Virus record (IMG/VR): IMGVR_UViG_3300027621_000003
Span: 124,001 to 188,000 of that record
Length of the DNA stretch: 64,000 nucleotides
Direction: 5' to 3' (one strand)
Shown here: piece by piece, positions 1 to 64,000 of the stretch
How positions within the stretch are numbered: position 1 is the stretch's first letter
Layout: each line of letters begins with the position of its first letter
Translations under genes and position numbers: made by a program
Notes under the pieces: model-generated
Database searches by the model: none
What the model was told of the DNA's origin: nothing
Seen by the model: only the letters and a program-made list of their open reading frames with translations

Positions 1-591
1 TTTTGGCATGTATTCATCCAATACCTTATCAACAATGGTAAAGAATTCACTGTCACGGTTGAATAGACGTACACCAGAACAAACTTCAGTAACCATGTAG
101 TTCAACGGTGCGTCCAACTGAATTGCGTAAGCCACATCAACAAAGAAGTTTGGGTCGGCTTTACGAGAACCCCAACATCCTGTTTCTTCACTAACAAAGA
201 ACGCCGCCTTTACGTGTGGTAAATCCAATAAAGCTGACATTGCTCCAAACACACCACATTTGTCATCACCACCAATACCGGTTTCTTTACCTTCAGGGGT
301 GTAACCCTTAAGACATACTTTAAGGTTTCCTTCGTAATCAGGTAGAGTTTCTGTGTGAACAACAATCTCGTTCATTCCGTGAACAGTATCGGTATGACCA
401 ACCATACATGGATAAAGTTTTCCTTCAAAACCTTCACTTGTTTTGGTTGCGTAAATGTTCATCATTTCATCTACCACGTAAGGAATGTTATTTTCCTTAA
501 GCCAGTTGGAAATGAATTCCACCATATATTCTTCATGGTACGTAGCGGTTGGAACGCTAAGGACTCTTTCTAATAAATCTAATCTGTTCAT
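1..591 (-). CDS. M20/M28-family zinc peptidase (partial, runs off window start)
   Basis: Hand translation from ATG at 591: MNRLDLLERVLSVPTATYHE...GHTDTVH...GIGGDDKCG...VSEETGCWGS...QLDAP. Contains the metal-binding motifs of M20/M28. TATCTTTG promoter at 599-606. Confidence 0.75.
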   Translation of the reverse strand, partial: MNRLDLLERVLSVPTATYHEEYMVEFISNWLKENNIPYVVDEMMNIYATKTSEGFEGKLYPCMVGHTDTVHGMNEIVVHTETLPDYEGNLKVCLKGYTPEGKETGIGGDDKCGVFGAMSALLDLPHVKAAFFVSEETGCWGSRKADPNFFVDVAYAIQLDAPLNYMVTEVCSGVRLFNRDSEFFTIVDKVLDEYMPK

Positions 592-598
592 CTTACCA

Positions 599-606
599 CA
601 AAGATA
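599..606 (-). promoter_or_regulatory. Bacteroidota sigma-A -7 promoter element (TAnnTTTG), representative of many
   Basis: TATCTTTG lies 7 nt upstream of ATG 591. The same element occurs at 6698-6705, 9204-9211, 14523-14530, 15019-15026, 16287-16294 and before many other genes. Confidence 0.75.
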
Positions 607-624
607 CAACAAAATTATGAATTA

Positions 625-2418
625 TCAAAAAAGTTGTAGATTATAAATAAAATCTTTGAATTTTTCAAATGGTAATCTCATTTTTTTCAAATCTCTTGTT
701 TCCCTATTTTGTAGTGCAAACGTTACCCTATCATCTTCCATGTCCAAATCGGTGATTTTTAACATGTATCTTTTGTCACCAGGCATATCAATCCACTCAT
801 CAAAACCACCCAATTTTTTGATAAAATCATAATGGTCAATGTAATCACCTGTTATGTTTTCATTTTCATTGATAGTTTCTTCCATAGTGTCCAATAATTT
901 TTCTATGGCACTGTTGGTACTACTATATTCATAATTATTAGTCCTAAACTCATATACACTATCAGCAATACTTGGGGGGTCAATATTTTCAAGATTAATA
1001 ATTCTTCTCAATAACCCATAAATTCCAATATTAAACGTTGGATTGTATTTTTGATACGTTTTTATAAGGTCATCTAATTTAACGGTTTTTTTATAAAAAG
1101 TTCCCGTCATTGGTAATCCATATTCGGCAAACATATTTGAATAATCTTTTTCCAAATATTCTCTAATACCTTGTTCGGTATCAGCATTCATGTCATAAGT
1201 ATATTCACTGGTTATGTTATCAACGGCATTTTCAAATGCTTTTGACAAGAATTCGGAAACTTTAATTCTACAATCATCACTATCTCGTTCTTTTAATCCC
1301 AACGTACATTCATATAATTTTGGATTAATAATTTTCATATACGTTTGAAGTCTTTTCATTTGTTCGTCATCAAAGTTAGAAAACAAATATCCCTCTTTCC
1401 ATTCTTCTTCAGCATAATAACTATCAAAAATTTCACCTGTACCGTAACTAGATAATGAAATATCTAAGTACATTCTATCACCGTCACCTTCGTTCCACTC
1501 AAATAAATCAAAATAATCGCTATCTCTTCCGTTAAAATCTAAATTCAAAGTGACATTATCTTCATTATCTCTATTGTAACTGGTGATTAATGGGTCCACC
1601 CTATCAGCATTCCAGCTTGAAATAGTTCCGTCTTTAATTCTTTCAAATCCTGATTTTACTTTTCCACCACCCAATAGTTTTTCAATAACAAAATTCTCAA
1701 CCTCGGGATAAACATGGTATAGAAAATCCACATCATGTCCAGTATCCGCAGCATCATACACAGTTGGGTCACCGTCTTTAATATATAAAGCAATCTTTTG
1801 TCTTCTATTTGATTTGTCAATAAAGTAATAAAGTTTACCGTCTTTGGTGTATTTGTTAAAATAATCTGGCTGTTGTCCCGCAGTACACCAACGTGTACCT
1901 GAACCATAATAACAAGAAGCATTATGTGTGATGGCTCTGATTCCCAATACATCACCATCTTCAAATACTTTTTCAGCTTCTTTTTTCGCCGCTCGTTCTT
2001 TTTCTCTTTTGGATGAAATCATTGAAAGGGCTTGTGTCAAATATCCCAAGGTATTAATATTATACGAATTAATATCTTTGGGCGATTTCATCACAACATC
2101 TAATTTTGGAAACGCCCTTGACTCAACACCGTCCCAAAGTTCTTTAACAGTACCAATTACTTCAGGTGTAATTTTATTACTATTTTTATTAAAAAATTCT
2201 ATTTGTCTGATTAGCCCAGATATAAAGACATCAAAATCCGTAAACGGGTCAAAAAGAAATCTTTTGGTTTCAGTTTCAACAAAAGGAATGTATTTTGCAC
2301 CTAACTTTGCAGTCTCATCAAATATTTTGTCTATAAAATCAGAGTCGTCAGGAAACATTTCCTTAACCCTTTTAATAGAGTCTTCTTTCTTACCCTCTTG
2401 TAAAAATATTTTGTACAT
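625..2418 (-). CDS. phage protein with ASCYYGSGTRWCT domain (possibly PcfJ-like), paralog 1
   Basis: 597-aa ORF; motif shared with 10719..12278 and 32058..33005. Confidence 0.6.
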   Translation of the reverse strand: MYKIFLQEGKKEDSIKRVKEMFPDDSDFIDKIFDETAKLGAKYIPFVETETKRFLFDPFTDFDVFISGLIRQIEFFNKNSNKITPEVIGTVKELWDGVESRAFPKLDVVMKSPKDINSYNINTLGYLTQALSMISSKREKERAAKKEAEKVFEDGDVLGIRAITHNASCYYGSGTRWCTAGQQPDYFNKYTKDGKLYYFIDKSNRRQKIALYIKDGDPTVYDAADTGHDVDFLYHVYPEVENFVIEKLLGGGKVKSGFERIKDGTISSWNADRVDPLITSYNRDNEDNVTLNLDFNGRDSDYFDLFEWNEGDGDRMYLDISLSSYGTGEIFDSYYAEEEWKEGYLFSNFDDEQMKRLQTYMKIINPKLYECTLGLKERDSDDCRIKVSEFLSKAFENAVDNITSEYTYDMNADTEQGIREYLEKDYSNMFAEYGLPMTGTFYKKTVKLDDLIKTYQKYNPTFNIGIYGLLRRIINLENIDPPSIADSVYEFRTNNYEYSSTNSAIEKLLDTMEETINENENITGDYIDHYDFIKKLGGFDEWIDMPGDKRYMLKITDLDMEDDRVTFALQNRETRDLKKMRLPFEKFKDFIYNLQLF

Positions 2419-2422
2419 TTCT

Positions 2423-2430
2423 TATAAATA
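2423..2430 (-). promoter_or_regulatory. putative phage late-type promoter TATTTAT(A), representative of dozens
   Basis: TATTTATA 4 nt upstream of ATG 2418; recurs just upstream of most genes with (I/L)xE N-terminal tags. Confidence 0.6.
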
Positions 2431-2483
2431 GTTGTGCAGTTCAAAAAATGGTTGTATATTTGTATAAGAAAGGAAGACAAACT

Positions 2484-2903
2484 ATGAAAAACATCATCAC
2501 CACCATCGCAATGTTCATCTTGACTATCGCAGCTCAAGCACAAGTCTATCAGTTTCACTGTAAAGGTTTCTACAGGTTCGAACATACATCAGGGTTGAAT
2601 TCTATGGAAGTTTTGAATAACGACCAAGAAACCAAATTGATGGGTCAAACATCAAATATCTTCTTCATCTTTGATAGTGTTAAAAATACAATGACCAGAG
2701 TGGATTCTTTTAACAAATCAGTTATGGTAAGAACCATTGTTGACTCTCATTCTGAAAACAACTATCAATCATTTACTGTGAGTTCACCTGAAGGAACTGA
2801 CTATCTTTATATCTTTGACAAATATAACCCAACATTTTTGATGTGTGTTTGGAGAAAAGATTTGTTCATGACTCAAGGTTGGGTGTCTAAAAATCTTAAA
2901 TAA
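2484..2903 (+). CDS. hypothetical exported protein (signal peptide)
   Basis: MKNIITTIAMFILTIAAQAQ signal peptide; start moved to the ATG downstream of TATATTTG. Confidence 0.6.
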   Translation: MKNIITTIAMFILTIAAQAQVYQFHCKGFYRFEHTSGLNSMEVLNNDQETKLMGQTSNIFFIFDSVKNTMTRVDSFNKSVMVRTIVDSHSENNYQSFTVSSPEGTDYLYIFDKYNPTFLMCVWRKDLFMTQGWVSKNLK

Positions 2904-2931
2904 AAAAAGGGACCAAGTAGTCCCTTTTTTT
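2902..2931. terminator. bidirectional intrinsic terminator
   Basis: aaaaaaagggac-caagta-gtcccttttttt between convergent genes. Confidence 0.75.
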
Positions 2932-2951
2932 ATAATAATGTTAAATATTTT

Positions 2952-3557
2952 TTAAGCTAATCCCAATTGATTTTTTTGTGAAAATTCTTTAAAAAATGGT
3001 AACGCTTTTTTAACCGCATCTGGTGGCATTACCTTCATACCAGCCTTTACTTGAGCTAAGTAAGTTAAACCATCTCTTAACAATAATAAATCGTTAACCA
3101 TTGCTGATAGGGCGGCCATTGACATTATATTATCAAACGGCCTACCATCCATCATAGCTTTGTAACCACCTGCACTACCCAATTGATATCCAAGTGTTGC
3201 AATTGATTTGTTAAATGAATTAATTAAATCATTGCCCCAAATACCCTGTAAAGCCTCATAAGGTGTTCCTCCAATCAATTTTTTGTCAAAATCTTTTAAG
3301 GCTGAAGCCATAGATGTTAATGTTTTCCTATCTAAAGGTAATTTTTGATTAACAACCAACATGCTTTTATCCAACAACGGCTTTGTTTGGTCAGGTGTAG
3401 ACACTGATGTAGCATCTTGCTCCTTAGTTTCCATTCTCTTTATTTTCAAACCATTAGGTTCTCCTGACATAAAGCCAACACCCATAGATTCTTTTATTAC
3501 ACGTCTTACGATTCTTTCTAAATCAGATTCCGTTAATCTTACAATTTTTTTTGTCAT
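2952..3557 (-). CDS. hypothetical protein with MTKKIVRLTESDLERIVRRVIKE N-terminal tag
   Basis: Start reassigned to ATG 3557 (after TATTTAT); the longer track ORF overlaps the tmRNA. Confidence 0.65.
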   Translation of the reverse strand: MTKKIVRLTESDLERIVRRVIKESMGVGFMSGEPNGLKIKRMETKEQDATSVSTPDQTKPLLDKSMLVVNQKLPLDRKTLTSMASALKDFDKKLIGGTPYEALQGIWGNDLINSFNKSIATLGYQLGSAGGYKAMMDGRPFDNIMSMAALSAMVNDLLLLRDGLTYLAQVKAGMKVMPPDAVKKALPFFKEFSQKNQLGLA

Positions 3558-3635
3558 AATGAAATTATTTCTTAATAAATAGTTGTTGATATAAAAAAGT
3601 ATATTTATATTTGTTGAAATGTTCTTTGAAATTAT

Positions 3636-4021
3636 GGGGATGACACAGATTCGATTGGCGTAGTTAGTCAATGGGTGCATGTATGAGCTGAAATAACTCA
3701 TTAAAAACTGGTTCAAAAAATTAAACGGAAACGTTTTAGACAAAATGGCGACTATCGGATTAATCCGTGAAAACGCTTCTGTAGTAGCCTAATCGCTATT
3801 ACAAAACAGGTCGGGAGACATACAACCTAGGAACAGAAGTCTTTTAAAGGTGTAGTTTCTATCTTAAAAGAAACAAGTGGAGGATTAGTTCTCAGTAAAC
3901 CAAACCACTATAAAATAAGGGAATTGTGAATTTCGGAACATTAGAAAATGTTGACCTAAACATGTAGTACCTCTTGGGTAAGACGAGCAAGACCGGGGGG
4001 CAGTACCTCGCATCTCCACCA
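3636..4021 (+). ncRNA. ssrA: tmRNA
   Basis: 5' GGGGATG pairs with 3' CATCTCC-ACCA, giving the G3:U70 Ala identity. Tag frame follows TAAAC at 3727..3792 (GNVLDKMATIGLIRENASVVA*). T-loop GGCAGTA; terminator follows. Confidence 0.9.
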
Positions 4022-4024
4022 AAT

Positions 4025-4055
4025 AAAAAAACCCATCTTTACGGATGGGTTTTTC
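4025..4055. terminator. intrinsic terminator
   Basis: aaaaaaacccatc-tttacg-gatgggtttttt. Confidence 0.75.
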
Positions 4056-4073
4056 TTTTATATCATTTTTATA

Positions 4074-4376
4074 TTATAGACAACCTGTGAATGGAATAAA
4101 TTGTGGTTTGTGGTGTTTTCTAAGTATCTGTACAACAACTTTGGCGTCAGCCTTACTACTTCCTTTCAAAAATTGTTTTAAGTCCTCTACGGCTCTTTTA
4201 CCGTTCTCGTCTTTTTCTAACATTAATAATTCTACAATGTTTACCAATGCTCCAATATGGTGTTTTGGACCACCAAAACATCCTTCAGGAACAACAACAT
4301 CATCCTTCTTTTTACTATCGGCTTCATTAAGATGTGCAACTAAGCTTTCTCTTATAAGTTTTTTCAATCTATCCAT
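4074..4376 (-). CDS. hypothetical protein (LIRE/LNE tag)
   Basis: 100-aa ORF with TATTTAT upstream. Confidence 0.6.
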   Translation of the reverse strand: MDRLKKLIRESLVAHLNEADSKKKDDVVVPEGCFGGPKHHIGALVNIVELLMLEKDENGKRAVEDLKQFLKGSSKADAKVVVQILRKHHKPQFIPFTGCL

Positions 4377-4483
4377 GTCTATAAATAGTATAATAGTATA
4401 AAAAATTTTTGTCCTTCTATTGTCAAGGACATATTTATTGACTATAATTTAAACACACAAATAAAACACACACACAAAACATT

Positions 4484-4678
4484 ATGAAAAAATTAATTTT
4501 AAGTCTTTTGATGGTTACTGCATTGGTTGCTTGTACAAGCCAAGAAACCGAAACAACTCTTGTTGACTCTACTTTGATGGATAGCACATGTGCTGATAGC
4601 ACTTGTTGTGATTCTGCTAAAGTTTCTGTTGACTCTGTAAAAGTTGAAGAAGTTAAATCTGTTGAATCTGCAAAGTAA
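4484..4678 (+). CDS. small lipoprotein
   Basis: Signal peptide with lipobox LVAC; DS-rich low-complexity tail. Confidence 0.7.
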   Translation: MKKLILSLLMVTALVACTSQETETTLVDSTLMDSTCADSTCCDSAKVSVDSVKVEEVKSVESAK

Positions 4679-4727
4679 TTAGACGGAAACCATCTTAAAC
4701 AAAGAACCCCTCAAACGAGGGGTTTTT

Positions 4728-5441
4728 TTATTTTATAAGTCTTTTGAATTTTTGAATTTCTTCCATAATTTCTTTGGGAAGTTTGGATTCTTTTTTTGGA
4801 GTTGTTAATCCTTTTAAACTTGCCAATGCTGCAACAGGAGTATACACATTTAAAAATTTATCCATGATGTTGTTAAATCCTGACTTACCTGTGCTTTTAA
4901 CTAACCCATCATCACTATCGTCACTATCGTCACTAACATCATTGTTATTTTTTTTATTTTTATCTTTATCTTTGTTTTTTCCAACTAATAATGAACCAAC
5001 AAGGGCTGCACCGCCTAAAGCAGCAACTCCTGTTAAAATTGGTTCTGGATTAATTGGTTGTTTACTACCATCTAATATTTCAAAATGTAAATGAGGTCCT
5101 GTGCTTCTACCTTTATTTGGGTCATTAGGTCCACCACCACTTTCACCAATTTTTTCACCGGTAGTTACTGTTTCACCCACTCTAACATAACGTTTTCTCA
5201 AATGAGCATATTTTGAATAATAAGTTTTTCCATTTAACAAATGTTTAATTATTATTTGACCACCATAACCATTTGGGTCACTTGTATCATCAGATTTAAA
5301 AACTTCACCATCAGTAATGGAAACAACTCTTGTTCCAGAATCGGCTTTTAAATCAACACCGCTGTGTCTTCCAGTTCCTCTTAGACCAAAACCAGATGTT
5401 GCTTCAAATGATTTATTTAATAATGGGTACGTTAATTCCAT
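4728..5441 (-). CDS. M23-family metallopeptidase (peptidoglycan endopeptidase)
   Basis: HSGVD, YAHL and STGPHLHFE motifs; start moved to MELTY. Confidence 0.85.
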   Translation of the reverse strand: MELTYPLLNKSFEATSGFGLRGTGRHSGVDLKADSGTRVVSITDGEVFKSDDTSDPNGYGGQIIIKHLLNGKTYYSKYAHLRKRYVRVGETVTTGEKIGESGGGPNDPNKGRSTGPHLHFEILDGSKQPINPEPILTGVAALGGAALVGSLLVGKNKDKDKNKKNNNDVSDDSDDSDDGLVKSTGKSGFNNIMDKFLNVYTPVAALASLKGLTTPKKESKLPKEIMEEIQKFKRLIK

Positions 5442-5452
5442 AATAATAAATA

Positions 5453-5734
5453 TCACATAATATTTTTTCGGATAAACTCATCAATTTTTGAAATGTCATC
5501 ACCGATTCCTTTTATTGTTATACCTGAATTTGGTTCAGGATAATATACCAATGTTTGTTCATTTAAATGATAAAATAACCCATCATCAATTTTATCACCA
5601 TTATGATTGATAATATCTTTTACAAAAATTTCTTTGTTTTTTCTTTTAAATCCAAGTTTGTATAACCCTTCAATAAAATCATCAACTTCCAAATCCAACT
5701 CATCTTCCAATTCAATATCCCAAAACTCCATCAT
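5453..5734 (-). CDS. hypothetical protein
   Basis: 93-aa ORF overlapping the stop of the upstream gene. Confidence 0.55.
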   Translation of the reverse strand: MMEFWDIELEDELDLEVDDFIEGLYKLGFKRKNKEIFVKDIINHNGDKIDDGLFYHLNEQTLVYYPEPNSGITIKGIGDDISKIDEFIRKNIM

Positions 5735-6357
5735 AATAAATAAGGTTTTAATGAATTGGCATCTTGATATAATTGAGTTTTGAATTCTTCAGTAAACTCA
5801 CCATTACTGGCAATTGATGTTGGGAAATCAGAAAACACCCAACTTACACATAAAACACCAATTAAATGTTTATCGGTATTATAAATTGGAACACCAGCGT
5901 GTGCGTAGTTTCCATAATGTCTTAATAAACTTTTGGTTGGTAAATCACTTATTTGATTATCAACATCAACATAAAACAATCGGTTACCAAGTGTTTCTGT
6001 TAAATACCAATTATAATTTGAAATTAAAATATTTTGAAATTTTTCTGAAATTTTTTCTAATCCATCTGAACATCTTTCATATGTCACAGATGCTTTTTGC
6101 ATTGGTGCTTGAGTATAAAAAGTTCCACCATTATGAAATTGAATGATGTAAACTCTATCTGTAATGTACTTTCGTCTTAATTCTTTTAATGTAAAGTGGA
6201 TTAATTCATCTCTTTGAATCTGTTCCACCAATTTTTCACGACTTTTCTTTTCTTTATTTTTGTCTTGGGTTTTTCTAAAATAACCCGCAGTCACCAACGC
6301 AACTATAACTGAAGCCACCGCTGTTATCAAAGTTTTAAATACATCTGCCCAATCCAT
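5731..6357 (-). CDS. single-TM protein with GAF-like domain (possible T4 gpT-type holin)
   Basis: N-terminal TM, then DRVYIIQFHNGG...VPIY...LIGVLCV GAF-like fold; near the M23 peptidase. Confidence 0.45.
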   Translation of the reverse strand: MDWADVFKTLITAVASVIVALVTAGYFRKTQDKNKEKKSREKLVEQIQRDELIHFTLKELRRKYITDRVYIIQFHNGGTFYTQAPMQKASVTYERCSDGLEKISEKFQNILISNYNWYLTETLGNRLFYVDVDNQISDLPTKSLLRHYGNYAHAGVPIYNTDKHLIGVLCVSWVFSDFPTSIASNGEFTEEFKTQLYQDANSLKPYLL

Positions 6358-6424
6358 TAGTAAAAATATATTGTTTAGTAAATAAATACAAAAAAACCTG
6401 ATATAAATCAGGTCTTTTTAAATT

Positions 6425-6610
6425 TTATTCACCACTTGGTATAAACATCCATAACAACAAATATGTTATACCAATTGGAAATGGATAAAAAAGTAATACC
6501 ACGGAAAATACACGAAGAAAAATTGGGTCAATATTCATACGGTATGCGATACCAGCACATACACCACCGATTACTCGGTCTACTTTTGGTCTATACATTT
6601 TTTGTTTCAT
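6425..6610 (-). CDS. pspC: PspC-domain membrane protein
   Basis: MYRPKVDRVIGGVCAGIAYRMNIDP..LR PspC signature. Confidence 0.85.
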   Translation of the reverse strand: MKQKMYRPKVDRVIGGVCAGIAYRMNIDPIFLRVFSVVLLFYPFPIGITYLLLWMFIPSGE

Positions 6611-6611
6611 T

Positions 6612-6688
6612 TGGTGGACCCTGTAGGGCTTGAACCTACGACCTACTGATTATGAGTCAGCCGCTCTGACCAACTGAGCTAAGGGTCC
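6612..6688 (-). tRNA. tRNA-Ile2 (CAU, lysidine type)
   Basis: GGACCCT...CTGACTCATAATCAG...GGGTCCACCA; Ile2-type body, encoded CCA. Confidence 0.8.
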
Positions 6689-6717
6689 ATTGTTATACAA
6701 AGATAATAAAAAAATTC

Positions 6718-7140
6718 TTAATCCCACCAATGTTCAATTTTTTGTTCAAGAATTTTAAATAATAAACGTTTAGCTTTATTGTGCTTATCTGTTACCATTT
6801 TAAGAGCTTCAGATGACCGTTTATCTAACTCATAAAACCCATCATAATATGATTCATTTTGTATTTTATCAATTAACCTAACACAAGTCATCATTAACTC
6901 AGCATCACGTTCAGAACTTTCATGAGAACCATATTTAACAAGATGTTTGGCTTGTTTTTCTAACTTGAATTTTAATACCTGAAAAACATAATGGTGGTCC
7001 CAATCCCTATCTTTCCATATTATCCAAAACCATTTATATAGGTTCTGAACTCCATACTTAATGTATTTGTGTTGGTTGGGTAGTTCCCATCTTACCCATC
7101 TGTAAAGTTTCCAATACCATTCGTTATATTCTGTGTTCAT
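6718..7140 (-). CDS. hypothetical phage protein (Trp-rich, DRDWD motif)
   Basis: 140-aa ORF inside tRNA operon 1. Confidence 0.6.
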   Translation of the reverse strand: MNTEYNEWYWKLYRWVRWELPNQHKYIKYGVQNLYKWFWIIWKDRDWDHHYVFQVLKFKLEKQAKHLVKYGSHESSERDAELMMTCVRLIDKIQNESYYDGFYELDKRSSEALKMVTDKHNKAKRLLFKILEQKIEHWWD

Positions 7141-7154
7141 AGTTATGATTTTAG

Positions 7155-7228
7155 TAGACGAGAAGGGACTTGAACCCCCAACCTTGATGATATAAGCATC
7201 CTGCTCTAACCTGTTGAGCTACCCGTCC
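7155..7228 (-). tRNA. tRNA-Ile (UAU)
   Basis: Cloverleaf; anticodon arm GATG-CTTATAT-CATC. Confidence 0.85.
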
Positions 7229-7233
7229 AAATA

Positions 7234-7419
7234 TTAGTTGAAATGAGTACAATCCCCTTGAGTATTATCCCACGGGCATATGTACATTTCTGGTTGGGTA
7301 TGTATGTAAACTCCATCAACACCAAAGTTGTCATTTTCACCATACAACCCAAGTGACTGACTTAATTCTGTCAATTCGGTTAAAAAATCTTCCTGCGTCA
7401 TTTGAGTCTTGGGGTCCAT
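7234..7419 (-). CDS. hypothetical protein
   Basis: 61-aa ORF between tRNAs. Confidence 0.45.
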   Translation of the reverse strand: MDPKTQMTQEDFLTELTELSQSLGLYGENDNFGVDGVYIHTQPEMYICPWDNTQGDCTHFN

Positions 7420-7432
7420 GATTATTGTGTTT

Positions 7433-7509
7433 TGGAGCCTGAAGACGGACTCGAACCGCCAACCCCCTGATTACAAGTCAGGTGCTCTACCAATTAAAGC
7501 TATTCAGGC
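7433..7509 (-). tRNA. tRNA-Thr (UGU)
   Basis: CCTGA-CTTGTAA-TCAGG; CCA encoded. Confidence 0.9.
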
Positions 7510-7528
7510 ATTTATGTTTTAATATATA

Positions 7529-7816
7529 TTACTTTCCTTGTTTTTTGTAAACATAAGTGATGGTATCACCAATGTTGTACTTCCTCAAAGAAGTAAACTC
7601 ACTGCTGTCTGACATGAAATACTTGTACTTCCTGTCAAGTTCAATTGTGCTGTGAGGTGGCAATTGAACCATTGAATCAATAACGAACTTTTCAACTACA
7701 TCACCTTTTTCAATCAAAGGTTTCTGTTTACAAGCTCCTAACATAGTGGCAAGAATAATAGATAAAATAATCCATAAGGAAAAATAAAGTCGGGGGTCTT
7801 TTAATATGTTTTTCAT
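7529..7816 (-). CDS. putative membrane/lipoprotein
   Basis: TM followed by LGAC; start placed after TACCTTTG promoter. Confidence 0.55.
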   Translation of the reverse strand: MKNILKDPRLYFSLWIILSIILATMLGACKQKPLIEKGDVVEKFVIDSMVQLPPHSTIELDRKYKYFMSDSSEFTSLRKYNIGDTITYVYKKQGK

Positions 7817-7817
7817 G

Positions 7818-8369
7818 TTACAAAGGTAATATATTTTTTTCAAAGTTTTTTACATAATTGTCAACTATGTGTTGAATTTCATTTTGATATCTACTATGAA
7901 CATACTGATGATGTGTTGGACATAATGGTACCAAGTTTTTTGGTTCGTTATTTTGGTGATTATTGTCATAATGATGGATAGTCACAATTTTATTTTCACT
8001 ACAAATAATACATTCTTTTTTGTGATAATTAAAACCAATTCTTCTATAACCGTTACGTTCTTGACTATCACCAAAATTTCCCCAATTTGGGTTATTTTCA
8101 CCACTTCTAAAAAAGGTGTTTGAACAAGAATAAGAACATGTTGTTCTTTCTTCTTTCCCTCCAACTTTTGTTTCAAATTGAATATCACAAACAGGACACA
8201 ATTTAATAACTGATTGGTATTTTATTTCTCGACTTCTTAAATGCGAAACGTCAATTTTATTTTCAACAATGAAATTTTCAAATTTTTTTCGAGTTTTTCC
8301 ATTGTCAAAACCATAGAGTTTTTTAATAGCTTCAGCCCTTGTCTTAGAATTTTTAATTATTTCTACCAT
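7818..8369 (-). CDS. HNH homing endonuclease
   Basis: CPVC/CSYSC zinc motifs and CIIC...IHHYD.NH.NN..NL..LCPTHH. Confidence 0.8.
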   Translation of the reverse strand: MVEIIKNSKTRAEAIKKLYGFDNGKTRKKFENFIVENKIDVSHLRSREIKYQSVIKLCPVCDIQFETKVGGKEERTTCSYSCSNTFFRSGENNPNWGNFGDSQERNGYRRIGFNYHKKECIICSENKIVTIHHYDNNHQNNEPKNLVPLCPTHHQYVHSRYQNEIQHIVDNYVKNFEKNILPL

Positions 8370-8431
8370 ATATAATAAATATATTGATTGTCGTTAAAAT
8401 TAGATTTGGTCAAATATTTTTTTAACGATTG

Positions 8432-8507
8432 TAGCGTAGACTGGATTCGAACCAGCGTGCCTCTGCTCCCAAAGCAGATGAGATAAACCTGACTCCTCTA
8501 CTACGCT
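8432..8507 (-). tRNA. tRNA-Pro (UGG)
   Basis: TCTGC-TTTGGGA-GCAGA. Confidence 0.85.
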
Positions 8508-8516
8508 ATTTGTTTG

Positions 8517-8586
8517 TGGACACTGTGGGAATCGAACCCATACGTTCTGATTGCAAATCAAACGGTCTGCCGTTGACATCAGGCCC
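8517..8586 (-). tRNA. tRNA-Ala (UGC), atypical
   Basis: TTTGA-TTTGCAA-TCAGA with G3:U70; irregular acceptor and D arms. Confidence 0.65.
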
Positions 8587-8597
8587 TTTTATTTTTG

Positions 8598-8669
8598 CGG
8601 TCCCACCGGGAATCGAACCCGGCACTTTGCCGTGACAGGGCAATATTATAGCCGATTAACTACAGGACC
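8598..8669 (-). tRNA. tRNA-Asp (GUC)
   Basis: TTGCC-CTGTCAC-GGCAA. Confidence 0.9.
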
Positions 8670-8737
8670 GTAAGTTAGTAAACCCGGGCCCAACAAGCCG
8701 TGATAAACACGGAAGGGCCCTTTTTAAGATTTACTTT

Positions 8738-8813
8738 TGGAGCGAGAGACCAGGTTCGAACTGGCGACCCTCAGTTTGGTAAACTGATGCTCTACCGACT
8801 GAGCTACTCTCGC
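8738..8813 (-). tRNA. tRNA-Gly (ACC)
   Basis: GCGAGAG acceptor, U73, CCA; anticodon arm TCAGT-TTACCAA-ACTGA. Confidence 0.85.
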
Positions 8814-8818
8814 TTTTG

Positions 8819-8890
8819 AGCGAGTGGGGAGAATCGAACTCCCATATCCAGCTTGGAAGGCTGGAGTAATAGCCTTTATACTACACTCGC
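8819..8890 (-). tRNA. tRNA-Gly (UCC)
   Basis: CCAGC-CTTCCAA-GCTGG. Confidence 0.9.
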
Positions 8891-8982
8891 TTTTTTCGAG
8901 TCAGAGTAGTCACGGCCACCTCTTATCCTTCTGACTCTTGATGTAAAAGTGGCCAATGTGGCACGACCCAAGTTACATCCAT

Positions 8983-9056
8983 TGGTTGCGGACCCGAGAC
9001 TCGAACTCGGAACTATGGGTTATGAGCCCATTATGTTACCATTACACCAACCCGCG
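8983..9056 (-). tRNA. initiator tRNA-fMet (CAU)
   Basis: C1:A72 mismatch, three G-C pairs in anticodon stem, CCA. Confidence 0.9.
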
Positions 9057-9065
9057 ATTTATTTG

Positions 9066-9137
9066 TACTCGGTAGGGGAGTCGAACCCCTCTTTCCAGGA
9101 TGAAAACCTGGCATCCTAACCGATAGATGAACCGAGC
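9066..9137 (-). tRNA. tRNA-Glu (UUC)
   Basis: CCAGG-TTTTCAT-CCTGG. Confidence 0.9.
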
Positions 9138-9150
9138 AATTATTTTTTTC

Positions 9151-9171
9151 TTACCAATACGTCAAAGAACT
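9151..9171 (-). promoter_or_regulatory. boxA-like antitermination element
   Basis: AGTTCTTTGACGTATTGGTAA, identical to 16088..16108, directly upstream of the first tRNA. Confidence 0.7.
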
Positions 9172-9242
9172 TTTTTGTTCTGTTGTCTTATTCAACAACA
9201 ATACAAAGTTAATACATTTTTTTAATACTACCAAACAAACAC

Positions 9243-9274
9243 AAAAAAAACCCATCCTTTCGAGATGGGTTTTT
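9243..9274 (-). terminator. attenuator terminator of tRNA operon 1
   Basis: AAAAACCCATC-TCGAAAG-GATGGGTTTTTTTT. Confidence 0.8.
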
Positions 9275-9295
9275 GTAAGATATTTTTTTACAATA

Positions 9296-9364
9296 TTATC
9301 CCATCTCCACTTTGGAAGTATCAGCCTCTGTTGCTGGTGTGCCGAATATGAATATGGTTTTCAT
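9296..9364 (-). CDS. leader peptide of tRNA operon 1 (22 aa, MKTIFIFGTPATEADTSKVEMG)
   Basis: Hand-translated; last codons GAGATGGG are complementary to the terminator 5' arm. Confidence 0.7.
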   Translation of the reverse strand: MKTIFIFGTPATEADTSKVEMG

Positions 9365-9421
9365 TGAATGTATTATTATTTGATTTCTTATTAAATATAA
9401 TAAACTTTTAAAAAGTGTCAA

Positions 9422-10690
9422 TTAAAACGCCAAAGAATTTACATAACTTACCGATTTTTGTACAGACTTTTCAATTGTTTTAATAATTGAGTCCAAATTT
9501 AACTCGGCAACATTACCAATTGAGATTCTAAACCATCCTTTGTTACTCTTTGAACCAAAATATTCAAACGGAACAATTCCCAACCCACAGGTATTAATTA
9601 AGAACGAAATATACTCTTCTGTGGATGAAAATGAATGAACATAACCCAAGTAAACCGAAATATAAATTCCACCATCAGGTTTTTGGTAATCAACATTATG
9701 ACCTTTGTTTTTCAATTCTTCCAACTTGTCACAGATTTTATCTGATATAAATTCATACGATTTTGTTACATAGTTTATGTGAGAAATGTAATCTTCATAA
9801 TCTACTCTGATGTACGCATCCAATGCTCGTTGTTCAGGTTTTGGTGCCCATGCTCCAATGTGAGACAAAACTTCGGTTATCTTTCCAATAATATCTTTTG
9901 GACCAAACAACCAACCAACACGAACACCAGTTGCGTTTAATGATTTTGAAATACCATCAGCACAAATCAAATAATCTCTGATTTCAGGACATAAAGTTAA
10001 TGGGTGGATAAACAAACCTTCTTTGGTGATGTCAGAATAAATCTGGTCAAAGAACAAATACAATGGTCTTGAACCTACTTGTGTTGACCTGATTTTATTT
10101 TCTCTCACAATCAACTCACAAATACCTTTCAGAACTTCGGGGTCAATTACACGACCTGTTGGATTTTGTGGCGAACAAATGCAAACCAATGATGTTTTAT
10201 CACTTATTCTACCGTCAACATCTTCAACGGTTGGAAAAAATGAATTTTCAGGTGTACATTCAATTTCTTCTTTTTGTGCATTATGTAAAAAACAATAGTG
10301 GTTATTATTCCAAGATGGTACAGGATAAATCACCTCTTCATTCGGATTTACCGTGGCTTTATAAACCGTATAAATCAATGGACGAACTCCACCACCAATT
10401 AAGATTTCTTCAGGTGAATAATCAACATTGAACTGATGTTTAATGTGTTTGGAAACAGATTCCCTTAATTCAAGTTCTCCTTGTGAGTTTGGATAGTTGG
10501 TTAAATCCCACTCGTAAGCATCTTGAATGTGTTTTCTTAATTTTGAGGGTATTGGCCATAGTTTGGAATTAAAGTCACCTATGGTTAGGTTAGATACTGG
10601 TTTTGTTTTAGCAATTTCTTTGATTTGTTGTGAGATTTTAATAATTTCAGAGCCAACAATATTGTTCCCTACATTTGATAATTTTTCCAT
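9422..10690 (-). CDS. class I/II PLP-dependent (aspartate-type) aminotransferase
   Basis: SPQNPTG, DQIY, GISKSLNATGVRVGW (PLP lysine) and WFRIS motifs. Confidence 0.9.
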   Translation of the reverse strand: MEKLSNVGNNIVGSEIIKISQQIKEIAKTKPVSNLTIGDFNSKLWPIPSKLRKHIQDAYEWDLTNYPNSQGELELRESVSKHIKHQFNVDYSPEEILIGGGVRPLIYTVYKATVNPNEEVIYPVPSWNNNHYCFLHNAQKEEIECTPENSFFPTVEDVDGRISDKTSLVCICSPQNPTGRVIDPEVLKGICELIVRENKIRSTQVGSRPLYLFFDQIYSDITKEGLFIHPLTLCPEIRDYLICADGISKSLNATGVRVGWLFGPKDIIGKITEVLSHIGAWAPKPEQRALDAYIRVDYEDYISHINYVTKSYEFISDKICDKLEELKNKGHNVDYQKPDGGIYISVYLGYVHSFSSTEEYISFLINTCGLGIVPFEYFGSKSNKGWFRISIGNVAELNLDSIIKTIEKSVQKSVSYVNSLAF

Positions 10691-10718
10691 TATCAAAAGT
10701 ATAAGACACTAATAAGAA

Positions 10719-12278
10719 TTATTCAAATATTTTACTATAAAATTTGTCAAAGTTTGGTCCTTTAACCAAACCACTTTTTCCTTGTCTGGCACTAATACCT
10801 GCCATATTTGACGCCGAAAAGAAACTACTATATTGACCAGGACCACTTCTTCTACCTATTTGAGTTAAAAATTCGTTCTTATTACCGACCTTACCTTCAG
10901 GAATGTTTTTAAGATATTCCATAAATGCTTTGGTTAACGCACCTTTACCTGTGAAGGTGTATTTTGACCTGGTATAAGTCTTAGACTTTGTTGGTGGATA
11001 CCTATCTAACAAGAATTCATCTTCACTAAGTTCTTTGTATATTGTATAATAAAATTCTTTATACAAATTATCTAATAAATTACTAGTTCTTCTTAAAACG
11101 TGTTCAGGGTCACTCTGTCTATCCTCATCCAATATTAAAGTTTTAGTATAGGTTGATTTTTTAACAATATTTTGGTCCGTATTATATGGTATTATCTCAG
11201 CGTCAAATCTAACGATGTGTTTTCCTATCATTACTTGAGTATTATAAACCTTAAAATAACAATCAATAACGCCATCTTCACTATAAGAAGTTTTTCCTTC
11301 TTTATCAATTTCTACAACCTCCCAAGGCGTACTAATTCTAATACTCGTATTATCTCTATCACTATCTTCAACGCTTGGTCTTCCAATATAAAACTTTAAT
11401 TTCCCACCTTTGAATTGGTATATCTCATTGTGGCTTGTAGTAACTTTTGGTATTATTTTATAAATAACATCCAAGACATCTTCTTTAGGGAATGATGTTT
11501 TATAGTCATTAACCATTGAATTATACGCATCTTTTGGCATATGAGCCAATACTGATTCTTTTTCTCTTGATGTCAATCTTTCGTCAGTTGAATCGTACCA
11601 AATTGAATCTGAATCAAATTTTCCATTCTTTGGTGCGTGAATGGCCATTTTGTAAAATTTATTATCCCTGTCAACATTTTTTAATATTAAATAATACAAG
11701 TTTCCATTTGAACTATATTGATTGAAATACGATGGATTACCTTTCATTGTTGTACACCATCTTGTACCTGAACCATAATAACAAGATGCGGTAAATGATT
11801 TTGGTTTTATAACCAACAACGTATCGTTTTCAAAAATTTTATCTATTTCTTTCTTGGCTAATTTTTCTGTCTGTTTGGTCTCAACGTCAGTTTTAATCTT
11901 TTGAGCTTCATTGAAAAAATCTTGTATATTTGTACTGTATTGTCTAAACTCAGGATATTTGAATTTTGATTTGTGTTTTTCAAATGTATCTAAAGAAGCA
12001 ACAATCTTGTCAATTTCACTCCTCATTCTAAATATTAGAGTTCTTGCTCTGTCTTTGTCTAAAGGCTCAGCTTCACCTGAATAATAATTTACGGTATAAT
12101 AATAATCCAAAATATCATTAAGATATTTGTAATTAGTCTCTTTTATAAAAGGTTCACCAATTAAAAAATCATACGCAGACGCATCATCCATGTAAGTGGA
12201 TATCATCTTTCTTTCACCATCAATACTTTTTTGGAATTTCTTAAATGAGTCTTCCTTACGACCTTCAAATAAAATCAT
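10719..12278 (-). CDS. ASCYYGSGTRWCT-domain protein, paralog 2
   Basis: 519 aa; shares the domain and the LFEGRKEDS N-terminus with 625..2418. Confidence 0.6.
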   Translation of the reverse strand: MILFEGRKEDSFKKFQKSIDGERKMISTYMDDASAYDFLIGEPFIKETNYKYLNDILDYYYTVNYYSGEAEPLDKDRARTLIFRMRSEIDKIVASLDTFEKHKSKFKYPEFRQYSTNIQDFFNEAQKIKTDVETKQTEKLAKKEIDKIFENDTLLVIKPKSFTASCYYGSGTRWCTTMKGNPSYFNQYSSNGNLYYLILKNVDRDNKFYKMAIHAPKNGKFDSDSIWYDSTDERLTSREKESVLAHMPKDAYNSMVNDYKTSFPKEDVLDVIYKIIPKVTTSHNEIYQFKGGKLKFYIGRPSVEDSDRDNTSIRISTPWEVVEIDKEGKTSYSEDGVIDCYFKVYNTQVMIGKHIVRFDAEIIPYNTDQNIVKKSTYTKTLILDEDRQSDPEHVLRRTSNLLDNLYKEFYYTIYKELSEDEFLLDRYPPTKSKTYTRSKYTFTGKGALTKAFMEYLKNIPEGKVGNKNEFLTQIGRRSGPGQYSSFFSASNMAGISARQGKSGLVKGPNFDKFYSKIFE

Positions 12279-12307
12279 ATATATAAATACTCACAATTAT
12301 GTATTTG

Positions 12308-12381
12308 TAGCGAGGGAGGGAATTGAACCCCCCACCTCAGGGTTATGAATCCTGCGCTCTAACCGACTGAGCTACCTCGCC
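12308..12381 (-). tRNA. elongator tRNA-Met (CAU)
   Basis: GGCGAGG...CAGGATTCATAACCCTG. Confidence 0.85.
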
Positions 12382-12385
12382 ATGA

Positions 12386-12997
12386 TTATTCTATGGTTTC
12401 ACCATCCAATGTATAAATCATACATGAGGATGATTTCCCTGAATTATCCAAACAATCTTCAATTTCTAATGGTTGTCCTTTAAAAAAGACTTGACCGATA
12501 AAATCATAATCACCTTCTGGTGTTCCTATTGAACCTGATGAGTACGTAAAATCTGTCGGAGTTGGTACTGTGTCAGACTCAAGTGAAAATTTAAACATTC
12601 CACCTTTGTTTTCATCAATACTCAAATAGACATTTGTTGGTCCTTCTTTTTGAGGAAACGCATTATACTCTCTGTACTCATACTTTTCTTCAAAATCTTC
12701 AATTGTTTCGTATAAGTCGGCGGTTTCATCAATACCAAACTCTAATACTTTATTTTCTTCTTCATCAAGAAGTTCAAAGTGCATTGTACCATTGTCAAAC
12801 GCTTCGGTTTTGTGAAAGATTTCACCGTCCCAAAAATCAAGGTCCAAAAGTTCATCTAAATCAAAACGGATTTCATGAAGTTCAGAAAAACCTTCCTCTT
12901 CCATTTTATCTTTAATAATTTGTATTTGTTCGTCAGTTAGAGATTTGCAGACTGCCTCAAAAGACCATCCATAAGTGTTAAGTGTGTATTTAGCCAT
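12386..12997 (-). CDS. hypothetical acidic protein
   Basis: 203-aa ORF with TATATTTG promoter. Confidence 0.6.
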   Translation of the reverse strand: MAKYTLNTYGWSFEAVCKSLTDEQIQIIKDKMEEEGFSELHEIRFDLDELLDLDFWDGEIFHKTEAFDNGTMHFELLDEEENKVLEFGIDETADLYETIEDFEEKYEYREYNAFPQKEGPTNVYLSIDENKGGMFKFSLESDTVPTPTDFTYSSGSIGTPEGDYDFIGQVFFKGQPLEIEDCLDNSGKSSSCMIYTLDGETIE

Positions 12998-13032
12998 ACG
13001 GCAAATATAAATTATAAACCGTGATTCGTCAA

Positions 13033-13470
13033 TTATTTTAAGAATCTTAATTTGTATAATGTTGAGTAAATCAATTCTTGAACTCCATCAATTTGATTTT
13101 GAATATAAGATTCTTTAACCGATGTCCTATTTTTTTCAATATTTTCATCTAATTCTTTAAAATAAGCTATTACTTGTTCTGTTGATTTGTAATCAACTGT
13201 TTTAATTGTTTTATAACCAGTAATTATTTCGTATTTTCCTTGATAACTTTCAACAATATTATCAACTAACCCATCAATTCCATCATAATATTCTTGTAAA
13301 GCTTTATGTTCAGAAAATGATGATTGTGATTTTGTCTGCCAATGAAAGATATGTACTTGAGACTGTGAATGTAATAATGTTGCAATCATATCAACCACAT
13401 CGGCAGTTTCAGTTGCAGGATTTGATTTTGATGATAAACCATTTAAAAGGTCTCTTTTTGTAATTTCCAT
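13033..13470 (-). CDS. ferritin/Dps-like four-helix protein
   Basis: HIFHW...EHKALQEYYD...VD..VE pattern. Confidence 0.6.
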   Translation of the reverse strand: MEITKRDLLNGLSSKSNPATETADVVDMIATLLHSQSQVHIFHWQTKSQSSFSEHKALQEYYDGIDGLVDNIVESYQGKYEIITGYKTIKTVDYKSTEQVIAYFKELDENIEKNRTSVKESYIQNQIDGVQELIYSTLYKLRFLK

Positions 13471-13491
13471 ATCAATAAATATACTGATGTG

Positions 13492-14175
13492 TTAATATGT
13501 CTTAAACTTCATTTCTTTGATAACACAATTTCCAATTTTTTTATGTCCTGATGGTGCCATATGACAAAGTCCATCCCAACAATCCGATTTTGTAATCACA
13601 CGAGTATTAATCACTTTTCCACCAACAATTTTTTTTATCAATTCATTCTGAAATTTGGAATACTTAACTCTGTAGTTTGGATTTTCTGGTGTGTTGATGC
13701 AAATTAATGGGTCAAATCCGGTAATTACAACTGGTTTAACACCTTTGGAATTACAAATGTTTACAATTTTTTGAATGTTCTTTACTGCGCTTTCAATGGT
13801 GATTTTGCTGTTATACATATCATTGGCACCTCCATAGATAAAACAATAATCTAAACCATTGTGAATAGATTCTTTTGCTCTTTCTAACATCCAACCTGTG
13901 GTTTTTCCACCAACAGATATGTTATTCATTCTCATTTTTGTTTTGTTGGATAGAGTATATTGCCAACCATTAGGATTTGATGTGTGAGAATCACCAATAA
14001 AAAGAACGTATTTTCCTTTTACATCCACAATTGTGTCTTGTGGTTTAATTTTTACCGTATCAATTTTAACGGTATCTTCAATTTGTTTATTGTTACCCCA
14101 AACTTTCCAACTTGTTATGAATCCTAAAATTGCTATAACAATGACCAAAATAATTGCTTTTACTAAATTTTTCAT
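13492..14175 (-). CDS. SGNH/GDSL hydrolase, membrane-anchored
   Basis: IGDSHT, GG.TT, YGGAND and DGLCH blocks. Confidence 0.85.
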   Translation of the reverse strand: MKNLVKAIILVIVIAILGFITSWKVWGNNKQIEDTVKIDTVKIKPQDTIVDVKGKYVLFIGDSHTSNPNGWQYTLSNKTKMRMNNISVGGKTTGWMLERAKESIHNGLDYCFIYGGANDMYNSKITIESAVKNIQKIVNICNSKGVKPVVITGFDPLICINTPENPNYRVKYSKFQNELIKKIVGGKVINTRVITKSDCWDGLCHMAPSGHKKIGNCVIKEMKFKTY

Positions 14176-14281
14176 ATTTTTTATTAAAAAACACTCTCAA
14201 GCTCTCTACTCCCAGTTCCGAGGAATTGTATCTTACTTAGCCCGTCTCACCACTGTGTGGGTACTTGAGTTTATGTTTTTG

Positions 14282-14359
14282 TAGTCAGGACAGGATTCGA
14301 ACCTGTAACACCGGTTTGACCACTTACGTGGTTGCGTCTATCCATTCCGCCACCTGACT
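14282..14359 (-). ncRNA. tRNA-like RNA (Leu-type body, no canonical anticodon loop)
   Basis: AGTCAGG/CCTGACT acceptor, GGCGGAATGG..AGACGC D arm, TTCGAAT T loop; anticodon arm ACCAC-GTAA-GTGGT. Confidence 0.7.
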
Positions 14360-14436
14360 ATAGTTGTCAGTCTCTCCTGACCGTCACCCCCACTCCGAAG
14401 GTATGAGCCTTCATATGTGATGCTGGGTTAGCTTTG

Positions 14437-14510
14437 TGGTGTGAACGGGAATCGAACCACGTGGCACGTAGGGTTTCAATCTACTGCTCTACCTGCTGAG
14501 CTACCACACC
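14437..14510 (-). tRNA. tRNA-Phe (GAA), second copy
   Basis: GTAGA-TTGAAAC-CCTAC; slightly irregular T stem. Confidence 0.75.
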
Positions 14511-14537
14511 ATTATTGTTATACAAAGTTAAAATATA

Positions 14538-15014
14538 TTATCCAATTTTCCAAGCTCCAATTATGTGTTTTTTTATTTTTTTACCGTCCTCAGGGTTACC
14601 AATAACAACACCATCTTTAATGGTAAATGCGTGACCTTTAACAACCACCATGTAAGAACCAACAGGATATTTTTTAATGAACGAAAATGTTGTTGTTGCT
14701 CTTAATTTTTTAACACCTTTAACTACAACATAATACAACATGGTATTGTGTTCCTCAGAAATAATTTGAACGTCTTTACCGTTAATTTGTTTACCATTCT
14801 TTGATAACAAATTCATGCCAGTACCAAGTAAAAAAGTACCTTTACCATTTTTTCTCTTGAAAGTTTCTTTAACAAATTGGTGGGCGGAATCATAGTCCAT
14901 ATCCGCGGCTGATGCAATTGCCCTAACAACACAATCGTTTTTTTCAGATTTGGCAATTTTTGATTCAGTATATCCTTTGATTGCGTTTGAAGATGATATA
15001 AACCCCTTTTCCAT
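14538..15014 (-). CDS. hypothetical phage protein (NDCVVRA...GHAF motif, possible Cys/His dyad)
   Basis: Start moved to MEKG after TATATTTG promoter. Confidence 0.55.
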   Translation of the reverse strand: MEKGFISSSNAIKGYTESKIAKSEKNDCVVRAIASAADMDYDSAHQFVKETFKRKNGKGTFLLGTGMNLLSKNGKQINGKDVQIISEEHNTMLYYVVVKGVKKLRATTTFSFIKKYPVGSYMVVVKGHAFTIKDGVVIGNPEDGKKIKKHIIGAWKIG

Positions 15015-15060
15015 ACTACAAATATACAACAGGTATTTGACATTACAAAAAAATATTTTG

Positions 15061-15133
15061 CTCCCCGGATAGGATTTGAACCTATGACCTATCGCTTAAC
15101 AGGCGAGTGCTCTAACCACTGAGCTACCGAGGA
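15061..15133 (-). tRNA. tRNA-Asn (GUU)
   Basis: TCGC-CTGTTAA-GCGA. Confidence 0.9.
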
Positions 15134-15139
15134 ATGTTG

Positions 15140-15221
15140 TACCAAAGGTGGGAGTCGAACCCACACGTCTTTAAGACATTAGTTTCTAAGACTAATGCGG
15201 CTACCGTTACGCCACTTTGGT
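15140..15221 (-). tRNA. tRNA-Leu (UAG)
   Basis: TTAGT-CTTAGAA-ACTAA, long variable arm. Confidence 0.9.
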
Positions 15222-15227
15222 ATTTTG

Positions 15228-15298
15228 CGCAAGTGGAAGGACTCGAACCCTCGCCAAAAGTTTTGGAGACCTTTATGCTACCATTACACCACACTTAC
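15228..15298 (-). tRNA. tRNA-Trp (CCA)
   Basis: AAGGT-CTCCAAA-ACTTT, G73. Confidence 0.9.
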
Positions 15299-15305
15299 GT
15301 ATTTG

Positions 15306-15380
15306 TGATTCCTGAGGGACTCGAACCCCCACATCTTCTCGTCCGTAGCGAGATGTTTTATCCAATTAAACTAAGGAACC
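15306..15380 (-). tRNA. tRNA-Arg (ACG)
   Basis: TCTCG-CTACGGA-CGAGA. Confidence 0.9.
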
Positions 15381-15383
15381 ATT

Positions 15384-15458
15384 TGGGGTGACTGATGGGA
15401 TTCGAACCCACGACACTCGGCACCACAAGCCGATGCTCTACCACTGAACTACAGTCAC
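15384..15458 (-). tRNA. tRNA-His (GUG)
   Basis: TCGGC-TTGTGGT-GCCGA, C73, CCA; G-1 not encoded. Confidence 0.9.
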
Positions 15459-15460
15459 AG

Positions 15461-15534
15461 AGTCCATAGTTGGAATCGAACCAACGAATAACAGTTTTGC
15501 AGACTGTCCCTTTGAACCGCTCAGGCATATGGAC
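15461..15534 (-). tRNA. tRNA-Cys (GCA)
   Basis: ACAGT-CTGCAAA-ACTGT, U73. Confidence 0.9.
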
Positions 15535-15542
15535 TTATATTC

Positions 15543-15589
15543 TATAATCCTCCAAATCTAGTAAAAAAAGTGAGTTTTGGAGGATTATA
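15543..15589. repeat. 14-bp inverted repeat hairpin in tRNA spacer
   Basis: tataatcctccaaa ... tttggaggattata. Confidence 0.7.
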
Positions 15590-15596
15590 AGTTTTG

Positions 15597-15678
15597 TGCC
15601 AGCAGTAGGACTCGAACCTACGAACTCAAATGAGAGCGGGTTTACAATCCGCCGCAATTGCCGCTATGCGATACTGGC
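15597..15678 (-). tRNA. tRNA-Tyr (GUA)
   Basis: GCGGA-TTGTAAA-CCCGC, long variable arm. Confidence 0.9.
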
Positions 15679-15685
15679 ATTTTTG

Positions 15686-15758
15686 TCTTTCCTGTTGGAT
15701 TTGAACCAACGACATCTTGGATGTAAGCCAAGTGCTCTTCCAACTGAGCTAAGGAAAG
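15686..15758 (-). tRNA. tRNA-Val (UAC)
   Basis: CTTGG-CTTACAT-CCAAG. Confidence 0.9.
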
Positions 15759-15764
15759 ATATTG

Positions 15765-15838
15765 TGACCCCATCGGGACTCGAACCCGAAACCCCCGTGT
15801 TAAAAGCACGGTGCTCTAGCCAATTGAGCTATAAGGTC
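15765..15838 (-). tRNA. tRNA-Lys (UUU)
   Basis: CCGTG-CTTTTAA-CACGG. Confidence 0.9.
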
Positions 15839-15844
15839 ATATTG

Positions 15845-15915
15845 TTACCCCTGAAGGATTCGAACCTCCACTAAGTGGACCAAAACCACTCGTCCTGCCG
15901 TTAGACGAAAGGGTA
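15845..15915 (-). tRNA. tRNA-Gln (UUG)
   Basis: AGTGG-TTTTGGT-CCACT. Confidence 0.9.
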
Positions 15916-15920
15916 ATTTA

Positions 15921-15997
15921 TGGTTGGTGATACAGGACTTGAACCTGTGACCCCTACGGTATCAGCGTAGTGCTCTAACCAACTGAGCTAATCACCA
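15921..15997 (-). tRNA. tRNA-Ile (GAU)
   Basis: CTACG-CTGATAC-CGTAG, CCA. Confidence 0.9.
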
Positions 15998-16006
15998 ATG
16001 TATTTG

Positions 16007-16079
16007 TGGGGTAGACAGGTATCGAACCTGTTCCTTCGGATTTTCAGTCCGGCGCAATGACCTCATCTGCCACTACCCC
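16007..16079 (-). tRNA. tRNA-Phe (GAA)
   Basis: CGGA-CTGAAAA-TCCG. Confidence 0.85.
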
Positions 16080-16087
16080 ATTTTTGG

Positions 16088-16108
16088 TTACCAATACGTC
16101 AAAGAACT
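16088..16108 (-). promoter_or_regulatory. boxA-like antitermination element
   Basis: Identical 21-mer to 9151..9171. Confidence 0.7.
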
Positions 16109-16109
16109 T

Positions 16110-16146
16110 AAAAACAAAAAAACCCGAACCTTGTGAGTTCGGGTTT
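16110..16146 (-). terminator. attenuator terminator of tRNA operon 2
   Basis: AAACCCGAAC-TCACAAG-GTTCGGGTTTTTTTGTTTTT. Confidence 0.8.
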
Positions 16147-16167
16147 CCTTTTTTAGGCTACTACGTG

Positions 16168-16263
16168 TTAACTTATAACACCCGAACTTGAAAATACGCG
16201 AAGATACCAATTCTGACAGAATTGAATGACATGTTTCACGATTTGTTTATTTACGAGTTTCAT
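16168..16263 (-). CDS. leader peptide of tRNA operon 2 (31 aa, MKLVNKQIVKHVIQFCQNWYLRVFSSSGVIS)
   Basis: Hand-translated; downstream of TATCTTTG promoter; 3' end carries AGTTCGGGT, complementary to the terminator 5' arm. Confidence 0.8.
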   Translation of the reverse strand: MKLVNKQIVKHVIQFCQNWYLRVFSSSGVIS

Positions 16264-16312
16264 TGTGTTTAGTATTAAATATGGTACAAAGATACAAAAG
16301 TTTCTTGATATG

Positions 16313-16573
16313 TTAAATATTTTTTTCGTTTTTATTTTTTAATAACCAGTTGGCTCCGACTACAAACCCTTGTTTCCATTTTGTAATATCATCATCACAC
16401 ATCCCTTCACTGTATTGTTGATATTTGTCATCAGCGCCAATATGAATCATTTGTTGGATTCTTTTTTCTATAAAACCGGGCTTAGTTTCAAACTCAGGTT
16501 CTCCCAATTCAACCATACCATTTTTCCACTTTTTCCAAGTGTCAAAATCTTTTAAATCTTCAATGTTAATCAT
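16313..16573 (-). CDS. hypothetical protein
   Basis: 86-aa ORF. Confidence 0.5.
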   Translation of the reverse strand: MINIEDLKDFDTWKKWKNGMVELGEPEFETKPGFIEKRIQQMIHIGADDKYQQYSEGMCDDDITKWKQGFVVGANWLLKNKNEKNI

Positions 16574-16586
16574 ATTATTTTTTTAA

Positions 16587-17003
16587 TTATAACCTGTCTT
16601 TTACAATATTCAATAAGTCCTCATTAAAAGGTACTCCATGTCTTGAATCAAATTCATCTTCCAATCTTTCAGTTGACATATCATTTTTCTTCAATAAAAT
16701 ATACGCTCCCAAATCAGCTTCAATTTCATCTTTTTCAGACCTCGGTCCGTTGTGTCCCAATAACAAATGTGAGATTTCATGAGCTTCAATAAATTTCATG
16801 TCATCCATAGTTAAACCATCATCACCCAAAAATATTTCACCGTCAATAAAAATTGTTTTGAATTCTGGTGCAAGAAATCCATAACCGTATTGGTCAAAAA
16901 TTTTTCTCATTGCACTATAATTTGGATTTTCTTTGAATACCAAATTAATATTCATGTTTGGGATAAAACTACTTTTGTACGCTATGATGTCTTGGTCTTC
17001 CAT
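16587..17003 (-). CDS. HExxH metallopeptidase-like (ImmA/IrrE-like)
   Basis: AHEISHLLLGH...EIEAD. Confidence 0.65.
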   Translation of the reverse strand: MEDQDIIAYKSSFIPNMNINLVFKENPNYSAMRKIFDQYGYGFLAPEFKTIFIDGEIFLGDDGLTMDDMKFIEAHEISHLLLGHNGPRSEKDEIEADLGAYILLKKNDMSTERLEDEFDSRHGVPFNEDLLNIVKDRL

Positions 17004-17005
17004 TT

Positions 17006-17569
17006 TTATAATAAATATTCCAATACTTTTTCTTTTATGCCCGTTTGTTTAATGCCTTCTTTATTTTCGGGTGTTAATACAAAGTTCTTCAATCCCCAAG
17101 TCTTATCGTGCACATCCGTTAATGACATATTCAAATCATCAATTGCCACCCAATGTGTGATTACAGGATTCTGACCAATATATTGCGCAATCTCCAAACT
17201 ACGAGTTTGTTCTAACTCCGATTTGTTGTGCCATGGGAAATCATCATAATCATCATATAAGATAGAATCGGTAAAGGCAATTGGTTTTTTAATAATACCT
17301 TTTGATTCGTAATATTCTCCCATCTCCTCAACTGTCGCCCAATTTTTCCAATCTGAAGATACAACAATTTCGGCACCTGTTTCCTCTAAGATTTCATTAA
17401 GAACTTTAACCGCCTCCTCATCAAAATTATCAAAACGATACTCAACGGGCATACTTAAAGTACTCATAGACAATTTACGTTTACCCCAACTTTTTTGTTT
17501 TTTGAAACGATTACCCCAATTATCAGACAGACATATCACACCATCGTGGTCCAAAAATATAACTTTCAT
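17006..17569 (-). CDS. HAD-superfamily phosphatase (Swiss-army-knife RNA-repair type)
   Basis: MKVIFLDHDGV, IVVSSDW and WVAIDD motifs. Confidence 0.8.
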   Translation of the reverse strand: MKVIFLDHDGVICLSDNWGNRFKKQKSWGKRKLSMSTLSMPVEYRFDNFDEEAVKVLNEILEETGAEIVVSSDWKNWATVEEMGEYYESKGIIKKPIAFTDSILYDDYDDFPWHNKSELEQTRSLEIAQYIGQNPVITHWVAIDDLNMSLTDVHDKTWGLKNFVLTPENKEGIKQTGIKEKVLEYLL

Positions 17570-17677
17570 AACACAAAGATAATAAAAGTTATTCTTGTAT
17601 CAAAGAAATATCGTAATAAAAACTATTGTATCATATTTTACAATTTGACAAATATGTTGTATTTTTTTTAAAAAACT

Positions 17678-18394
17678 ATGTCATATTTAAATACACCAAT
17701 TCCCGTAGTAGAGGCTTACATTAGAGGAAACTTCTTAAGAAACCAAGAAGATTCTCACGATAAAAAATTCCCTTGTTACATTTTTGGAATGTCGTCAATT
17801 CCAGCACAAGCACCATTATTTCACTTTATCATGGAGGATGGGGCATTATGGTGGAGAATGCCAATACAGGCATTTTGTTGGAAAGAAGATGCACCTGAAC
17901 AAGAACTTGATGAATTAGTGTTATGGGATTCATTTTCATATCATGTTGGAGCAACAGCATTCCCTATGTTAAAAAACAAGACATGTAAATTCATATCAAG
18001 ACGTAGAGTAGAATATACGGGCAAATATTTATTTACCTTAGATTGGGGGTCATCTTCAGACATGGGAGACACAGATTTTGGATTAAGTGAATTCCCATCA
18101 CAACACAAATGTGGTCATTTCATTGCCATGGATAATGGAAACTTTGCAATACAACCAAACAATAGGTTTGTGCTTCATGACCCATCGTTCACAGTAAAAG
18201 ATGAATTGGTTATACATAGAAAATACAATACCACATTATGGACTGCTGAAAGAAATGGAAGATGGGTCACACCTGATACTGACATTATGAATTACGACCA
18301 TACCGATTTAGAAAAAGGTGAGAGTAATAAAAAACGGTCAGATGAATATAATAAAATTGATTCCGAACGTTTAAAGAATGAAGGTTCAATTTAA
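17678..18394 (+). CDS. hypothetical phage protein
   Basis: 238 aa; HKCGH..MDNGNFAIQPNNR motif. Confidence 0.65.
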   Translation: MSYLNTPIPVVEAYIRGNFLRNQEDSHDKKFPCYIFGMSSIPAQAPLFHFIMEDGALWWRMPIQAFCWKEDAPEQELDELVLWDSFSYHVGATAFPMLKNKTCKFISRRRVEYTGKYLFTLDWGSSSDMGDTDFGLSEFPSQHKCGHFIAMDNGNFAIQPNNRFVLHDPSFTVKDELVIHRKYNTTLWTAERNGRWVTPDTDIMNYDHTDLEKGESNKKRSDEYNKIDSERLKNEGSI

Positions 18395-19007
18395 CCACCA
18401 AAATGGATTCTTTTTAGACGGGAGAATATTTTGTGAAGTTTACGGTATTGCGGAAAACGAATCAAATGATGAGTTATTAAATTCAGGATGGTTACCGTCA
18501 ATGGAGGAAAAAAATATTTGGTATCAATCAAGAAGTCATAGAATAGAACTATCTAATTTTGAGATATCAAAAAAACGAAGACACATAATTAAAAAGTTAA
18601 CCTGTGAAGTAAGTGATTATATTCAAAACCAAGAAATAGATGATTTCTTTCAAGAATACTACAATGATAAGGATTTTGATATTATGGATGATTATAATAA
18701 CTGTTCAAAGTTTTTTGAACCAAAAATATTGTACTTAAGATTAGAAGGTAAATTAGTTGCGGTGGGAAGATACTTAGAAAATAAAAAGTCTAATGTATTT
18801 TTAAATCTTGCTTATGATAACAATAATTTAAAGTTATCTCTTGGTACTAATTTATTTTACATACTCGCAGATATTACCAAGAAACAAAATAAAGATTATT
18901 TGTATATCTATGAATCATATGATGATAGTTTTTCATATAAACAAAAATTACCTAACTTAAATTTTTGGAGTGGGACTAAATGGATATCAAATGCTATTTA
19001 TAAATAA
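18378..19007 (+). CDS. aminoacyl-tRNA-protein transferase-like (Bpt/ATE family, GNAT fold)
   Basis: LNSGW, WYQSRSHRI, LVAVG, Y...KLSLGT, YLYIY and YKQ patterns. Confidence 0.55.
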   Translation: MKVQFNHQNGFFLDGRIFCEVYGIAENESNDELLNSGWLPSMEEKNIWYQSRSHRIELSNFEISKKRRHIIKKLTCEVSDYIQNQEIDDFFQEYYNDKDFDIMDDYNNCSKFFEPKILYLRLEGKLVAVGRYLENKKSNVFLNLAYDNNNLKLSLGTNLFYILADITKKQNKDYLYIYESYDDSFSYKQKLPNLNFWSGTKWISNAIYK

Positions 19008-19009
19008 AA

Positions 19010-19732
19010 ATGGAAGAGGGTAATTTTAAAGTATTAGTTAATACAATTGAAGAACTAAAAAAATATAAAAAAGTTCTTTTATTAACTTGCTCTAACAGAG
19101 GTGAAGAAATTTCAAAAGAAGAAACACCAAAATCTACAATTTTAGCAAAAGTAATACATAACAATCTTAGTAATTCTACAATAATAGATGTTACTAAACT
19201 TAAAATTTATCCATGTGAGGGAAATGTTTCTTTAATGGAAGGAAACGTTTGTGGTGTTAAAGATGCTCTTTTAGACGACCCTGAGAAAAATCCATCAGGA
19301 TATCATAGATGTTGGGCTTCAATTCATAATCCTGACGATGAACTTTGGAAAATAAGCAAAGAACTTTTTGAATCTGACTGTGTAGTTTTTTTCGCGTCAG
19401 TTAGATGGGGAGCTGCTAATATGTTTTATCAAAAACTTATAGAAAGACTAAATTGGATTAATAATAGATATATCCCATATGGTGAAGACAACATAATAAA
19501 AAATACAACATCAGGTTTTATAATTGTTGGACAACACAAATATGGTGATGATATTGCCGAACTTCAGTATAACAATCACGAATATTATGGTTTTAAAGTT
19601 AACAAAAAACTATATTGGAATTGGAACGCCGAAAATATTGAATACGATGATGAAACCTTACAAGGATATATTGAAAGTTATCCCGAATTTTTTAAAGATT
19701 TTAAGATAAAAAAGAAACCTGTTCTTGATTAA
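19010..19732 (+). CDS. flavodoxin-like / NAD(P)H-dependent FMN reductase family
   Basis: TCSNR, IYPCEG..S, SDCVVFFASVRWG and KLIERL motifs. Confidence 0.75.
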   Translation: MEEGNFKVLVNTIEELKKYKKVLLLTCSNRGEEISKEETPKSTILAKVIHNNLSNSTIIDVTKLKIYPCEGNVSLMEGNVCGVKDALLDDPEKNPSGYHRCWASIHNPDDELWKISKELFESDCVVFFASVRWGAANMFYQKLIERLNWINNRYIPYGEDNIIKNTTSGFIIVGQHKYGDDIAELQYNNHEYYGFKVNKKLYWNWNAENIEYDDETLQGYIESYPEFFKDFKIKKKPVLD

Positions 19733-20403
19733 AACTCTTCTTGATGGAAGACAACATCTTCATATGCATATTCATTCCAAGTAAATTTTAATGTAATTGT
19801 ACCCGCTCTTGAATCAATCATGAAATTTCCAAAAGAACCTTCATCATTTTCCCAACCACCATACACTCCCAACATATCGTATAAATAATCATCTAATCCT
19901 GGTACACTATCTACGTTTCTTTCTGGTTTACTACCAGAATCAACATATAAGGTACCATCAATATATCCATCATCACCACCACCATTAAACGTAACTTCAG
20001 CAAATGGAAATATGTCCTCTTGTTTAAGAAAATTCATAATCTCTTTTAGATTTTCATCATCTTCTTCACTTCTTTCAGTTTCACCTGAAGGTCCGTCAAC
20101 AATTTCTTGATAAGTTCCACTAATAGTAACTGTTCTTGTTTGGGGATATAACGCAAAAGTTATTGCATTCAAATTATCTTCATCAAAATCTGAAGCATTT
20201 TCACCAACATATTCGGTAATTATCTCACTAATATCAAATGGTAATTTTTGTGGTGTTTCATGTTTTTCAATTCCACAACCAAAATTTCTACCGTTATATG
20301 GTGTGTGATTCCAAGGGTCAACATCCATCTCAAGATACTCACAACCACGAGAAGATGCGTATTTGGATATTAATTCAAAAATTGATTTTTGTTTTGGGGT
20401 CAT
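19729..20403 (-). CDS. hypothetical acidic protein (DUF6878-like)
   Basis: FNGGGDDG and GWENDEGSFG motifs. Confidence 0.55.
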   Translation of the reverse strand: MTPKQKSIFELISKYASSRGCEYLEMDVDPWNHTPYNGRNFGCGIEKHETPQKLPFDISEIITEYVGENASDFDEDNLNAITFALYPQTRTVTISGTYQEIVDGPSGETERSEEDDENLKEIMNFLKQEDIFPFAEVTFNGGGDDGYIDGTLYVDSGSKPERNVDSVPGLDDYLYDMLGVYGGWENDEGSFGNFMIDSRAGTITLKFTWNEYAYEDVVFHQEEF

Positions 20404-20414
20404 AGTAATAAATA

Positions 20415-20768
20415 TCAATCATCTACTTTGAGGTCCAATGTTCTTAACATCCACATTGGTTTCTTTTCAGCTTGTAAAGCATCTATCCAATCTTTTGCCG
20501 TTGGAATATAATTAAAACAATCTTCTTTCACGTGTTGTTCACCAACATACCTGGTGTAGACAGTTTTACCGTCACTATTAACAAATGATTTACCAAAGAT
20601 TTTTTCCATCTCAAAGATACCTTCTGAGTGGTGACGAAACATTCTATGATTTGAATGTCCAACCCACGCCTTTGTTTCATCTAACCAATCGTGTAAATGA
20701 ATATAATCTTCAAATTTTCCACCAAATTTTTTGGCTGAAGATTTTGCATGAATTAAAGGATGTGCCAT
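20415..20768 (-). CDS. His-rich hypothetical protein (DUF6915-like)
   Basis: MAHPLIHAKSSAKKFGG...HRMFRHH..G...EQHVKED. Confidence 0.65.
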   Translation of the reverse strand: MAHPLIHAKSSAKKFGGKFEDYIHLHDWLDETKAWVGHSNHRMFRHHSEGIFEMEKIFGKSFVNSDGKTVYTRYVGEQHVKEDCFNYIPTAKDWIDALQAEKKPMWMLRTLDLKVDD

Positions 20769-20899
20769 ATTGAAATGATAAAACTAATTAAACAGAATGA
20801 TAAAACGGCAATTGTTGCTACCGTACCAATATTTCTATAATAGGACTCCACTTGTTCTTTGGACCTACCTTGCCATTCGTCTTTATTCCAAAATTTCAT
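20753..20899 (-). CDS. small membrane protein (48 aa)
   Basis: Hand-translated MKFWNKDEWQGRSKEQVE... with C-terminal TM. Confidence 0.5.
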   Translation of the reverse strand: MKFWNKDEWQGRSKEQVESYYRNIGTVATIAVLSFCLISFIISIWHIL

Positions 20900-20903
20900 T
20901 TTG

Positions 20904-20977
20904 TACCCCCGACAGGACTCGAACCTGTGACCTACGGTTTAGAAAACCGTTGCTCTATCCAGCTGAGCTACAAGGGC
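20904..20977 (-). tRNA. tRNA-Arg (UCU)
   Basis: ACGGT-TTTCTAA-ACCGT. Confidence 0.9.
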
Positions 20978-20980
20978 ATT

Positions 20981-21334
20981 TTATTTAAATATTACTTGAA
21001 TTATAATAATCATAACCGCCAAAGTCAAACTAGCCCATGTTTTTGCTGACATCCCTTGATTTAGAAATAAATATGTTAAAATCGCGTACATTACAATCCC
21101 AATTGAAAATCCCAAAAATCGTTGTGGCCACATTAAACCCATGAATGCTTTTTCACCGTAACCTGTTGCCAATATAAAAAGATATGTAAATGGTACACCT
21201 ACAAAAGACATAATTAATGTATTTCTTTTTGCCCAATCCCACATAAATTGAGCATTCAGTTGAAACCATATTCCAGTTTGACCTATTAAGAAAAACAAAC
21301 AAGTGAGTAAGAAATACTTTAAATTAATATTCAT
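20981..21334 (-). CDS. 4-TM membrane protein (SMR/DMT-like)
   Basis: Four hydrophobic segments. Confidence 0.55.
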   Translation of the reverse strand: MNINLKYFLLTCLFFLIGQTGIWFQLNAQFMWDWAKRNTLIMSFVGVPFTYLFILATGYGEKAFMGLMWPQRFLGFSIGIVMYAILTYLFLNQGMSAKTWASLTLAVMIIIIQVIFK

Positions 21335-21394
21335 GTGATACAAAGATAAATCAAATATTTGACCTTTTCAAGGAATACACCTATTTATGTCTAA

Positions 21395-21508
21395 ATGAAC
21401 AACACGGCAATGAATATTGGGCAAACAGAGATTGTGTATCTTAACGGTACGCCTTCGTTATTGTTTGATAAACCTATGACCCTTTTGAAACGCCGAACCA
21501 TATATTAA
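21395..21508 (+). CDS. putative leader peptide (37 aa)
   Basis: MNNTAMNIGQTEIVYLNGTPSLLFDKPMTLLKRRTIY*, followed by a terminator. Confidence 0.4.
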   Translation: MNNTAMNIGQTEIVYLNGTPSLLFDKPMTLLKRRTIY

Positions 21509-21519
21509 AACGTGTTTAG

Positions 21520-21550
21520 AAGGGTCCTGAGAAATCAGGACTTTTTTTTT
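21520..21550 (+). terminator. intrinsic terminator (possible attenuator)
   Basis: agggtcctga-gaaa-tcaggacttttttttt. Confidence 0.75.
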
Positions 21551-21586
21551 ACACATAAATTTCGTAAATTTGTAAAACATATTGTA

Positions 21587-22078
21587 ATGGATAAAGTATT
21601 AGTATTAAACTCAGACTACACACCCTTGAACGTAACTTCGGTTCGTAAGGGATTTGTATTGGTAATAAAAGGAAAGGCTGAGGTATTAAAACAAGACTCA
21701 CAAAAATTGTCATCATCAGTTAAAGAATATGTTAAACCATTAATAATTCGTTTATTGTCTTATGTTAGATTTAAAACACGAAGTGTACGGTTAAACAGAA
21801 AACGTATCTACAAAAGGGATAACAACCAATGTGTTTATTGTGGAAGTGAAAAGAATTTAACAATTGACCATATTATACCTCGTTCACGTGGTGGAAAAAA
21901 CAGTTGGGTTAATTTGGTAACTTGTTGCTCATATTGTAATTTAAAAAAGGCAAATAAAACACCTGAAGAAGCTAACATGAAAATGAGATACAAAGCGTAT
22001 GAACCAACTGTATTCTCATCTATTATTAGTTCTGACGTTGAGTGTTTATGGAATGATTATAAAGAATCATTTGTCTAA
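21587..22078 (+). CDS. HNH endonuclease (McrA-like)
   Basis: VLVLNSDYTPL...RD...CVYCG..LTIDHIIPRSRGG..W.NLV.CC..CN..K. Confidence 0.9.
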   Translation: MDKVLVLNSDYTPLNVTSVRKGFVLVIKGKAEVLKQDSQKLSSSVKEYVKPLIIRLLSYVRFKTRSVRLNRKRIYKRDNNQCVYCGSEKNLTIDHIIPRSRGGKNSWVNLVTCCSYCNLKKANKTPEEANMKMRYKAYEPTVFSSIISSDVECLWNDYKESFV

Positions 22079-22110
22079 TTCAAAAATTGTTCTTATATTT
22101 GTTAAACAAT

Positions 22111-22195
22111 GCCGATGTGGTGAAAAGGTAGCCACGCAGGACTTAAAATCCTGTGGACTGTAAGGTCCGTGCCGGTTCGACTCCGGCCATCGGTA
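22111..22195 (+). tRNA. tRNA-Leu (UAA)
   Basis: CAGGA-CTTAAAA-TCCTG, long variable arm. Confidence 0.9.
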
Positions 22196-22210
22196 CAAAT
22201 TATATAAAAT

Positions 22211-22888
22211 ATGGATTACGGAAACGATTTCAAAAACTACTTTACCAAACACTTAGGTAAAAGTTCACTCAATCTTCATCATTATGATAGACAGATTGAA
22301 AATTCAATGACTCCTTACATTTTGGAGGAAAGGGAAATGAGGGTAACTCAAATGGATATTTTTTCTCGTTTAATGAGAGAAAGACTATTATGGGTTGCTG
22401 GACCTGTAAATGACAACATGTCAACCATTGTACAAGCTCAGTTAATGTACTTGGACTCGGTTGAGAGTACTGACATCACAATGCACATTGATAGTCCTGG
22501 TGGGTCAGTAAAATCAGGTTTGTCTATGGTTGATGTTATGGATTACATTCGTTGTGATATTCGTACAGTAAACACAGGTATGGCAGCATCAATGGGTTCA
22601 GTTCTGTTAGGCGCTGGTACAAAAGGTAAACGTTCTTCATTACGTTTTTCTCGTACAATGTTACACCAATCATCAGGTGGTTATGAAGGTAACATTCAAG
22701 ACGCAGAAATTTCAATGAAAGAATGGAAAAAAATTAACGATGTTCTTTTTGATTTGTTGGGTGGGTATTGCGGTAAAACAACAAAACAAGTTATGAAGGA
22801 CGCATCTCGTGATTTATGGTTAGATGCTAAAGAAGCGTTAGAGTACGGAATTATTGATGAAATTGTTGTTAAAAAAGAAAAAAAATAA
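22211..22888 (+). CDS. clpP: ATP-dependent Clp protease proteolytic subunit
   Basis: DIFSRL, IDSPGGSV, GMAASMG, MLHQ and YGIIDEI motifs. Confidence 0.95.
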   Translation: MDYGNDFKNYFTKHLGKSSLNLHHYDRQIENSMTPYILEEREMRVTQMDIFSRLMRERLLWVAGPVNDNMSTIVQAQLMYLDSVESTDITMHIDSPGGSVKSGLSMVDVMDYIRCDIRTVNTGMAASMGSVLLGAGTKGKRSSLRFSRTMLHQSSGGYEGNIQDAEISMKEWKKINDVLFDLLGGYCGKTTKQVMKDASRDLWLDAKEALEYGIIDEIVVKKEKK

Positions 22889-22986
22889 CCAATAAAAAAA
22901 GGGTTCCTCACGGAACCCTTTTGGTTTTAAAATCACCCCCTTTATTTTAGTTGATTTATATTAACAGGTTCTAACCTGATAATTTC

Positions 22987-24459
22987 TTAAGCCATGACTT
23001 TAGTTTTTAATTCGTCATATTTGTCCGAAATTTTACTACTAACTTTGGACATTTTGGGACATAAAAAGTCTGCTATTTTATCTTCTAATTTTTGAATCAT
23101 TGAATCACTACCTTCTGCGTAATAATCCACTACTGAGTTTCTAAGTGCTGTTACAATAAATCCACTTGCACCTTTGTCTAAATTTGATTTTTCTTGTAAT
23201 TCTTTTAGGTAACCCTTAATTAATGCATCTGCTAAAGCGTTTGTTGTAAATCTACAATCCGTTAATACTCTATCATAATCACTAACATTGATACTTGCAA
23301 TAAATGTACTGATAACTTTAGCCATATAAGAACCTGAAGGGATGTTTAACACCTTCATCAACCAATCAACTAAGTATTCACCCATTGCTGATGGTAAAGC
23401 TGTTGCAGTACCACCAAATATTGATGATAGTGTTGCAAATAAACCCGCAGCTTCTTGAATAACTTTTGAATCGTATCCTTGAGTTCTTAAATAAGATACT
23501 TCAGCAATATAGTCTTCCATAAATAATTCCAAATCTTTATCAGTTTCAAATTTTCTGTTTTCAACTAAAAAATTAAATCTGTTTGTAATTATTTTACTTT
23601 CAACCATTAAATCTTCTTTTTTTGATTTAACTTCTAATAAATTTTTCTTTAATATATTTTTCACGTCTAAATGTTCACCTAATCTTTTACGGGCAGCAAA
23701 ATTAATTGCAAATCTTTGTCTTGCTCCACCATAAGAACTAATTTGTTTAATGTCTTCAGGTACAGATGATAATAAACCCCAATTATCAATTTGGTCATTA
23801 CAATTCATAATTTGATTTGCGTAACTATCTAATAATTGTTTGTCAATTTTCATGTTTTTGTCTGCAGCATCCATGTATAAATCAATTAATGTTTTACAAG
23901 CCTTTTTATTAACAATTTGACTAGTAGTAATTTTGTTAAGAGCATCTTCGGTTGTTTGTTGATTACCTGTTTGTTTTTGACGATACATTTCTTTTCCAAT
24001 TAAAGTAAATGATTCAGAATCAATCTCAGATAATTTCTCATACAATGGTAACATTGATGTTAATGGTTCTTGTAAACTCCAACCCTGTTCAACTAAACGT
24101 TGTATTTCACCTTGATTTTTAAGTTCTGTTTTTTGTGTTTGAGTTTGTGTTGAAATTTCACTTTGTTTTTGTTCAGGTGATTTAAAATTTGCAATTGCTT
24201 CATCACATGTAAATGTTTCGGGAATTAATTTTACTTTATTATCTTGACCTACCAAACCAATTTTACCATCATGAAAAAAATATAAAGTATTTCCTTTTGC
24301 AGTTTTTGTATAAATCGCTTCGGGGTATTTTGATAAACCGGTATTTTCAATTAGTTTACCATTTGGGATACAACCAAATTTTACATATTCAATTAGTTTT
24401 TGTTTGTTTGTTGGCGGTTGTGGACCTGAAGCTAATTGTTCTTTTATATTTTTTTTCAT
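22987..24459 (-). CDS. hypothetical protein (putative virion protein)
   Basis: Start moved to MKKNIKEQ; several internal (L/I)xE motifs. Confidence 0.6.
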   Translation of the reverse strand: MKKNIKEQLASGPQPPTNKQKLIEYVKFGCIPNGKLIENTGLSKYPEAIYTKTAKGNTLYFFHDGKIGLVGQDNKVKLIPETFTCDEAIANFKSPEQKQSEISTQTQTQKTELKNQGEIQRLVEQGWSLQEPLTSMLPLYEKLSEIDSESFTLIGKEMYRQKQTGNQQTTEDALNKITTSQIVNKKACKTLIDLYMDAADKNMKIDKQLLDSYANQIMNCNDQIDNWGLLSSVPEDIKQISSYGGARQRFAINFAARKRLGEHLDVKNILKKNLLEVKSKKEDLMVESKIITNRFNFLVENRKFETDKDLELFMEDYIAEVSYLRTQGYDSKVIQEAAGLFATLSSIFGGTATALPSAMGEYLVDWLMKVLNIPSGSYMAKVISTFIASINVSDYDRVLTDCRFTTNALADALIKGYLKELQEKSNLDKGASGFIVTALRNSVVDYYAEGSDSMIQKLEDKIADFLCPKMSKVSSKISDKYDELKTKVMA

Positions 24460-24463
24460 AGTA

Positions 24464-24811
24464 TTAATATTTTGATAAGATATTTGATGGTGACATTGGT
24501 ACTGAAGATGCTGTACCAATTTCATTAGGGTCTTTTGTTAATTCATCGCAAGTCCAAGCACCTTTCGCCATTGGTTTTGAATTTGTGGCAGGTGCCACCC
24601 ATGTCATATCGGCATAATAATATATAGTTCTATCATTTTTATTAATAAATTTGAAACCAACACGACCTTCAGATGTGTTCCATAACTTTGATGATGGTTG
24701 TTTTGATGAAATTACCTCAGCATTTTTTACAGGTAAACAACCCAATGTTATTGCTTTTTCTAACTTTGGGATATCAGGATTAGACTGTTCTTTTAATATT
24801 TGTTTTTCCAT
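24464..24811 (-). CDS. hypothetical protein (ILKEQ tag)
   Basis: 115 aa; GCLP...YYYAD..W resembles the N-terminal domain of the downstream gene. Confidence 0.55.
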   Translation of the reverse strand: MEKQILKEQSNPDIPKLEKAITLGCLPVKNAEVISSKQPSSKLWNTSEGRVGFKFINKNDRTIYYYADMTWVAPATNSKPMAKGAWTCDELTKDPNEIGTASSVPMSPSNILSKY

Positions 24812-24813
24812 TA

Positions 24814-25779
24814 TTATAATTCATTAATATCATCAGTTGAAGAATCCGCAACGGGACTTTCTTTTTGACATATTTTATCAATATCAGCATCGGTTACACC
24901 ATTCTCATAACCATTGGCCTTTAATGCCGCTTGTGTTAACTTACCGAAATAAATATCATTTCTTCCTGTGTATGAAGTACCTAAACAATTTTGCAATTCT
25001 TTAATTCTTGTTGATTTACAACCCTCAACATATTTTCCAGTACAAAGTTTGTATGACATTGTGTTGGTAGCTGATGAACTACCACCTTTTTTACCATCTT
25101 TAGCCTCAACACCAGCCTTTTCTTGTTCTTGGGGTGTTAACATTATTTCAGTGTCTTCAATCATACCTGCAATAGGTCTTGTAAACATTTTCCATTCATC
25201 AGGACTATCAGTTAAATTGTCTAAAAATAGATATAACCCGCCAGCTATTTTCTTGTCTACAGCACATAAATCAGCAATAGTTGGTATTTTTTGTAATTCG
25301 GCAGCAATAGTATCTTCATCATCATCCCAAGTATCTTTAGAATCTTCAATTGCATATGCAATACTTCTAATATCCGATTTTGATAGTTGAGGAACTAACT
25401 TTGAAGCTCCTGCGGCACTACATGCACTCATAATTTTTTTAAAACCATCCGCTCCATTATCATAATTTGCGCTCCAATTAAGTAACACACCAAGACCTAA
25501 TCCCGCAACAGCACCAACTGCAGTACCAACAACAGGAAAAACACTACCAAGGGTTGCACCTGCGGCCGTAGCCGCAGCTATTCCACCACCAGCAGCAGTT
25601 GCCCCAAGAATAGCCCCACCTGCACCACCAACCAATGTTGTTGGGTCCGATAAATCACCCGCAGTTTGTTCAAAAATTGTTTGTTTATTCTCAGTTAGAG
25701 TTTTTTTACTATCATATTTCATTAGTAATAACGCTCTTTCTAACGCTTCTTTACCTTCTGATATAATTTGTTGTTTCAT
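24814..25779 (-). CDS. glycine-zipper protein with degenerate annexin-like segment and C-terminal PG-binding-like domain
   Basis: GxxxG TM hairpin; IKELQNCLG...FGKLTQAAL. Confidence 0.5.
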   Translation of the reverse strand: MKQQIISEGKEALERALLLMKYDSKKTLTENKQTIFEQTAGDLSDPTTLVGGAGGAILGATAAGGGIAAATAAGATLGSVFPVVGTAVGAVAGLGLGVLLNWSANYDNGADGFKKIMSACSAAGASKLVPQLSKSDIRSIAYAIEDSKDTWDDDEDTIAAELQKIPTIADLCAVDKKIAGGLYLFLDNLTDSPDEWKMFTRPIAGMIEDTEIMLTPQEQEKAGVEAKDGKKGGSSSATNTMSYKLCTGKYVEGCKSTRIKELQNCLGTSYTGRNDIYFGKLTQAALKANGYENGVTDADIDKICQKESPVADSSTDDINEL

Positions 25780-25804
25780 ATTATTTTATGTATAAATATC
25801 TTTC

Positions 25805-26044
25805 TTATAGTAAAGTATTCGCTTTACCTCTTGTTATTGTATAAGAATCTTTCCATTTTGTATTACCAAGTGGATTGGCAGAACCTCTTTTAATTCCCGT
25901 TTCCCATTTGGTAACTGCAGGATAACCTCCTCCACCACTAGTTGATGTAGATTCACCTTCTTGTTCACCCATTTCATTTTTACTTTGAGCTAGTTCGTTA
26001 AAGATGTCTGTTAATGTATCTATATCAAGTGTCTTGACTGCCAT
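25805..26044 (-). CDS. hypothetical protein
   Basis: 79 aa, repeated KW..(I)xRGxAN motif. Confidence 0.55.
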   Translation of the reverse strand: MAVKTLDIDTLTDIFNELAQSKNEMGEQEGESTSTSGGGGYPAVTKWETGIKRGSANPLGNTKWKDSYTITRGKANTLL

Positions 26045-26059
26045 GTATATAAATATCAG

Positions 26060-26368
26060 TTAAAACATTTCTGATGGTGGTACGTGGTCATTTATTAAGA
26101 AAAACTCATTCATAAATGATATTAATTCATCTTCATCTATTTCTAACGAATCATCATCATCAATTTCTACCTCACCATCTTCCCATTCGTCATCATCAAA
26201 ATCAAATAAATCAAAATTTTCCGTGATAACATTATAACCGTAATCTTCAATTTCTTGTAAGTCAAATTCCGTAATTCTAATAACTTCATCAGTATCAGTG
26301 CTCATTCTAAATCTAACTTCTAATAAAGGTTCTTTAATAACCGTTTCTACAATTTCTCTAACTTCCAT
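26060..26368 (-). CDS. hypothetical acidic protein
   Basis: Start moved to MEVRE. Confidence 0.55.
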   Translation of the reverse strand: MEVREIVETVIKEPLLEVRFRMSTDTDEVIRITEFDLQEIEDYGYNVITENFDLFDFDDDEWEDGEVEIDDDDSLEIDEDELISFMNEFFLINDHVPPSEMF

Positions 26369-26498
26369 TTGTTTATGGATAAAAAGTTTATTTAATAACA
26401 AATATCATATTATGTTGTAAAAGGATATAGTTCTTTAATAAATAAAAAAAAATCCCCCATTATTATTGGAGGATTTAATTATTAACTAATTTAATTAA

Positions 26499-27299
26499 TT
26501 ATAAAAATTTACTCATTCTTTGGAACATTTCCAAAGTAAGTTTTCTTTCTTTAGTAAAAGATTCTTGTAAATCTTTATCTACTTCTTCTTCAACATTAAA
26601 CTCACTATCATCATCACCTTCTTCTGGACCATCAGATGTAAAAGTATAAGGTGATTTAATCATTGATAAATCCATATCATTTTCGGTGTCTTGACCTAAA
26701 CCTTCATCACCTTCTCTATCAACATCACCAGCATCGTGTTGGAACGTGTCTGATGGTCCACCACCAAAGGCCATACCATCTGATAAATTACCAAACATGT
26801 CACTCAAATCATCACTTGGGTCATATCTTTCAACATCTTCCATTGAGTTATAATCATGGTGTGGGTGTTCTGAATCATAATCATCTAATGTTCCGTAAAC
26901 ATCTTCAGGACCGTGAGATTGGAATTCGTATGCTGGTTCTACATCTGAAGCAACTTCACCATCTTCAAAATCTTCTTCTAATGATTTGTTACTTGAACAT
27001 TGTTCACACATTTCTTCTTCCATTTTTCCACCACATTGTTCACACATTTCTTTATCAGTTTCAACGTATGATTTTCTTTTTTTAGATTCATTTATTCCCA
27101 TATTGGTATAGGCTTTAACTTCACCTTTGTTATTAACAACCAAACCTTCTTTGTCATTTGCAAAGTCTTGGGTATATAATGGTTGTTCATTTGCCACTGG
27201 ACTTGGGTTTAACGTTCTATAACCGTTATAAACGTGTCTATGTTTGCTGAGGATGTTTTCTTTTTCCTCAGGTGTTACTCCTACAAAAAATGCATTCAT
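26499..27299 (-). CDS. acidic hypothetical protein with two MCEQC repeats
   Basis: Start MNAFF after TATTTAT; EEKENIL..H tag. Confidence 0.6.
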   Translation of the reverse strand: MNAFFVGVTPEEKENILSKHRHVYNGYRTLNPSPVANEQPLYTQDFANDKEGLVVNNKGEVKAYTNMGINESKKRKSYVETDKEMCEQCGGKMEEEMCEQCSSNKSLEEDFEDGEVASDVEPAYEFQSHGPEDVYGTLDDYDSEHPHHDYNSMEDVERYDPSDDLSDMFGNLSDGMAFGGGPSDTFQHDAGDVDREGDEGLGQDTENDMDLSMIKSPYTFTSDGPEEGDDDSEFNVEEEVDKDLQESFTKERKLTLEMFQRMSKFL

Positions 27300-27369
27300 A
27301 TCTTTTTCTATATAAATAGTTGTGGGAATGAAAAAAAGTTGTATCTTTGTATAACAAATAACCACCACC

Positions 27370-28113
27370 ATGACAACAGAACAAAAAGTCCGCAACTATC
27401 AAGGTAACAACCAATTCTTGAACAGCCTTAAAGAGTCTTTGACTCGCTACCCATCTTTGACTCAACGTCAGTGCGAAATTGCTGACAGAGCTTTAAAAAG
27501 TATTGAGCGTAATGGTGAGTTGGTAATTTCAAATCTTTCTGAGGATTTGCAGTTGATTATGAACTACACAGGTTCTAATGAGTTCATCTTGAAGATGAAA
27601 GACAGTTACGCTAAATGGAGGGACTTGTCTGAGCGTCAAATTTCTGCGGCGGTTAAATCTATCAAAAAAGAAAAGACCCCAACTATGGAAATTCGTGTTG
27701 ATTTGAAGAACGAATCTATCCGTATCAAACGTGGTATCGCTTTGAAAATCAAAGAAGAGTATGGTTTGGAATTCATGCCAATCTTGGTTGACTTGGTTGG
27801 AACAACTCACATCAGTGCCAAGGCAGTAAGAGTTCGTGCCAAATTGACTAAAGAAAATGGTGATGTGTGTCGTTGTTGTGGAGCTGAGTTGACTGATGAG
27901 TTCTCAATCTTGACTGGTATGGGTCCAGTATGTGCTAAGAATTTGAGAGTAAAATACATCAAAGATAAAGTTGAGGTGGCTCGTTTCCACGAAGAATTGG
28001 CACTTCGTGTTGAAGAAATCGGTGAGTTTGAGTTATGGTTACCAAAATCTCAAATTAAAGAATACGTTCAAGGTGGTCGTTTCAAATTCTTGGCCGAAAA
28101 ATTCTACAACTAA
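27370..28113 (+). CDS. zinc-finger protein (DUF6011-like CxxC...GxGPVC)
   Basis: CRCCGAELTDEFS..GMGPVCA; two N-terminal LT/SxRQ repeats. Confidence 0.65.
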   Translation: MTTEQKVRNYQGNNQFLNSLKESLTRYPSLTQRQCEIADRALKSIERNGELVISNLSEDLQLIMNYTGSNEFILKMKDSYAKWRDLSERQISAAVKSIKKEKTPTMEIRVDLKNESIRIKRGIALKIKEEYGLEFMPILVDLVGTTHISAKAVRVRAKLTKENGDVCRCCGAELTDEFSILTGMGPVCAKNLRVKYIKDKVEVARFHEELALRVEEIGEFELWLPKSQIKEYVQGGRFKFLAEKFYN

Positions 28114-28251
28114 TTGACTATGTAGAATAAATAAGTTAAGTTTTCAATAAGGGTTTCCCACACAGATAATTTAGAGTAGTCGTAGTATCTTGGTAATTTA
28201 TTCTGAAAGCCCTGAACTCTGTGTGGAACCTTTTTATTTGAACTTAACTAA

Positions 28252-28551
28252 ATGGAAACAAGAGAAATATTAGAGATTGACGAATATTGTGAAGGTTCAG
28301 TTCTTTTAAATGGGTATGAAAATGCCATTATCGGTGTTGTTGACTCATTTGAAGGTCGTAGAATATTGTACTCAAAACAACAAATAATTGATAGTTTGTG
28401 TAAGGACGAAATGACTTGGTTAGAAGCCGAAGAATATTTTGACTACAATATCAAAGGTGGGCATTTTGGTGAGTTGTCACCTGTTTTTTTGGAAACTACG
28501 GTAATACCAATTAAAACACACGGGGAATACAGATACGAAATTATTTCTTAA
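28252..28551 (+). CDS. hypothetical phage protein
   Basis: G..AIIG...YS...EA.EYFDYNI.G motif. Confidence 0.6.
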   Translation: METREILEIDEYCEGSVLLNGYENAIIGVVDSFEGRRILYSKQQIIDSLCKDEMTWLEAEEYFDYNIKGGHFGELSPVFLETTVIPIKTHGEYRYEIIS

Positions 28552-29167
28552 AGTAAGTTGAGTATAAACTTGTGTACATTTCCATAACCGCTCTACAAAC
28601 TTTTTGGAAAACACTATTGATTGTAGTATCGTTAAACTCCATATTTTTTTCTTCCATAATTCTAATTGTTTCAGAAACTAAAATTTGTCTTACATCATCA
28701 ACATTTTCAAATAATTCAGGATAATCATCGGGTTCACCATCAAACTTATAAATCAATTTATGTAAATTGTGTGAGTCTGTCATTAAAAATGGCATTGCCT
28801 GAATCATATTAACCAATCCTGATTTTTGCACAAGTTTTAGATAATCAAGAACTGGTCTATAATCCATATTCTTGATAATGTCTTTATGTTTTGATAACGT
28901 TTTTAATTCATTACCAAATTCTTCAGTTGTTAAATTTTTCTTTGATTTAACATCTGTTGCTAACACCCAACTATCTGTATCAGGTAATAAATCTAATGTA
29001 GAACCATCATCCCATTTAACATTATATTGGTATCCCATATCAAACGGAACTCTAACAATTTTAAGTACGGTACCTTTTGTACCCATACGAACAGCACTAT
29101 ATGGGTCATCCATATGAAGTAAAACTATTCTATCACCAGGCTCTAATTTTGGATTTAATTGCGACAT
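28541..29167 (-). CDS. DUF4314-like domain protein
   Basis: GDRIVLLHMDDPY...GTKGTV...VKWDDGSTL. Confidence 0.6.
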   Translation of the reverse strand: MSQLNPKLEPGDRIVLLHMDDPYSAVRMGTKGTVLKIVRVPFDMGYQYNVKWDDGSTLDLLPDTDSWVLATDVKSKKNLTTEEFGNELKTLSKHKDIIKNMDYRPVLDYLKLVQKSGLVNMIQAMPFLMTDSHNLHKLIYKFDGEPDDYPELFENVDDVRQILVSETIRIMEEKNMEFNDTTINSVFQKVCRAVMEMYTSLYSTYFKK

Positions 29168-29203
29168 ATTATACAGAATAAATATATCAAAGTATTTATT
29201 AGT

Positions 29204-29818
29204 ATGGATGTTTTAATTACAGAAAGTCAAAGAACATTAATTTTGACCGAAAGTTTAAATGATACTTTAAAAACTATACATGAACATGGTATAGATTTTT
29301 CAGCTAGTTTATATAAAAGAGTTAAAAAAAGATTAGGTTTTAATTTTAAAATATTATTAACCTTTGGTGCCGCTGTTGGTGGATTGGTAGAACCTTTGGA
29401 AAAATTTTTACAAGGAAAATATCCTGAAATGACAGAACAACAAACGCTTGTGGTGATTGTGGCTACTGTTTGTGTCTTGTTTAATGAAGGAAAAAACATT
29501 TTAAAGGAACTTTTACCTAAAATTAAAGAAGAGGGTTTAGAAGACATATTTAGAACTTCTATTGTTAAATCAAGAAAACTTGTAACAGCCTTTAAAGGAT
29601 TTTTAGCTACCTTAGGAAACTCCGCTGCGTTTTTAACCGATGTTATTGGTTATATTTACATGATACCGTTAATTGGGTATCTAACCATGGCAATTCAAGG
29701 ACATGATATGTCATCAGATGATGTTTCAAGATTGGTAGAAAGAATTGCGGCAATTGGCGTATTTCACATAGCATCTTCAGTTCTTGAAGAAATTGTGAAT
29801 AGAATTATTAAAAAATAA
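29204..29818 (+). CDS. hypothetical membrane-associated protein (MDVLITESQ tag)
   Basis: Start after TATTTAT; hydrophobic helices. Confidence 0.55.
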   Translation: MDVLITESQRTLILTESLNDTLKTIHEHGIDFSASLYKRVKKRLGFNFKILLTFGAAVGGLVEPLEKFLQGKYPEMTEQQTLVVIVATVCVLFNEGKNILKELLPKIKEEGLEDIFRTSIVKSRKLVTAFKGFLATLGNSAAFLTDVIGYIYMIPLIGYLTMAIQGHDMSSDDVSRLVERIAAIGVFHIASSVLEEIVNRIIKK

Positions 29819-30790
29819 TTATTTAATATATTCGTCCATTAGACGAGCAACAATTTTATCAATTGTTGATTGTTTTAAATTATACACTTCTTTTCTTCTA
29901 TTGAAAAATTCCCTCATTACATCTTCAATATTTCTACCTTGTATTTTGGCTTTTCTTTTGAATCCCGCAACCTGAGCTTCAATTTCATGTTGTTGTGTAT
30001 AATACCTTAAAGGTTGTTTGTATTCCTTATCAGGAAATTCATATCCCGAATATTCTTGTTTTCTGTGTTCCAATTCATGTCTTATGTCATCATTTAGTTC
30101 ACCAATCAATTCATAAAAAATTTCATTACCAGCCTTTTCATCAATATCAACCTCAACTTCAATTTTATCTTCACCTTCAACCCAAAAAGCCTGAACATCA
30201 AATGGTTTTAATAATTCATGTCTATGTTTTTTTGGTGTTGGATTCATTTTCAATACCAATTCAAAAGGTGGGTGTTGACCAAGATTGTACTCAGGAAATG
30301 TGATTTCTCTTTTACCTCTTAAATTCTTTTTTATTTCAAAAACCATATCTCTTACAACATCACGAACAGTTTTTCTATACCCTGAATCTTCAGTAATTGT
30401 TTCTTCTTCACCAACAAGTACAGGTTTTATAGATGTCACAATAACATCCAATTCAGATACTAATTTTAAGGCTTTTGTTATTTTATCTGCAGTACCATTT
30501 TTAATTGGGTAAAAACGTAATAGATTTTCACTATCCCCCCAAATTTCTTTGTATTCACCAGAAACAAGTTTACCAAGTATAGTTTTTGGGTCAACATGTA
30601 AAGTAACCTCAACAAGGGCGTGGTCTTTCCACTCACCCACAGAAATCATCGGTTTGATTTTGTCAATTTGAAAAGTAAAATCGTAACAATCTTGGTCGGC
30701 ATTCTCATCATACCTCAAAAAATTACCACACCAAGTTAATTTTTTGGTTTTGAAAATCTTATTAATCTGTTCTATGGTTGAATTGTCCAT
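29819..30790 (-). CDS. hypothetical protein with HELEH zincin-like motif
   Basis: RHELEH..Q...Y....EIEA. Confidence 0.55.
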   Translation of the reverse strand: MDNSTIEQINKIFKTKKLTWCGNFLRYDENADQDCYDFTFQIDKIKPMISVGEWKDHALVEVTLHVDPKTILGKLVSGEYKEIWGDSENLLRFYPIKNGTADKITKALKLVSELDVIVTSIKPVLVGEEETITEDSGYRKTVRDVVRDMVFEIKKNLRGKREITFPEYNLGQHPPFELVLKMNPTPKKHRHELLKPFDVQAFWVEGEDKIEVEVDIDEKAGNEIFYELIGELNDDIRHELEHRKQEYSGYEFPDKEYKQPLRYYTQQHEIEAQVAGFKRKAKIQGRNIEDVMREFFNRRKEVYNLKQSTIDKIVARLMDEYIK

Positions 30791-30802
30791 TGAATATAAA
30801 TA

Positions 30803-31279
30803 TCATAACCTAAAGTTATTTCTGTATTGGATTGGGAATGATATACCGAAACCAAAACGAGTTGTGGTTGATTTGTAGAATGATAATACAATATCAAACG
30901 AATACGGGTCTTGACTAATCAAACGAATTGGGTGTAACGATACACCAAATTCAGGACGCAAATCAAAATTATTTATACCTTTTGGTGTTATTTTAATACC
31001 ACCACTTAATCTAATTCCATCTTTCATATACCCCTTAGAAATACCCAACCGATTGATTGCGTTGAATGGTGTGTAAAAAATACTACCACTGAATAAACCA
31101 CCATACTTAACACCCAAGTAAATTCCAAAGTCTTTTTTATCCAACCCGTTAAACCCAGTGATTAAAGATGTGTCACCCTGAACCAAGATAAAATCACACG
31201 TCCTACCATTATTGTAGTTCGTCTGTGCCTTGGCAGATATTGTCATCAAAATAAAAATTAAAATTATTAAGCGTTTCAT
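30803..31279 (-). CDS. exported beta-rich protein
   Basis: Signal peptide MKRLIILIFILMTISAKAQ. Confidence 0.55.
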   Translation of the reverse strand: MKRLIILIFILMTISAKAQTNYNNGRTCDFILVQGDTSLITGFNGLDKKDFGIYLGVKYGGLFSGSIFYTPFNAINRLGISKGYMKDGIRLSGGIKITPKGINNFDLRPEFGVSLHPIRLISQDPYSFDIVLSFYKSTTTRFGFGISFPIQYRNNFRL

Positions 31280-31335
31280 AAGACAAAGATACATAATCAA
31301 TTTGATTTCCACAAATAAATTTATATATTTTTATT

Positions 31336-31761
31336 ATGGAATTATTGAACACTCACCCAATCAAAAAATCAGATTTAGGTTTTCACGGAAATTTATTTGG
31401 GGGTAAAATACTTGCTTGGGTTGATTCAGCGGCATCAGCATTATCAATGCAACTTTGTGATTCACCAAGATTGGTTACAATTGCATTAGATGAATGTAGA
31501 TTTATTAAACCCGGTAAAGAAGGTCAACTATTAAAAATATATGGTAAACCCCTTAAGGTTGGGAACACATCAATCACACTTTATTTTGAGGCCAGGGCAC
31601 ATAGTGTTTATACAGGAAAACAAACCGTCATCTTACATACACAAATCACCTTTGTGAGAATTGATGATGAGGGAAACCCAATTCCAATTAGTGACAGAGC
31701 GAAAAATAGGATTAATCAAATTATTGATGGTAGTCTTGATATTTTAGACAAAACTATATAA
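31336..31761 (+). CDS. acyl-CoA thioesterase (hotdog fold, YciA-like)
   Basis: DLGFHGNLFGGKILAWVD, VGNTS and FVRID..GNP motifs. Confidence 0.85.
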   Translation: MELLNTHPIKKSDLGFHGNLFGGKILAWVDSAASALSMQLCDSPRLVTIALDECRFIKPGKEGQLLKIYGKPLKVGNTSITLYFEARAHSVYTGKQTVILHTQITFVRIDDEGNPIPISDRAKNRINQIIDGSLDILDKTI

Positions 31762-31782
31762 ATTTGTATTTATTATCACTAC

Positions 31783-31869
31783 GGAGGTTTGGCAGAGCGG
31801 TCGATTGCGTCAGTCTTGAAAACTGAAGATGTTGAAAGGCATCCTGGGGTTCGAATCCCTAAGCCTCCG
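31783..31869 (+). tRNA. tRNA-Ser (UGA)
   Basis: TCAGT-CTTGAAA-ACTGA, long variable arm. Confidence 0.9.
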
Positions 31870-31904
31870 CAAAATCTTGGGACACCAACCCAAGATTTTT
31901 TTTT

Positions 31905-31989
31905 GGAAGATTGGCAGAGTGGTAATGCAGCGGTTTGCTAAACCGTACATCCTTAAAAGGATGCGTGGGTTCGAGTCCCTCATCTTCCG
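31905..31989 (+). tRNA. tRNA-Ser (GCU)
   Basis: GCGGT-TTGCTAA-ACCGT, long variable arm. Confidence 0.9.
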
Positions 31990-32057
31990 CAAAAAAAGAA
32001 CCTATTTATTTGACTCGGTTTTTTTTATTTACTATCTTTGTATCAAATAATTTAATC

Positions 32058-33005
32058 ATGACAAAATTAAAAAAGTTTAAAGAAACCGTACCACCTTGGA
32101 TGAACCTATCACTTATTGATGTGTTAGAAATGATTGACCCATCAAATACTAATAAATTTTTACCTATGTTGACAAACATTGTTGATTCATCATTCAAAAA
32201 TAAAGTTGGTGATTGGAAAGAAGACACTATAGATTATATTCGTAGAATTGAAGATATTGCACCACACTTAAAAGGTACTTTTGATATTTTAGACCCATCA
32301 TTTGTTTTTAGTTTTTGGAGTGGGTTACAACATATTCCCAACAATGAATTAGATTCTTTAGTAGACTTTATTGAAATGTATGAAAAACATCAAATTACTG
32401 GTGTAGATATTAATCAAATAAAGACTTTGACTGAAATTGAAAGTGTCATCAATTTAATTAACATAAAAAACATAGGAAAAGAGTTTTCTAAACAAACATA
32501 TGTTGATTTAGATACTGAAAAATGGTTGGTTATTAGACCGTTAACCTACGAAGCATCATTAAAATATGGAGCACATACTAAATGGTGTACCGCAGCAAAA
32601 CATAACCCATATCAATTTTTTAGATATACTGAAGAGGGTGTTTTAGTTTATTGTATAAATAAAGATACTGGATATAAATTAGCGTTTCATATGTTTAGAA
32701 ATGGTAACAAATTTTATGACATTTCATTTTGGAACTCCGTTGATGAAAGAATAGATTCTTTATCAGCTGAAATTGATTTTGATGTTTATCAGTTAATTAA
32801 AAATATCTATACATCTTCAGAAACTAAAACCAATAAAGAACTTGGTGGTGAGTATTGGGTACAATCTCATGATTTACACATGAAAGAAGATGAATTATCA
32901 CCAATACCTCTTGGAGATGGTGAACCAATTAGAACTGTTAACAGACGTGTTAGAAATGAAGTTTCAATAATAATTAATGAACCCATGGAACAACAAATTG
33001 ATTAG
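32058..33005 (+). CDS. ASxxYGxxTxWCT-domain protein, paralog 3
   Basis: YEASLKYGAHTKWCTA; start moved past tRNA-Ser to the ATG after TATCTTTG. Confidence 0.6.
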   Translation: MTKLKKFKETVPPWMNLSLIDVLEMIDPSNTNKFLPMLTNIVDSSFKNKVGDWKEDTIDYIRRIEDIAPHLKGTFDILDPSFVFSFWSGLQHIPNNELDSLVDFIEMYEKHQITGVDINQIKTLTEIESVINLINIKNIGKEFSKQTYVDLDTEKWLVIRPLTYEASLKYGAHTKWCTAAKHNPYQFFRYTEEGVLVYCINKDTGYKLAFHMFRNGNKFYDISFWNSVDERIDSLSAEIDFDVYQLIKNIYTSSETKTNKELGGEYWVQSHDLHMKEDELSPIPLGDGEPIRTVNRRVRNEVSIIINEPMEQQID

Positions 33006-33012
33006 AGTGGGC

Positions 33013-33732
33013 CTATAGATTATGATGGTGGATGATGGTCCACTTTCCATCATAATCTTCAACCAAGGCTGTACAACTTTCACACCAATCACCTGAGTTC
33101 ATATATTTTTCACTCAACTCAACTTTGTGAATGTGTCCACAAACAGCCACATCACAATTTTTTTGTTTGGACAAAAGTACTGCGTTTTTTTCAAAATCAC
33201 CAACAAAATTAACCGCCGCTTTAACACCTTGTTTAATATCATTAGATATTGAATAATATGGTAGTTTTCTGAGTTCTCTGTATTTGTTATAAACTCTATT
33301 TAACCACAAAGCAAAATCATATCCAATAGAACCTATTTTTGCAATTAGTTTGAATTTTGATGAGAATACATCTAAAACATCTCCATGAAAAATATAATAT
33401 AATCTCTTATCAATACCTTTATACATCAAATCTTTTTTTATTGTAATATTACCTAATGTTAGTCCCATGTAGTTTTCTAAAAAATCATCGTGGTTACCTT
33501 TAACCCAAACCACATTAGTTCCTTTTTCAGCCATCTTAAGTATTTTTCTAATGACTTTAGTATGTGAATCTTTCCATTTTGAACCACGTTTCATTGCCCA
33601 CCCATCAATAATATCACCATTAAGAAATAAATTATGACACTCAATTGTTTCCAAAAAATTAATAATATCTTTTGACCTTGAAGCTTTTGAACCTAAATGT
33701 AAATCTGAAATTATAACCGTTCTATAACTCAT
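33013..33732 (-). CDS. UDP-2,3-diacylglucosamine hydrolase-like metallophosphoesterase
   Basis: SDLHLG, GDIIDGW, GNHD, HGD, CGHIH and NSGDW motifs. Confidence 0.85.
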   Translation of the reverse strand: MSYRTVIISDLHLGSKASRSKDIINFLETIECHNLFLNGDIIDGWAMKRGSKWKDSHTKVIRKILKMAEKGTNVVWVKGNHDDFLENYMGLTLGNITIKKDLMYKGIDKRLYYIFHGDVLDVFSSKFKLIAKIGSIGYDFALWLNRVYNKYRELRKLPYYSISNDIKQGVKAAVNFVGDFEKNAVLLSKQKNCDVAVCGHIHKVELSEKYMNSGDWCESCTALVEDYDGKWTIIHHHNL

Positions 33733-34436
33733 GACCAATACGAATGTGTTTTTTCAAAAAAACTTTGGTTATTTCTATTAAGAAAAGAAAGGAACATTAA
33801 TTTAGCCATGTACCAAACACCTTTAGATTTTAATCTTCTTGATGATGTGTGTATTATATTTTTTGATAAAATAAAATCTTTTGAGTTAACTTTTTTACTT
33901 AAGTTATAATCTTCAGCAAATTTATCATTTGGATTAAATCCACCAAGTTTAAAATAACTTTCAGTATTAAACAACATAATTCCACCCAATGCAAATGGTC
34001 CTGTTATTCTGTGAAATTTTTGTATTAAATCAAAAAACTTAAAAAAGTTGTTATATTTGTTATCTGCGGTTCTAACTTTACAAGTAAGTAATGAACCTTT
34101 TTTAGTAATAATTTCATTTAATATTTTTTCTAAAAAATCTGTATCTTTAATTTCCATGTCTGAATCCAAAAACAAAGTGTATGGTGTTTCAGACATTAAA
34201 CCACCTTGATGTCTACCATAAGCTGGATATCCACCGCCAATTATTAAAATTTGAATGTTTTTATTTCTTTCAGAATTTATATGATGAACTGTTACCATAT
34301 CATCACTAATGTCAGCAACAATCACCAATAAATCTTTAGAATTTTTTTGTTTGTTAAGAGAATTTAAAATGTTTCGGACATTCTCTTTTTCATTTTTACA
34401 CGGTATAACTACCGTTAATATATCTTGTAATTCCAT
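33729..34436 (-). CDS. family 2 glycosyltransferase
   Basis: VVIPCKNE, FLDSD, GGF...AED and TSSRR motifs. Confidence 0.85.
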   Translation of the reverse strand: MELQDILTVVIPCKNEKENVRNILNSLNKQKNSKDLLVIVADISDDMVTVHHINSERNKNIQILIIGGGYPAYGRHQGGLMSETPYTLFLDSDMEIKDTDFLEKILNEIITKKGSLLTCKVRTADNKYNNFFKFFDLIQKFHRITGPFALGGIMLFNTESYFKLGGFNPNDKFAEDYNLSKKVNSKDFILSKNIIHTSSRRLKSKGVWYMAKLMFLSFLNRNNQSFFEKTHSYWS

Positions 34437-34498
34437 ACATCTATAAATAGAAAATGGAATGTTTGAGAATATTATATTAATATTAAATTACTATAGAA

Positions 34499-35086
34499 TT
34501 AAGATTTAATACCCAACTTTTTTCTATACTTTGATATATTACACGCCCAATATACAGCTTTGGTTTTGTCATGTTTTGTGTCACATTTGTGACGTACTCT
34601 AAAATTTTTCTTTGTTTCGGGCTTGTTATTTGGGTCACCAAATTTAACCATTTTAATATCACCACTTGGTTCTTTTACATACACAGCAAATTTCTTTAAT
34701 TTACCTGAAGTTTTAAATGGCGAATTTAATTTAACATTTTTTCCGTTATATTCAGCCTCATTAATAGATTCATCATCCTCTTCTATTAAAAATGGAATAT
34801 CTAACCAAACTTCATCACCTTCAAACATTGCTGTTTTTCCAATATCAGTTTTTAATAACCACTCATCATCTTCACAAAGTTGGACTAACCCATTTTTCCA
34901 AAGACCACGTGTTTCATTTATTAACGAAAAAAACTCATCTGAAAATGGTATAAAAACATTTTCAACTAAAGGCAAATCATATTCTTTGTGATATTTTAAT
35001 CCTTCTGAGATTTCAACACCTTCTTTTATTAGAATACCTTTTTTTGGTAAGTTTTCTTTTAATATATAACGAATAAAATTTTTCAT
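34499..35086 (-). CDS. hypothetical phage protein (ILKE tag)
   Basis: KKFAVYVK...KFGDP...RHKCD...YWAC. Confidence 0.6.
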   Translation of the reverse strand: MKNFIRYILKENLPKKGILIKEGVEISEGLKYHKEYDLPLVENVFIPFSDEFFSLINETRGLWKNGLVQLCEDDEWLLKTDIGKTAMFEGDEVWLDIPFLIEEDDESINEAEYNGKNVKLNSPFKTSGKLKKFAVYVKEPSGDIKMVKFGDPNNKPETKKNFRVRHKCDTKHDKTKAVYWACNISKYRKKLGIKS

Positions 35087-36186
35087 TATTCCGGCCTCAA
35101 TACAGTTAATGCTTCAGGATATTCTTTACTTAAGAATTCTTCATTTTTTCCTTTATATGGTATGTTCTGTAAAACATATCTTATTGAATTTAATCCTGAC
35201 ACTCTTTTATCTGACGAATCTAAAATAACCCAAGGATGGTTTACCGTTGATGTCCTATCAAATAGTTTTTCTTTGAATTCAGTAAATCTATCCCATAAAT
35301 CTAACATCTTTTCATCATTAGGTGAATATTTCCATTTCTTTAATGGTGAACTTAATCTTTGTTTGAATCTTTTTCCCATGGTTTCTTTATCAATTGAGAA
35401 CCAAAGTTTGAAAAGGAAATCTCCATTTTCTACTAGTGAATTTTCAAAGTTCTCAACGTTTTCCATAAAGTCTTCATATTCTTCAGGAGTACCATAACCA
35501 GCAACAGGTTCAACTAAACCTCTGTTGTACCAACTTCTATCAAATAAATTGATTTTACCTGGTTCAATTTGTTTTCTATATCTACCCCACCAATCAGCTC
35601 TATCATCAGGTGTTGGAATTCCAAGTTGAATAACTTTAAATCCTTTTGGATTAATATTTTCTGTGAACTTTTTAATTGATGAACCTTTACCCGCACTGTC
35701 TCTACCTTCAAAAACAATAAGAACGGTTTTACCTGTTTCAGCCAACCACTCTTGTAATTTAATTAATTCAACTTGTAATCCGTATAGTTCTTTGTTAAAG
35801 ATTTTTTTAGGTACAATTGAAATATCTTCATTTCCAAAACCAAAATCATCAGTTTCAGGTTCTATACCATAAATTCCTTTTTCTCTAAACTCTAATGATG
35901 TAAAGATTCTTAAGAAATAGTCTTCAACATTTTTCTTACGATTACCTTTTTTCAACATCACATTTTTAAGGTTTTTTTCAATCAAATCAAAGTCAATAAT
36001 GTTGGTCTCACCAAACTTAATAACCTTATCAATAAGTTTTTTAATCGTAGATGAATATAAACCACTAAACTTTATAATGTTTAGAATATTTTGTGCATGT
36101 TTGTTAATAGAATTTAAATCTTGGTCTTCTTTAATAAGACCCATCATTGTTTTTATTTTTTTTACTTCTGTTATTAAATCAAACAT
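35086..36186 (-). CDS. ppk2: polyphosphate kinase 2 with N-terminal extension
   Basis: LQVELIKLQ, FEGRDSAGKG, FDRSWYNR and KWKYSPND motifs. Confidence 0.9.
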   Translation of the reverse strand: MFDLITEVKKIKTMMGLIKEDQDLNSINKHAQNILNIIKFSGLYSSTIKKLIDKVIKFGETNIIDFDLIEKNLKNVMLKKGNRKKNVEDYFLRIFTSLEFREKGIYGIEPETDDFGFGNEDISIVPKKIFNKELYGLQVELIKLQEWLAETGKTVLIVFEGRDSAGKGSSIKKFTENINPKGFKVIQLGIPTPDDRADWWGRYRKQIEPGKINLFDRSWYNRGLVEPVAGYGTPEEYEDFMENVENFENSLVENGDFLFKLWFSIDKETMGKRFKQRLSSPLKKWKYSPNDEKMLDLWDRFTEFKEKLFDRTSTVNHPWVILDSSDKRVSGLNSIRYVLQNIPYKGKNEEFLSKEYPEALTVLRPE

Positions 36187-36289
36187 ATATATAAATACTC
36201 AGTCACCCTAAAACCTTTTTATTTCTTTTTCAGTGTTCTAAATCAACAATAATTCAACAATTAATGATAATAGTGTAAGTTCGGGGAAA

Positions 36290-36650
36290 AATAATAAAAA
36301 CAATACCCAATTGGGTACAAATATGACTAAAATGGGGTTAATAATGCCCGATTAGGTACAAATAAGGGAAATATAGGTCAAAATAACCCAATTTATGGCT
36401 CAAATTTACCCCAAAATGAGCTAAATTCACCCCAAAATGAGCCACAAACGGGTAATAGGTCAAAATTTAGGTCAAAATGGAGAAAATAGCGGTAATTCAA
36501 GTAATTTGGGCGGTAATATGGGGAATTCAAGTAATTTGGGCGGTAATATGGGGAATTCAAATAGAAATACACCTCAAAATGGTGAAAATATGGGTAATTT
36601 GGGGTTAAATATGGGGAATTCAGGTGGTAAAAATGATATTAAAAATTTTA
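36290..36650. repeat. helically phased A/T-tract region with a 30-bp tandem repeat
   Basis: AAT/AAAT tracts alternate with G/C runs about every 10 nt; aattcaagtaatttgggcggtaatatgggg x2 at 36494-36553. Confidence 0.7.
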
Positions 36651-36705
36651 CTATGGGTTTTAACCTATTCTTGTAAGGTAATATTTATAGTAAAACTAAG
36701 ATACT

Positions 36706-37536
36706 ATGATATTAAAAAATGGTTCAAAAGGAGAAGAGGTTAAAGCTCTTCAAAAAAAATTAGGATTAGTTGCTGATGGTAACTTTGGTCCTGGAACTGA
36801 AAAAGCAATTAAAGAATGGCAAATAAAAAATGGATTGACAGCTGATGGAATCATCGGACCATCATCATTAAAAAAACTTGGATTAGGTGCAACACCTGCA
36901 GTAATCAAAGAAGACGTTGTTATTCCTAAAGGTAGTCCAATCAATTTAGAAAAATTAAAAGGACATATACCTGACTCTGTAATTGCACAAATTCCAACAG
37001 TAATGGAAAAATTCCAAATTAACACTCCTTTAAGATTGGCACATTTCTTGGCACAATGTGGACACGAATCAGGTGGATTCAAAGCAACACAAGAAAACTT
37101 AAATTACTCTGCGGATGGTCTTAAAAAGATTTTCCCTAAATATTTCCCTGGTAACATTGCCGAATCTTACGCAAGAAACCCTGAAAAAATCGCATCAAAA
37201 GTTTATGGTGGTAGAATGGGTAATGGTGGTGAAGAAACTAAAGAAGGTTATAAATTCAGAGGTAGAGGTTACATCCAATTGACGGGTAAAGAAAACTATA
37301 CATCTTTTGCAAAATCAATCGGTGAAGATACTGTCTCAAACCCTGATTTGGTTGCTACCAAATACGCATTGGCGTCAGCAGGTTGGTTCTTCAGTAAAAA
37401 CGGATTAAATGCAATTTCTGATAAAGGAGCTAACGATGCTACAGTAACATCTGTTACGAAACGAGTTAATGGTGGGATAATAGGTTTACCTGATAGAATT
37501 AAACACTTTAAAGAGTATTATCACTTATTATCGTAA
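36706..37536 (+). CDS. endolysin: PG-binding domain plus GH19
   Basis: LQKKLG..ADG.FGP.T; AHFLAQCGHESGGF, ENLNYS, RGRGYIQLTG and VNGG motifs. Confidence 0.9.
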   Translation: MILKNGSKGEEVKALQKKLGLVADGNFGPGTEKAIKEWQIKNGLTADGIIGPSSLKKLGLGATPAVIKEDVVIPKGSPINLEKLKGHIPDSVIAQIPTVMEKFQINTPLRLAHFLAQCGHESGGFKATQENLNYSADGLKKIFPKYFPGNIAESYARNPEKIASKVYGGRMGNGGEETKEGYKFRGRGYIQLTGKENYTSFAKSIGEDTVSNPDLVATKYALASAGWFFSKNGLNAISDKGANDATVTSVTKRVNGGIIGLPDRIKHFKEYYHLLS

Positions 37537-37601
37537 TCCTCAAATAAAATTATTTTTAAGAAAAGTGTTGTTAATTCAACACTTTTTTTTATCTTTGTTG
37601 T

Positions 37602-37823
37602 ATGAACACAGTAAATGATGATTTTAGTTGGGTAATAAAGGTTTTAAATTCTTGTGAAACAATTAGCCATGTTATGAGTACCGAAAAACTATTTGATAAT
37701 TTTAAAAATAAACACAAGGATTATTTTAAGAGTTTGGGTAAAAACAACCTTCTTAAAAAAACTATTAAAAATGAATTTAAAACTTTAATGAGAGAAAAAT
37801 TAACAATCATTAAAAATGCGTAA
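37602..37823 (+). CDS. hypothetical protein
   Basis: 73 aa, TATCTTTG promoter. Confidence 0.55.
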   Translation: MNTVNDDFSWVIKVLNSCETISHVMSTEKLFDNFKNKHKDYFKSLGKNNLLKKTIKNEFKTLMREKLTIIKNA

Positions 37824-37970
37824 TTTTTTACACTAATACGTGAGATTTTTTTAACTTGGATATATTTATATATCTCCACCTTCGGGTGTCTTTTTATATA
37901 TACCTTTTCCACAAGACCCAAGAAATTGGGTCTTTTTTTTACCAATTTTTTTTATTACATTTGAAAAACT

Positions 37971-38405
37971 ATGGACAAACTAAATCAACTCTATCATTTT
38001 ATGGGATACAAATTTTCCCAAACAGTAAAATGTAATCACAATGAAAAATTGAATGAAGATGTGTTTATTCAATCAAAATGGGAATTACCTCATTTAGAGT
38101 ATTCAATTGAAGACATTGTTCGCATGGAAGATAATGGTGACATTATCTCATATTTCCAAGATGTATATTGTACACCATTTTTTTGTTGGGATGGCGCAAT
38201 GGAAGTGGTTGATAAAATTGAATTGACTCCATGTAATGATGGGTTCCCATTTGTTATTTTATCGGGAAAATATTTCAGTATTGAAATTGATGGTGAACTT
38301 TTTGTAATTGAAAGAGAACACTCAGATAACAAATTAGAAATTTTAGAAGAATTAGTTTATGAATTCTTAAACTATTATTATACTAATGTAGAAAAAAATA
38401 ATTAA
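37971..38405 (+). CDS. hypothetical protein
   Basis: 144 aa, TACATTTG promoter. Confidence 0.55.
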   Translation: MDKLNQLYHFMGYKFSQTVKCNHNEKLNEDVFIQSKWELPHLEYSIEDIVRMEDNGDIISYFQDVYCTPFFCWDGAMEVVDKIELTPCNDGFPFVILSGKYFSIEIDGELFVIEREHSDNKLEILEELVYEFLNYYYTNVEKNN

Positions 38406-38414
38406 CTTTGTAAT

Positions 38415-39092
38415 ATGAAACAGTATATCTATTTGGATGATGTAAGAACTCCCACTCAGGGTGTAGGTGATGATAACCAGCCTTGGGTGGTTGTTCGTTC
38501 CTACAATGAGTTTGTAGAGAAGGTGAATGAGATTGGTTTGGAAAATATTCAATCTATTTCTTTGGACCATGATTTGGGTGATACTGCAATGGCGGAATGG
38601 CACAGAAATGTTTATAAAAACTACGAATTGAACTACGATAACATTACCGAAAAAACTGGTATGGATTGTACCAAGTGGTTGGTTGAACAATGGATGGATG
38701 GAAAACCTGTTGTTGATGTGGTTGTTCACTCTGCAAATGCGATTGGTAGTGGAAATATGATGGGTTATATCAACAACTACAGACACATTAACAAATTACC
38801 TCAAAATTGTGTAAGAGTTCGGATTGAACATACTATTAAGATTATGAAAACAAATATTAAAGAAATAGAAGATAAACTTGAGAATTTCAAAGCCGTTCAA
38901 TATAGAATGGGTGATAAAGGTATGGATTATTGTTTTGAACACTACAGTTCATTTGAAGAAATTGAAGATGAAGAATTTCATAAATTGAGAAATGAATTTT
39001 TGGATAGTATGAAAAAAATACGTTCATATGTTGAAAACAAAATTGAAACATTGTCAGAAGAAATTGATGATACACCATGGGGAGACTATTAA
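38415..39092 (+). CDS. cyclic-phosphate-processing receiver-like protein with C-terminal extension
   Basis: IYLDDVRTP...VVRSYNEF...ISLDHDLG...TGMDC...VHSAN..G. Confidence 0.7.
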   Translation: MKQYIYLDDVRTPTQGVGDDNQPWVVVRSYNEFVEKVNEIGLENIQSISLDHDLGDTAMAEWHRNVYKNYELNYDNITEKTGMDCTKWLVEQWMDGKPVVDVVVHSANAIGSGNMMGYINNYRHINKLPQNCVRVRIEHTIKIMKTNIKEIEDKLENFKAVQYRMGDKGMDYCFEHYSSFEEIEDEEFHKLRNEFLDSMKKIRSYVENKIETLSEEIDDTPWGDY

Positions 39093-39220
39093 AATTAATA
39101 TATGATTGTTTACCTTTGTCATACTTTGGTACTTTTTTTAACCATGATGCTCACAGTATTGTTTCAAAAAAAGGAAAAAAAATAATAAACAATATCAAAT
39201 AAATTAACTATCTTTGCATC

Positions 39221-39979
39221 ATGATGAACATTGTACACATATCAGACACACACGGATTCCACAGAAACGTTAATGTTCCTTTTGGTCAGGTGTTAATTCA
39301 CAGCGGTGACATCAGTAATCGCGGTGAAAGATATCAGGTAGAAGACTTTATTGATTGGTTTGTTAATCAACCCCACAAATATAAAATCTTCATTGCTGGT
39401 AATCATGATATCTGTTTTGATGAACATCACCCTTTGAATGAAAATAAGTTGGAGAAACATCTTATTGGTGAAAACTACACACCATTAAAACCAACGTGGT
39501 TAAATAACATCTTGGATAATTTGCCCGACAATGTGTTCTACTTGGAAAATGATGGTTGTGAAATTGAAGGTGTTAAGTTTTGGGGTTCTCCTACAACTCC
39601 TTGGTTTGGTGGTGATTTTTGGGTATTCAACAAACAAAGAGGTTACGACATCAAACAAGTATGGGATAAAATACCTATGGACACTCACGTAGTGATTACT
39701 CATGGTCCCGTGATGTATAAGTGTGATTACATCCCACAACAACAATTCTTTGCTGGTTGTGAAGACTTGGAACGCAAAGTACAAGAGGTTAAACCTATCC
39801 TTCATTTGTCAGGACATATCCACGAAGGTTATAGTTGGGCATACAATGGTAGTACCGAATTCTTTAACGGTAGTGTCTTGGATGCTAATTACGAAATGAA
39901 GAATGACCCTTGGGAAATTGAACTAAATGTTCACTACAAAGAAGTAAAAGTTCTAAATAACATTTTAACCCCTAACTAA
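39221..39979 (+). CDS. calcineurin-like metallophosphoesterase (MPPED-like)
   Basis: SDTHG, HSGD, AGNHD, ITHGP and GHIHE motifs. Confidence 0.9.
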   Translation: MMNIVHISDTHGFHRNVNVPFGQVLIHSGDISNRGERYQVEDFIDWFVNQPHKYKIFIAGNHDICFDEHHPLNENKLEKHLIGENYTPLKPTWLNNILDNLPDNVFYLENDGCEIEGVKFWGSPTTPWFGGDFWVFNKQRGYDIKQVWDKIPMDTHVVITHGPVMYKCDYIPQQQFFAGCEDLERKVQEVKPILHLSGHIHEGYSWAYNGSTEFFNGSVLDANYEMKNDPWEIELNVHYKEVKVLNNILTPN

Positions 39980-40006
39980 TGTTGGGGGTTTTTATATTTA
40001 TTGTAT

Positions 40007-40399
40007 ATGGCATATTCAGATAAAGTTATTGACCACTACACAAATCCAAGAAATATTGGAACGTTAGATAAGAACGACTCAAGAGTTGGTACAGGTTTAG
40101 TTGGCGCACCAGAATGTGGTGATGTTATGCGTTTGCAGATAATGGTTGAGAATGATATTATTACTGACGCTAAATTTAAAACTTTTGGATGTGGTTCAGC
40201 AATTGCATCGTCATCTTTAGCAACAGAGTGGTTAAAAGGAAAATCATTGACTGACGCTTTAAAAATTGACAATATGGAAATTGTTGAAGAGTTGGCTCTT
40301 CCTCCAGTTAAAATACATTGTTCAGTTTTAGCAGAAGATGCTATAAAACAAGCCATTGAAGATTACCAAAAGAAACAATGTACGGAAATACAAATTTAA
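40007..40399 (+). CDS. iscU: Fe-S cluster scaffold IscU
   Basis: [31 protein letters not shown] and LPPVKIHCS motifs. Confidence 0.95.
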
Positions 40400-41349
40400 C
40401 CAAAGACTTTGTTGTTGATGATGACCCGATAAAACTTGCTGAGTTTGAGGCAAGGATTGCTTCAGGTGATAAGATTGAACCAAAAGATTGGATGCCATCA
40501 GAATATAGAAAACAACTTATCCGTATGATTGAGCAACACGCTCACTCAGAAATTATTGGTTCATTACCTGAAGGCACTTGGATTACAAGAGCACCTGGTT
40601 TTAGAAGAAAGTTAGCGTTAATGGCAAAAGTTCAAGATGAGGTTGGTCATGCTCAACTTTTATATTCTGCGGCTGAGACTCTTGGAAAACCACGTGAGGA
40701 TATGGTTAACGATTTAATTTCGGGTAAATCAAAATATTCCAACGTATTTAATTATCCCTCTAAGACTTGGGCTGATACTGCGGTAATTGGGTGGTTGATT
40801 GATGCTGCAGCAATTGTAAATCAACTTGCAAATGCTAAAGGTTCTTATGGGCCTTATTGTAGAGCATTAGAACGTATCTGTTACGAAGAAAGTTTCCATT
40901 TGAAACAAGGACATGACAACACGGTTTATCTTGCAACAGGAACACCACAACAAAGAGAAATGGTACAAGATGCTCTTAACAGATGGTGGAGACCTGTAAT
41001 TCATTTTTTTGGTCCACCAGATTCACAATCAGTTCATTCTGAAAAACTTATCAAATGGAAAATCAAAATGATGACAAATGACGAAATGAGAAATCAATTC
41101 TTCAGTATGTACGTTCCAAAGATAGAAGAACTTGGTTTAACATTACCTGATGCCGATTTAAAGAAAAATGATGACGGAACATGGACTTATTCTGACCCTG
41201 ATTGGGATGAGTTTTGGGCGGTTGTTAAAGGTAATGGTCCTTGTAATAAAGAACGAATTGCCGTTAGACGTATGGCTGAGGAACGTGGAAGATGGGTGAG
41301 AAAGGCCTTACAAAATAAAGATTCTGTTTATGTATCACCGTTAGCATGA
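40378..41349 (+). CDS. paaA: 1,2-phenylacetyl-CoA epoxidase subunit A
   Basis: [34 protein letters not shown] and GNGPCN motifs. Confidence 0.9.
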
Positions 41350-41684
41350 TGGAAATTATTACTGTATCTGAAAAAGCAAGAATACAAATCCAAAAACTTT
41401 TGGAAGAACAAAAGTTAAATAAGGAAACTCATTTTTTAAGAGTGGGTGTTAAAGGTGGTGGTTGTTCAGGAATGTCTTATGAATTGGGATTTGATACTAT
41501 ACCACAAGAAGGTGATAATATAGTAGAAGATAATTCTGTAAAAATTGCAATAGATAAAAAATCTTTTCTTTATTTATTTGGAACTGAATTGGATTTTTCG
41601 GATGGGTTAAATGGAAAAGGTTTCCAATTTATAAATCCAAATGCCTCTCGCACCTGTGGTTGTGGAGAAAGTTTCGCAATTTGA
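41346..41684 (+). CDS. iscA: A-type Fe-S carrier (IscA/HesB)
   Basis: GGGCSG and [12 protein letters not shown] motifs. Confidence 0.9.
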
Positions 41685-41727
41685 AAAACTTTATTAATTA
41701 CAAATATATTTATAAAAAAAGAATATT

Positions 41728-42174
41728 ATGAAAAATTTATTAAATATTTCCGAAGAAGAAAAAAATAGAATATTGGAAATGCATACATCCGCAACCAATA
41801 AGCATTATCTAAATGAACAACCAACCGTTGGTAATGCAAAACCATTAATTTCACAACAAAAAAGTAAATACCCTGAAGATGACCCAATTCAAAAACCTTT
41901 CTATGATTATGTTCAGACTAGATGGGGACATGATGAAGACCCATATGCTTCTACGGATATAGATTTTGACCAAAATGGAAATTATAAACTATGTGATGGA
42001 CCTTGTAAAGCAATGATTCCTGGAACAGATGAAAATACTATAATTTGGGATTATAAAAAAGGGATGGTTTCAGGTTTAAAATCGTTTGGAATTGACCCAA
42101 AACCAATTTCAATTAAATCTAATTTTGGACAAATGAAACAATGGTTTGACAACACTTATGGAAAGCATCAATAA
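41728..42174 (+). CDS. hypothetical protein (MKNLLNISEEEKNRILEMH tag)
   Basis: N-terminus nearly identical to 57516..58211. Confidence 0.65.
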   Translation: MKNLLNISEEEKNRILEMHTSATNKHYLNEQPTVGNAKPLISQQKSKYPEDDPIQKPFYDYVQTRWGHDEDPYASTDIDFDQNGNYKLCDGPCKAMIPGTDENTIIWDYKKGMVSGLKSFGIDPKPISIKSNFGQMKQWFDNTYGKHQ

Positions 42175-42316
42175 AAACAACTAATAGCCGTGGACATTCC
42201 GATGGTGTGTAATTATATATTTGATTAATAATCAATAAATCATTTTTACAAAAAAATAAATTAAAAACCTCTTCCCATAAAGAAGGGGTTTTTAATTTAT
42301 GTTATATTTATAATTT

Positions 42317-43096
42317 ATGGACAAAAGATTATTGGAGGAGGTTTCTCGTCAAAAAGAACTGATGAATTTAAATGAACAAAATATTATGGGCGATATTGCC
42401 GATAAAGTTGTTGGCTCATTATCCAATAGTATTTTAAAAAGCATTTTCAAAAATACGTTAAATCCTGATAATGAAGATGAAGATGATGAAGATGATGAAA
42501 CAGAAACATCTTCAAGTGATACTGAATATGACAAACTATCAACAACTGATTTTGAAAAAGAAGTAAATAAAGTTATAGATAATTTAGAGGGTGGTTACTA
42601 TCATCCTAATATGAATAAATCCGATATGGGTAAATCAGGTGAAACTATGATGGGTATGGATAGAAAGTATGGTACTGGTTTTGCACAAACTTCTGCAGGT
42701 AAAGAGTTTTGGAAATTAATTGATGATGCCAATGCCAAAAACAATTGGAAACACTATTACATGGGTGGACCATTAGAAAGTAGATTAAGAAAGTTAGTTG
42801 TTAAAATGATTCAACCTGAGTACGAAAGATTATCAAATAGTTATCTTAGTGAAGAGGCTCGTGAAATTGTAAACAAAAGTCCCAACTTAATGTTTCATTT
42901 TATATACGCCACATGGAATGGTTCCGGATGGTTTCAAAAGTTTGCAAAGAAAATTAATGAAGCCGTTGATAAAGGTGTAACCAAAATATCTGATTTGGAA
43001 TCAATTGCTATGAAATCTAGAAAAGAAAGTGGAAACTCAATCATTGCCAGTGGAGGTCAAAAAATATCCAAACTTTTAGGTATTAAAAACGTGTAA
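42317..43096 (+). CDS. GH108-like lysozyme with N-terminal tag
   Basis: LEGGYYHP...GETMMG resembles the GH108 EGGY/GET motif. Confidence 0.5.
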   Translation: MDKRLLEEVSRQKELMNLNEQNIMGDIADKVVGSLSNSILKSIFKNTLNPDNEDEDDEDDETETSSSDTEYDKLSTTDFEKEVNKVIDNLEGGYYHPNMNKSDMGKSGETMMGMDRKYGTGFAQTSAGKEFWKLIDDANAKNNWKHYYMGGPLESRLRKLVVKMIQPEYERLSNSYLSEEAREIVNKSPNLMFHFIYATWNGSGWFQKFAKKINEAVDKGVTKISDLESIAMKSRKESGNSIIASGGQKISKLLGIKNV

Positions 43097-43097
43097 G

Positions 43098-43730
43098 ATG
43101 AAAACTATACCAAAAGAAAAATTAGTTCAAGGGTTAAAAATTCTTTACAAATTGTGGAATAGAGAACATGATAGTGATAGTGATTGGCCATCAAAACATT
43201 ATATTGAGTGGGACCAAGGTGTTCCTTATGAATTTTATTACAAATACCAAAAACAATTAGGTCTTGGTAATGAGGCTGATGATTACTATTATTGGATGAA
43301 TGCTTTAGAGGAAAATGAAGATAATTTAGAAAGTGACTCATTAACTGTTGATAATGTTATTGTTCCAAAATATTATACGTTTGATGTTGAAACTTATGAA
43401 GATAGGTATGAACAGGTACATGTTACTTATGAAGGTCAAGTAGATGGTTATTTTACTGAAGACCAACTATATAAAAGTTTCTATGAATTAGGTAGTGGTA
43501 CTATTTTTAATTTCTATGATTTTGATGAAACTGATAGAGATTATGGTGATGGTGAAGGTAATGGTATAGAGTTAAGAAAGATTACTATGGTTTCTGACGT
43601 GATACCAGAATCAAACAAAAAAAGAAAAGTTATGTCAATAAAAGAATCTAATTTGGATTCTTTTATCAATAGTCTTAACGAATCAGAAACAAAGTTTTTG
43701 ATAGAAAAACTACAAAAGAAACTCCTTTAA
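43098..43730 (+). CDS. hypothetical acidic protein
   Basis: 210-aa ORF. Confidence 0.6.
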   Translation: MKTIPKEKLVQGLKILYKLWNREHDSDSDWPSKHYIEWDQGVPYEFYYKYQKQLGLGNEADDYYYWMNALEENEDNLESDSLTVDNVIVPKYYTFDVETYEDRYEQVHVTYEGQVDGYFTEDQLYKSFYELGSGTIFNFYDFDETDRDYGDGEGNGIELRKITMVSDVIPESNKKRKVMSIKESNLDSFINSLNESETKFLIEKLQKKLL

Positions 43731-43940
43731 TTATTTTTTACGACTTTTTTTCTTAGGTACCAAATCACCAAGAGTTTGTTTTTTTTCTAAGATGTCTTTT
43801 TTGTAAGTTATACTTACAGACACGGGTCCACTTTTTGTAATGGAATAATCATATCTCCAAACTGACTTAGTATTTTCAGTTTCATACACACGTTCAAATT
43901 TTGTGTTCTCAGACGCTTTTGTGGTTTCAGACGTAGACAT
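43731..43940 (-). CDS. hypothetical protein
   Basis: 69 aa, TATCTTTG promoter. Confidence 0.55.
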   Translation of the reverse strand: MSTSETTKASENTKFERVYETENTKSVWRYDYSITKSGPVSVSITYKKDILEKKQTLGDLVPKKKSRKK

Positions 43941-44007
43941 ACTACAAAGATAATAAAAAACCCCTTAAACGTCAAATTTAAGGGGTTAAATTTAATTTTA
44001 GTAATGG

Positions 44008-44253
44008 TTATTCACCATCTTTTTTAGGTTCAGAATTTTTCTTCTTAGCAAAGATTGCTTCCAATGTAGTAAGTCCCAAGAAACTACCACATAATAAAGC
44101 CAATGTATCATACATATATTCAGGTGTAACACCAGATTTATATGTTGCCACATAAGCTAATCCAATTAAGTTAATTAATGTGATGATACCTGAGAATCTT
44201 TTAGAAGATACATCAGAACCATCACCCATTAGTTTTTTAAAAAAGTTTTTCAT
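44008..44253 (-). CDS. two-TM protein (holin-like)
   Basis: SSKRF followed by two TM segments and a charged tail. Confidence 0.5.
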   Translation of the reverse strand: MKNFFKKLMGDGSDVSSKRFSGIITLINLIGLAYVATYKSGVTPEYMYDTLALLCGSFLGLTTLEAIFAKKKNSEPKKDGE

Positions 44254-44303
44254 ATCAAGGTAATTTATCTTTTATAAATATCAATAGATATTTATTTATC
44301 AAT

Positions 44304-44555
44304 ATGACTTGTCCAATCACCGCAAATATTTGCAATACTTTAGTAGAAAAGTATTCATTCTTAAAATCAATAAATTTACATTGTGTAGATAAAGATAATT
44401 CATCAGTTTATATGGACCCATCAATTGTGGTTAATATAGCACCATTACCTGGAACATATTTTGATTTAAAAAGAGATGTGTATACTATGGTGAACGAACA
44501 AACAAAAAAGACACCACATTTAAGAAGTGGATGGAAGATTACCACTGAAGTTTAA
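44304..44555 (+). CDS. hypothetical protein
   Basis: 83-aa ORF. Confidence 0.5.
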   Translation: MTCPITANICNTLVEKYSFLKSINLHCVDKDNSSVYMDPSIVVNIAPLPGTYFDLKRDVYTMVNEQTKKTPHLRSGWKITTEV

Positions 44556-44694
44556 AAATTCCCTAGAAGTTCTTATAGAAGTAAATTAAAATAGAACTAG
44601 TTAATTAGCAACCAGACTAGAAGCTATACTAGAATAAATATGGCAATTTTTGTCTTTTATTCATTTAACCCAAAAATAAATTATACTTTATTTT

Positions 44695-44970
44695 ATGAAG
44701 GCAAAACTATTAGAATCCTATGTTAATAGAGGTTGTAAAGATAAGTTAGAGTTGTTCTTCGGTGTGGGTTCAAGGATTGAAATAAAACAAGTGTTTTCAC
44801 TTTCACAATTAAAAACAGAACAGGTTGAGGTGAAGGTTTTTTTGACCGACCCTGAAACATCAATGAATTATTGGCCCGAAAATATAAATTGGTTAATTGA
44901 GGACTCGTGGGAGTTTGTCCACGGAAAAGGTGCTAAGGCTGTTGTCGTAGCAACCTACGATATTATTTAG
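44695..44970 (+). CDS. hypothetical protein
   Basis: 91-aa ORF. Confidence 0.55.
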   Translation: MKAKLLESYVNRGCKDKLELFFGVGSRIEIKQVFSLSQLKTEQVEVKVFLTDPETSMNYWPENINWLIEDSWEFVHGKGAKAVVVATYDII

Positions 44971-45256
44971 TCGTAGTATCTTTTACAACTTTAACCTCTT
45001 CACAATGTTTCTTGTGACACACAATACGGAAGGTATCGTGTACAATAATCTTTTGGGGGTTTGGTAAATAGATTGTATCAGGACCATCATAAAAAACGGT
45101 ATCCGTCATATTTGTTTTTTGATTAAAGAATCTACTTACTTTAGGTTCACAAGATTTAATAACTGAAATTACAATTGTTGATATAAGAACAACAAGTACA
45201 ATAAAAATACTAAGACCAATTTTATAGGCATTTGAATAGGGCGATTTTTTACTCAT
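44963..45256 (-). CDS. single-TM protein
   Basis: N-terminal TM, DTV/DTI repeats. Confidence 0.55.
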   Translation of the reverse strand: MSKKSPYSNAYKIGLSIFIVLVVLISTIVISVIKSCEPKVSRFFNQKTNMTDTVFYDGPDTIYLPNPQKIIVHDTFRIVCHKKHCEEVKVVKDTTTK

Positions 45257-45276
45257 ACCACAAAGATAATAAAAAA

Positions 45277-45648
45277 CTATTGTAAAACAATACGTAAAGT
45301 AACTGGTCCTGATTTAAATTCTGAACCAGCCATTCTTCTTGCCAAATAAAAATCTTTTTTAAGACTTGTTTCTAATGTTTTGGCACGACCAACATTACTT
45401 TGATTATTATCTGTCACAGAAACAAAATGGTTAAATGGTCTATCTAACAAATCTTTTTTAAGTTTGCCAGTTCCATCAATAAAATTTGGGGATATAGGTA
45501 AATAAGATTGGAATTTTTTTCCGTCACAAAATAATGTTAATGTATATTCAACATCATCACCATCACTATCTTTATCCACTTTCAATTTTGTAATAAATGG
45601 ATAAATGTTTCTAAAGAAACTAACTAATATTGATTCCAAATTATCCAT
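45277..45648 (-). CDS. hypothetical protein
   Basis: 123 aa, TATTTAT upstream. Confidence 0.55.
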   Translation of the reverse strand: MDNLESILVSFFRNIYPFITKLKVDKDSDGDDVEYTLTLFCDGKKFQSYLPISPNFIDGTGKLKKDLLDRPFNHFVSVTDNNQSNVGRAKTLETSLKKDFYLARRMAGSEFKSGPVTLRIVLQ

Positions 45649-45676
45649 AGATTATAAATATCTATGTTTTTGGAAA

Positions 45677-45997
45677 TCAATCTTCGTAAAAATATTGTTT
45701 TTTTAACTCATCAATATACTTCTTAGCTGTCAATCTTTTTGAAGCATCATTTAAATTAGGAAAATCATCACCGTAGGCATTTAATAAAACATTAACCAAG
45801 TACTTTTTGGAATTATTTAATAATCTTGATTTACCATTAACGTACATTAAAACAAATGGTTTGTCAGAAAAATCAACAGTTCTACTTTCAACTTCAATAT
45901 TTGACTTTAAAAAATCATAAAACTTTTTATCAATACTTCCTTGATATTGTAATTTAATATCATTTTTGTCATCTTCAGTTAAAATTAAACGTCCCAT
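45677..45997 (-). CDS. hypothetical protein (LILTEDDK tag)
   Basis: 106 aa, TATTTAT upstream. Confidence 0.55.
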   Translation of the reverse strand: MGRLILTEDDKNDIKLQYQGSIDKKFYDFLKSNIEVESRTVDFSDKPFVLMYVNGKSRLLNNSKKYLVNVLLNAYGDDFPNLNDASKRLTAKKYIDELKKQYFYED

Positions 45998-46065
45998 ATG
46001 ATTATAAATAGAACAAAATACAAAAATGATTTTGAAAAGTCAAATAGTATACTTATCTTTGTTAT

Positions 46066-46761
46066 ATGAAAAAGAAAGTTTTATTTATCCTGTTGATTGT
46101 TTTGATTGGCATATCTTTCAAAAAATTCTATTATGATGTTTATGATTCTGATTTCATCTCTATTAAATCAAACTTAAAATATCATACAATTACATTCAAA
46201 GAAGGTAAAACATCTTTTGAAGTTACCAAGAATAAAAACAACTATGATTTTTATGTTAACTCTAATTTTTTCACAAAAAAGAATGATGTTATAGGTGGAT
46301 TAGTAATCAACGGTAAAAAAGAAAATTCACAAACTAATAAAGGTGGTTCATTTGTGGTTAAAAACGGTAAACCTAATATTGTTTTTGGTAAAGTAAAAAA
46401 ATGCGATTATCTATCTCAAAGTATTGTTTGGGCAATTAAAGAAGGTATTGTTAATAAATCTATGTTATATCAGAGACACTCAAAAGAAAATACAATGAGA
46501 CTTTTATTAGGTAAAAACAAAAATGGTGAGATGGTGATTGTTCATTCTAATCCATTGGTTTTTGTTACTATGGATGATATTGTAACTTACGCCAAAGAAC
46601 AAGGTATTGTTAACGGTATTATTTTAGATAGTGGTTCTTCAGTTGATTTGAGTATTGGTACAAAAGAATATTCTCACTCAATTAAAGCAATTCCTTCTTT
46701 TATCAAAAGAAAAATTAAAATTCACGAACCAGTTGTATATATTGCCGGTAACTTCAATTAA
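46066..46761 (+). CDS. phosphodiester glycosidase (NAGPA)-like exported protein
   Basis: VNSNFF..G.VING, R.LLG and LDSGSS motifs. Confidence 0.65.
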   Translation: MKKKVLFILLIVLIGISFKKFYYDVYDSDFISIKSNLKYHTITFKEGKTSFEVTKNKNNYDFYVNSNFFTKKNDVIGGLVINGKKENSQTNKGGSFVVKNGKPNIVFGKVKKCDYLSQSIVWAIKEGIVNKSMLYQRHSKENTMRLLLGKNKNGEMVIVHSNPLVFVTMDDIVTYAKEQGIVNGIILDSGSSVDLSIGTKEYSHSIKAIPSFIKRKIKIHEPVVYIAGNFN

Positions 46762-47561
46762 AAACAAGTATATTTTTTAATATTATTAGCAACTTCTTTT
46801 ATATAACCATGTGTTGATATATTAACTCCATCCCATCTTTCAGTTTTAAAGTTTGGGATGTAGTTAGTTACGGGCCTGTTAAAGACATTTAAATTTTCTT
46901 TTGTTGTTTTTCCTGCAAGTTTACAATCCCTCTTTAAATCAGGATTATTAGTTTCACAATATTTTACAATTTTATCAGGTCCCGTATTAAAACCAACAAT
47001 TGAGATATCTAACGCAGAATTTTCAGTTCCGTCTTTAAAGTTTGAAGATGGGTTTGCGTTATATCCAACATTTCTTGCGGTATTGTAATTTTTAACAACG
47101 TATTGATAAACCGCACCTAACGCACCTATCGCGGTGTTCAAATCAGAAATATCCATTCCAAACTGAGCGGCGGTTTCTGGTTTAACCTGTCCATAACCAA
47201 CAGATGTTTGACCACCAACATAAGCGTATAATGTCTTTAATGGGTTTAGATATGTAAATCTATCACTCCCACCAAAATCACTTTCTCTACCTATAATACC
47301 TAATGCTGTTTTTAGAAAAAGAGGATTGTAACCTTTTTTTAATAAAATATAAACAGGGTATCTAAATACTGTTGGTACACAACTATATTTACTAATTAGA
47401 TTTAAGTCTTCATTTTTATTCTTTGACGATATAAGTCCCGAAGTCATTGATGATGGTGTATCACTATATTGAATATTTGGATTTGAAATCATTTGTTCCA
47501 TTAAAACCTTTTTAATGATTTTTTCTAAATCAGACTCAGAAAGTTTTATAATTTTTTTCAT
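46758..47561 (-). CDS. lytic transglycosylase-like protein with MKKIIKLSESD tag
   Basis: GRESDFG, SVGYGQV and FNTG motifs. Confidence 0.55.
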   Translation of the reverse strand: MKKIIKLSESDLEKIIKKVLMEQMISNPNIQYSDTPSSMTSGLISSKNKNEDLNLISKYSCVPTVFRYPVYILLKKGYNPLFLKTALGIIGRESDFGGSDRFTYLNPLKTLYAYVGGQTSVGYGQVKPETAAQFGMDISDLNTAIGALGAVYQYVVKNYNTARNVGYNANPSSNFKDGTENSALDISIVGFNTGPDKIVKYCETNNPDLKRDCKLAGKTTKENLNVFNRPVTNYIPNFKTERWDGVNISTHGYIKEVANNIKKYTCF

Positions 47562-47562
47562 A

Positions 47563-48981
47563 TTAAAATAATCTAGTGAATGATTCCCACCAACTTGGAG
47601 ATGTTTCTTCTGGATTAACAACGGTACCAGTTGGTCCTGTTTTAACCCAAATTACTTTAGTGTTACCCATCTTACTTAAAGGTGTTGCATGTACGGTGCC
47701 ATGTACAGCGTGAAATATAATAGGTTCACCATTTACAATAGCTCCAACATAGCCCAAGTGAGTATTAATACCAAATCCAGAACCATTTTTCAAACTATTA
47801 CCAGGTATAAATTCAATTTTTTTCTTTAAATCTGAAGGGTTCCAAGGTTGACCATTTTTAGTCATAAAATATGGACCATTGGTTACTTTACTACCACCAC
47901 CCATTTCATCATATCCTGTTGCACCTTCAAAGAAAGCTTTAGTAAAATTATCAGAGCCATTCCAAAAAAGACCAACAACATCATTAACATTTAATATTTT
48001 TTTCAAACCTTGTTGGTTTGGTATTAAACTCATAACTAAATTTTTTGCATTACCTTCTTGACTTTTTTCTGTGGGATTGGAGTTTATTTTACTAAAAAGA
48101 ATTGCCATTTGTCTTTGAGTGTTTGGACTAAGATTTTTGAATGGTGAGAACTCCATATTTTTTTGTCCAATATTGTGTGAGTGCCAAGCATTTCCTTGTC
48201 TTTGGAGACCTAAATCATCCAATTGATTTGAGACCCATTCAGCACAACCCTTTTCCGTACATTTGAATGGTTTTGTTTCTTTGTTAGGGTCAAATAAGAT
48301 ATCTTGTTTAACTAATGAGTCTGAAACTAAAACATTATTTTTAGATATATTATTCTTAGGATTTTTATCCAATCCCTGTATTTTAGTTATTGGGTTGGGG
48401 TTTTTACCTGATTTCCAATCTTTCCAAGCCTTATCGGTTAATTTACCCCAAAATCCATCAGCACCTTTTGAACCTAAATTATATCCAAGAGATATTAATT
48501 TACGTTGTATTCTACGAACTTTTTCTCTAACTTCGGGACTAGTTTGTTCTTGTAAATTTAACGATGGTGGAAACTCTTGTGATTTAGCTCTGTGTGGCTC
48601 ATCCCTTTTACTTAAAGTATGTAATATTTTTTCAAGTACTTTAATGGTCATTACTTTACCATTTTTTCTGTAATATGCGCTGGCTAATTTAAATAACTCA
48701 GCTTCATCACCATATTGTTCTAGTAGTATAGATTTACGTCCCATTTGTAATAAATATCCTTTGTTATCATTTTGTTCATTGTACTGATGTTTAAAATGAA
48801 CATGGTCAGGTTTCATTTGATAGGCTGGCGCATCATATGGTCCTGCACCTTCATCAGTTTCACCTTTAGTGTTTTCGTGACCACATTGATGACATAAATA
48901 TGGATGTTTGTCATCAGGTTCTATGTCCCAAGACCATCCACAATTATCACAGGTGACATCTTTACGAATTAATTTTTTCAT
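47563..48981 (-). CDS. modular cell-wall hydrolase: Zn ribbon, PG-binding domain and CHAP/NlpC-like amidase
   Basis: CDNC/CHQC; IQRKL..LGY..GADGFWGKLT; CAEWVS..GNAW...THLG. Confidence 0.6.
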   Translation of the reverse strand: MKKLIRKDVTCDNCGWSWDIEPDDKHPYLCHQCGHENTKGETDEGAGPYDAPAYQMKPDHVHFKHQYNEQNDNKGYLLQMGRKSILLEQYGDEAELFKLASAYYRKNGKVMTIKVLEKILHTLSKRDEPHRAKSQEFPPSLNLQEQTSPEVREKVRRIQRKLISLGYNLGSKGADGFWGKLTDKAWKDWKSGKNPNPITKIQGLDKNPKNNISKNNVLVSDSLVKQDILFDPNKETKPFKCTEKGCAEWVSNQLDDLGLQRQGNAWHSHNIGQKNMEFSPFKNLSPNTQRQMAILFSKINSNPTEKSQEGNAKNLVMSLIPNQQGLKKILNVNDVVGLFWNGSDNFTKAFFEGATGYDEMGGGSKVTNGPYFMTKNGQPWNPSDLKKKIEFIPGNSLKNGSGFGINTHLGYVGAIVNGEPIIFHAVHGTVHATPLSKMGNTKVIWVKTGPTGTVVNPEETSPSWWESFTRLF

Positions 48982-49150
48982 TACTTTTTGTTATCTCTAT
49001 TACCCCACCACCAACTAACACTGACAACACAAATAAGTACAATACCAACAATTAAAAAGTTCATAATTTTATTTATACTAATTAGTTTATGGTTTTAATA
49101 AACCTTATTAGTTATAAATACTATGAAAGTAATGTTGTTTTACTTTTAAA

Positions 49151-49336
49151 TTAAAAAAGTTTGTTGACTTCCATCATAATTCTTTGTTGTTGCATTTCAA
49201 GAACTTTGATTTGTTTGATGTCATCTTCAGTTGGCTCAAATTTATCAGCTTTGATTAATCTAATTTGTTCGGTAACTCTACCGTGTTGAAATAACAAGTT
49301 GTTATATGCTTGAGCCTTTTGTTCGTTTTTGTCCAT
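49151..49336 (-). CDS. hypothetical protein
   Basis: 61-aa coiled-coil ORF. Confidence 0.55.
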   Translation of the reverse strand: MDKNEQKAQAYNNLLFQHGRVTEQIRLIKADKFEPTEDDIKQIKVLEMQQQRIMMEVNKLF

Positions 49337-49389
49337 AAGAATATTATAGTAATTAACTTAGTTTAATGAATAGTTATTCATTATAATAA

Positions 49390-50190
49390 TTATCTAGCTG
49401 CTAGTGTTGCTGGTGCTGGTGTTGCTGTTGCCGGTTCCTGCACAACACCTGCTGTTGCTGTTTCGGGATTTGGTGTCACAGGTTTTGCCGCTTGTAGTGG
49501 TTCTTCTTCCATAGCATTTGGAAATGCATTGTTCAAATTGGCTATAGTTGTTGTAATAGTAGATAAATCAAATTCTTTTCCATTGGCCAAGTTCTTACCA
49601 AACCATTTTTTATCTTTTACACCATAACGATATTTTTTATCATTTGGATATTCATATTGGTAAATAACACCAATACTACTTCCTGTTGTATTTGGTGTTG
49701 ATTGTCCTGCGGCTTTTAATGCTAGTTTTTTAGCTGGTTGTACCTTAGATTGCTCGGGGGTATTATTGGCCCAAACAACATCAACTCCTGAATTATCCGA
49801 TTTACATTTCCAAGTACCTTTTTTTGTTTCGGCACCTGATGTATTTCCATTTCTAACATATTCTTTAATTGTATTATTTTCCCAATAAACAACAATTGAG
49901 TTGGGGTTAAACAATCTAACAAAGTCCATGTTTGCTGGTGTATAACGTCCTTCAGTATTCAAATTATCTTTCTTGTAATAAACACATGGAAACTTTGGTG
50001 ATTTAGCCTTGACAAGAGCCATGTTCTTTACATTATTTGCAACATTATCATTATATCTTGCCCCACTTGCCTCCATTTCCCCTGCCGTTGCTTCAGTAAT
50101 ATTTTGTTCGTTCAAACTATTATATCCATGGTCTTCATGCATTCCCAAGATTCTATTTTTTTCTTCTTCTGTTATTATAAATTTTTTCAT
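49390..50190 (-). CDS. hypothetical protein (MKKFIITEEEKNRILGMH tag)
   Basis: Tag shared with 51043..51477. Confidence 0.65.
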   Translation of the reverse strand: MKKFIITEEEKNRILGMHEDHGYNSLNEQNITEATAGEMEASGARYNDNVANNVKNMALVKAKSPKFPCVYYKKDNLNTEGRYTPANMDFVRLFNPNSIVVYWENNTIKEYVRNGNTSGAETKKGTWKCKSDNSGVDVVWANNTPEQSKVQPAKKLALKAAGQSTPNTTGSSIGVIYQYEYPNDKKYRYGVKDKKWFGKNLANGKEFDLSTITTTIANLNNAFPNAMEEEPLQAAKPVTPNPETATAGVVQEPATATPAPATLAAR

Positions 50191-50192
50191 AA

Positions 50193-51038
50193 TTATTTTC
50201 CTATATATTGTAAAGTAATATTAATGCCTTGACCTGCATCAATTTTTGCTGTTTGTCCTTTTGTTGATTTTAATGATTGAATTCCTTGATTTAATTTTTC
50301 ATTTGGGACTAATATCTTTAACCAATCGTCTTCCGTTAAAATATCATCAGACACTGTTTGTCTCATAAACCATGCTGCCTTGGAGTTTGATGGCAATGCC
50401 TCACCTGTTAAGTTTCCTTGTTCATCTCTTTTAAGATTTCTTATATTAACATCAAAATTAATACCCTTAAAAGACCCACCAATTTTATATTTGTATGTTG
50501 TATTTGGTATTTTTTTTCCTGCAGCATCTCTTATTGACAAAAAAATTATATTATTATTGTTTGTACTATTTTGAAATAGTATTTTATTTGGTGTAACAGC
50601 CAAAGTATCCATAACCGTTGGTGGACGAACAGGTGCTGGTGGACTCATTACCGTTTCCTCCATCATCTCACCGCTCATTTCTCTTGTGTCTTGGAGAACG
50701 AGTAGAATCGCTTCTTTTGCGTCATCCTGAGTATTATATCCTTGTCCGTTATTACTCCATATTGTACCTTCATATTGAATTGGTGTTTTTTGTGTTGCGT
50801 TTGTTTGATATATGTAAAACTTACCACCTTTATTATAGATATAATATTGTACTGGAGGAGCGCCAAAAGGTCCCGCAACCTTTGTTTCTGCCTGCTCATT
50901 AACCAATGGTTTTGCATCACCAAGTTTGGCATTTAACAGTCTTGAGAAATTTTCGGACATAACCTTAATTCCACCTGTATGTTGTTTACGGATACTATTT
51001 TTCTCCTCGTTTGATAAATCGTTTAAAATGTGTTTCAT
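50193..51038 (-). CDS. hypothetical protein (LSNEEKNSIRKQH tag)
   Basis: 281-aa ORF. Confidence 0.6.
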   Translation of the reverse strand: MKHILNDLSNEEKNSIRKQHTGGIKVMSENFSRLLNAKLGDAKPLVNEQAETKVAGPFGAPPVQYYIYNKGGKFYIYQTNATQKTPIQYEGTIWSNNGQGYNTQDDAKEAILLVLQDTREMSGEMMEETVMSPPAPVRPPTVMDTLAVTPNKILFQNSTNNNNIIFLSIRDAAGKKIPNTTYKYKIGGSFKGINFDVNIRNLKRDEQGNLTGEALPSNSKAAWFMRQTVSDDILTEDDWLKILVPNEKLNQGIQSLKSTKGQTAKIDAGQGINITLQYIGK

Positions 51039-51042
51039 AATT

Positions 51043-51477
51043 TTAAGTAAAATAATTAATTAATAAATTTTTTATATTGGGTAATAATCTTGTAATATCT
51101 TTTGTTTCAGGGTTGTTTAACATATCGTCTAACAATTCATAATCAACATAATCAACATTGGTATTTAAATCTCTGTGAAGTCTATAGGCTTTCACCAATT
51201 TACCTTGTTCAATTAAACTAAATAATGTTTCATCAGTACTAAATTTTGGTGACATCATTAATTTCTTTAATACTGTGTTAACAGCATTAATAATTTTTGG
51301 GTCGTTGATTTGTTCAACATCTTGTTCATTTTGCTCTGACTTTTGAATTTTCAATCCGTTCATTTCAGGACCAAATCCAACACCAGATGGGCTTTCGTTC
51401 AAAGAATTATATCCATACTCTTGGTGCATACCCAAGATTCTAGTTTTTTCTTCTTCTGTAATTATAAATTTTTTCAT
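51043..51477 (-). CDS. hypothetical protein (MKKFIITEEEKTRILGMH tag)
   Basis: Also shares GVGF..NGLKI...EQD with 2952..3557. Confidence 0.65.
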   Translation of the reverse strand: MKKFIITEEEKTRILGMHQEYGYNSLNESPSGVGFGPEMNGLKIQKSEQNEQDVEQINDPKIINAVNTVLKKLMMSPKFSTDETLFSLIEQGKLVKAYRLHRDLNTNVDYVDYELLDDMLNNPETKDITRLLPNIKNLLINYFT

Positions 51478-51606
51478 TAATAATAAATATCACACTACCA
51501 AGAATAACATCTCTCGTATCTCATATTTAACTTTTCAGCACGTTTTGGTTTCCAAACTTTTTTGTGTGATGAACAGGAAAATAAAAACAAACAACAAACA
51601 AGTAAT

Positions 51607-51906
51607 TTAATTTTCATATTTTTTAAATTCTATATCTACCCAATTACTATTTCCAATTATATTACCAAATAATTCTCTGGCTAAATTATAAAGTTTTTGT
51701 ATGGGTAACCCATCAAAATCATTTGAGTATACGGTAAAGTAATAACTTTCGGCTGAAGACCAATTACCCTCATCATCAACATCATCGGCATCTTCTTCAT
51801 ACTCATCTAACACAACAGTTAAATCTGAAAAATCTCTATCATACTTTTTTGTGAAAAAAGTTTTTAATAGTTTTGTTAAACCCTGTTCTAAATTTTTTTT
51901 ATTCAT
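51607..51906 (-). CDS. hypothetical protein
   Basis: 99-aa ORF. Confidence 0.55.
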   Translation of the reverse strand: MNKKNLEQGLTKLLKTFFTKKYDRDFSDLTVVLDEYEEDADDVDDEGNWSSAESYYFTVYSNDFDGLPIQKLYNLARELFGNIIGNSNWVDIEFKKYEN

Positions 51907-51908
51907 AA

Positions 51909-52274
51909 TTAATTTTCAGTAAATAAATGAATACCATTCTTGTCCACAACAAAAAGAAGTATTTTTATAAAATAATCTTTACCCACCAATGGTTTTAATA
52001 TTTTATTTGGAATAATATATGCGTGCCACCAAGCTGGGTCCAAGTTGTAATCTTCCCATAACTTCCCCCTTACCTCCCACTCAGATAAACGAGGTGTGGA
52101 TTCACCGGTACCTAAAAATTCATCTTTAGTTATATTCAAAAACATTTTTATAACTAAGATTTTGGATTCAAAAGGACTAACATTAACTTCAAATTTTTCA
52201 ATAATATCATTTTCTAAAAGATTCAAAAACGAATCTCTATTCATTAATTTTTCTATTACATTTGTAAGTTCCAT
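51909..52274 (-). CDS. hypothetical protein (distant paralog of 52623..52982)
   Basis: LVIK..LNI...KILKPL/KILRPL shared. Confidence 0.55.
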   Translation of the reverse strand: MELTNVIEKLMNRDSFLNLLENDIIEKFEVNVSPFESKILVIKMFLNITKDEFLGTGESTPRLSEWEVRGKLWEDYNLDPAWWHAYIIPNKILKPLVGKDYFIKILLFVVDKNGIHLFTEN

Positions 52275-52598
52275 TTAAAACTTTTGAATGGTTTTTTGTG
52301 AGAATGAAAAACCCCAACCTCCACCATATCTATTGTATCCTAAATTGAAGGTTTTATCTGTCTTACTTATAATACTTTGTTTTAACTCAAAAAGGTTTGG
52401 TTTAGTCAATTCATCATCCAAATTATTAACCAAAACATTAATAATAATTTCTTCACCTCTATCTTTTCCATTAATAGGACCTGAACCATAATAAACACTT
52501 CTGTTTGTAAACCACACATCATCAACCCTATCAAAATTTGATAAGATATACTTTTTAATAATGTTTTCTTTTTGGCTTTCTGTAATCAGGTATTTCAT
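52275..52598 (-). CDS. hypothetical protein (MKYLITESQ tag)
   Basis: 107-aa ORF. Confidence 0.6.
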   Translation of the reverse strand: MKYLITESQKENIIKKYILSNFDRVDDVWFTNRSVYYGSGPINGKDRGEEIIINVLVNNLDDELTKPNLFELKQSIISKTDKTFNLGYNRYGGGWGFSFSQKTIQKF

Positions 52599-52622
52599 TA
52601 GTTATAAATATAAGAAAATAAA

Positions 52623-52982
52623 TTAATCTTTCACCATCACCACGTTTATCATTGAGTGTTCAATAAGTCTATTACCACTAGCATCAATAACAATTAACAC
52701 TCCCCAAGATATTGATTTTAATAAACCTAATGGTCTAAGTATTTTTTTAACAATGGTTTCACTAAGTTTATAAGCGTCAAAATTATTTTCATACAACATT
52801 CTTTCACCATCACCACGTTGTCCTTTATTATTAACATCAATATTAAGAATAACTTTAATAACCAACAACTCTACATCATTGTGTGATGCCACGGTGTATT
52901 CGTGTATAATATCATTTGGTGGTATAATCTTTGGGTTATTCAATAACTCCAAGATGGCTTTGTCGGTGTAAGTCATTTCCAT
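52623..52982 (-). CDS. hypothetical protein
   Basis: 119-aa ORF. Confidence 0.55.
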   Translation of the reverse strand: MEMTYTDKAILELLNNPKIIPPNDIIHEYTVASHNDVELLVIKVILNIDVNNKGQRGDGERMLYENNFDAYKLSETIVKKILRPLGLLKSISWGVLIVIDASGNRLIEHSMINVVMVKD

Positions 52983-53037
52983 GTAGTTTCTATAAATAGT
53001 TTGTTAGTATCATAATTTTTTATTACCTTTGTTCCAA

Positions 53038-53910
53038 ATGAAAGATTTAGGTAAACTAATTAATAAGATGATTGACAAGGCTGTTGTGGGTTGTGATAAA
53101 TATGTTCACAATCATAGTACTTGGTTAATTTTTACTGATGAAAAAAAATGGGTTATTGAATTAACTAAAGATGGTACTTTGTGGTACAATTACGATTTTT
53201 TCAAAAATTTATTTAAGGTTCTTTCTTTAGATGTTGTTGAAAATCAACACTATATTACCAAATGGGTTGAAGATACCATTATAAATGGGGTGAAAAACAC
53301 CACATTTGTATACCATCCACGCATTGATGTTGTTGAAGAAACCATTATAAATGGGGTGAACTACACCGGGTCAAATACCCGGGATGAGTGCCACCAAGTT
53401 GAAGACACCATTCAAAATGGGGTAAAAGAGACTCATTCAGGTTGTGACCTTCTTGTTGATGATTATATTGAGGATACCATTCAAAATGGGGTGAAAGAAA
53501 CCAAGAATGCCATGAGAACACCGAACATAATAATTGAAGACACCATTCAAAATGGGGTGAAACACACCATAGACACCACACATCATAAAAACAAATATGT
53601 TGAAGACGCCATTAAAAATGGGGTGAAACATACCGAATATGGTGATTGGTTAGATGGTGATGAAAGATTTGATGACATCATACAAAATGGGGTAAAACAC
53701 ACCGAAAAATCTCTACAAATTGATGGTTCTTGTGTTGTAGAAGATGTTATTCAAAATGGAATTAAAGAAACCCATGATGATGTTTATCACCATAAAGGTA
53801 GAGTTGGTGGTGTAATTAAAAATGGTATTAAAGAAACAAAATTAATTGATTACTCAGACAATACTGAATTTATTGTAAATGGTGTTATAAGTAGGGGAAT
53901 TAGTATTTAA
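53038..53910 (+). CDS. tandem-repeat protein (about 9 x VEDTIQNGVKxT plus variable spacer)
   Basis: 22-23-aa units; start after TACCTTTG promoter. Confidence 0.7.
   Translation: MKDLGKLINKMIDKAVVGCDKYVHNHSTWLIFTDEKKWVIELTKDGTLWYNYDFFKNLFKVLSLDVVENQHYITKWVEDTIINGVKNTTFVYHPRIDVVEETIINGVNYTGSNTRDECHQVEDTIQNGVKETHSGCDLLVDDYIEDTIQNGVKETKNAMRTPNIIIEDTIQNGVKHTIDTTHHKNKYVEDAIKNGVKHTEYGDWLDGDERFDDIIQNGVKHTEKSLQIDGSCVVEDVIQNGIKETHDDVYHHKGRVGGVIKNGIKETKLIDYSDNTEFIVNGVISRGISI
53266..53838 (+). repeat. constant/variable tandem array, 66-69-nt period
   Basis: gaagacaccattcaaaatggggtgaaa-like repeat separated by unique spacers. Confidence 0.8.
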
Positions 53911-54235
53911 TAAAACTTTTACGTAACCAAAAATACATATCTTTATCCCAAGCCTTATCAAAATCAATTTTAGATAACATCCACAACAATAACTCTTCTT
54001 TTGATACTCCACAGTATTTGTGTAACGCAAATAAAGCATTATAGACCGTTTCATTTAACATACCTAAATTATCATATATTGGAATGTGATATGTATCCCA
54101 TCCATTGACGTACATTATGGGATGTAAAAATTCAATTTCAATTTTAATACAAAACTGATAGGTCGCTGAAACCGTATGGTCCATGTAGTGAACTTTCACC
54201 ACTTTTACCATTTTATCAATAATATTCGGTTTCAT
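53900..54235 (-). CDS. hypothetical protein
   Basis: 111 aa, TATCTTTG promoter. Confidence 0.5.
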   Translation of the reverse strand: MKPNIIDKMVKVVKVHYMDHTVSATYQFCIKIEIEFLHPIMYVNGWDTYHIPIYDNLGMLNETVYNALFALHKYCGVSKEELLLWMLSKIDFDKAWDKDMYFWLRKSFIKY

Positions 54236-54274
54236 ACAACAAAGATAATGTAAATTACTTATATTTACAATTAT

Positions 54275-54529
54275 ATGGTAAATGCTATTGAAAATGTACT
54301 AAACTTGGTTGTAAAACCAAAATATCCATTAGTGGATAAGATAGTGGTACGTGAAGACAATGATTTTGACTATACAACCTATATGATTTACATTATATCA
54401 GATAAGTACGAAGCGCTTAATTATGAAAATAACATTGTTAAAGATATAACAAATGTTTGTAAAAGTATGGGATTAAAAAGAAGAGATATTGAAAATATTA
54501 CTTTTGCAACAAAAGGCATTGATTATTAA
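54275..54529 (+). CDS. hypothetical protein
   Basis: 84-aa ORF. Confidence 0.55.
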   Translation: MVNAIENVLNLVVKPKYPLVDKIVVREDNDFDYTTYMIYIISDKYEALNYENNIVKDITNVCKSMGLKRRDIENITFATKGIDY

Positions 54530-55605
54530 GAAAATGGGTTTTTAATAGGTGAAGAATAGTGAGTCACTTCTCTTCCTGTTTTGTCTATAGAATAATTAGA
54601 ATTTGGGAAAATAATAAATGAATCAAGTGCGTTGTTTGTATAAACAATGTAATCCAAATTTTTCTTATACTTGTATGAATTTTTCATACCAAAAGTATAA
54701 ACAACAATACCATTATCGGTTTTAAAAGTTTTATTGGATGGTTTTACTTGGAACGTTTTTCCTTTTATTGAGAAATCAATTGAATCTACTCTATCTTTTA
54801 TTGAGCCCAAACAATATCTAACAACATCTTTATCCTCAAGACCAAATTTTTGTTTAACAGTTCTCATAAAAGTATCTTCTGTTTTAGAACCACTTTCAAA
54901 AGACCTTATATTTGTTTTAATGGCTCGTTTAAGAATCTCACTATTTTGACCAAAAAGTTTTTCACCATTTTCATTTATCCAAGATTTAAAATCATCAATA
55001 GATTCATTTCGGTTTTCTTTTTTATACTCCTCTAATAATATTTTAATTACACCAGGATTTGTATCAAAAAAGTTAAGGATTGACCATCGTTCACCCTCAA
55101 CTGCTGGAAATATATCAATTACACCATCCAAAGTTTCACAATCAGGTTGATTGATACGACCCCAATTATTTGGATATACTTCTTTTAAAGTATCCAATAT
55201 TGTTTTAGGTACTCCTGATTCGTTTTTCTTCAAATATGTAATATCAAAATTTTCTGTAGATGGTTGTTTTGGTTGGTCAATTAATTCCAACAAACTATCC
55301 ATTTCTTTTGGGTAAATTTGTTTAAAGACAGAACCTTCAACATAGGCATTTCTTTTCAAACGATTATAATTAAAATCGTCAATATCAAATTTATAAACAT
55401 CACCATCATTTGAAATCAAAGATATATTTTCACTATCGGAACCAAACCTTCCTGATTTAGGTGAAAGGTTATTAAAGTATATCCTGTTCATCGGATACTT
55501 AATCCACGGCTTAATATCACGAAAATTAAACTCAACATTAGCATCTCCGTCTGATGAATTTTCAGTTATGATAGTTTTTAATATCTTTAAAAATTTAAAT
55601 CCCAT
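54526..55605 (-). CDS. hypothetical protein, possible C-terminal PD-(D/E)xK nuclease fold
   Basis: G...E...D...IDF...TFQVK pattern; IITE tag. Confidence 0.45.
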   Translation of the reverse strand: MGFKFLKILKTIITENSSDGDANVEFNFRDIKPWIKYPMNRIYFNNLSPKSGRFGSDSENISLISNDGDVYKFDIDDFNYNRLKRNAYVEGSVFKQIYPKEMDSLLELIDQPKQPSTENFDITYLKKNESGVPKTILDTLKEVYPNNWGRINQPDCETLDGVIDIFPAVEGERWSILNFFDTNPGVIKILLEEYKKENRNESIDDFKSWINENGEKLFGQNSEILKRAIKTNIRSFESGSKTEDTFMRTVKQKFGLEDKDVVRYCLGSIKDRVDSIDFSIKGKTFQVKPSNKTFKTDNGIVVYTFGMKNSYKYKKNLDYIVYTNNALDSFIIFPNSNYSIDKTGREVTHYSSPIKNPFS

Positions 55606-55689
55606 AATTCTCTACTGTTAATAAATACACTTATACACATATTAAACACAATTGTTTTAACTTAAATGTTAATATGTTATCTTTGACAT

Positions 55690-55848
55690 ATGAAACAAAA
55701 ACTTATTTACCCAATTATTTTGATTGTATTAGGACTTTTAACATTTGTAAGGTTGTACTTTAATTTAGACCAAATTGGTTGGTTTACAGAGTCCGTATCA
55801 CCGTTGATTGCGGTTTACGCTTTGTACAAGATGTCAAAAGAACAATAA
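55690..55848 (+). CDS. small two-TM protein (52 aa)
   Basis: Hand-translated; ATG right after TATCTTTG, followed by a terminator. Confidence 0.5.
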   Translation: MKQKLIYPIILIVLGLLTFVRLYFNLDQIGWFTESVSPLIAVYALYKMSKEQ

Positions 55849-55885
55849 ACAAAAAACCCCACCTTTTGAGTGGGGTTTTTAATTT

Positions 55886-56530
55886 TTATTTTGTTACTTT
55901 TTTATAATGTTTTGTTGAATCCGCATCAGGTATAATTGTTCCTACAGGATAAGTTGCTCCGACAGGTGCTTGAGTTACGGATGTTTCACCTGGTAACGCT
56001 CTAACTGATTGACGTAATGGTAATGCCAATTCATTAATTGGACCATAACATTTTGCCAATGTTACACCATTAACTTTTTCTGCCAATATCTTACATGGCA
56101 TACACCACATATTACTCATACCACCACCTGGTTTTTCTGTGATTGTAAATGTTCTGTTTTCCGTTGGTAGATTTACCCAAGTTGGTGCTTGAGGAACACT
56201 ATCATAATACCAAAAGTATGACCATACAGTCTTGTTTGTACTATCAGGAGTGGTATAAGGGTCACCAACCAGTAATGTGTTAACAAGAGCAGTTCCTTCC
56301 ATTACAGGACACGTGGCACATCCTTCAAGAAACGTATCACCTTGAACAACAATCTTGTTTCCTGTTAACGTTGCTGGTGATGCTCCACAGAAGGCAAACT
56401 TACCGTGAAATAATTGTAATGCACGTTGGTGCGTAAATTCTTCTTTACTCTCTTCTTTTTTTCCATTATCACAAGAGGTCATCGCTACGATTGTGAATAA
56501 TGCAATTAATGATAATAATATTTTTTTCAT
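55886..56530 (-). CDS. Cys-rich lipoprotein
   Basis: Signal peptide with MTSC lipobox. Confidence 0.65.
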   Translation of the reverse strand: MKKILLSLIALFTIVAMTSCDNGKKEESKEEFTHQRALQLFHGKFAFCGASPATLTGNKIVVQGDTFLEGCATCPVMEGTALVNTLLVGDPYTTPDSTNKTVWSYFWYYDSVPQAPTWVNLPTENRTFTITEKPGGGMSNMWCMPCKILAEKVNGVTLAKCYGPINELALPLRQSVRALPGETSVTQAPVGATYPVGTIIPDADSTKHYKKVTK

Positions 56531-56566
56531 GTTTTTTTTAATAAATATAGTCTTTACAACTGAAGG

Positions 56567-57370
56567 TTAAACAAAATCAAGTTCAAAAGAATCTTTGTTA
56601 TAACCGTACTTCTCAAATAAATCTTTCATAAATTTTTCAAACTGAGTTCTTACTTCCCAATACCTATTCATCCTTCTGTTTCTTGGGCTAATAATTGAAA
56701 TTTTTAATTTATCATTAGTAATTTTAATTGACATACGTTGAATATACTCATTAAATATAGATTCTTTAATTTCCTTTTTAATCTTTTTATTCATGACATT
56801 TGTAATCCATTCGTCACCATTCATAACATTGGTGCCATAACCGTTCATATTTAATTTACCATGAGCTGGCGAACCAAATTCAACACCAAGAAACTTTTGA
56901 ATATTAATTCTTAGATTAGCTTGAAATTCATTGGCTTGTCTTTTTTCTTCATTTGAAAGTTTTAACCAATCTTCTGTATCAATGTTAACGCGAACATAAA
57001 CTTCATTTGGTTTTTCTTCACCAATAGTTATCTTATATTTTGGATTGATTTTTATTCTTGATATAATTTTTGACAGGGGATTTGCGTATTTTTCGGTAAA
57101 CTTTTCTTCAGGTCTGAATGTTTCAAATTCAATGGCACCTTTTTGAATAAGTTGTTGAGTAAGTGGAATAATTTTATTTGGGTAATACCTTGAAGTATCT
57201 AATTCGTATTTTTCAATAATTTCATCTCTAAGACCTTTATCCAAGTAACTAATTGGTAATTTCTTTGAGAAGTTTTTACCAGTCTCATCGGCATAAAATC
57301 TTAAAAACTGATTCCAATAATCTTGATAATCTTCAGTTGTTAAATGTGATAAGTCTATTTCGTTAGCCAT
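56567..57370 (-). CDS. hypothetical protein
   Basis: 267 aa, TATTTAT upstream. Confidence 0.6.
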   Translation of the reverse strand: MANEIDLSHLTTEDYQDYWNQFLRFYADETGKNFSKKLPISYLDKGLRDEIIEKYELDTSRYYPNKIIPLTQQLIQKGAIEFETFRPEEKFTEKYANPLSKIISRIKINPKYKITIGEEKPNEVYVRVNIDTEDWLKLSNEEKRQANEFQANLRINIQKFLGVEFGSPAHGKLNMNGYGTNVMNGDEWITNVMNKKIKKEIKESIFNEYIQRMSIKITNDKLKISIISPRNRRMNRYWEVRTQFEKFMKDLFEKYGYNKDSFELDFV

Positions 57371-57515
57371 TAGTTATAAATACAAAGATAAACAAAAAAC
57401 CCCACCTTATGGATGGGGTTTTAATTATTTTAATTTGACATTTAATTATCTAGTTGTTATTCCCTACCTTGTATTTCCTGTAAATCTGCCTCCAGTGGCG
57501 CATTATTAATTACCG

Positions 57516-58211
57516 TTATCTCAGCCTTCGGGAACTGCCGTGGGTCGTATTATAGATTGTCCCCGGAGGTGGAGGTGTTGGAGCTTGAGGTCTTGTTTGA
57601 GTTGTTGTTTGTTGTTGAAGTTTTTTAGATATTTCCTGTTGCGATTTAAGAATCATATCTCTTAATGGTCTCATTATTTCAACCCATTCATTTTCTGCGT
57701 CAAAATCACCATCCAATGCTGTATATAAATCTTCACCATAACTATCTTTATATGATTTAACTACACCACAAAATTCAGCAATACTTCTTGTAGCTTTAAG
57801 TGACCTATAAACATTATCTTCATTAGTACCAGCCCCTGATATGGCCCTATAAATATTATCAGCAATTAGGTTTGTATTTGAAGTTACCGGAAATTTATTA
57901 CCACAATTGTTAATAATTTTTTGTACTTTTTTACTTGCGGCATCACTACCATTCATGATTGATAGGACTAAAGCTCCAATTGCACCGGCAGTACCACCAG
58001 CCGCAGCACCAACTAATGTCCCAACAAGAGGTACTACAGAACCAGCCGCAGCTCCAGCTCCAGCTCCAGCTAATGCTCCAGCTCCAGCTCCAGCTAATGC
58101 TCCAGCACCAACGGTTGTTTGTTCTTTTAGATAATGTTTATTGGTTGCGGATGTATGCATTTCCAATATTCTATTTTTTTCTTCTTCAGATATATTTAAT
58201 AAATTTTTCAT
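57516..58211 (-). CDS. glycine-zipper plus annexin-like repeat protein
   Basis: GAGA-rich TM; AISGAGTNEDNVY...YKDSYGEDLYTALDGD annexin signature. Confidence 0.6.
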   Translation of the reverse strand: MKNLLNISEEEKNRILEMHTSATNKHYLKEQTTVGAGALAGAGAGALAGAGAGAAAGSVVPLVGTLVGAAAGGTAGAIGALVLSIMNGSDAASKKVQKIINNCGNKFPVTSNTNLIADNIYRAISGAGTNEDNVYRSLKATRSIAEFCGVVKSYKDSYGEDLYTALDGDFDAENEWVEIMRPLRDMILKSQQEISKKLQQQTTTQTRPQAPTPPPPGTIYNTTHGSSRRLR

Positions 58212-58258
58212 AATAATGTTTAATAATAAATACAACGACAGTTAAAAAAGTTTTTTAT

Positions 58259-58549
58259 TTAATTTTGGTTCTCTTCCCAAAATTCACGAATCTTATCACC
58301 AAGAAGATGTATTAATATTTTCTCGTATGTTGGAATCTCTTCGTAATCCGTGTGAGGAAAAATATCATACATCATTATGTCAATCACATAATTAACAAAA
58401 TCTTCCACATCATTGTATTCATCGGCTTCCAAACTCATACCGTTATTCATCATAACATCATACATGAGTTCCTGTAGACCATCCAACCTTCTTTTCAAAG
58501 GTGTAGGGATAATCATATCAAGTTGTGATTCACTAATTATGTATCTCAT
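58259..58549 (-). CDS. hypothetical protein (MRYIISESQ tag; LxRR family)
   Basis: Paralogous to 58551..58844 and 62306..62578. Confidence 0.6.
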   Translation of the reverse strand: MRYIISESQLDMIIPTPLKRRLDGLQELMYDVMMNNGMSLEADEYNDVEDFVNYVIDIMMYDIFPHTDYEEIPTYEKILIHLLGDKIREFWEENQN

Positions 58550-58550
58550 A

Positions 58551-58844
58551 TTATTGGCAATTTCTGTTATTATATTTTTCAGTTAAATCAACATAAACCA
58601 TATCAAAGATAACATTATACAATAAATCAACATAAAAATTATTATTTAAATAATATTCAGGATGAAGACCATCCGTAGTGTAATGTATCACCATGTTGAT
58701 ATACCTTTCACTGTCATCATAATTACAAGGATTAATTTCTCTAAGTGACTGATTATATTCATTCATGAACAACTCTTGTCTTCTTAAGAGCCATTGTTTC
58801 ATTTTTAATTTATTATGTTGCGATTCCGTTACAATAATCTTCAT
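58551..58844 (-). CDS. hypothetical protein (MKIIVTESQ tag; LRR...PC.Y family)
   Basis: 97-aa ORF. Confidence 0.6.
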   Translation of the reverse strand: MKIIVTESQHNKLKMKQWLLRRQELFMNEYNQSLREINPCNYDDSERYINMVIHYTTDGLHPEYYLNNNFYVDLLYNVIFDMVYVDLTEKYNNRNCQ

Positions 58845-59027
58845 TACTTATAAATACAAAGATAAATAAAAAACCCCCAACATAAGATGGGGGTTTAAAA
58901 ATTACTTGTTAGATTCTTTGGCCTTATTCAGAACCTCGTTGTTCTGTTTAATTCTTAAGGCAAATTTCTTACTCATTTTTCTACATCTTGAATACGTACA
59001 TTTTGAACTTTTCATAATGAATAAATA

Positions 59028-59993
59028 CTATATTTTTGATATTTGTTTTTGTAAGTTCATTATGGGTTCAATTACTTTTGTATCTACAAATTGTTCTTGC
59101 CAAGATTTTATGTGTCCTTCACCTATAAAATAAATTCCACAAACTAAATTGTTTTTAATGTATTCTCTTCTTCTTTTTGTTGCGGTTTCCGCCATGTTAG
59201 TCAATAAATTTTTACCATCTTGGTAACCAAAATTGTCTTTCTTTGAATCAAAATTTCCCCACATAATATCAAACCCACTTTGAATAAATTTTCTTATATT
59301 TTCAGGTGTTGGCTCACTTTGTAGTAATGACATTATATTTTGTGTGTTGGGTGTATTTTTTATTTGTTCAATAAACCATTTTTTATCATTATCATTAAAA
59401 GATAAACTACCATCCCAAAATAACTTTGACCCATCACCAAAAATAATTAAGTCATAAATTGAATTTATTTTCTGACCATTATTTTTTAATATGGAAAGTT
59501 GGTCTAATAAAATTTTATCTTGGTTGATTCCATCTAACTTTGCTTTAGTTTTTTCATCTACCGCATTCCCATTAGAAAAAAAAGTATACATAAAATACTT
59601 TTTGTCGGGTTGGTCATTATTTATCTTTGGTTCGTAACTTCCCTTCTCCTCAATACCATTTAACTTTAATTCTTCTTTGAAAAATCTCTCGATGTTCTTC
59701 AGGTCGTCTCCGCCTACACCCTCATAATAATACCCACAGTTTGTTGCAACTTCTTTTATATCATTAATAATTGAAGGGTCTATATCATCAAGTTCTAAGT
59801 ATACAGGGTTTTTTTCATCAAAATGTGTGACACCAATTATAAAACTATTAAGTTTTTTTCCTTCTTGTCCTTCTTGATAAGGTTGTTTAATCACAACTCC
59901 GTGATTAGTTCCTTTTACTGCAGGTTCATTTTCATCTTCTATAAGAAGACCCATCATTTCTTTAATCCTATGTATATTTTCTTGTAAGTTCAT
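59028..59993 (-). CDS. hypothetical protein (MNLQENIHRIKEMMG tag)
   Basis: 321 aa; GVTH, YEG and R...GEGH pattern reminiscent of TraB/GumN. Confidence 0.55.
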   Translation of the reverse strand: MNLQENIHRIKEMMGLLIEDENEPAVKGTNHGVVIKQPYQEGQEGKKLNSFIIGVTHFDEKNPVYLELDDIDPSIINDIKEVATNCGYYYEGVGGDDLKNIERFFKEELKLNGIEEKGSYEPKINNDQPDKKYFMYTFFSNGNAVDEKTKAKLDGINQDKILLDQLSILKNNGQKINSIYDLIIFGDGSKLFWDGSLSFNDNDKKWFIEQIKNTPNTQNIMSLLQSEPTPENIRKFIQSGFDIMWGNFDSKKDNFGYQDGKNLLTNMAETATKRRREYIKNNLVCGIYFIGEGHIKSWQEQFVDTKVIEPIMNLQKQISKI

Positions 59994-60499
59994 ATTAAAT
60001 TTCTGTGGTAATCTATTAATTCTTTATATGTACGCGGAAATAAATCTTTAAAGTCATCAAAACCATCTGTAACATCAACCCAATTATTTTTATTACCGTA
60101 TATATGTTTAATTATTTTTTTATCATCTTTATTTTGTAAATCAAAAACACTTCTATTAAAATTCGTTTTAATGTTATAATCCTGGTAATTATTATACATC
60201 CACGGGTCAATAATGTATCTATCGTTCATTATCGCAAAATGATGTCCTTCATCACCTTCTTCATCTGAAAAGTATACTGTATCAGGATTTTTATCTATAC
60301 TAAAACCATAAATTTTAACATCATCCCCCTCTAACATTTTTACAGCAGATGCAACATATGAACAAATAAACGAACTTCCATCTTTTTCTATCGCATTTTC
60401 AATCTCTTTAACAAATTTGGGGTCATCATAGATATATGGATTTTTACTACCTATCCCCATCATTTCTTTAATCCTATATATGTTCTCTTGTAAGTTCAT
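59990..60499 (-). CDS. hypothetical protein (MNLQENIYRIKEMMG tag), transglutaminase-like C-H-D
   Basis: ICSYVA...GHHFA...YIIDPW. Confidence 0.55.
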   Translation of the reverse strand: MNLQENIYRIKEMMGIGSKNPYIYDDPKFVKEIENAIEKDGSSFICSYVASAVKMLEGDDVKIYGFSIDKNPDTVYFSDEEGDEGHHFAIMNDRYIIDPWMYNNYQDYNIKTNFNRSVFDLQNKDDKKIIKHIYGNKNNWVDVTDGFDDFKDLFPRTYKELIDYHRNLI

Positions 60500-60924
60500 T
60501 GTTCAAAATAAATATCACCACCAACTTTATTTATCATTTGTTTTATTTGAAGCCATTTATTGGACATTGGAGTGTTAGTTAAAAACAAATCACCGCCAAC
60601 GTAAGTTAAATTTTCAAGGGATTCAACTGGAGTTCCATCCAAATCCAAATTACCACCAACTGAAGTTAGACTACCAAGTGATTTGAGTGGTGTATCATAG
60701 GCGTATATATCACCTTCTACTGAAACAAGGTTTCCAAGAGATTCAACTTTTAGACCAACCAAATTTAAGTTTCCACCTAAAGAATATGGTGGGTTTCCTT
60801 TTGATTCCAAAAATTTCTGCAATCCATCCCAGTCACCAAATAATTTTACACCAGGAATTTGAAGAACCTTTTGTTCCTCCTCAAATAATCTTTTGTGTTG
60901 AGATTCAGATATTATAATCTTCAT
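60496..60924 (-). CDS. leucine-rich-repeat-like protein, tandem paralog A
   Basis: SLGNL..VGG.L repeats; MKIIISESQHKRLFEE tag. Confidence 0.7.
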   Translation of the reverse strand: MKIIISESQHKRLFEEEQKVLQIPGVKLFGDWDGLQKFLESKGNPPYSLGGNLNLVGLKVESLGNLVSVEGDIYAYDTPLKSLGSLTSVGGNLDLDGTPVESLENLTYVGGDLFLTNTPMSNKWLQIKQMINKVGGDIYFEQ

Positions 60925-60927
60925 ATA

Positions 60928-61380
60928 TTAATATAAAATGTTTCCTTGAACATAAACCTTATGGCTTATCGTATCTTCCATCCTTTGCTTTGAACGTGGG
61001 GATGCATCTTTAGGAAAGAGTGGAGTACCTTTCAAAACCAAACTACCACCAACAAAAGATAAGTTCCCAAGGGATTCAATTTGAGTATTACTTATATCCA
61101 TTAAACCACCAACTGAAGTTAGACTACCAAGAGATTTAAGTGGAGTATCATAAGCATATAAATCATGTTGGACTGAAACAAGGTTTCCAAGAGATTCAAC
61201 TTCCAAACCAACCAAATTTAAGTTTCCACCCAAAGAATATAATGGATTTCCTTTTGATTCCAAAAACCTTTGCAGATTATCCCAGTCATCACCAAATATT
61301 CTAATATCAGGAATGTGAAGAACCTTTTGTTCTTCCTCAAATAATCGTCTATGCTGAGATTCAGATATAATAATCTTCAT
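60928..61380 (-). CDS. leucine-rich-repeat-like protein, tandem paralog B
   Basis: Highly similar to 60496..60924. Confidence 0.7.
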   Translation of the reverse strand: MKIIISESQHRRLFEEEQKVLHIPDIRIFGDDWDNLQRFLESKGNPLYSLGGNLNLVGLEVESLGNLVSVQHDLYAYDTPLKSLGSLTSVGGLMDISNTQIESLGNLSFVGGSLVLKGTPLFPKDASPRSKQRMEDTISHKVYVQGNILY

Positions 61381-61536
61381 TACAAATAAATATAACCAAA
61401 CCCACCTTTTTTAAGATGGATATAATTAGGGGGACAATATAACACCCGAAGGGTTCGGGAGGTCAGAGAACCGTCCGAAGGACGGGTGGACGGGGTCAGA
61501 AAAAGGGGGTGGGGGGATTTTATTTGGTTTCCGGCA

Positions 61537-62061
61537 TCATTCATATATTCCAACAAACAAACAATGATAAGCGGTAATACCATAATTAAAATAAATTGTG
61601 TTATTTAACATATTCTCAACGCAACCCTCAATTTGTCCATATAAAGTTTCAAGGTCTTCGTAGTCATTCAAATCAACAGAGCCATGATATTCATTATTAA
61701 ATACAGGTGAATCATTTTTGATGGAAAAATTTACATCATAACTATACCATTCCTCTACATCACCAGAACCATCAACAAGAACGATTTTACGAGGAACAAA
61801 AACAATACTATCAAGTCTTAAAGTAAACTCATCACCATCACATTCATGGTAGTTTTCAATCAAAGTCCTAACTTGTTCTTCAACTTCATCAAAGTTAAAA
61901 TTACGATATTCAAAAAGATATTTGGCAGTTTCATATTCAGATAAAGAAAAGTATTTTCCCATCTCAATAGATGGACCATTTTTATCCCAATACTTAAACA
62001 AGTAATCTTTTACAGAATTTTTTGATTCTTCCCTTAAGACCCTTTTGATTAGTTCCTTCAT
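61537..62061 (-). CDS. hypothetical protein (MKELIKRVLREE tag)
   Basis: 174-aa ORF. Confidence 0.6.
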   Translation of the reverse strand: MKELIKRVLREESKNSVKDYLFKYWDKNGPSIEMGKYFSLSEYETAKYLFEYRNFNFDEVEEQVRTLIENYHECDGDEFTLRLDSIVFVPRKIVLVDGSGDVEEWYSYDVNFSIKNDSPVFNNEYHGSVDLNDYEDLETLYGQIEGCVENMLNNTIYFNYGITAYHCLFVGIYE

Positions 62062-62074
62062 ATCAATAAATACC

Positions 62075-62248
62075 TTACATTACAAAACTATCTTCCAATA
62101 ATTTAGTTACCCGTTTAATATGTCCCAAATGAACACCCCTATCTCCACCCATACGTTCCCTCATTTTCTTTTCAACATACATCTTCTCAATTTTGTCTGT
62201 ATATACACGATACTCCGACATCATCTGAATTACGGTCTTTGTTTCCAT
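62075..62248 (-). CDS. small hypothetical protein (57 aa)
   Basis: Hand-translated METKTVIQMMSEY...; TATCTTTG promoter. Confidence 0.45.
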   Translation of the reverse strand: METKTVIQMMSEYRVYTDKIEKMYVEKKMRERMGGDRGVHLGHIKRVTKLLEDSFVM

Positions 62249-62305
62249 ATTACAAAGATACTAAATTAATGGGAAATAAAAAACCCCTCGGTAATGGAGG
62301 GGTTG

Positions 62306-62578
62306 TTAACAATCTTCTTGGGAATTAATATAATATTGAATGATATAATCTTTTAGGTTTTGTTTTACAAAATCAATAACCTCTTCAGGTTGAATCCTTT
62401 TAATACCCTCTAAATCTAAAAAGGTTTCCAATTCATAAATTACCCCAATATAAAAATAAGATTCATTTGAATAATCACAGGGGTACATATTATCCAATAC
62501 AACATCCAATACTTTTTTAATATAATAAAACCTTCTTCTTAATGACGTGTTCTGTTCCTCAGTGATAATGATTTTCAT
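62306..62578 (-). CDS. hypothetical protein (MKIIITEEQ tag)
   Basis: LRRR...PCDY family. Confidence 0.6.
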   Translation of the reverse strand: MKIIITEEQNTSLRRRFYYIKKVLDVVLDNMYPCDYSNESYFYIGVIYELETFLDLEGIKRIQPEEVIDFVKQNLKDYIIQYYINSQEDC

Positions 62579-62610
62579 ATTCCATAAATATACGGGAGGG
62601 TAAAATAGGA

Positions 62611-62671
62611 AAATTTTCCCAAAAATTCTATTTCACATATAGGGTATCTTCATAAGAAGGGGGGTCATGTT
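62611..62671. repeat. about 60-bp intergenic direct repeat (copy 2 at 63483..63544)
   Basis: aaaaattctatttcacatataggg..ta.cttcataagaaggggggtcatgtt. Confidence 0.8.
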
Positions 62672-62728
62672 TATAGGAAATAAAAAACCCCTCTGTTGGG
62701 AGGGGTTCCAAGTATTTTTTTAAATGTA

Positions 62729-63427
62729 TTACCCACAAGGTACTACACTATCTTTAACCGTACTGGCAAACCAGTTAATTTGTAATGTATCATCTTTACG
62801 TTGAATTATTTTATCAAAAGGAATTTTTACACAAACGTTATAAAGAAACTTTTGTTGAGGATATTTTTCGGTGCCTGCTTCATAAGAGTCCACATCATAA
62901 TACTCTATTGATTCTGCTTTGATAATAATACCATCTTTGTCTTTACGGATAACTTTAGCACCCTCGATGTCTACGAACAACTCTCTTTTATCTCCCATTG
63001 TACTTGAATAAGTATATGACCTACCAATAATCATTTGTCTATTAGTGATAAGACGAATTACCGTACCAGGATTGTACATTGAATTTTGTTTCTGAGACTC
63101 ATCTTCTTGTTGATTAACCAATTTCATTATCAAATTATAATCAATATGATATTCATTCTGTAACCATTGGTCCAAGTTTTGACCATCTTGAACACCAAAT
63201 GCTTTTTTAACCCCTTCCCAATCCTGCTTGTTATTAATTCTGTTTACTATAGTTTGTTGAATGTTTTTTGCGGCGTCGCTTGTAACATTTAACCCCGTCA
63301 TCAATTCTTTGAAATAATCAGCAATTTCTTTGTAGTCTTGTGGGGTAAGTTTTTTGGCTTGTTCACTAATTACTCTTCTAACAATTCTTGTTAAATCTGA
63401 TTCTGTTAATCTTATAATTTTTTTCAT
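62729..63427 (-). CDS. hypothetical protein (MKKIIRLTESDLTRIVRRVISE tag)
   Basis: Tag shared with 2952..3557 and 46758..47561. Confidence 0.65.
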   Translation of the reverse strand: MKKIIRLTESDLTRIVRRVISEQAKKLTPQDYKEIADYFKELMTGLNVTSDAAKNIQQTIVNRINNKQDWEGVKKAFGVQDGQNLDQWLQNEYHIDYNLIMKLVNQQEDESQKQNSMYNPGTVIRLITNRQMIIGRSYTYSSTMGDKRELFVDIEGAKVIRKDKDGIIIKAESIEYYDVDSYEAGTEKYPQQKFLYNVCVKIPFDKIIQRKDDTLQINWFASTVKDSVVPCG

Positions 63428-63669
63428 ATTAATTTTCTTTAGTTATAAATATATTAAAAAGAGAAAAGGAGTATTTTTCCCAAAATTTTCCAAAAATTCT
63501 ATTTCACATATAGGGGGTACCTTCATAAGAAGGGGGGTCATGTTCCCGAACGGTATTTTTTATAACCATATGTCCCCCACCCATATAATATATTCCCGAA
63601 CGGGAAACAATTCAGGGATGGGCAATAAAAAACCCCTCTTTATGGGAGGGGGTCTTTAAATTAGTTTTA

Positions 63670-64000
63670 TTAATTATCAGGAGTAATCGGCATCGGTAAA
63701 TCAATTCCGATTTTTTTATCAGGAAGTACCTCACCCACCTTACTAAAGAATTTAGATGATGCCTTTTGAAAGTCTTGGTCATATACTTGAGCCAATATCT
63801 TCCCTGTTGTAATGTCAGTTAATTTAACGTAGGTTGCAAATACGTCTTTCCAAACACAAACCATGTATGGGGTTTTAGTCCCCGTCCCACCTGTTCCTGT
63901 ATTACTATTACATAAAGGATTCTCAGATGTTCCTTGTTGTTTTTGAGGTGTAGACTGTTCCACTAAGTATCTACCCTCTAATCTCTTGTTTGCGTCTTCC
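63670..64000 (-). CDS. hypothetical protein (5'-truncated by window end)
   Basis: Frame stays open upstream of GTG 63963 (…EDANKRLEGRYLVEQ…). Confidence 0.5.
   Translation of the reverse strand, partial: EDANKRLEGRYLVEQSTPQKQQGTSENPLCNSNTGTGGTGTKTPYMVCVWKDVFATYVKLTDITTGKILAQVYDQDFQKASSKFFSKVGEVLPDKKIGIDLPMPITPDN

Follow-up and report, generated by a model that had tools for sequence, protein, structure and literature searches.

The window analysed here comprises 64,000 nucleotides (positions 124,001 to 188,000 of IMG/VR record IMGVR_UViG_3300027621_000003) within a 294,914-bp phage genome that contains T4-type head genes. Profile searches of this genome identified a gp21-family prohead protease (Peptidase_S77, PF03420, E=1.3e-23; phrog_207, E=1.4e-43), a Gp23 capsid protein (E=4.6e-73) and a gp20 portal (E=3.3e-72), with the protease gene adjoining the scaffold and capsid genes. 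The capsid protein contains a conserved L-I-N-E/A (residues 57-60; the slash follows the Glu). In an alignment with mature T4 gp23*, the stretch directly after it starts matching at residue 28, and the capsid protein has thus kept an I-N-E/A at the place of the T4 gp23 cut. An S21-like ORF, identified by eye rather than by a family scan, lies on the opposite strand within the terminase-portal-protease-capsid module. The phage is T4-like, has a Bacteroidetes host and measures approximately 295 kb.

Gene calling was crude (ORFs of at least 45 aa, taken from their first ATG), with the start corrected for two tagged genes, and clustering by N-terminus alone yielded a set of approximately 41 tagged proteins genome-wide, 26 of them encoded in the window. 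Their leaders form five or six families of their own (genes below are on the minus strand unless marked +). The F1 leader, MKKI(I/V)RLTESDL, is carried by a 201-aa protein (MTKKIVRLTESDLERIVRRVIKE/S; 2952-3557, TATTTAT at 3575-3581; translation starts at 3557 and not at 3701, where the longer ORF begins), by an operon-internal 267-aa protein (MKKIIKLSESDLEKIIKKVLME/Q; 46758-47561) and, in its archetypal 22-residue form, by a 232-aa protein (MKKIIRLTESDLTRIVRRVISE/Q; 62729-63427, TATTTAT at 63445-63451) that matches the first of these over the leader only. F2 leaders begin a 148-aa protein (MKNLLNISEEEKNRILEMH...YLNE/Q; 41728-42174, +, TATTTAT at 41707-41713), an operon-internal 266-aa protein (MKKFIITEEEKNRILGMH...SLNE/Q; 49390-50190), a 144-aa protein at the head of its operon (51043-51477, TATTTAT at 51483-51489) and a 231-aa protein (57516-58211, TATTTAT at 58226-58232), in which the leader is followed by a linker rich in Gly and Ala and then by an annexin-like repeat (Pfam Annexin, E=7e-7). 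The 41728-42174 and 57516-58211 products share 94% identity over residues 1-35 only, and their leaders are near-identical at the DNA level. The weakest member, a 281-aa protein (50193-51038), has a degenerate F2-like leader (MKHILNDLSNEEKNSIRKQH) without hxE in its first 34 residues.

F3 leaders are found on proteins of 107 aa (MKYLITE/SQ; 52275-52598, TATTTAT at 52604-52610), 96 aa (MRYIISE/SQL; 58259-58549, operon-internal), 97 aa (MKIIVTE/SQ; 58551-58844, TATTTAT at 58850-58856, overlapping a TAnnTTTG), 142 aa (MKIIISE/SQHKRLFE/E; 60496-60924), 150 aa (60928-61380, TATTTAT at 61386-61392; a full-length paralogue of the preceding protein) and 90 aa (MKIIITE/EQ; 62306-62578, TATTTAT at 62584-62590), with an F3-type leader on a 204-aa protein (MDVLITE/SQRTLILTE/S; 29204-29818, +, TATTTAT at 29193-29199). 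Two proteins with F4 leaders, of 321 aa (MNLQENIHRIKEMMGLLIE/D; 59028-59993, operon-internal, with IMG/VR orthologues) and 169 aa (MNLQENIYRIKEMMG; 59990-60499, TATTTAT at 60508-60514), match over residues 1-16 only. An F4-type leader precedes a 366-aa polyphosphate kinase 2 (MFDLITE/VKKIKTMMGLIKE/D; 35086-36186, TATTTAT at 36191-36197; Pfam PPK2, E=9.5e-66, residues 130-348), and an F4-like leader precedes a 259-aa protein (MDKRLLEE..KELMNLNE/Q; 42317-43096, +, TATTTAT at 42305-42311). The kinase gene heads an operon whose second gene encodes a 195-aa protein with an F6-type leader (MKNFIRYILKE/N; 34499-35086); the F6 leader itself occurs on a 174-aa protein (MKELIKRVLRE/E; 61537-62061, TATTTAT at 62066-62072). 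The remaining tagged genes of the window encode a 597-aa protein (MYKIFLQE/GKKED...VKE/, with hxE ending at residues 8 and 20; 625-2418, TATTTAT at 2424-2430) belonging to a six-member paralogous family (PHROG 17056/28193), its 519-aa paralogue (N-terminus MILFE/GRKED; 10719-12278, TATTTAT at 12283-12289), a 321-aa protein (MKQQIISE/GKE...; 24814-25779, TATTTAT at 25792-25798) whose cargo is homologous to that of 57516-58211, a 106-aa protein (MGRLILTE/DD; 45677-45997, TATTTAT at 46004-46010) and a 359-aa protein (MGFKFLKILKTIITE/N; 54526-55605, TATTTAT at 55621-55627). Most of the cargo has no recognisable function.

The leaders are 7-30 residues long and many contain two hxE sites; F2, F3, F4 and F6, like F1, terminate in hxE ahead of divergent cargo. 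Across the genome, (I/L)xE ending at residues 5-9 was observed 55 times against approximately 20.6 expected, while (I/L)xD and other control motifs at these residues showed no enrichment. Pairs scoring at least 35 numbered 72 for N-terminal 22-mers versus 10 for residues 51-72. A preliminary description had listed recurring N-termini at 3557, 47561, 63427, 50190, 51477, 41728, 58211, 52598, 58844, 60924, 61380, 62578, 59993 and 60499; all are present at these coordinates. It had also described the leaders as ending at xE before unrelated cargo, and this holds genome-wide: similarity extends past residue 40 in only 5 of 103 leader-similar pairs. In these and the following counts, paralogous genes are non-independent data points. 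(I/L/V)xE is a short motif that is frequent in helices.

Two promoter-like elements precede the genes of this phage, and both end 4-6 nt ahead of the ATG: 44 genes have a TATTTAT whose first base is at -13 to -11, and 22 have a TAnnTTTG beginning at -12. Of the 220 copies of TATTTAT, 80 are found at most 30 nt ahead of a start codon in the sense orientation, versus 15 of 220 in the antisense. The association between tag and TATTTAT that had been proposed was borne out by a contingency test (26/41 tagged genes versus 43/256 others; odds ratio 8.6, p=2e-9), and at the operon level the element precedes 37/41 versus 113/256. Tagged genes never carry TAnnTTTG (0/41 tagged versus 30/256 others, p=0.02), in agreement with the preliminary description. 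TATTTAT also heads the operon running through protease, scaffold and capsid protein, as well as a baseplate-wedge operon. RNA contigs yielded no transcription start sites. The first codons of tagged genes are A-rich.

In more than 100 related metagenomic contigs, the F1 leader is conserved for exactly 22 residues, after which conservation is lost. When residues 13-22 were left free in a search of IMG/VR, 102 cargo-distinct instances gave the consensus x-R-[IL]-[VI]-[KR]-[RK]-[VI]-[IVL]-x-E, with at least 102 different cargos behind it. The P1 position is Glu in 91/102 and Asp in 0/102, P3 is I/V/L in 101/102, and P2 is variable. Entropy is 2.7 bits at the x position and approximately 4 bits from residue 24 onwards, the jump at the boundary occurring within one residue. 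Asp is common just downstream of this boundary yet never occupies the position of the boundary Glu. The genome containing the window has seven copies of the F1 core, six of them N-terminal. For the RIKxMMG[LF] motif, searched without positional limit, 92 distinct instances were obtained; in 62 of them the closest in-frame Met upstream is 9-13 residues away, and the remainder are mostly short or out-of-frame chance matches. Only one match to the F1 leader was found in 185,579 prokaryote genomes (on a 3.3-kb contig), versus more than 116 viral contigs. S77 is encoded in all six F1-bearing viral records with a completeness of 90% or more, but because all leader-bearing contigs come from one phage lineage this co-occurrence is not independent evidence. 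Leader codons differ synonymously, with switches between TCN and AGT for Ser and between AGA and CGN for Arg, while the amino acids are invariant over 22 codons; thus selection acts on the peptide, not the DNA. The DNA upstream of the leaders is unrelated except for TATTTAT.

In a sister clade that includes the cultured Flavobacterium phage immuto, RMQKLAGII is restricted to two places, the extreme N-terminus of cargo proteins and the extreme C-terminus of the scaffold. Among 118 distinct instances of RMQxLAGII, 80 are at the extreme C-terminus and 38 at the extreme N-terminus, with none elsewhere, and all 80 C-terminal instances are in the ORF between protease and capsid protein. An hxE lies 3-6 residues upstream of the motif in 77/80 scaffold tails and immediately downstream of it in 38/38 N-terminal leaders. 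When the scaffold tail was compared with the six-frame translated immuto genome, the top two matches other than the tail itself were N-terminal leaders (scores of 47 and 40, ahead of 30 for the third). This correspondence between scaffold tail and leader in the sister clade is a new observation, and suggests how capsid targeting works and arose. For the genome containing the window, the resemblance of the scaffold tail to the F6 leader is only suggestive (the score was reached by 14/2000 ungapped and 42-48/300 gapped shuffles). An HMM of sister-clade tails had no match in this genome, and hxE sites are not enriched in its putative scaffold.

Taken together, these observations are consistent with a model in which TATTTAT, which also appears to drive the head and baseplate operons, would transcribe the approximately 40 leader-bearing genes late in infection. 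Their products would begin with a 7-30-residue, mostly amphipathic leader that docks the protein inside the assembling prohead, either on the core formed by the scaffold or on the capsid protein's inner face, probably via the same contact as the scaffold's C-terminal tail, which has the same motif in the sister clade. The gp21-type protease would then cut after the leader-terminal (I/L/V)-x-Glu, freeing the cargo in the head, and likewise after the (I/L/V)-x-Glu preceding the scaffold tail. DNA would be packaged around the cargo, at least some of which would exit with it at the next infection. We infer this sequence of binding, cleavage, packaging and ejection from genomic comparison. We consider it likely that the leaders are detachable capsid-targeting propeptides removed by the prohead protease; by analogy with T4, they probably load some 40 unrelated, putatively late proteins into the capsid, and possibly copy the scaffold tail. 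The T4 analogy drawn in the preliminary description is well supported in silico as regards capsid-targeted propeptides (S77, I-N-E/A, the leader-terminal (I/L/V)-x-E, the common promoter and the scaffold tail); that the tagged proteins may also be injected effectors, as it proposed, is suggested by analogy. Polyphosphate kinase 2, together with the P-loop kinases of related contigs, is not an obvious capsid passenger, and forty passengers would far exceed the load of T4; both observations weigh against the capsid-targeting model, as do the only suggestive tail resemblance in this genome, the lack of hxE enrichment in its putative scaffold and the shortness of (I/L/V)xE. More tentatively, and with the odds somewhat against it, the leaders may represent a general cargo-loading system of huge T4-like Bacteroidetes phages, open to any late protein, in which a transplantable peptide copies the scaffold's shell-binding tail and the protease, cutting at the (I/L/V)xE next to this peptide, releases scaffold and cargo alike. 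About one gene in eight would then encode a capsid passenger, and together these would form a large, rapidly shuffled arsenal that is delivered with the DNA.

The tagged proteins could instead be targeted and cleaved but serve mainly to build an internal core, or 'inner body', by which the 295-kb DNA is kept organised, in the manner of phiKZ or SPN3US. Processing of many internal head proteins does occur in giant phages whose proteases are related to gp21 (PMC9026906, PMC5694885, PMC10052503), one six-member paralogous family consists of tagged 300-600-aa proteins, and a 488-aa scaffold-like protein (genome 245877-247343) has an internal F1-like and a C-terminal F4-like motif. However, many cargos are small, hypervariable among related phages and enzyme-like (PPK2, DHH-like, P-loop kinases, LRR, annexin repeats), a pattern that suits accessory or effector proteins better than conserved structure, and we regard an inner body as unlikely to be their main role. 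It appears distinctly improbable that the leader acts more generally, as an amphipathic helix for docking or oligomerisation directed to a replication or assembly compartment, a membrane or other tagged proteins, with a Glu that is structural and marks no cleavage site. The helical hydrophobic moments of the F1, F4 and F6 leaders are indeed high (reached by 37-77/2000 shuffles), but conservation ends exactly at an hxE where Glu, and never Asp, is selected despite the abundance of Asp just downstream; moreover, the motif is confined to extreme termini, and in the scaffold tail the same motif is split from the scaffold body by hxE.

Two further explanations discount the portability or the peptide itself. 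Full-length paralogues (60496/60928, the 625 family and 24814/57516) would be expected if the tagged genes formed a single, rapidly evolving family in which the N-terminal domain is conserved while the C-termini have diverged, but the dissimilarity of 98/103 leader-similar pairs past residue 40, the unrelated Pfam domains among the cargos and the one-residue entropy jump make this very improbable, as does an orthologous DHH-like cargo that has different leaders in L267 and at position 226063 of the genome containing the window. We give almost no credence to the proposal that the shared 5' ends are nucleic-acid signals, whether translation enhancers (for leaderless or SD-less mRNAs and phage-bS21 ribosomes) or gene-shuffling recombination cassettes. 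Many mRNAs may be leaderless, given how close the promoter motifs end to the ATG, and both the A-rich codons and the near-identical DNA of the 41728/57516 pair are compatible with such signals; T-even internal-protein loci are also described as recombining at the conserved capsid-targeting sequences (CTS) (Repoila 1994, as cited in PMC3012670). Yet the wide synonymous variation over 22 invariant residues and the presence of the motif at the 3' end of scaffold genes point to the peptide, and recombination, which may well move leaders, leaves peptide-level selection unexplained.

If the leaders are indeed loading tags, the proteins that hundreds of uncultured huge phages deliver in their capsids could be listed by a simple sequence rule, and this set would comprise host take-over and anti-defence proteins, a class otherwise invisible in metagenomes. 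Were the general cargo-loading system real, the tag would make the arsenal readable from metagenomic sequence alone. The leaders would also account for some of the 'dark' genes that jumbo phages carry and would give phage engineering a second, orthogonal protein-packaging tag; immuto is a cultured phage with a testable peptide. Because prohead proteases trigger host immune sensors (PMC12991175), their cleavage grammar is of wider interest.

Several known systems invite comparison with the leaders described here. Encapsulin cargo-loading peptides and the C-terminal helices of P22-type scaffolds are short, transplantable terminal peptides that dock inside an HK97-fold shell; encapsulin peptides are usually C-terminal, are not removed by a protease and have no sequence relation to these leaders. 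In the giant phages phiKZ, 201phi2-1 and SPN3US, a protease related to gp21 cleaves many internal head proteins behind a Glu (PMC9026906, PMC10052503), but it belongs to the S80 type and recognises S/A/G-x-E, and no portable, sequence-conserved leader on unrelated proteins is described there. The present phage does not fit this type: the S80 profile gave only E=0.0056, under its cut-off, versus E=1e-23 for S77, and P3 is I/L/V. The bS21-encoding huge phages of freshwater Bacteroidetes resemble it in size (approximately 300 kb), S21-like ORF and freshwater metagenomic origin; the report on them describes no N-terminal leaders, and a text search of it gave no match to 'promoter' or 'motif' (Chen et al. 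2022, PMC9723584). The closest parallel is T4, where gp21 cleaves behind L/I-X-E and where the N-terminal CTS of internal proteins, 10-19 residues long, can bring even foreign proteins into the capsid (PMC9026906, PMC3012670). As in IPI, IPII, IPIII and Alt, a short N-terminal propeptide ending in (L/I)-x-Glu is found on otherwise unrelated, putatively late proteins, alongside a gp21-family protease, Gp23 and the gp20 portal, and the cargo is hypervariable among related phages (PMC9026906, PMC3012670). This phage differs in its Bacteroidetes host, its TATTTAT promoter, its approximately 40 tagged genes per genome rather than a handful, and the diversity of its leaders, which span 7-30 residues and fall into five or more families, whereas T4 has a single type of 10-19 residues. 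P3 can also be Val, two hxE sites are present in many leaders, and a leader motif is shared with the scaffold's C-terminal tail, for which the literature examined holds no T4 description. By this comparison, the leaders appear to be a previously undescribed variant of the T4 capsid-targeting principle.

Every N-terminus listed in the preliminary description, which held that dozens of unrelated proteins share an (I/L)xE-ending tag, was found where it had been placed, and genome-wide tests on 359 crudely called ORFs upheld the sharing. An [IL]xE ending at residues 5-9 was observed 55 times against ~20.6 expected from its internal frequency, and the controls [IL]xD, [IL]xK, [IL]xN and others were not enriched at these residues genome-wide. 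An ungapped BLOSUM score of at least 35 was reached by 72 pairs of N-terminal 22-mers versus 10 pairs for residues 51-72 of the same proteins. Single-linkage clustering of the N-termini gave three groups with 30, 7 and 4 members, 41 proteins altogether, of which a few are probably chance inclusions, and similarity past residue 40 (E<=0.01) was found in only 5 of 103 leader-similar pairs. For example, the proteins starting at window 41728 and 58211 share 94% identity across residues 1-35 and no similarity thereafter, and BLAST likewise confines the match between those starting at 59993 and 60499 to 16 residues.

The window contains 26 tagged genes. Five leader families were distinguished: F1, MKKI(I/V)(R/K)L(T/S)ESDL..I(V/I)(R/K)(R/K)V(I/L)xE; F2, ..(I/L)(T/S)EEEKNRIL.MH......LxE; F3, MK(I/Y)(I/L)(I/V)(T/S)E(S/E)Q; F4, MNLQENI.RIKEMMGL.xE; and F6, MK(D/E)LI(R/K).(I/V)L(R/K)E. 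A looser group, M..(F/L).(Q/F/L)EG(K/R)(K/E)ED, is carried by a paralogous family of large proteins. Within each family the leader codons vary synonymously, and the upstream DNA is unrelated save for TATTTAT. A degenerate DNA pattern for MKKI(I/V)RLTESDL retrieved at least 137 instances on at least 116 IMG/VR contigs, at least 85 of these instances having TATTTAT upstream. Among the matches listed, 102 distinct-cargo F1 instances used TTA, CTT, CTA and TTG for Leu7, TCN and AGT for Ser10, and AGA, CGA, CGT, AGG and CGG for Arg18. Codon choice of this kind shows the leader peptide, not the DNA, to be the target of selection.

Residues 13-22 of F1 were unconstrained by the search pattern. In the same 102 sequences among the matches listed, they follow the consensus x-R-[IL]-[VI]-[KR]-[RK]-[VI]-[IVL]-x-E, with I, V or L at position 20 in 101/102, a free position 21 (2.7 bits) and, at position 22, Glu in 91/102 and Asp in 0/102. 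The sequences lacking Glu at position 22 represent a longer variant ending ..IL.E a few residues further on. From residue 24 onward the entropy is ~4 bits, equivalent to zero conservation, so that the border between leader and cargo (the remainder of the protein) falls exactly at (I/L/V)-x-Glu. This border matches the recognition motif of the T4 prohead protease gp21, which cuts after L/I-X-E; in T4, Asp at that place blocks processing (PMC9026906) while targeting still proceeds. The other families end comparably, F4 in MMGL(L/I/V)xE or MMGLNE, F2 in YLxE and F6 in IL(K/R)E; in F3, ITE occupies residues 5-7, mostly with another (L/I)xE at 13-17. The capsid protein itself carries a candidate site at residues 57-60, L-I-N-E before A, which is kept in five relatives and reads V-S-E before A in immuto, a cultured Flavobacterium phage of a sister clade. 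It sits just upstream of the segment aligning to residue 28 of mature T4 gp23* (456 aa, from a 521-aa precursor). The prohead protease has thus probably retained the specificity of its T4 counterpart.

In 44 genes TATTTAT begins 11-13 nt ahead of the ATG, and in 22 genes TAnnTTTG, the Bacteroidetes -7 element, begins at -12. Of the genome's 220 copies of TATTTAT, 80 are found in sense orientation no more than 30 nt ahead of a start, versus 15 in antisense; A+T-matched control words gave 8-13. When the tagged set was defined by N-termini alone, blind to promoters, TATTTAT occurred within 30 nt of 26/41 tagged versus 43/256 untagged genes (odds ratio 8.6, p=2e-9), or 37/41 versus 113/256 counting operon heads. 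TAnnTTTG preceded 0/41 tagged versus 30/256 untagged genes (p=0.02). The proposed association of the tag with TATTTAT, and its absence from genes with TAnnTTTG, were thus both confirmed. Since TATTTAT also stands at the head of the operon running through protease, scaffold and capsid protein, and of an operon starting with a baseplate-wedge protein, it is most simply read as a putative late promoter. Metatranscriptome contigs from four runs cover the tagged genes in part; they reveal no transcript starts, and some of them could derive from DNA.

Both motifs end 4-6 nt before the ATG (for example TATTTAT at window 2424-2430, 12283-12289 and 62066-62072), so dozens of mRNAs, early and late, may have little or no 5' untranslated region, a property that could be linked with the S21-like gene of the phage. 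In related contigs, a second mode of TATTTAT lies at -21 to -24 and is followed by an A-rich leader. In one metatranscriptome contig (run X18), 25 different letters stand in place of 218 nt at window 62077-62296. The 57-aa gene with a TAnnTTTG promoter (window 62075-62248) is covered by this replacement, indicating a strain variant without this small early-type gene, which is located between two tagged late genes.

Few cargos were recognisable: when 30 tagged proteins were scanned against Pfam and PHROG, most gave nothing, and atlas searches with cargos returned only viral hypothetical clusters or nothing. Apart from the matches that follow, the cargos fall into no family. A polyphosphate kinase 2 (window 35086-36186, E=9.5e-66) begins with an F4-type leader, followed by ~100 unassigned residues and then the kinase domain. 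An annexin-like repeat (window 57516-58211, Pfam E=7e-7), unusual in a phage protein, follows an F2 leader and a linker rich in Gly and Ala. Outside the window, cargo matches to LRR and DHH-like proteins were weak, and P-loop kinase-like cargos behind F4 leaders in related contigs were recognised by Walker-A-type motifs only. The DHH-like protein (genome 226063-227466) starts with MKRLIKE, predicted to be cut before SG.., and its orthologue in a related contig carries the longer F3 leader MKIIITESQFRMMIKE ahead of SG.., showing different leaders exchanged on the same cargo.

The genome is a single contig of 294,914 bp with 32% G+C, of which the window comprises bases 124001-188000. A T4-type head module lies outside the window at genome 105-120 kb, with genes for the major capsid protein Gp23 (PF07068, E=4.6e-73), a prohead protease of the gp21 family (Peptidase_S77 E=1.3e-23; phrog_207 E=1.4e-43), the portal protein gp20 (E=3.3e-72) and a large terminase. 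Inside this module, on the opposite strand, is a 62-aa S21-like ORF (genome 110309-110497, + strand, outside the window), recognised by eye and context. Its placement is the layout of bS21-encoding huge phages of freshwater Bacteroidetes, for which an opposite-strand S21-like ORF within the head module is a hallmark (PMC9723584). The deposited phages closest in capsid protein are an uncultured one of 484 kb, immuto (160 kb, cultured on Flavobacterium sp. LMO8) and Rhodothermus phage RM378. The window sequence was found nearly letter for letter in freshwater metagenomes, and no match to cultured phages was found by megablast with 22 kb. Within the window are 28 tRNA genes spanning 6612-31990, including 24 minus-strand genes at 6612-16079; the one at 14281-14359 has a two-base anticodon, given as '???' by ARAGORN. 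Three co-oriented genes at window 40007-41684 have N-termini resembling IscU, SufS and IscA, and we presume a likeness of this trio to iron-sulfur cluster assembly proteins.

By CheckV estimates, all F1-bearing contigs among the matches listed resemble fragments of ~300-kb phages. Peptidase_S77 was present in 23/49 F1-bearing records among the matches listed, including 6/6 of those at least 90% complete; because the contigs are kin, this co-occurrence gives no independent support. Across 185,579 prokaryote genomes the F1 DNA pattern matched once, in a 3.3-kb contig of a Bacteroidetes MAG (CANKZE010000111.1) that probably represents a piece of phage DNA binned in error and may hint at the host. 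Viral contigs against a single prokaryote match mark the leader as phage-specific and lineage-wide. Searching cultured phages with the 26-aa leader by tblastn yielded no match, and matches to the immuto leader protein were restricted to immuto phages.

Immuto has only ~4 leader-like N-termini, such as MKKQILSEQF(K/R)RMQ(F/K)LAGIITE with a predicted cut before S; for the proteins encoded at immuto 25061-25456 and 111675-112139 the predicted cut follows I-T-E. A position-free IMG/VR scan for R-M-Q-x-L-A-G-I-I returned 118 distinct instances in two contexts only. In 38/118 it lay at the extreme N-terminus of variable proteins, followed by I-x-E in 38/38; the other 80/118 lay at the extreme C-terminus of an ORF, zero or one residue before the stop. 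Located downstream of the S77 protease, the tail-bearing ORF stops 60-130 nt short of an immuto-like Gp23 gene; from gene order, this would be the scaffold (gp22) position. An (I/V/L)xE precedes the Arg by 3-6 residues in 77/80 tails, so that tail and leader are each parted from the rest of the protein by a predicted protease-type site. The immuto scaffold ends ..IISE, then VSEQVSRWQKLAGIIK after the predicted cut, and in the six-frame genome this 15-mer tail has the two N-terminal leaders as its best non-self matches, scoring 47 and 40 against 30 for the next. The same peptide of ~15 residues therefore occurs both as scaffold C-terminal tail and as cargo N-terminal leader. The scaffold C-terminus is the shell-binding part in several well-studied phages, and by analogy the simplest reading would be that the leaders copy the docking peptide of the scaffold. 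Also in immuto, a further N-terminal motif, M..NF(N/D)L(R/K)(S/K)FL(T/V)ENKLT.N...LKE, is common to a pair of neighbouring genes (117631-118632 and 118632-118931) immediately upstream of the terminase.

The scaffold-leader link is suggestive in the window's own genome. A 537-aa ORF between the protease and capsid genes aligns in its C-terminal part with the immuto scaffold (E=6e-8) and ends ..NLIE, then SKTYENPQFLRMKDIMQKIQK after the predicted cut, a tail conserved in four relatives. Among 359 N-termini its best match is the F6 leader MKDLIRKIL(K/R)E, with a score reached by only 14/2000 ungapped shuffles; gapped alignment of the tail with the genome's N-termini was not significant (42-48/300 shuffles reach the score). 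The tail also bears a short likeness to the F4 core, R-I-K-E-M-M against R-M-K-D-I/L-M. An HMM from 54 sister-clade scaffold tails found nothing below E=1 in this genome's proteins, and C-terminal copies sought for the F1, F2, F3 and F6 leaders were not significant. A possible third copy of the motif, at the protease C-terminus, was too weak and was dropped. A 488-aa protein (genome 245877-247343, outside the window, TATTTAT upstream) unites three features of the targeting type. Its N-terminus is F1-like; another F1-like segment lies inside the protein at ~aa 277-294, preceded by V-K-E and closing with V-N-E; and an F4-like core, with L-I-N-E ahead, is placed five residues from the C-terminal end. 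The protein is a possible further core or scaffold component.

The core idea of the preliminary description, a portable capsid-targeting propeptide predicted to be cut by a gp21-type protease, passes every in silico test run, with packaging, cleavage and injection as putative steps, and the scaffold tail is an unexpected extra line of sequence-based support for it. None of the consulted papers that mention capsid targeting sequences deals, judged by title or abstract, with these phages or with the tail-leader identity. What appears new is the scale, ~40 genes per genome, the several leader families, the spread across uncultured huge Bacteroidetes phages and the putative identity of scaffold tail and leader.

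Follow-up and report, generated by a model that had tools for sequence, protein, structure and literature searches.

The two tRNA operons of a large, uncultured phage are likely controlled by multivalent ribosome-mediated attenuation followed by Nus/boxA antitermination, although no experimental data are yet available for this model. Both operons lie within a 64,000-nucleotide stretch of the IMG/VR record IMGVR_UViG_3300027621_000003, hereafter the window. In this phage and many relatives, each block of tRNA genes appears to have a built-in gauge that switches tRNA production on when the tRNAs of that block run short.

Every tRNA in both window clusters is encoded on the minus strand, and the two clusters share one layout, in which a putative promoter is followed by a short ORF, an antiterminator/terminator switch, an identical 22-nt motif and the first tRNA (Table 1). 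This anatomy is directly observed, whereas translation of the leader ORFs is inferred.

Table 1 Features of the two tRNA modules in the window.
Feature	Position	Strand	Details
tRNA operon 1	6612..9137	(-)	Glu, Met(CAU), Gly(UCC), Gly(ACC), Asp, Ala(UGC), Pro, two ORFs including an HNH endonuclease, Thr, Ile(UAU), 140-aa ORF, Met(CAU)
BoxA-type motif, module 1	9151..9172	(-)	same sequence as module 2 copy; 13 nt before tRNA-Glu
Possible second, attenuator-independent promoter, module 1	9204..9235	(-)	-33 TTTG 9235-9232; -7 TAACTTTG 9211-9204; consensus only
Intrinsic terminator (attenuator), module 1	9243..9274	(-)	
Leader ORF 1	9296..9364	(-)	ATG 9364, stop 9296; 22 codons + stop; peptide MKTIFIFGTPATEADTSKVEMG
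Antiterminator strand, leader 1	9299..9308	(-)	GGAGATGGGA, adjoins stop codon; duplex -15.3 kcal/mol, z -4.4
Putative leader 1 promoter	9392..9421	(-)	TTGACA 9421-9416; TATATT/TATATTTA 9399-9392; 11/12 match
tRNA operon 2	14281..16079	(-)	Phe, Ile(GAU), Gln, Lys, Val, Tyr, Cys, His, Arg(ACG), Trp, Leu(UAG), Asn, 163-aa ORF, Phe, odd tRNA-like gene
BoxA-type motif, module 2	16088..16109	(-)	AAGTTCTTTGACGTATTGGTAA; 8 nt before tRNA-Phe
Intrinsic terminator (attenuator), module 2	16116..16150	(-)	15 pairs + T-run
Leader ORF 2	16168..16263	(-)	31 codons + stop; peptide MKLVNKQIVKHVIQFCQNWYLRVFSSSGVIS
Antiterminator strand, leader 2	16179..16189	(-)	AAGTTCGGGTG, 9-19 nt before stop codon; duplex -15.5 kcal/mol, z -3.9
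Putative Bacteroidota-type promoter, leader 2	16287..16317	(-)	-7 element TATCTTTG 16294-16287; -33-like TTTA 16317-16314

The codons of each leader match the tRNAs encoded downstream. All tRNA types of operon 1 have a codon in leader 1 (8/8, Ala included), and cluster-1 tRNAs read 15 of its 21 codons when Ala is counted. Cluster-2 tRNAs read 24 of the 30 codons of leader 2, in which 12/12 tRNA types are represented. Among 460 ATG-initiated window ORFs of 15-45 aa, leader 1 ranks within the top 0.2% for its fraction of cluster-1 codons (13/21 being the figure used here) and leader 2 within the top 0.4% for coverage (12/12 types); a chance match is therefore unlikely. The tRNA-Ala(UGC) of operon 1 (8517..8586, minus strand) was detected only by Rfam, scoring 29.5 bits where the cut-off is 29, and ARAGORN found no tRNA-Ala; the G3:U70 pair is present.

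A preliminary description of the window had proposed that the leaders divide the amino acids as the operons do. Its claims that C, H, L, N, Q, R, W and Y are missing from leader 1 and A, D, E, P and T from leader 2, and that Gly in leader 2 is confined to the antiterminator tail all held, the sole Gly codon lying inside AAGTTCGGGTG (16189-16179). The proposed split of Ile by codon also held: leader 1 contains ATA twice and cluster 1 encodes tRNA-Ile(UAU), while the body of leader 2 contains ATC and ATT and cluster 2 encodes tRNA-Ile(GAU). A single ATA codon is present in the leader 2 tail, outside the body. As a correction to that description, leader 1 does carry F (twice), K and V, the corresponding tRNAs of which sit in cluster 2. 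Coverage of all 20 amino acids was upheld, given the Rfam-only tRNA-Ala. The claim that the two modules share no sequence failed, as the exact 22-nt AAGTTCTTTGACGTATTGGTAA follows each terminator.

Related IMG/VR contigs yielded 68 module instances, which group into 16 leader families unrelated in sequence. Several of these families share ancestry and do not represent 16 independent origins. All contigs compared are metagenomic, and no cultured relative was found in INPHARED. Across the 16 families, recall (own-operon tRNA types represented in the leader) was 0.98 against 0.72 for permuted pairings, with a precision of 0.63 against 0.42 and a Jaccard index of 0.54 against 0.35; none of these values was reached in 200,000 permutations (0/200,000). 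Operons were delimited with a gap rule, and the concordance was robust at 300, 1000 and 5000 nt. The other five reading frames and shuffled sequences gave a recall of only 0.58-0.70, the true frame being superior for recall in 15-16 of 16 modules and for precision in 14-16 of 16. Among individual leaders, the body of the L013 leader is built from T, Y, Q, P, E, K and G alone, the seven types of its operon, and the module 2 leader of L130 covers 15/15 tRNA types. These statistics rule out chance ORFs. Precision itself is limited, with leaders also carrying non-operon codons, such as those for F and K in leader 1 and, in other leaders, for T, N or S close to the N-terminus.

The match extends to codon class, where CTN/TTR, CGN/AGR and ATA/ATY can be distinguished. 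Where tRNA-Leu(UAG) occurs alone, Leu codons are CTN in 6/8 cases, against a background of 25%, and the class matches the tRNA in 5/6 cases for Arg and 15/18 for Ile. Leaders also co-vary with their operons. In L117, which has acquired tRNA-Ser(UGA), codon 17 of the leader has switched from CAG to TCG; where an operon encodes both Ser tRNAs, its leader carries TCG as well as AGY, and AGA in a leader co-occurs with tRNA-Arg(UCU). Between close variants, leader bodies show 13 synonymous and 5 non-synonymous changes, where 21% synonymous would be expected at random, and 5/5 of the non-synonymous changes lead to residues served by the operon. Leader tails vary freely.

These observations bear on the possibility that the leaders are functional micropeptides or small-molecule arrest peptides (as TnaC and ErmCL), with the tRNA match secondary. 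In its favour, the ORFs show conservation within each family and begin with MK or MR, as translated small genes do. Against it, no peptide motif is shared among the 16 families, and what is kept within families is composition rather than order (an AV to VA swap; residues reshuffled between L130 and L158), with composition tracking operon content. We regard this explanation as virtually eliminated.

The hardware of an attenuator recurs across the relatives. Leader ORFs of 22-46 codons, each with its own start codon, are found in all 16 families, their translation again being inferred. A TAnnTTT[G/A] element lies 16-61 nt 5' of the ATG in 12/16 families, a range that narrows to 25-53 nt if the strict form TAnnTTTG is required, and a hairpin with a T-run, of -14 to -17 kcal/mol, lies 20-54 nt past the leader stop in 16/16. 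Always shortly before that stop, and mostly 10-30 nt upstream of it, is a strand complementary to the 5' arm of the terminator. This complementarity has a mean z of -2.75 against shuffles over 16 modules with unrelated stems, and reaches p <= 0.023 in 10/16. In leader 2 the strand AAGTTCGGGTG duplicates the 3' arm of the terminator, pairing with its 5' arm; for both window leaders the nascent RNA folds into the antiterminator. The alternative pairings are shown by this analysis, while the direction in which the switch operates is inferred. No T-box or other Rfam leader family was found at gathering score; sub-threshold Thr_leader matches fell on the terminator hairpin (25.7 bits against 55).

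The opposite polarity was also considered. In such an inverted or Rho-based scheme, leader translation would merely couple the ribosome to RNA polymerase and protect it until boxA is made, and stalling would lower tRNA transcription. The presence of boxA implies a Rho threat to these transcripts (PMC4807359), and coupling-based control exists in bacteria. However, every module has a strong intrinsic terminator, and the antiterminator strand sits where a terminating ribosome would mask it, a geometry in which stalling gives readthrough. We rate an inverted or Rho-based polarity as very improbable.

The 22-nt motif following each terminator can be identified as an rrn-type boxA by sequence identity. 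Its exact 17-mer, GTTCTTTGACGTATTGG, occurs in the 16S-23S spacer of genomes from Fluviicola, Crocinitomicaceae and Cryomorphaceae, where it sits in the usual place of boxA, past the spacer tRNA and 14-42 nt upstream of the 23S 5' end (Rfam-annotated in L251, L256 and L261, with a like context in L257, L310, L311, L334 and L336). The motif resembles the E. coli and Bacillus boxA consensus. BoxA recruits NusB/NusE and shields long non-coding transcripts from Rho (PMC4807359); for the phage copies, both NusB/NusE binding and Rho resistance are inferred. In the phage modules 5-26 nt separate the end of the motif from the 5' end of the mature tRNA, and further copies stand within arrays, 5-10 nt behind the preceding tRNA.

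A deflationary reading would take the leaders as chance ORFs, the hairpins as insulating terminators and the 22-nt motif as the true promoter of the tRNA operon. The motif does hold TTGACG and TTTG, which resemble -35/-33 elements, and in three modules the spacer between terminator and boxA holds a -7-like element. The chance-ORF part is contradicted by the concordance statistics, the co-variation and the excess of synonymous substitutions. As to the promoter part, no TAnnTTTG was found 19-21 nt past the TTTG of the motif, and no -7 element lies at promoter spacing in 13/16 modules. The terminator-boxA spacer is 7-27 nt in these 13/16 modules, and therefore leaves little room for a promoter. 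The short distance from motif to tRNA, the presence of the 17-mer inside rRNA operons and its recurrence behind tRNAs within arrays likewise speak against a promoter, and we consider this reading as good as excluded.

The remaining 3/16 modules, window module 1 among them, have a spacer of 65-72 nt with a -7-like element, which could possibly be a second promoter bypassing the attenuator. Elements equivalent to the candidate in the unusually long spacer of module 1 occur in L121 and L204. In L160 and L141, -7-like elements adjoin boxA.

In the attenuation model we favour, transcription would begin at a Bacteroidota-type promoter about 25-50 nt 5' of a leader ORF of 22-36 codons whose body presents one to few codons per downstream tRNA species, and whose last 3-9 codons include the copy of the terminator 3' arm that acts as antiterminator strand. 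An unhindered ribosome would mask this strand as the 5' arm emerges, so that the terminator forms, about 20-38 nt past the stop codon, and transcription stops. Should any needed aminoacyl-tRNA be scarce, the ribosome would stall upstream, the antiterminator would pair with the 5' arm and RNA polymerase would read on. BoxA would then be transcribed and presumably load NusB/NusE and partners, allowing the long untranslated tRNA array to escape Rho termination. The operon products would replenish exactly the tRNAs that the leader samples, closing the loop.

Tandem runs of regulatory codons, which typify his, trp, leu and pheA, are absent from the leaders; the codons are scattered and mostly occur once or twice, with only occasional doublets (DD and EE in L092, QQ in L121/L130). 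Because regulatory codons are few and dispersed, unlike classical tandem runs, sensitivity to any one tRNA may be low. Codons near the antiterminator strand may moreover be badly placed, since a ribosome stalled there would mask the strand.

The physiological trigger, whether host tRNA loss or feedback from phage tRNAs, can only be inferred. The same hardware might answer to another signal, such as general translational capacity, amino-acid starvation (charged fraction) or negative feedback once phage tRNAs accumulate. A stalled ribosome is blind to the difference between a missing and an uncharged tRNA, as in the trp and his attenuators, and products identical to the sampled molecules are a signature of autoregulation. 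On the other hand, extra tRNA cannot relieve amino-acid starvation, making the output poorly matched to a starvation sensor, and codon-class specificity (CTN not TTR with tRNA-Leu(UAG)) indicates tRNA species over amino acids. We hold this alternative to be credible, if not the better bet.

A bolder form of the attenuation model would see the leaders as multiplexed tRNA-pool sensors, an OR-gate over up to 15 species that detects host tRNA loss during infection and switches on the exact replacement set, with boxA securing full-length transcription. The loss could stem from anticodon nucleases of the host, from other defences that target tRNAs or from host shut-off induced by the phage. We put this forward tentatively, as less likely than not. 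If true, it would be an inducible counter-defence and a first case of tRNA genes governed by a translated codon ‘checklist’. Measured against these results, the preliminary claim of selected function over chance held, on both the window ranking and the concordance in relatives; the scan it had proposed, for a short ORF, terminator and boxA before tRNA clusters of other phages compared with controls, was strongly positive; and its boxA call held through identity with the Flavobacteriales rRNA spacer boxA. Its reading of a module to sense and replace the host tRNA pool stands as one physiological interpretation among several, the regulation being inferred without experimental data.

Phage tRNAs replace tRNAs lost in infection (PMC12409363), and phage tRNA arrays have been discussed as counter-defence or codon supply, for example in neutralising PARIS or retron tRNA nucleases. 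The replacement role would be alike here, but those studies assume plain expression of the tRNA genes, in contrast to the leader gating inferred for these modules; in the literature searched, we found no prior description of a sensing leader before phage tRNA arrays. As with the boxA of rRNA operons, and the nut boxA of lambda, the phage motif stands ahead of a long untranslated RNA, and its recurrence within arrays parallels that of boxA in rrn spacers. Its position differs, directly behind a conditional terminator in a tRNA operon, with NusB/NusE binding inferred. T-box riboswitches likewise link tRNA status to terminator readthrough with codon-like specificity; they differ in binding one uncharged tRNA directly, without translation, and in controlling synthetase or amino-acid genes.

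The closest parallels are the leader-peptide attenuators of amino-acid operons (ilvGMEDA, ilvBN, thr, trp, his, leu, pheA) and pheST, which likewise combine a promoter, a short leader, an intrinsic terminator and an antiterminator that excludes the terminator and is overlapped by the ORF end. In the amino-acid operons, too, regulatory codons follow what the operon supplies, with several amino acids combined in the ilv and thr leaders; pheST shares the principle of attenuating a component of translation. The phage modules, however, regulate tRNAs rather than enzymes or synthetases, and their leaders sample 7-15 codon types (18 in L038), mostly once, where classical leaders have tandem runs of 1-3 types. 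They are also borne by phages of Bacteroidota and followed by boxA, and the molecules they produce are the very molecules they would sense.

The window contains 28 tRNA genes detectable by ARAGORN, among them two clusters whose upstream regions have the same layout. In the direction of transcription, each cluster is preceded by a promoter-like element, a leader ORF, a hairpin with a T-run and a 22-nt motif, which lies 13 nt (module 1) or 8 nt (module 2) from the first tRNA. The preliminary description held that the two modules have no sequence in common. This did not hold, as both carry the motif, which has no further copy in the 64 kb. The remaining tRNAs (Met 12381, Arg-UCU 20977, Leu-UAA 22111 and Ser 31783/31905) have no leader, terminator or boxA and directly follow protein ORFs.

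Features of the two tRNA modules and neighbouring genes
Feature	Position	Strand	Remark
Cluster 1	tRNA-Glu (9137) to tRNA-Met (6612)	minus	ARAGORN
Cluster 2	tRNA-Phe (16079) to odd tRNA-like gene (14281)	minus	ARAGORN
Leader 1, short ATG-ORF	9364-9296	minus	22 aa
Leader 2, short ATG-ORF	16263-16168	minus	31 aa
Antiterminator strand, leader 1	9308-9299	minus	GGAGATGGGA
Antiterminator strand, leader 2	16189-16179	minus	AAGTTCGGGTG
Strong hairpin then T-run, module 1	9274-9243	minus	
Strong hairpin then T-run, module 2	16150-16116	minus	
22-nt motif, module 1	9172-9151	minus	AAGTTCTTTGACGTATTGGTAA
22-nt motif, module 2	16109-16088	minus	AAGTTCTTTGACGTATTGGTAA, exact copy
tRNA-Ala, cluster 1	8517-8586		Rfam
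tRNA-Gly(ACC)	8738-8813	minus	CCA end encoded
Gap between tRNA-Met and tRNA-Gly(UCC)	8891-8982	minus	92 nt
HNH endonuclease and 104-aa ORF, operon 1	7529-8369	minus	phrog_1271 (HNH)
ORF ahead of last tRNA-Met, operon 1	6718-7140	minus	140 aa
ORF inside operon 2	14538-15029	minus	163 aa, phrog_3754
tRNA-like gene	14281-14359	minus	Rfam tRNA, 41 bits
HAD_SAK_2 ORF	17006-17569	minus	E 3e-20
phrog_17056/phrog_28193 ORF	625-2418	minus	597 aa
phrog_17056/phrog_28193 ORF	10719-12278	minus	519 aa

Each leader contains codons for all the tRNA types that follow it. Leader 1 represents 8/8 tRNA types of cluster 1, and that cluster reads 15 of the leader's 21 codons; for leader 2, the figures are 12/12 types of cluster 2 and 24 of 30 codons read by it. 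Among the 460 ATG-ORFs of 15-45 aa in the window, the fraction of cluster-1 codons places leader 1 in the top 0.2%, and the coverage of cluster-2 types places leader 2 in the top 0.4%. The amino-acid bookkeeping of the preliminary description, in which each leader lacks residues served by the other operon, held for both leaders, with the correction that leader 1 also has F, K and V, tRNAs for which sit in cluster 2. Its claim that all 20 amino acids are covered also held, with Ala supplied by a gene that ARAGORN, which reports no tRNA-Ala in the window, had missed and to which the Ala codons of leader 1 pointed. The Rfam score of this gene is barely above threshold (29.5 versus 29 bits); its anticodon loop contains UGC and it has a G3:U70 pair, a feature typical of tRNA-Ala. 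Cluster 1 therefore holds Ala, completing the set.

Two further features of cluster 1 were noted. One tRNA-Gly carries the anticodon ACC; A34 is unusual outside tRNA-Arg(ACG), and the homologue in two relatives (L195 and L160; L-numbers denote other loci and contigs compared, mostly related IMG/VR phage contigs) has GCC, so the anticodon appears to reflect a recent G34 to A change. The Gly codons of leader 1 are GGC and GGA. In the gap beside tRNA-Gly(UCC) there is a hairpin (GAGTCAGA...TCTGACTC) as well as a weak terminator-like site, but no tRNA; near the matching point of its array, the relative L029 has a second tRNA-Met.

A scan of IMG/VR returned 36 true sites of the motif core, all 36 of them 5-15 nt upstream of a tRNA; many have a terminator upstream and some lie directly behind another tRNA. 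When two neighbouring proteins were used as queries, more than 100 further loci were obtained; they come from a large family of uncultured phages with contigs of 50-300 kb and no cultured relative in INPHARED at the DNA or protein level. Modules were then defined by structure and position alone: a boxA-like motif had to precede a tRNA, a hairpin followed by a T-run had to lie upstream of it, and the leader was taken as the longest ATG-ORF that ends shortly before that hairpin. This gave 68 modules, grouped into 16 leader families whose peptide and stem sequences are unrelated. In L013, the leader body is built from T, Y, Q, P, E, K and G alone, matched by Pro, Gln, Tyr, Glu, Lys, Gly and Thr tRNAs in the operon. 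The leader of L092 contains DD and EE, numerous L and V residues, and also A and W; its operon has tRNAs for Asp (two), Glu (two), Val, Leu (three), Ala (two) and Trp (two). The second leader of L130 covers 15/15 tRNA types. All data are in silico and from metagenomic contigs, and the 16 families are not fully independent.

Concordance was scored as recall (operon tRNA types represented in the leader) and precision (leader codons served by the operon). Across the 16 families, recall was 0.98 for the own operon versus 0.72 for permuted pairings, and precision 0.63 versus 0.42; none of 200,000 permutations matched either observed value. The result was stable under operon gap rules of 300, 1000 and 5000 nt. 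Reading the other five frames, or shuffles of the same nucleotides, lowered recall to 0.58-0.70, and the real frame was best in 15-16 of 16 modules for recall and 14-16 of 16 for precision. A chance origin of the match is ruled out by these permutation, frame and shuffle controls together with the window-wide ORF ranking. Some leader codons have no matching tRNA in the operon.

The match extends to codon class (Arg 5/6, Ile 15/18, Ser 10/14). Where tRNA-Leu(UAG) is the only tRNA-Leu of the operon, leader Leu codons are CTN in 6/8 cases, against a background of 25% of Leu codons in the window's genes. tRNA-Arg(UCU) is accompanied by AGA in the leader, and operons with both Ser tRNAs have leaders with both TCG and AGY. 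In L117, an 86%-identical relative, operon 2 has an extra tRNA-Ser(UGA) and leader codon 17 is TCG instead of CAG. Comparison of close variants gives 13 synonymous against 5 non-synonymous changes in the leader bodies (synonymous share expected from random change, 21%), and all five of the latter, including an AV to VA swap, lead to residues with a tRNA in the operon; codons 2-3 and the tails vary freely. Only well-aligned clusters were counted, L092/L002 and L130/L158 being left out as inflated by indel misregistration. The conserved property is leader composition, not peptide sequence.

In all families, a terminator of -14 to -17 kcal/mol starts 20-54 nt past the leader stop codon, and a strand complementary to its 5' arm lies in the ORF end or adjoining sequence. 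The stems differ from family to family, and the antiterminator complementarity has a mean z of -2.75 against dinucleotide shuffles (p ≤ 0.023 in 10/16 modules). When the RNA is cut at the terminator loop, both window leaders adopt the antiterminator fold. The direction of the switch is inferred from this geometry and from the trp/his/ilv attenuation model, which is established: a ribosome completing the leader ORF would cover the antiterminator strand and let the terminator form, and one stalled earlier would leave that strand free, giving readthrough. Leader translation and the physiological trigger are likewise inferred in silico; host tRNA loss, phage tRNA feedback and starvation each remain possible as triggers, and single dispersed codons may give only weak responses.

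Beyond the terminator lies the 22-nt motif. Its 17-mer core was found mostly in Bacteroidota (one genome per species scanned). In Fluviicola, Crocinitomicaceae and Cryomorphaceae, it sits in the 16S-23S spacer, between the spacer tRNA(s) and the Rfam-annotated 23S 5' end and 14-42 nt upstream of the latter, which is where the spacer boxA is located. A 16S proximity search found no 27F site downstream of the motif, since its counterpart is the spacer boxA ahead of 23S rather than the one ahead of 16S. BoxA recruits NusB/NusE and shields long non-coding transcripts from Rho (PMC4807359). Given this position and function, the motif is best read as a boxA borrowed from host rRNA operons, Nus binding being inferred in silico. 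Its exact identity suggests Flavobacteriales hosts from the Fluviicola/Crocinitomicaceae/Cryomorphaceae families. The alternative of a promoter, whether conventional or for a phage polymerase, is ruled out by its location inside host rRNA operons and directly behind tRNAs, without promoter spacing. BoxA acts on polymerases arriving from upstream, and in agreement with this, 13/16 modules leave little room for a promoter between terminator and boxA. Window module 1, L121 and L204 have a 65-72-nt spacer with a -7-like TAnnTTTG, possibly a second promoter bypassing the attenuator.

Inside arrays, the boxA motif also occurs without a terminator, in which case it lies 5-10 nt behind one tRNA and 5-15 nt ahead of the following one (L099, L103, L093, L061, L073, L018, L030, L035), resembling the repeated boxA of rRNA operons. 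Two short MAG contigs with dense tRNA arrays and boxA between tRNAs (L326, L339) are likely phage contigs binned into bacterial MAGs.

Several other genes accompany the tRNAs. The HNH endonuclease and 104-aa ORF lie between tRNA-Pro and tRNA-Thr; these and the other protein ORFs embedded in the operons would be co-regulated with the tRNAs. The tRNA-like gene ending cluster 2 has a long variable arm and a 5-bp anticodon-arm stem with a 4-nt GUAA loop, and ARAGORN gives it no assignment; a similar place in L195 and L121 holds unassigned tRNAs. Suppressor-type tRNAs occur in the arrays of L038 (leader MKQHSIYNLQ...; anticodon UUA, reading UAA stop) and L018 (two CUA), a hint that some relatives reassign or suppress stop codons. 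About 750 nt upstream of leader 2, the third ORF in that direction has a HAD_SAK_2 domain, which is the HAD domain found in 'Swiss Army Knife' RNA repair proteins, and may link the tRNA region to RNA repair. The 597- and 519-aa ORFs match the same two PHROGs of unknown function and are therefore probably paralogues.

Phage tRNA genes are usually seen as cargo whose expression is passive and which serves to adjust codon supply or to make up for tRNAs that host defences destroy. If multivalent attenuation is correct, phages gauge decoding capacity codon by codon and set tRNA output to match, and leader-peptide control extends beyond amino-acid metabolism to tRNA genes, with up to fifteen amino acids covered instead of one to three. 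The leaders make three questions directly testable: at what point phage tRNAs are needed, how a stall at a single codon is read out, and how a conditional terminator and Nus/boxA antitermination are combined. The genomic rule that leader composition predicts operon content could be used for annotating tRNA operons and finding degenerate tRNAs, and exact boxA identity provides a host-prediction clue for uncultured phages.

Known RNA families (T-box and the Thr/His/Trp/Leu leaders) are ruled out as the identity of these elements, none matching at the Rfam threshold, and the open full text searched, which excludes subscription-only papers, nowhere describes tRNA operons or phage tRNA arrays under leader-peptide control. 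The parts are those of leader-peptide attenuation, and the closest counterparts in logic are the multivalent leaders of ilv and thr and the leader of pheST. The phage modules differ from known attenuators in that they target tRNA genes, carry 7-15 codon types, mostly as single codons, are phage-borne and are coupled to boxA.

What the first reader, a model, noticed from the sequence alone, without database searches (positions are those of the whole stretch)
8738..8813. tRNA-Gly with an ACC anticodon
This is a clean Gly tRNA (G1-C72, C2-G71, U73, CCA) with loop TTACCAA. Established: Gly-ACC genes are essentially absent from bacteria, where A34 tRNAs are mostly limited to Arg-ACG deaminated by TadA. 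No Gly-GCC is present in the window, and GGT looks like the commonest Gly codon here. Inference: it is tuned to phage GGU codons or evades a GCC-specific anticodon nuclease.
Basis: partly seen in the sequence, partly recalled or inferred. Interest (0 to 1): 0.68.

Follow-up and report, generated by a model that had tools for sequence, protein, structure and literature searches.

The report
Phage glycine tRNA with "forbidden" ACC anticodon
A 295-kb freshwater jumbo phage carries a real, conserved glycine tRNA whose anticodon (ACC) reviews call universally missing from life, and the same kind of tRNA recurs in many uncultivated phages, where it replaces the usual GCC tRNA in genomes that write glycine almost only as GGU.

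Summary
Window 8738-8813 (minus strand) is a canonical tRNA-Gly with anticodon ACC, loop UUACCAA and an encoded CCA. The same sequence stands in three other assemblies and in an independent run's contig, so it is not an assembly error.

The genome has no Gly-GCC gene. GGT is 60% of Gly codons and GGC 3%.

A distant relative has an orthologous Gly-GCC gene at the same array position. It differs by G34A plus two anticodon-stem pairs, so ACC arose from GCC inside this phage family. GGC was already almost unused in that relative.

Pattern scans found Gly-ACC genes in at least 118 viral contigs and at least 120 metagenome contigs. They found only 34 in 185,579 prokaryote species.

In phages the ACC gene replaces GCC and goes with GGC-poor coding. 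It also shows a recurrent change of the loop-closing 31:39 pair from C:G to a weaker pair.

Best reading: an unmodified-A34 tRNA that reads GGU by Watson-Crick pairing. The loop lacks the TadA motif UACG, and no deaminase was found in the phage. Escape from a tRNA nuclease is untested; the phage does carry tRNA-repair-type ligases. No tRNA-level data exist.

The parts
8738..8813 (-). tRNA-Gly(ACC) gene, 76 nt with encoded CCA. Acceptor GCGAGAG/CUCUCGC, U73; anticodon stem UCAGU/ACUGA (U31:A39); loop UUACCAA.
   Evidence: ARAGORN; Rfam 67.1 bits; sequence; cloverleaf 100% paired across 5 family members with 6 doubly changed pairs.
8778..8780 (-). Anticodon ACC (GGT on the + strand). T at 8780 is the complement of A34.
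   Evidence: Sequence. Identical in L068, L074 and L075 and in the X3 contig covering 8595-8843; no variant listed at 8780 in any run.
8818..8890 (-). tRNA-Gly(UCC), 4 nt upstream of the ACC gene. Loop CUUCCAA, C31:G39. Partner that covers GGA/GGG.
   Evidence: ARAGORN; Rfam 65.1 bits. The ACC/UCC pair is kept in relatives L269, L266 and L051.
6612..16079 (-). Main minus-strand tRNA array: 24 of the genome's 28 tRNA genes, interspersed with protein genes. Purine-34 tRNAs for four-codon boxes are only Gly-ACC and Arg-ACG; the other four-codon boxes have U34 tRNAs.
   Evidence: ARAGORN; Rfam.
15305..15380 (-). tRNA-Arg(ACG), loop CUACGGA. It carries the TadA core motif UACG and serves as the internal contrast to the Gly loop UUACCAA.
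   Evidence: Sequence; TadA consensus from PMC11472039.
9422..10696 (-). Class I/II aminotransferase gene beside the array. Used as the marker to fetch graded relatives of the phage.
   Evidence: Pfam PF00155, E=2.4e-38; homologues at 98-67% identity; loci L266-L273.

Best explanation
This is a functional phage tRNA-Gly whose wobble base is a genomically encoded A that most likely stays unmodified. The host GlyRS charges it: all known Gly identity elements are present and N34 is not one of them. It reads GGU by a Watson-Crick A34:U pair. The neighbouring tRNA-Gly(UCC) reads GGA and GGG. GGC, only 3% of Gly codons, is left to weak A:C reading or to host tRNA. The gene arose from an ordinary phage Gly-GCC gene by G34A within this jumbo-phage family, which probably infects Bacteroidota. 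The change happened after the family's coding had already almost dropped GGC, as part of a genome-wide GpC depletion. It came with a remodelled anticodon stem, notably C31:G39 to U31:A39. The same solution has evolved many times in AT-rich uncultivated phages. A phage tRNA only supplements the host set, so it can specialise on one codon; a cell cannot. Shown here: the gene is real, conserved and structurally constrained; it has a GCC orthologue; the association with codon usage; the 31:39 covariation; the enrichment in phages. Inferred: expression, charging, absence of inosine, and the decoding pattern.
For: Gene and identity elements. Independent assemblies and reads.

Family history: L269 (aminotransferase 91% identical) and L266 (80%) keep Gly-ACC next to Gly-UCC. 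L272 (67%) has Gly-GCC at the syntenic place, Glu-Thr-Met-Gly(UCC)-Gly(GCC)-Asp. The L272 GCC tRNA has the same acceptor, D and T arms as the L269 ACC tRNA. It differs at G34A and at pairs 29:41 and 31:39. The cloverleaf is 100% paired, with 6 pairs changed on both sides.

Codon usage: GGT 60%, GGC 3%. All relatives, including the GCC one, have GGT far above GGC, for example 122:3 in L272. GpC rho is 0.63 and every NGC codon is rare. Across viral loci the ACC-bearing set has median GGT/(GGT+GGC) 0.88 against 0.64 for the GCC-bearing set (p=1.4e-8). The excess over other NNT/NNC codons is logit 0.91 against -0.01 (p=8e-6).

Replacement of GCC: Gly-GCC co-occurs with ACC in 1 of 118 viral loci, Gly-UCC in 27.

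No inosine expected: the loop is UUACCAA, whereas the TadA consensus is UACG/YUACGAA, or UAMG in S. pyogenes (PMC11472039). In E. coli an ACC-anticodon tRNA showed no inosine and read U3:C3 at 76:24; E. coli tRNA-Gly(ACC) in vitro read GGU strongly and GGC weakly (PMC11066159, citing Boren 1993). No CDA-fold deaminase was detected in the phage.

Charging: human GlyRS charges Gly-ACC, and position 34 is not sequence-specific for it (PMC4928997).

Stem remodelling: C31:G39 is the majority pair in 3 of 26 ACC scaffold clusters against 16 of 23 GCC clusters (Fisher p=3.8e-5). It is not plain AT-richness: 28:42 is more G/C-rich in ACC tRNAs, and co-resident UCC tRNAs keep a G/C pair at 31:39 in 17 of 25. 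The trend repeats in 64 further ACC sequences from metagenomes, with C:G in 14 of 64.
Against: There is no direct evidence of expression, aminoacylation or the modification state of A34. The RNA-run contigs did not clearly cover this tRNA, and contigs cannot show editing. The host is only inferred, from a T9SS sorting domain, and the specificity of its TadA is unknown; some bacteria have TadA with a wider substrate range. One relative (L270) has no second Gly tRNA at that place in its array, so the gene is dispensable for some family members. The GCC-bearing relative has the same codon bias, so codon bias permits ACC but does not force it. The codon-usage association is a correlation, and the 85% clustering only partly controls for relatedness. 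Molecular dynamics in PMC4928997 suggested that A34 destabilises the tRNA-Gly anticodon loop, though in a human C32/C38 context.
Confidence: 0.6

Rival explanations
1. A34 is deaminated to inosine by the host TadA, if that enzyme has relaxed specificity, or by an unrecognised phage enzyme. The tRNA would then be Gly(ICC) and read GGU, GGC and GGA.
For: Almost all genomically encoded A34 tRNAs are converted to I34 (PMC11066159). TadA substrate range has widened in some Firmicutes. The phage also carries Arg-ACG, which presumably relies on host TadA.
Against: The loop has C36 where every known TadA target has G36. E. coli TadA did not modify an ACC-anticodon tRNA presented in an Arg2-like loop. 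Even eukaryotic ADAT deaminates Gly-ACC very poorly. No deaminase domain was found in the phage. ACC-bearing phages avoid GGC specifically, although I34 would read GGC well.
Confidence: 0.15
2. The main selective driver is escape from a host or competitor tRNA-targeting defence that recognises the GCC anticodon stem-loop. G34A and the altered 30:40/31:39 pairs would make the phage tRNA a poor substrate, while decoding of GGU is retained.
For: Phage tRNAs are known to resist anticodon nucleases through anticodon-loop changes (PMC10264068; for the paper, text read). This phage encodes an Rnl1-like ligase (64.8 bits), an adjacent AAA_33 kinase (37.2 bits) and an Rnl2-like ligase (81.2 bits), the enzyme types of T4 tRNA repair. 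The change touches both the anticodon and the adjacent stem pairs.
Against: My literature searches turned up no nuclease or toxin specific for tRNA-Gly(GCC) anticodon loops in phage defence. The 31:39 change goes the same way, to a weaker pair, in most independent lineages with different hosts; that looks more like a structural or decoding requirement than escape from one enzyme. The strong link to GGC-poor coding is not predicted by this idea alone. It is compatible with the best explanation as an added benefit.
Confidence: 0.2
3. The G34A change is a neutral or slightly harmful drift product, or a decaying gene, in an AT-rich genome and has no specific function.
For: The genome is 32% G+C. 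One relative lacks the gene at that place in its array. In cellular genomes most ACC copies look like fresh single-base variants of multi-copy GCC genes.
Against: ACC is kept across relatives whose marker protein has diverged to 80% identity, and stem changes are compensated. It is the only GGY-reading tRNA in the genome. It recurs in at least 26 scaffold lineages with a consistent stem signature and is far more frequent in viral contigs than in cells.
Confidence: 0.04
4. It is a sequencing or assembly error at 8780, and the real anticodon is GCC.
For: None found.
Against: The sequence is identical in four assemblies from different samples and in a contig of a separate run. No variant at 8780 appeared in any of 4 runs. 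Diverged relatives also have ACC.
Confidence: 0.01

Closest known systems
Bacterial and phage tRNA-Gly(GCC), E. coli tRNA-Gly3 type
   Same: Same scaffold: G1:C72, C2:G71, G3:C70, U73, the same type of D arm, and loop U32 U33 N34 C35 C36 A37 A38. A GCC orthologue exists at the syntenic position in relative L272.
   Different: A34 instead of G34. U31:A39 instead of the C31:G39 found in 80% of phage GCC tRNAs and in the Bacteroidota GCC genes listed. Expected to read GGU well and GGC poorly, rather than both.
Engineered tRNA-Gly(ACC) (Boren et al. 1993, as cited in PMC11066159) and orthogonal ACC-anticodon tRNA in E. coli (PMC11066159)
   Same: Same anticodon in a bacterial translation system. 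These were shown to decode GGU strongly and GGC weakly, without inosine.
   Different: Those were laboratory constructs made because no natural example was known. This one is natural, conserved and has a co-adapted anticodon stem.
Natural unmodified-A34 tRNAs: Mycoplasma tRNA-Thr(AGU), yeast mitochondrial tRNA-Arg(ACG)
   Same: A genomically encoded A34 that is not converted to inosine, in a four-codon box (PMC11066159).
   Different: Those occur in minimal tRNA sets, where one tRNA must read the whole box. Here the tRNA supplements a full host set and sits beside a UCC partner, so it looks like a single-codon specialist.
tRNA-Arg(ACG) and TadA, the canonical bacterial A34 tRNA
   Same: A34 and C35; the phage itself encodes one, with loop CUACGGA.
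   Different: The Gly loop has C36, outside the UACG core that TadA needs.
Phage tRNAs that resist anticodon nucleases (T5-type, PMC10264068)
   Same: A phage tRNA array with an altered anticodon stem-loop relative to the host-type tRNA.
   Different: In those cases the anticodon itself is kept and neighbouring loop bases change, and a cognate nuclease is known. Here the wobble base changes and no cognate nuclease is known.

Membership tests
tRNA (Rfam RF00005) | Cloverleaf with conserved U8, A14, G18G19, G53-T54-Psi55-C56 and A58, scoring above the gathering threshold | tested here: met
   67.1 bits against 29; ARAGORN call; conserved bases read from the sequence.
tRNA (Rfam RF00005) | Stems kept by compensatory change among homologues | tested here: met
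   5 family members: 100% of cells paired, 6 pairs changed on both sides, 0 of 500 shuffles reach the covariation score. Only 5 sequences.
Bacterial tRNA-Gly identity set | G1:C72, C2:G71, G3:C70, discriminator U73, C35 and C36 (identity set from established knowledge; PMC9976931 turned up but was not read) | tested here: met
   All present in the sequence; invariant in the family alignment.
Bacterial tRNA-Gly identity set | Actually charged with glycine | not testable with these tools
   Only indirect support: human GlyRS charges Gly-ACC (PMC4928997). No aaRS core domain (PF00587) was found in the phage, so the host enzyme must do it.
TadA substrate (I34 tRNA) | Anticodon loop with the core U33-A34-C35-G36 (extended YUACGAA; UAMG in S. 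pyogenes) | tested here: not met
   The loop is UUACCAA, with C36, against the consensus in PMC11472039. The phage Arg-ACG loop CUACGGA does fit.
TadA substrate (I34 tRNA) | Inosine present at position 34 in the RNA | not testable with these tools
   The RNA runs are kept as contigs and do not clearly cover the gene.
Phage-encoded supplementary tRNA (codon compensation) | Lies in a phage tRNA array and matches a codon frequent in the phage | tested here: met
   Sits in an array of 28 tRNAs in a 295-kb virus record. GGT is 60% of Gly codons. Host codon usage was not tested because the host is not identified.
Nuclease-evading phage tRNA | A cognate host nuclease exists and the phage tRNA resists it | not tested
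   No candidate nuclease is known. Only RNA ligase and kinase genes in the phage hint at tRNA damage.

The most novel reading that the evidence does not exclude
Uncultivated phages harbour a widespread natural class of tRNA-Gly with an unmodified A34, the one four-box anticodon that reviews list as missing from all life and 'prohibited' even in phages. It has evolved repeatedly from GCC-type, and perhaps UCC-type, scaffolds, together with a weakened 31:39 loop-closing pair that makes A34 workable in the Gly anticodon loop. [quoted passage not shown]
Probability: 0.45. Interest if true: 0.85.

Novelty: new variant of a known kind. Interest (0 to 1): 0.74.

Why it matters
Reviews state that tRNA-Gly(ACC) is universally missing and that phages lack the same 'prohibited' tRNA genes as bacteria (PMC8007984). 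Its absence from eukaryotes has been used to argue that tRNA identity space is saturated (PMC4928997).

This gene is a clean, conserved counter-example, and it is not alone. About 6% of GCC/ACC-type Gly tRNAs sampled in IMG/VR carry ACC, against roughly 1 in 5,000 in cellular genomes.

The natural GCC/ACC orthologue pair and the recurrent 31:39 change give a concrete experiment. It can test what makes A34 tolerable in a Gly anticodon loop and whether A:U Watson-Crick decoding of GGU is an advantage.

It also bears on annotation. Gly-ACC calls in viral contigs should not be discarded as errors. A Gly-ACC gene with a remodelled stem on a MAG contig may mark phage DNA.

Tried and rejected
1. Assembly error: rejected.

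2. Editing or expression evidence from metatranscriptomes. Three RNA runs were laid, but all are stored as contigs. None clearly spans 8738-8813 and no difference is listed at 8780, so this says nothing about inosine or expression.

3. Phage-encoded deaminase: PF00383 and PF14437 gave no hit. Very divergent enzymes could be missed.

4. Phage-encoded GlyRS: no class II core domain, PF00587.

5. Cultured relatives. Megablast of the tRNA region found only an 84% match of about 90 nt in a 735-kb uncultured phage. Megablast of six abundant ACC tRNAs from other lineages against 50,697 GenBank phage records found nothing. tblastn with the aminotransferase found nothing closer than 28%. Short queries detect only near-identical genes, so the true frequency of ACC in cultured phages remains unmeasured.

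6. Literature. No paper in the library holds 'Gly ACC' together with 'phage' and 'tRNA'. The paper on phage tRNAs and anticodon nucleases does not mention Gly or position 34.

7. The idea that the ACC anticodon drove the loss of GGC in this family: rejected, because the GCC-bearing relative has the same bias and all NGC codons are rare.

8. The idea that the 31:39 shift is plain AT-richness: rejected.

9. Exact counts. The 6% figure rests on 7 of 120 hits in scan order.

Full report
**What is there**

The feature lies on the minus strand. ARAGORN calls window 8738-8813 tRNA-Gly with anticodon acc, and Rfam RF00005 scores it 67.1 bits against a gathering score of 29.

Read 5' to 3', it has these parts:
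- acceptor stem GCGAGAG/CUCUCGC
- U8
- D arm GCUC-AGUCGGUA-GAGC
- anticodon stem UCAGU/ACUGA
- loop UUACCAA
- variable region GGGUC
- T arm GCCAG-UUCGAAC-CUGGU
- discriminator U73
- an encoded CCA

The free-energy fold alone gives a different middle, which is usual for tRNAs. The cloverleaf is backed by covariation.

All bacterial Gly identity elements are present: G1:C72, C2:G71, G3:C70, U73, C35 and C36.

**Context**

The window is bases 124001-188000 of a 294,914-bp IMG/VR virus record that CheckV rates 98% complete. It is a 32% G+C jumbo phage.
- All 28 tRNA genes lie in the window. The only Gly tRNAs are ACC and, 4 nt upstream, UCC (8818-8890). There is no GCC gene.
- For the other four-codon boxes the phage has only U34 tRNAs (Thr, Pro, Val, Leu-CUN, Ser-UCN), plus Arg-ACG.
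- The genome encodes a protein with a T9SS C-terminal sorting domain (PF18962, 55.3 bits), as does relative L269. This points to a Bacteroidota host.
- The phage is common in fresh water: 14 DNA runs from 13 studies hold 97% or more of the sampled words.

**Is the base real?**

Yes. Three other IMG/VR assemblies (L068, L074, L075) have the identical tRNA and flanks. A contig of run X3 covers 8595-8843 without a difference, and none of the four runs laid shows a variant at 8780.

**Origin within the family**

The aminotransferase gene beside the array (9422-10696) has homologues at graded identity on long contigs.

| Relative | Marker identity | Contig | Gly tRNAs in the array |
|---|---|---|---|
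| L269 | 91% | 57 kb | Gly(UCC)-Gly(ACC)-Asp |
| L266 | 80% | 312 kb | Asn-Gly(ACC)-Gly(UCC)-Asp |
| L051 | not measured | 18-kb viral contig | ACC next to UCC |
| L270 | 68% | 208 kb | Gly(UCC) only at that place |
| L272 | 67% | 227 kb | Glu-Thr-Met-Gly(UCC)-Gly(GCC)-Asp, the syntenic position |

The L272 GCC tRNA has the same acceptor, D and T arms as the L269 ACC tRNA. It differs at G34A and at two anticodon-stem pairs: 29:41 (U:A to A:U) and 31:39 (C:G to U:A). Over the five tRNAs every stem position pairs, and six pairs carry changes on both sides.

So ACC is a derived, maintained state of an orthologous functional gene.

**Codon usage**

In 279 long ORFs GGT is 60%, GGA 31%, GGG 7% and GGC 3% of Gly codons, a GGT:GGC ratio of 23:1.

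This is part of a general pattern. GpC (rho 0.63) and CpG (0.61) are depleted, and all NGC codons are rare: the T:C ratio is 18 for Cys, 19 for CGY and 11 for AGY.

The GCC-bearing relative L272 has the same bias, GGT 122 to GGC 3, as do L270 and L267. The loss of GGC therefore came before the anticodon change and permitted it.

**A wider phenomenon**

I wrote a pattern for Gly-type tRNAs: GCG at the 5' end, CGCU at the 3' end, conserved D and T bases, and YUACCAN in the loop. It matches the window once and never in 100 shuffles.

| Collection | ACC-pattern matches |
|---|---|
| 185,579 prokaryote species genomes, 596 Gb | 34 |

- ARAGORN of the 153 sequences tested Gly(acc): the window's own tRNA, all 118 viral matches and 33 of the 34 from species genomes.
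- With Y at the wobble complement, the same scan order gave 113 GCC and 7 ACC among the first 120 viral hits, about 6%.
- The GCC version of the pattern matches 279 of 301 Bacteroidota genomes. In cells the ACC:GCC ratio is therefore about 1:5,000.
- Five cellular genomes with ACC that I examined all also have GCC. In three of them the ACC copy equals a GCC paralogue except for G34A.
- Two 'bacterial' hits are identical to viral contigs.
- In the 118 viral loci Gly-GCC co-occurs with ACC once, and Gly-UCC 27 times.

**Two signatures of adaptation across lineages**

Codon usage is the first.
- ACC-bearing viral loci, dereplicated by tRNA sequence, have median GGT/(GGT+GGC) 0.88, against 0.64 for GCC-bearing loci (p=1.4e-8).
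- The difference exceeds their general third-position T bias: excess logit 0.91 against -0.01, p=8e-6.

The loop-closing pair is the second.
- The 56 unique viral ACC tRNAs fall into 26 clusters at 85% body identity. They include scaffolds with GCC-type and with UCC-type D arms.
- C31:G39 is the majority pair in 3 of 26 ACC clusters against 16 of 23 GCC clusters (Fisher p=3.8e-5).
- A G/C pair at 31:39 occurs in 27% of ACC, 93% of GCC and 73% of UCC tRNAs.
- At 28:42 the ACC tRNAs are more G/C-rich than the GCC tRNAs. UCC tRNAs in the same phages keep a G/C pair at 31:39 in 17 of 25. So this is not AT drift.
- In 64 further ACC sequences from metagenomes, C:G is 14 of 64.

**Mechanism**

The most likely state of A34 is unmodified.
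- TadA needs the core UACG (E. coli, Klebsiella) or UAMG (S. pyogenes), so G36 is constant (PMC11472039). The Gly loop has C36. The phage's own Arg-ACG loop, CUACGGA, fits.
- In E. coli an ACC-anticodon tRNA in an Arg2-like loop showed no inosine and read GGU:GGC at 76:24.
- E. coli tRNA-Gly(ACC) in vitro read GGU strongly and GGC weakly (PMC11066159).
- Eukaryotic ADAT barely deaminates Gly-ACC, while GlyRS charges it (PMC4928997).
- I found no CDA-fold deaminase and no class II synthetase core in the phage.

The specific avoidance of GGC by ACC-bearing phages also fits A34 better than I34, which pairs well with C.

Why Gly alone gets a purine-34 tRNA here is an inference from established knowledge. 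In well-studied bacteria U34 of tRNA-Gly(UCC) carries an xm5U-type modification that restricts it to A and G. U34 in the other four-codon boxes is xo5U-type and also reads U. This has not been checked for Bacteroidota.

**Rivals**
- Inosine formation by an unusual TadA remains possible (0.15).
- Defence evasion cannot be tested here. The phage has an Rnl1-like ligase with an adjacent AAA_33 kinase and an Rnl2-like ligase, so tRNA damage may matter to it. I found no nuclease known to target the Gly-GCC loop, and the uniform direction of the 31:39 change across hosts argues for a structural reason (0.2; not exclusive of the best explanation).
- Drift or a decaying gene (0.04) and assembly error (0.01) are unlikely.

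**Novelty**

Ehrlich et al. 2021 list tRNA-Gly(ACC) among eight universally missing tRNA genes. [quoted passage not shown]

No paper in the library joins Gly ACC with phage. Six representative ACC tRNAs have no near-identical match in 50,697 GenBank phage records, which may be why the class has been overlooked.

I rate it a new variant of a known kind: a natural tRNA-Gly isoacceptor with an anticodon thought not to exist.

**Limits**
- There are no tRNA-level data.
- The 6% figure rests on 7 of 120 hits.
- The clustering only partly controls for phylogeny.
- The host assignment rests on one domain.

Noticed in passing
window 7154-7228 (-): tRNA-Ile with anticodon UAU, another anticodon that PMC8007984 lists as lost in prokaryotes. 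It is kept in relatives L051, L068, L075, L270 and L272. ATA is 27% of Ile codons. In ACC-sampled viral loci Ile-UAU (10) outnumbers Ile-GAU (5).
   Followed up: partly
window 14281-14359 (-): tRNA-like gene that ARAGORN reports with a 2-nt 'anticodon' (ta); Rfam gives 41.2 bits. The same oddity is in L068, and a similar one (tt) in L269. It could be a tRNA with an unusual anticodon loop.
   Followed up: no
window 8517-8586 (-): Weak tRNA-like element, 29.5 bits, just at the Rfam threshold, between tRNA-Pro and tRNA-Asp. ARAGORN does not call it.
   Followed up: no
window 8814 and 8846: A minor strain in run X3 and in RNA runs X15 and X16 has A>C at 8846. Its contigs leave the reference exactly at 8814, the 5' end of the Gly-ACC gene. 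One X3 contig joins 8563 to 8816 through 35 other letters. Some co-occurring relatives therefore have a different arrangement there, or lack Asp and Gly-ACC at that spot; compare L269, where 276 nt lie between UCC and ACC, and L270, which has no second Gly tRNA at that place in its array.
   Followed up: partly
whole genome G000: GpC (rho 0.63) and CpG (0.61) are both depleted, and all NGC codons are strongly avoided, with T:C ratios of 11-23. The cause was not studied; restriction avoidance or a base-modification context are possibilities.
   Followed up: partly
G000:C1:219128-220519 and 214547-215026 (outside the window): A T4 Rnl1-like RNA ligase (PF09511, 64.8 bits) with an adjacent AAA_33 P-loop kinase (37.2 bits), plus an Rnl2-like ligase (PF09414, 81.2 bits). 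This is the enzyme set of a tRNA heal-and-seal pathway.
   Followed up: partly
G000:C1:216327-216557 (outside the window); L269 16622-18520: Proteins with a Por_Secre_tail (T9SS C-terminal sorting) domain in the phage and in a relative. This is a host hint for Bacteroidota.
   Followed up: partly
window 6612-22196 and relatives: The focal phage has no tRNA-Ala, although relatives L051, L266, L269, L270 and L272 carry Ala-UGC. It has two Phe-GAA and three CAU (Met, or possibly Ile2) tRNAs. Array content turns over quickly within the family.
   Followed up: no
GCC-sampled viral loci L153-L265: Other A34 tRNAs occur sporadically in phage arrays: Thr-AGU 3, Ser-AGA 2, Pro-AGG 1, Leu-AAG 1 and Ser-ACU 1, out of 1095 tRNAs. 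Phages may explore A34 anticodons more widely than cells do.
   Followed up: no
window 8675-8725 (-): A G+C-rich hairpin (GGGCCC ... GGGCCC, with an inner CCGUG/CACGG stem) fills the spacer between Gly-ACC and tRNA-Asp. It may be a processing or termination signal.
   Followed up: no
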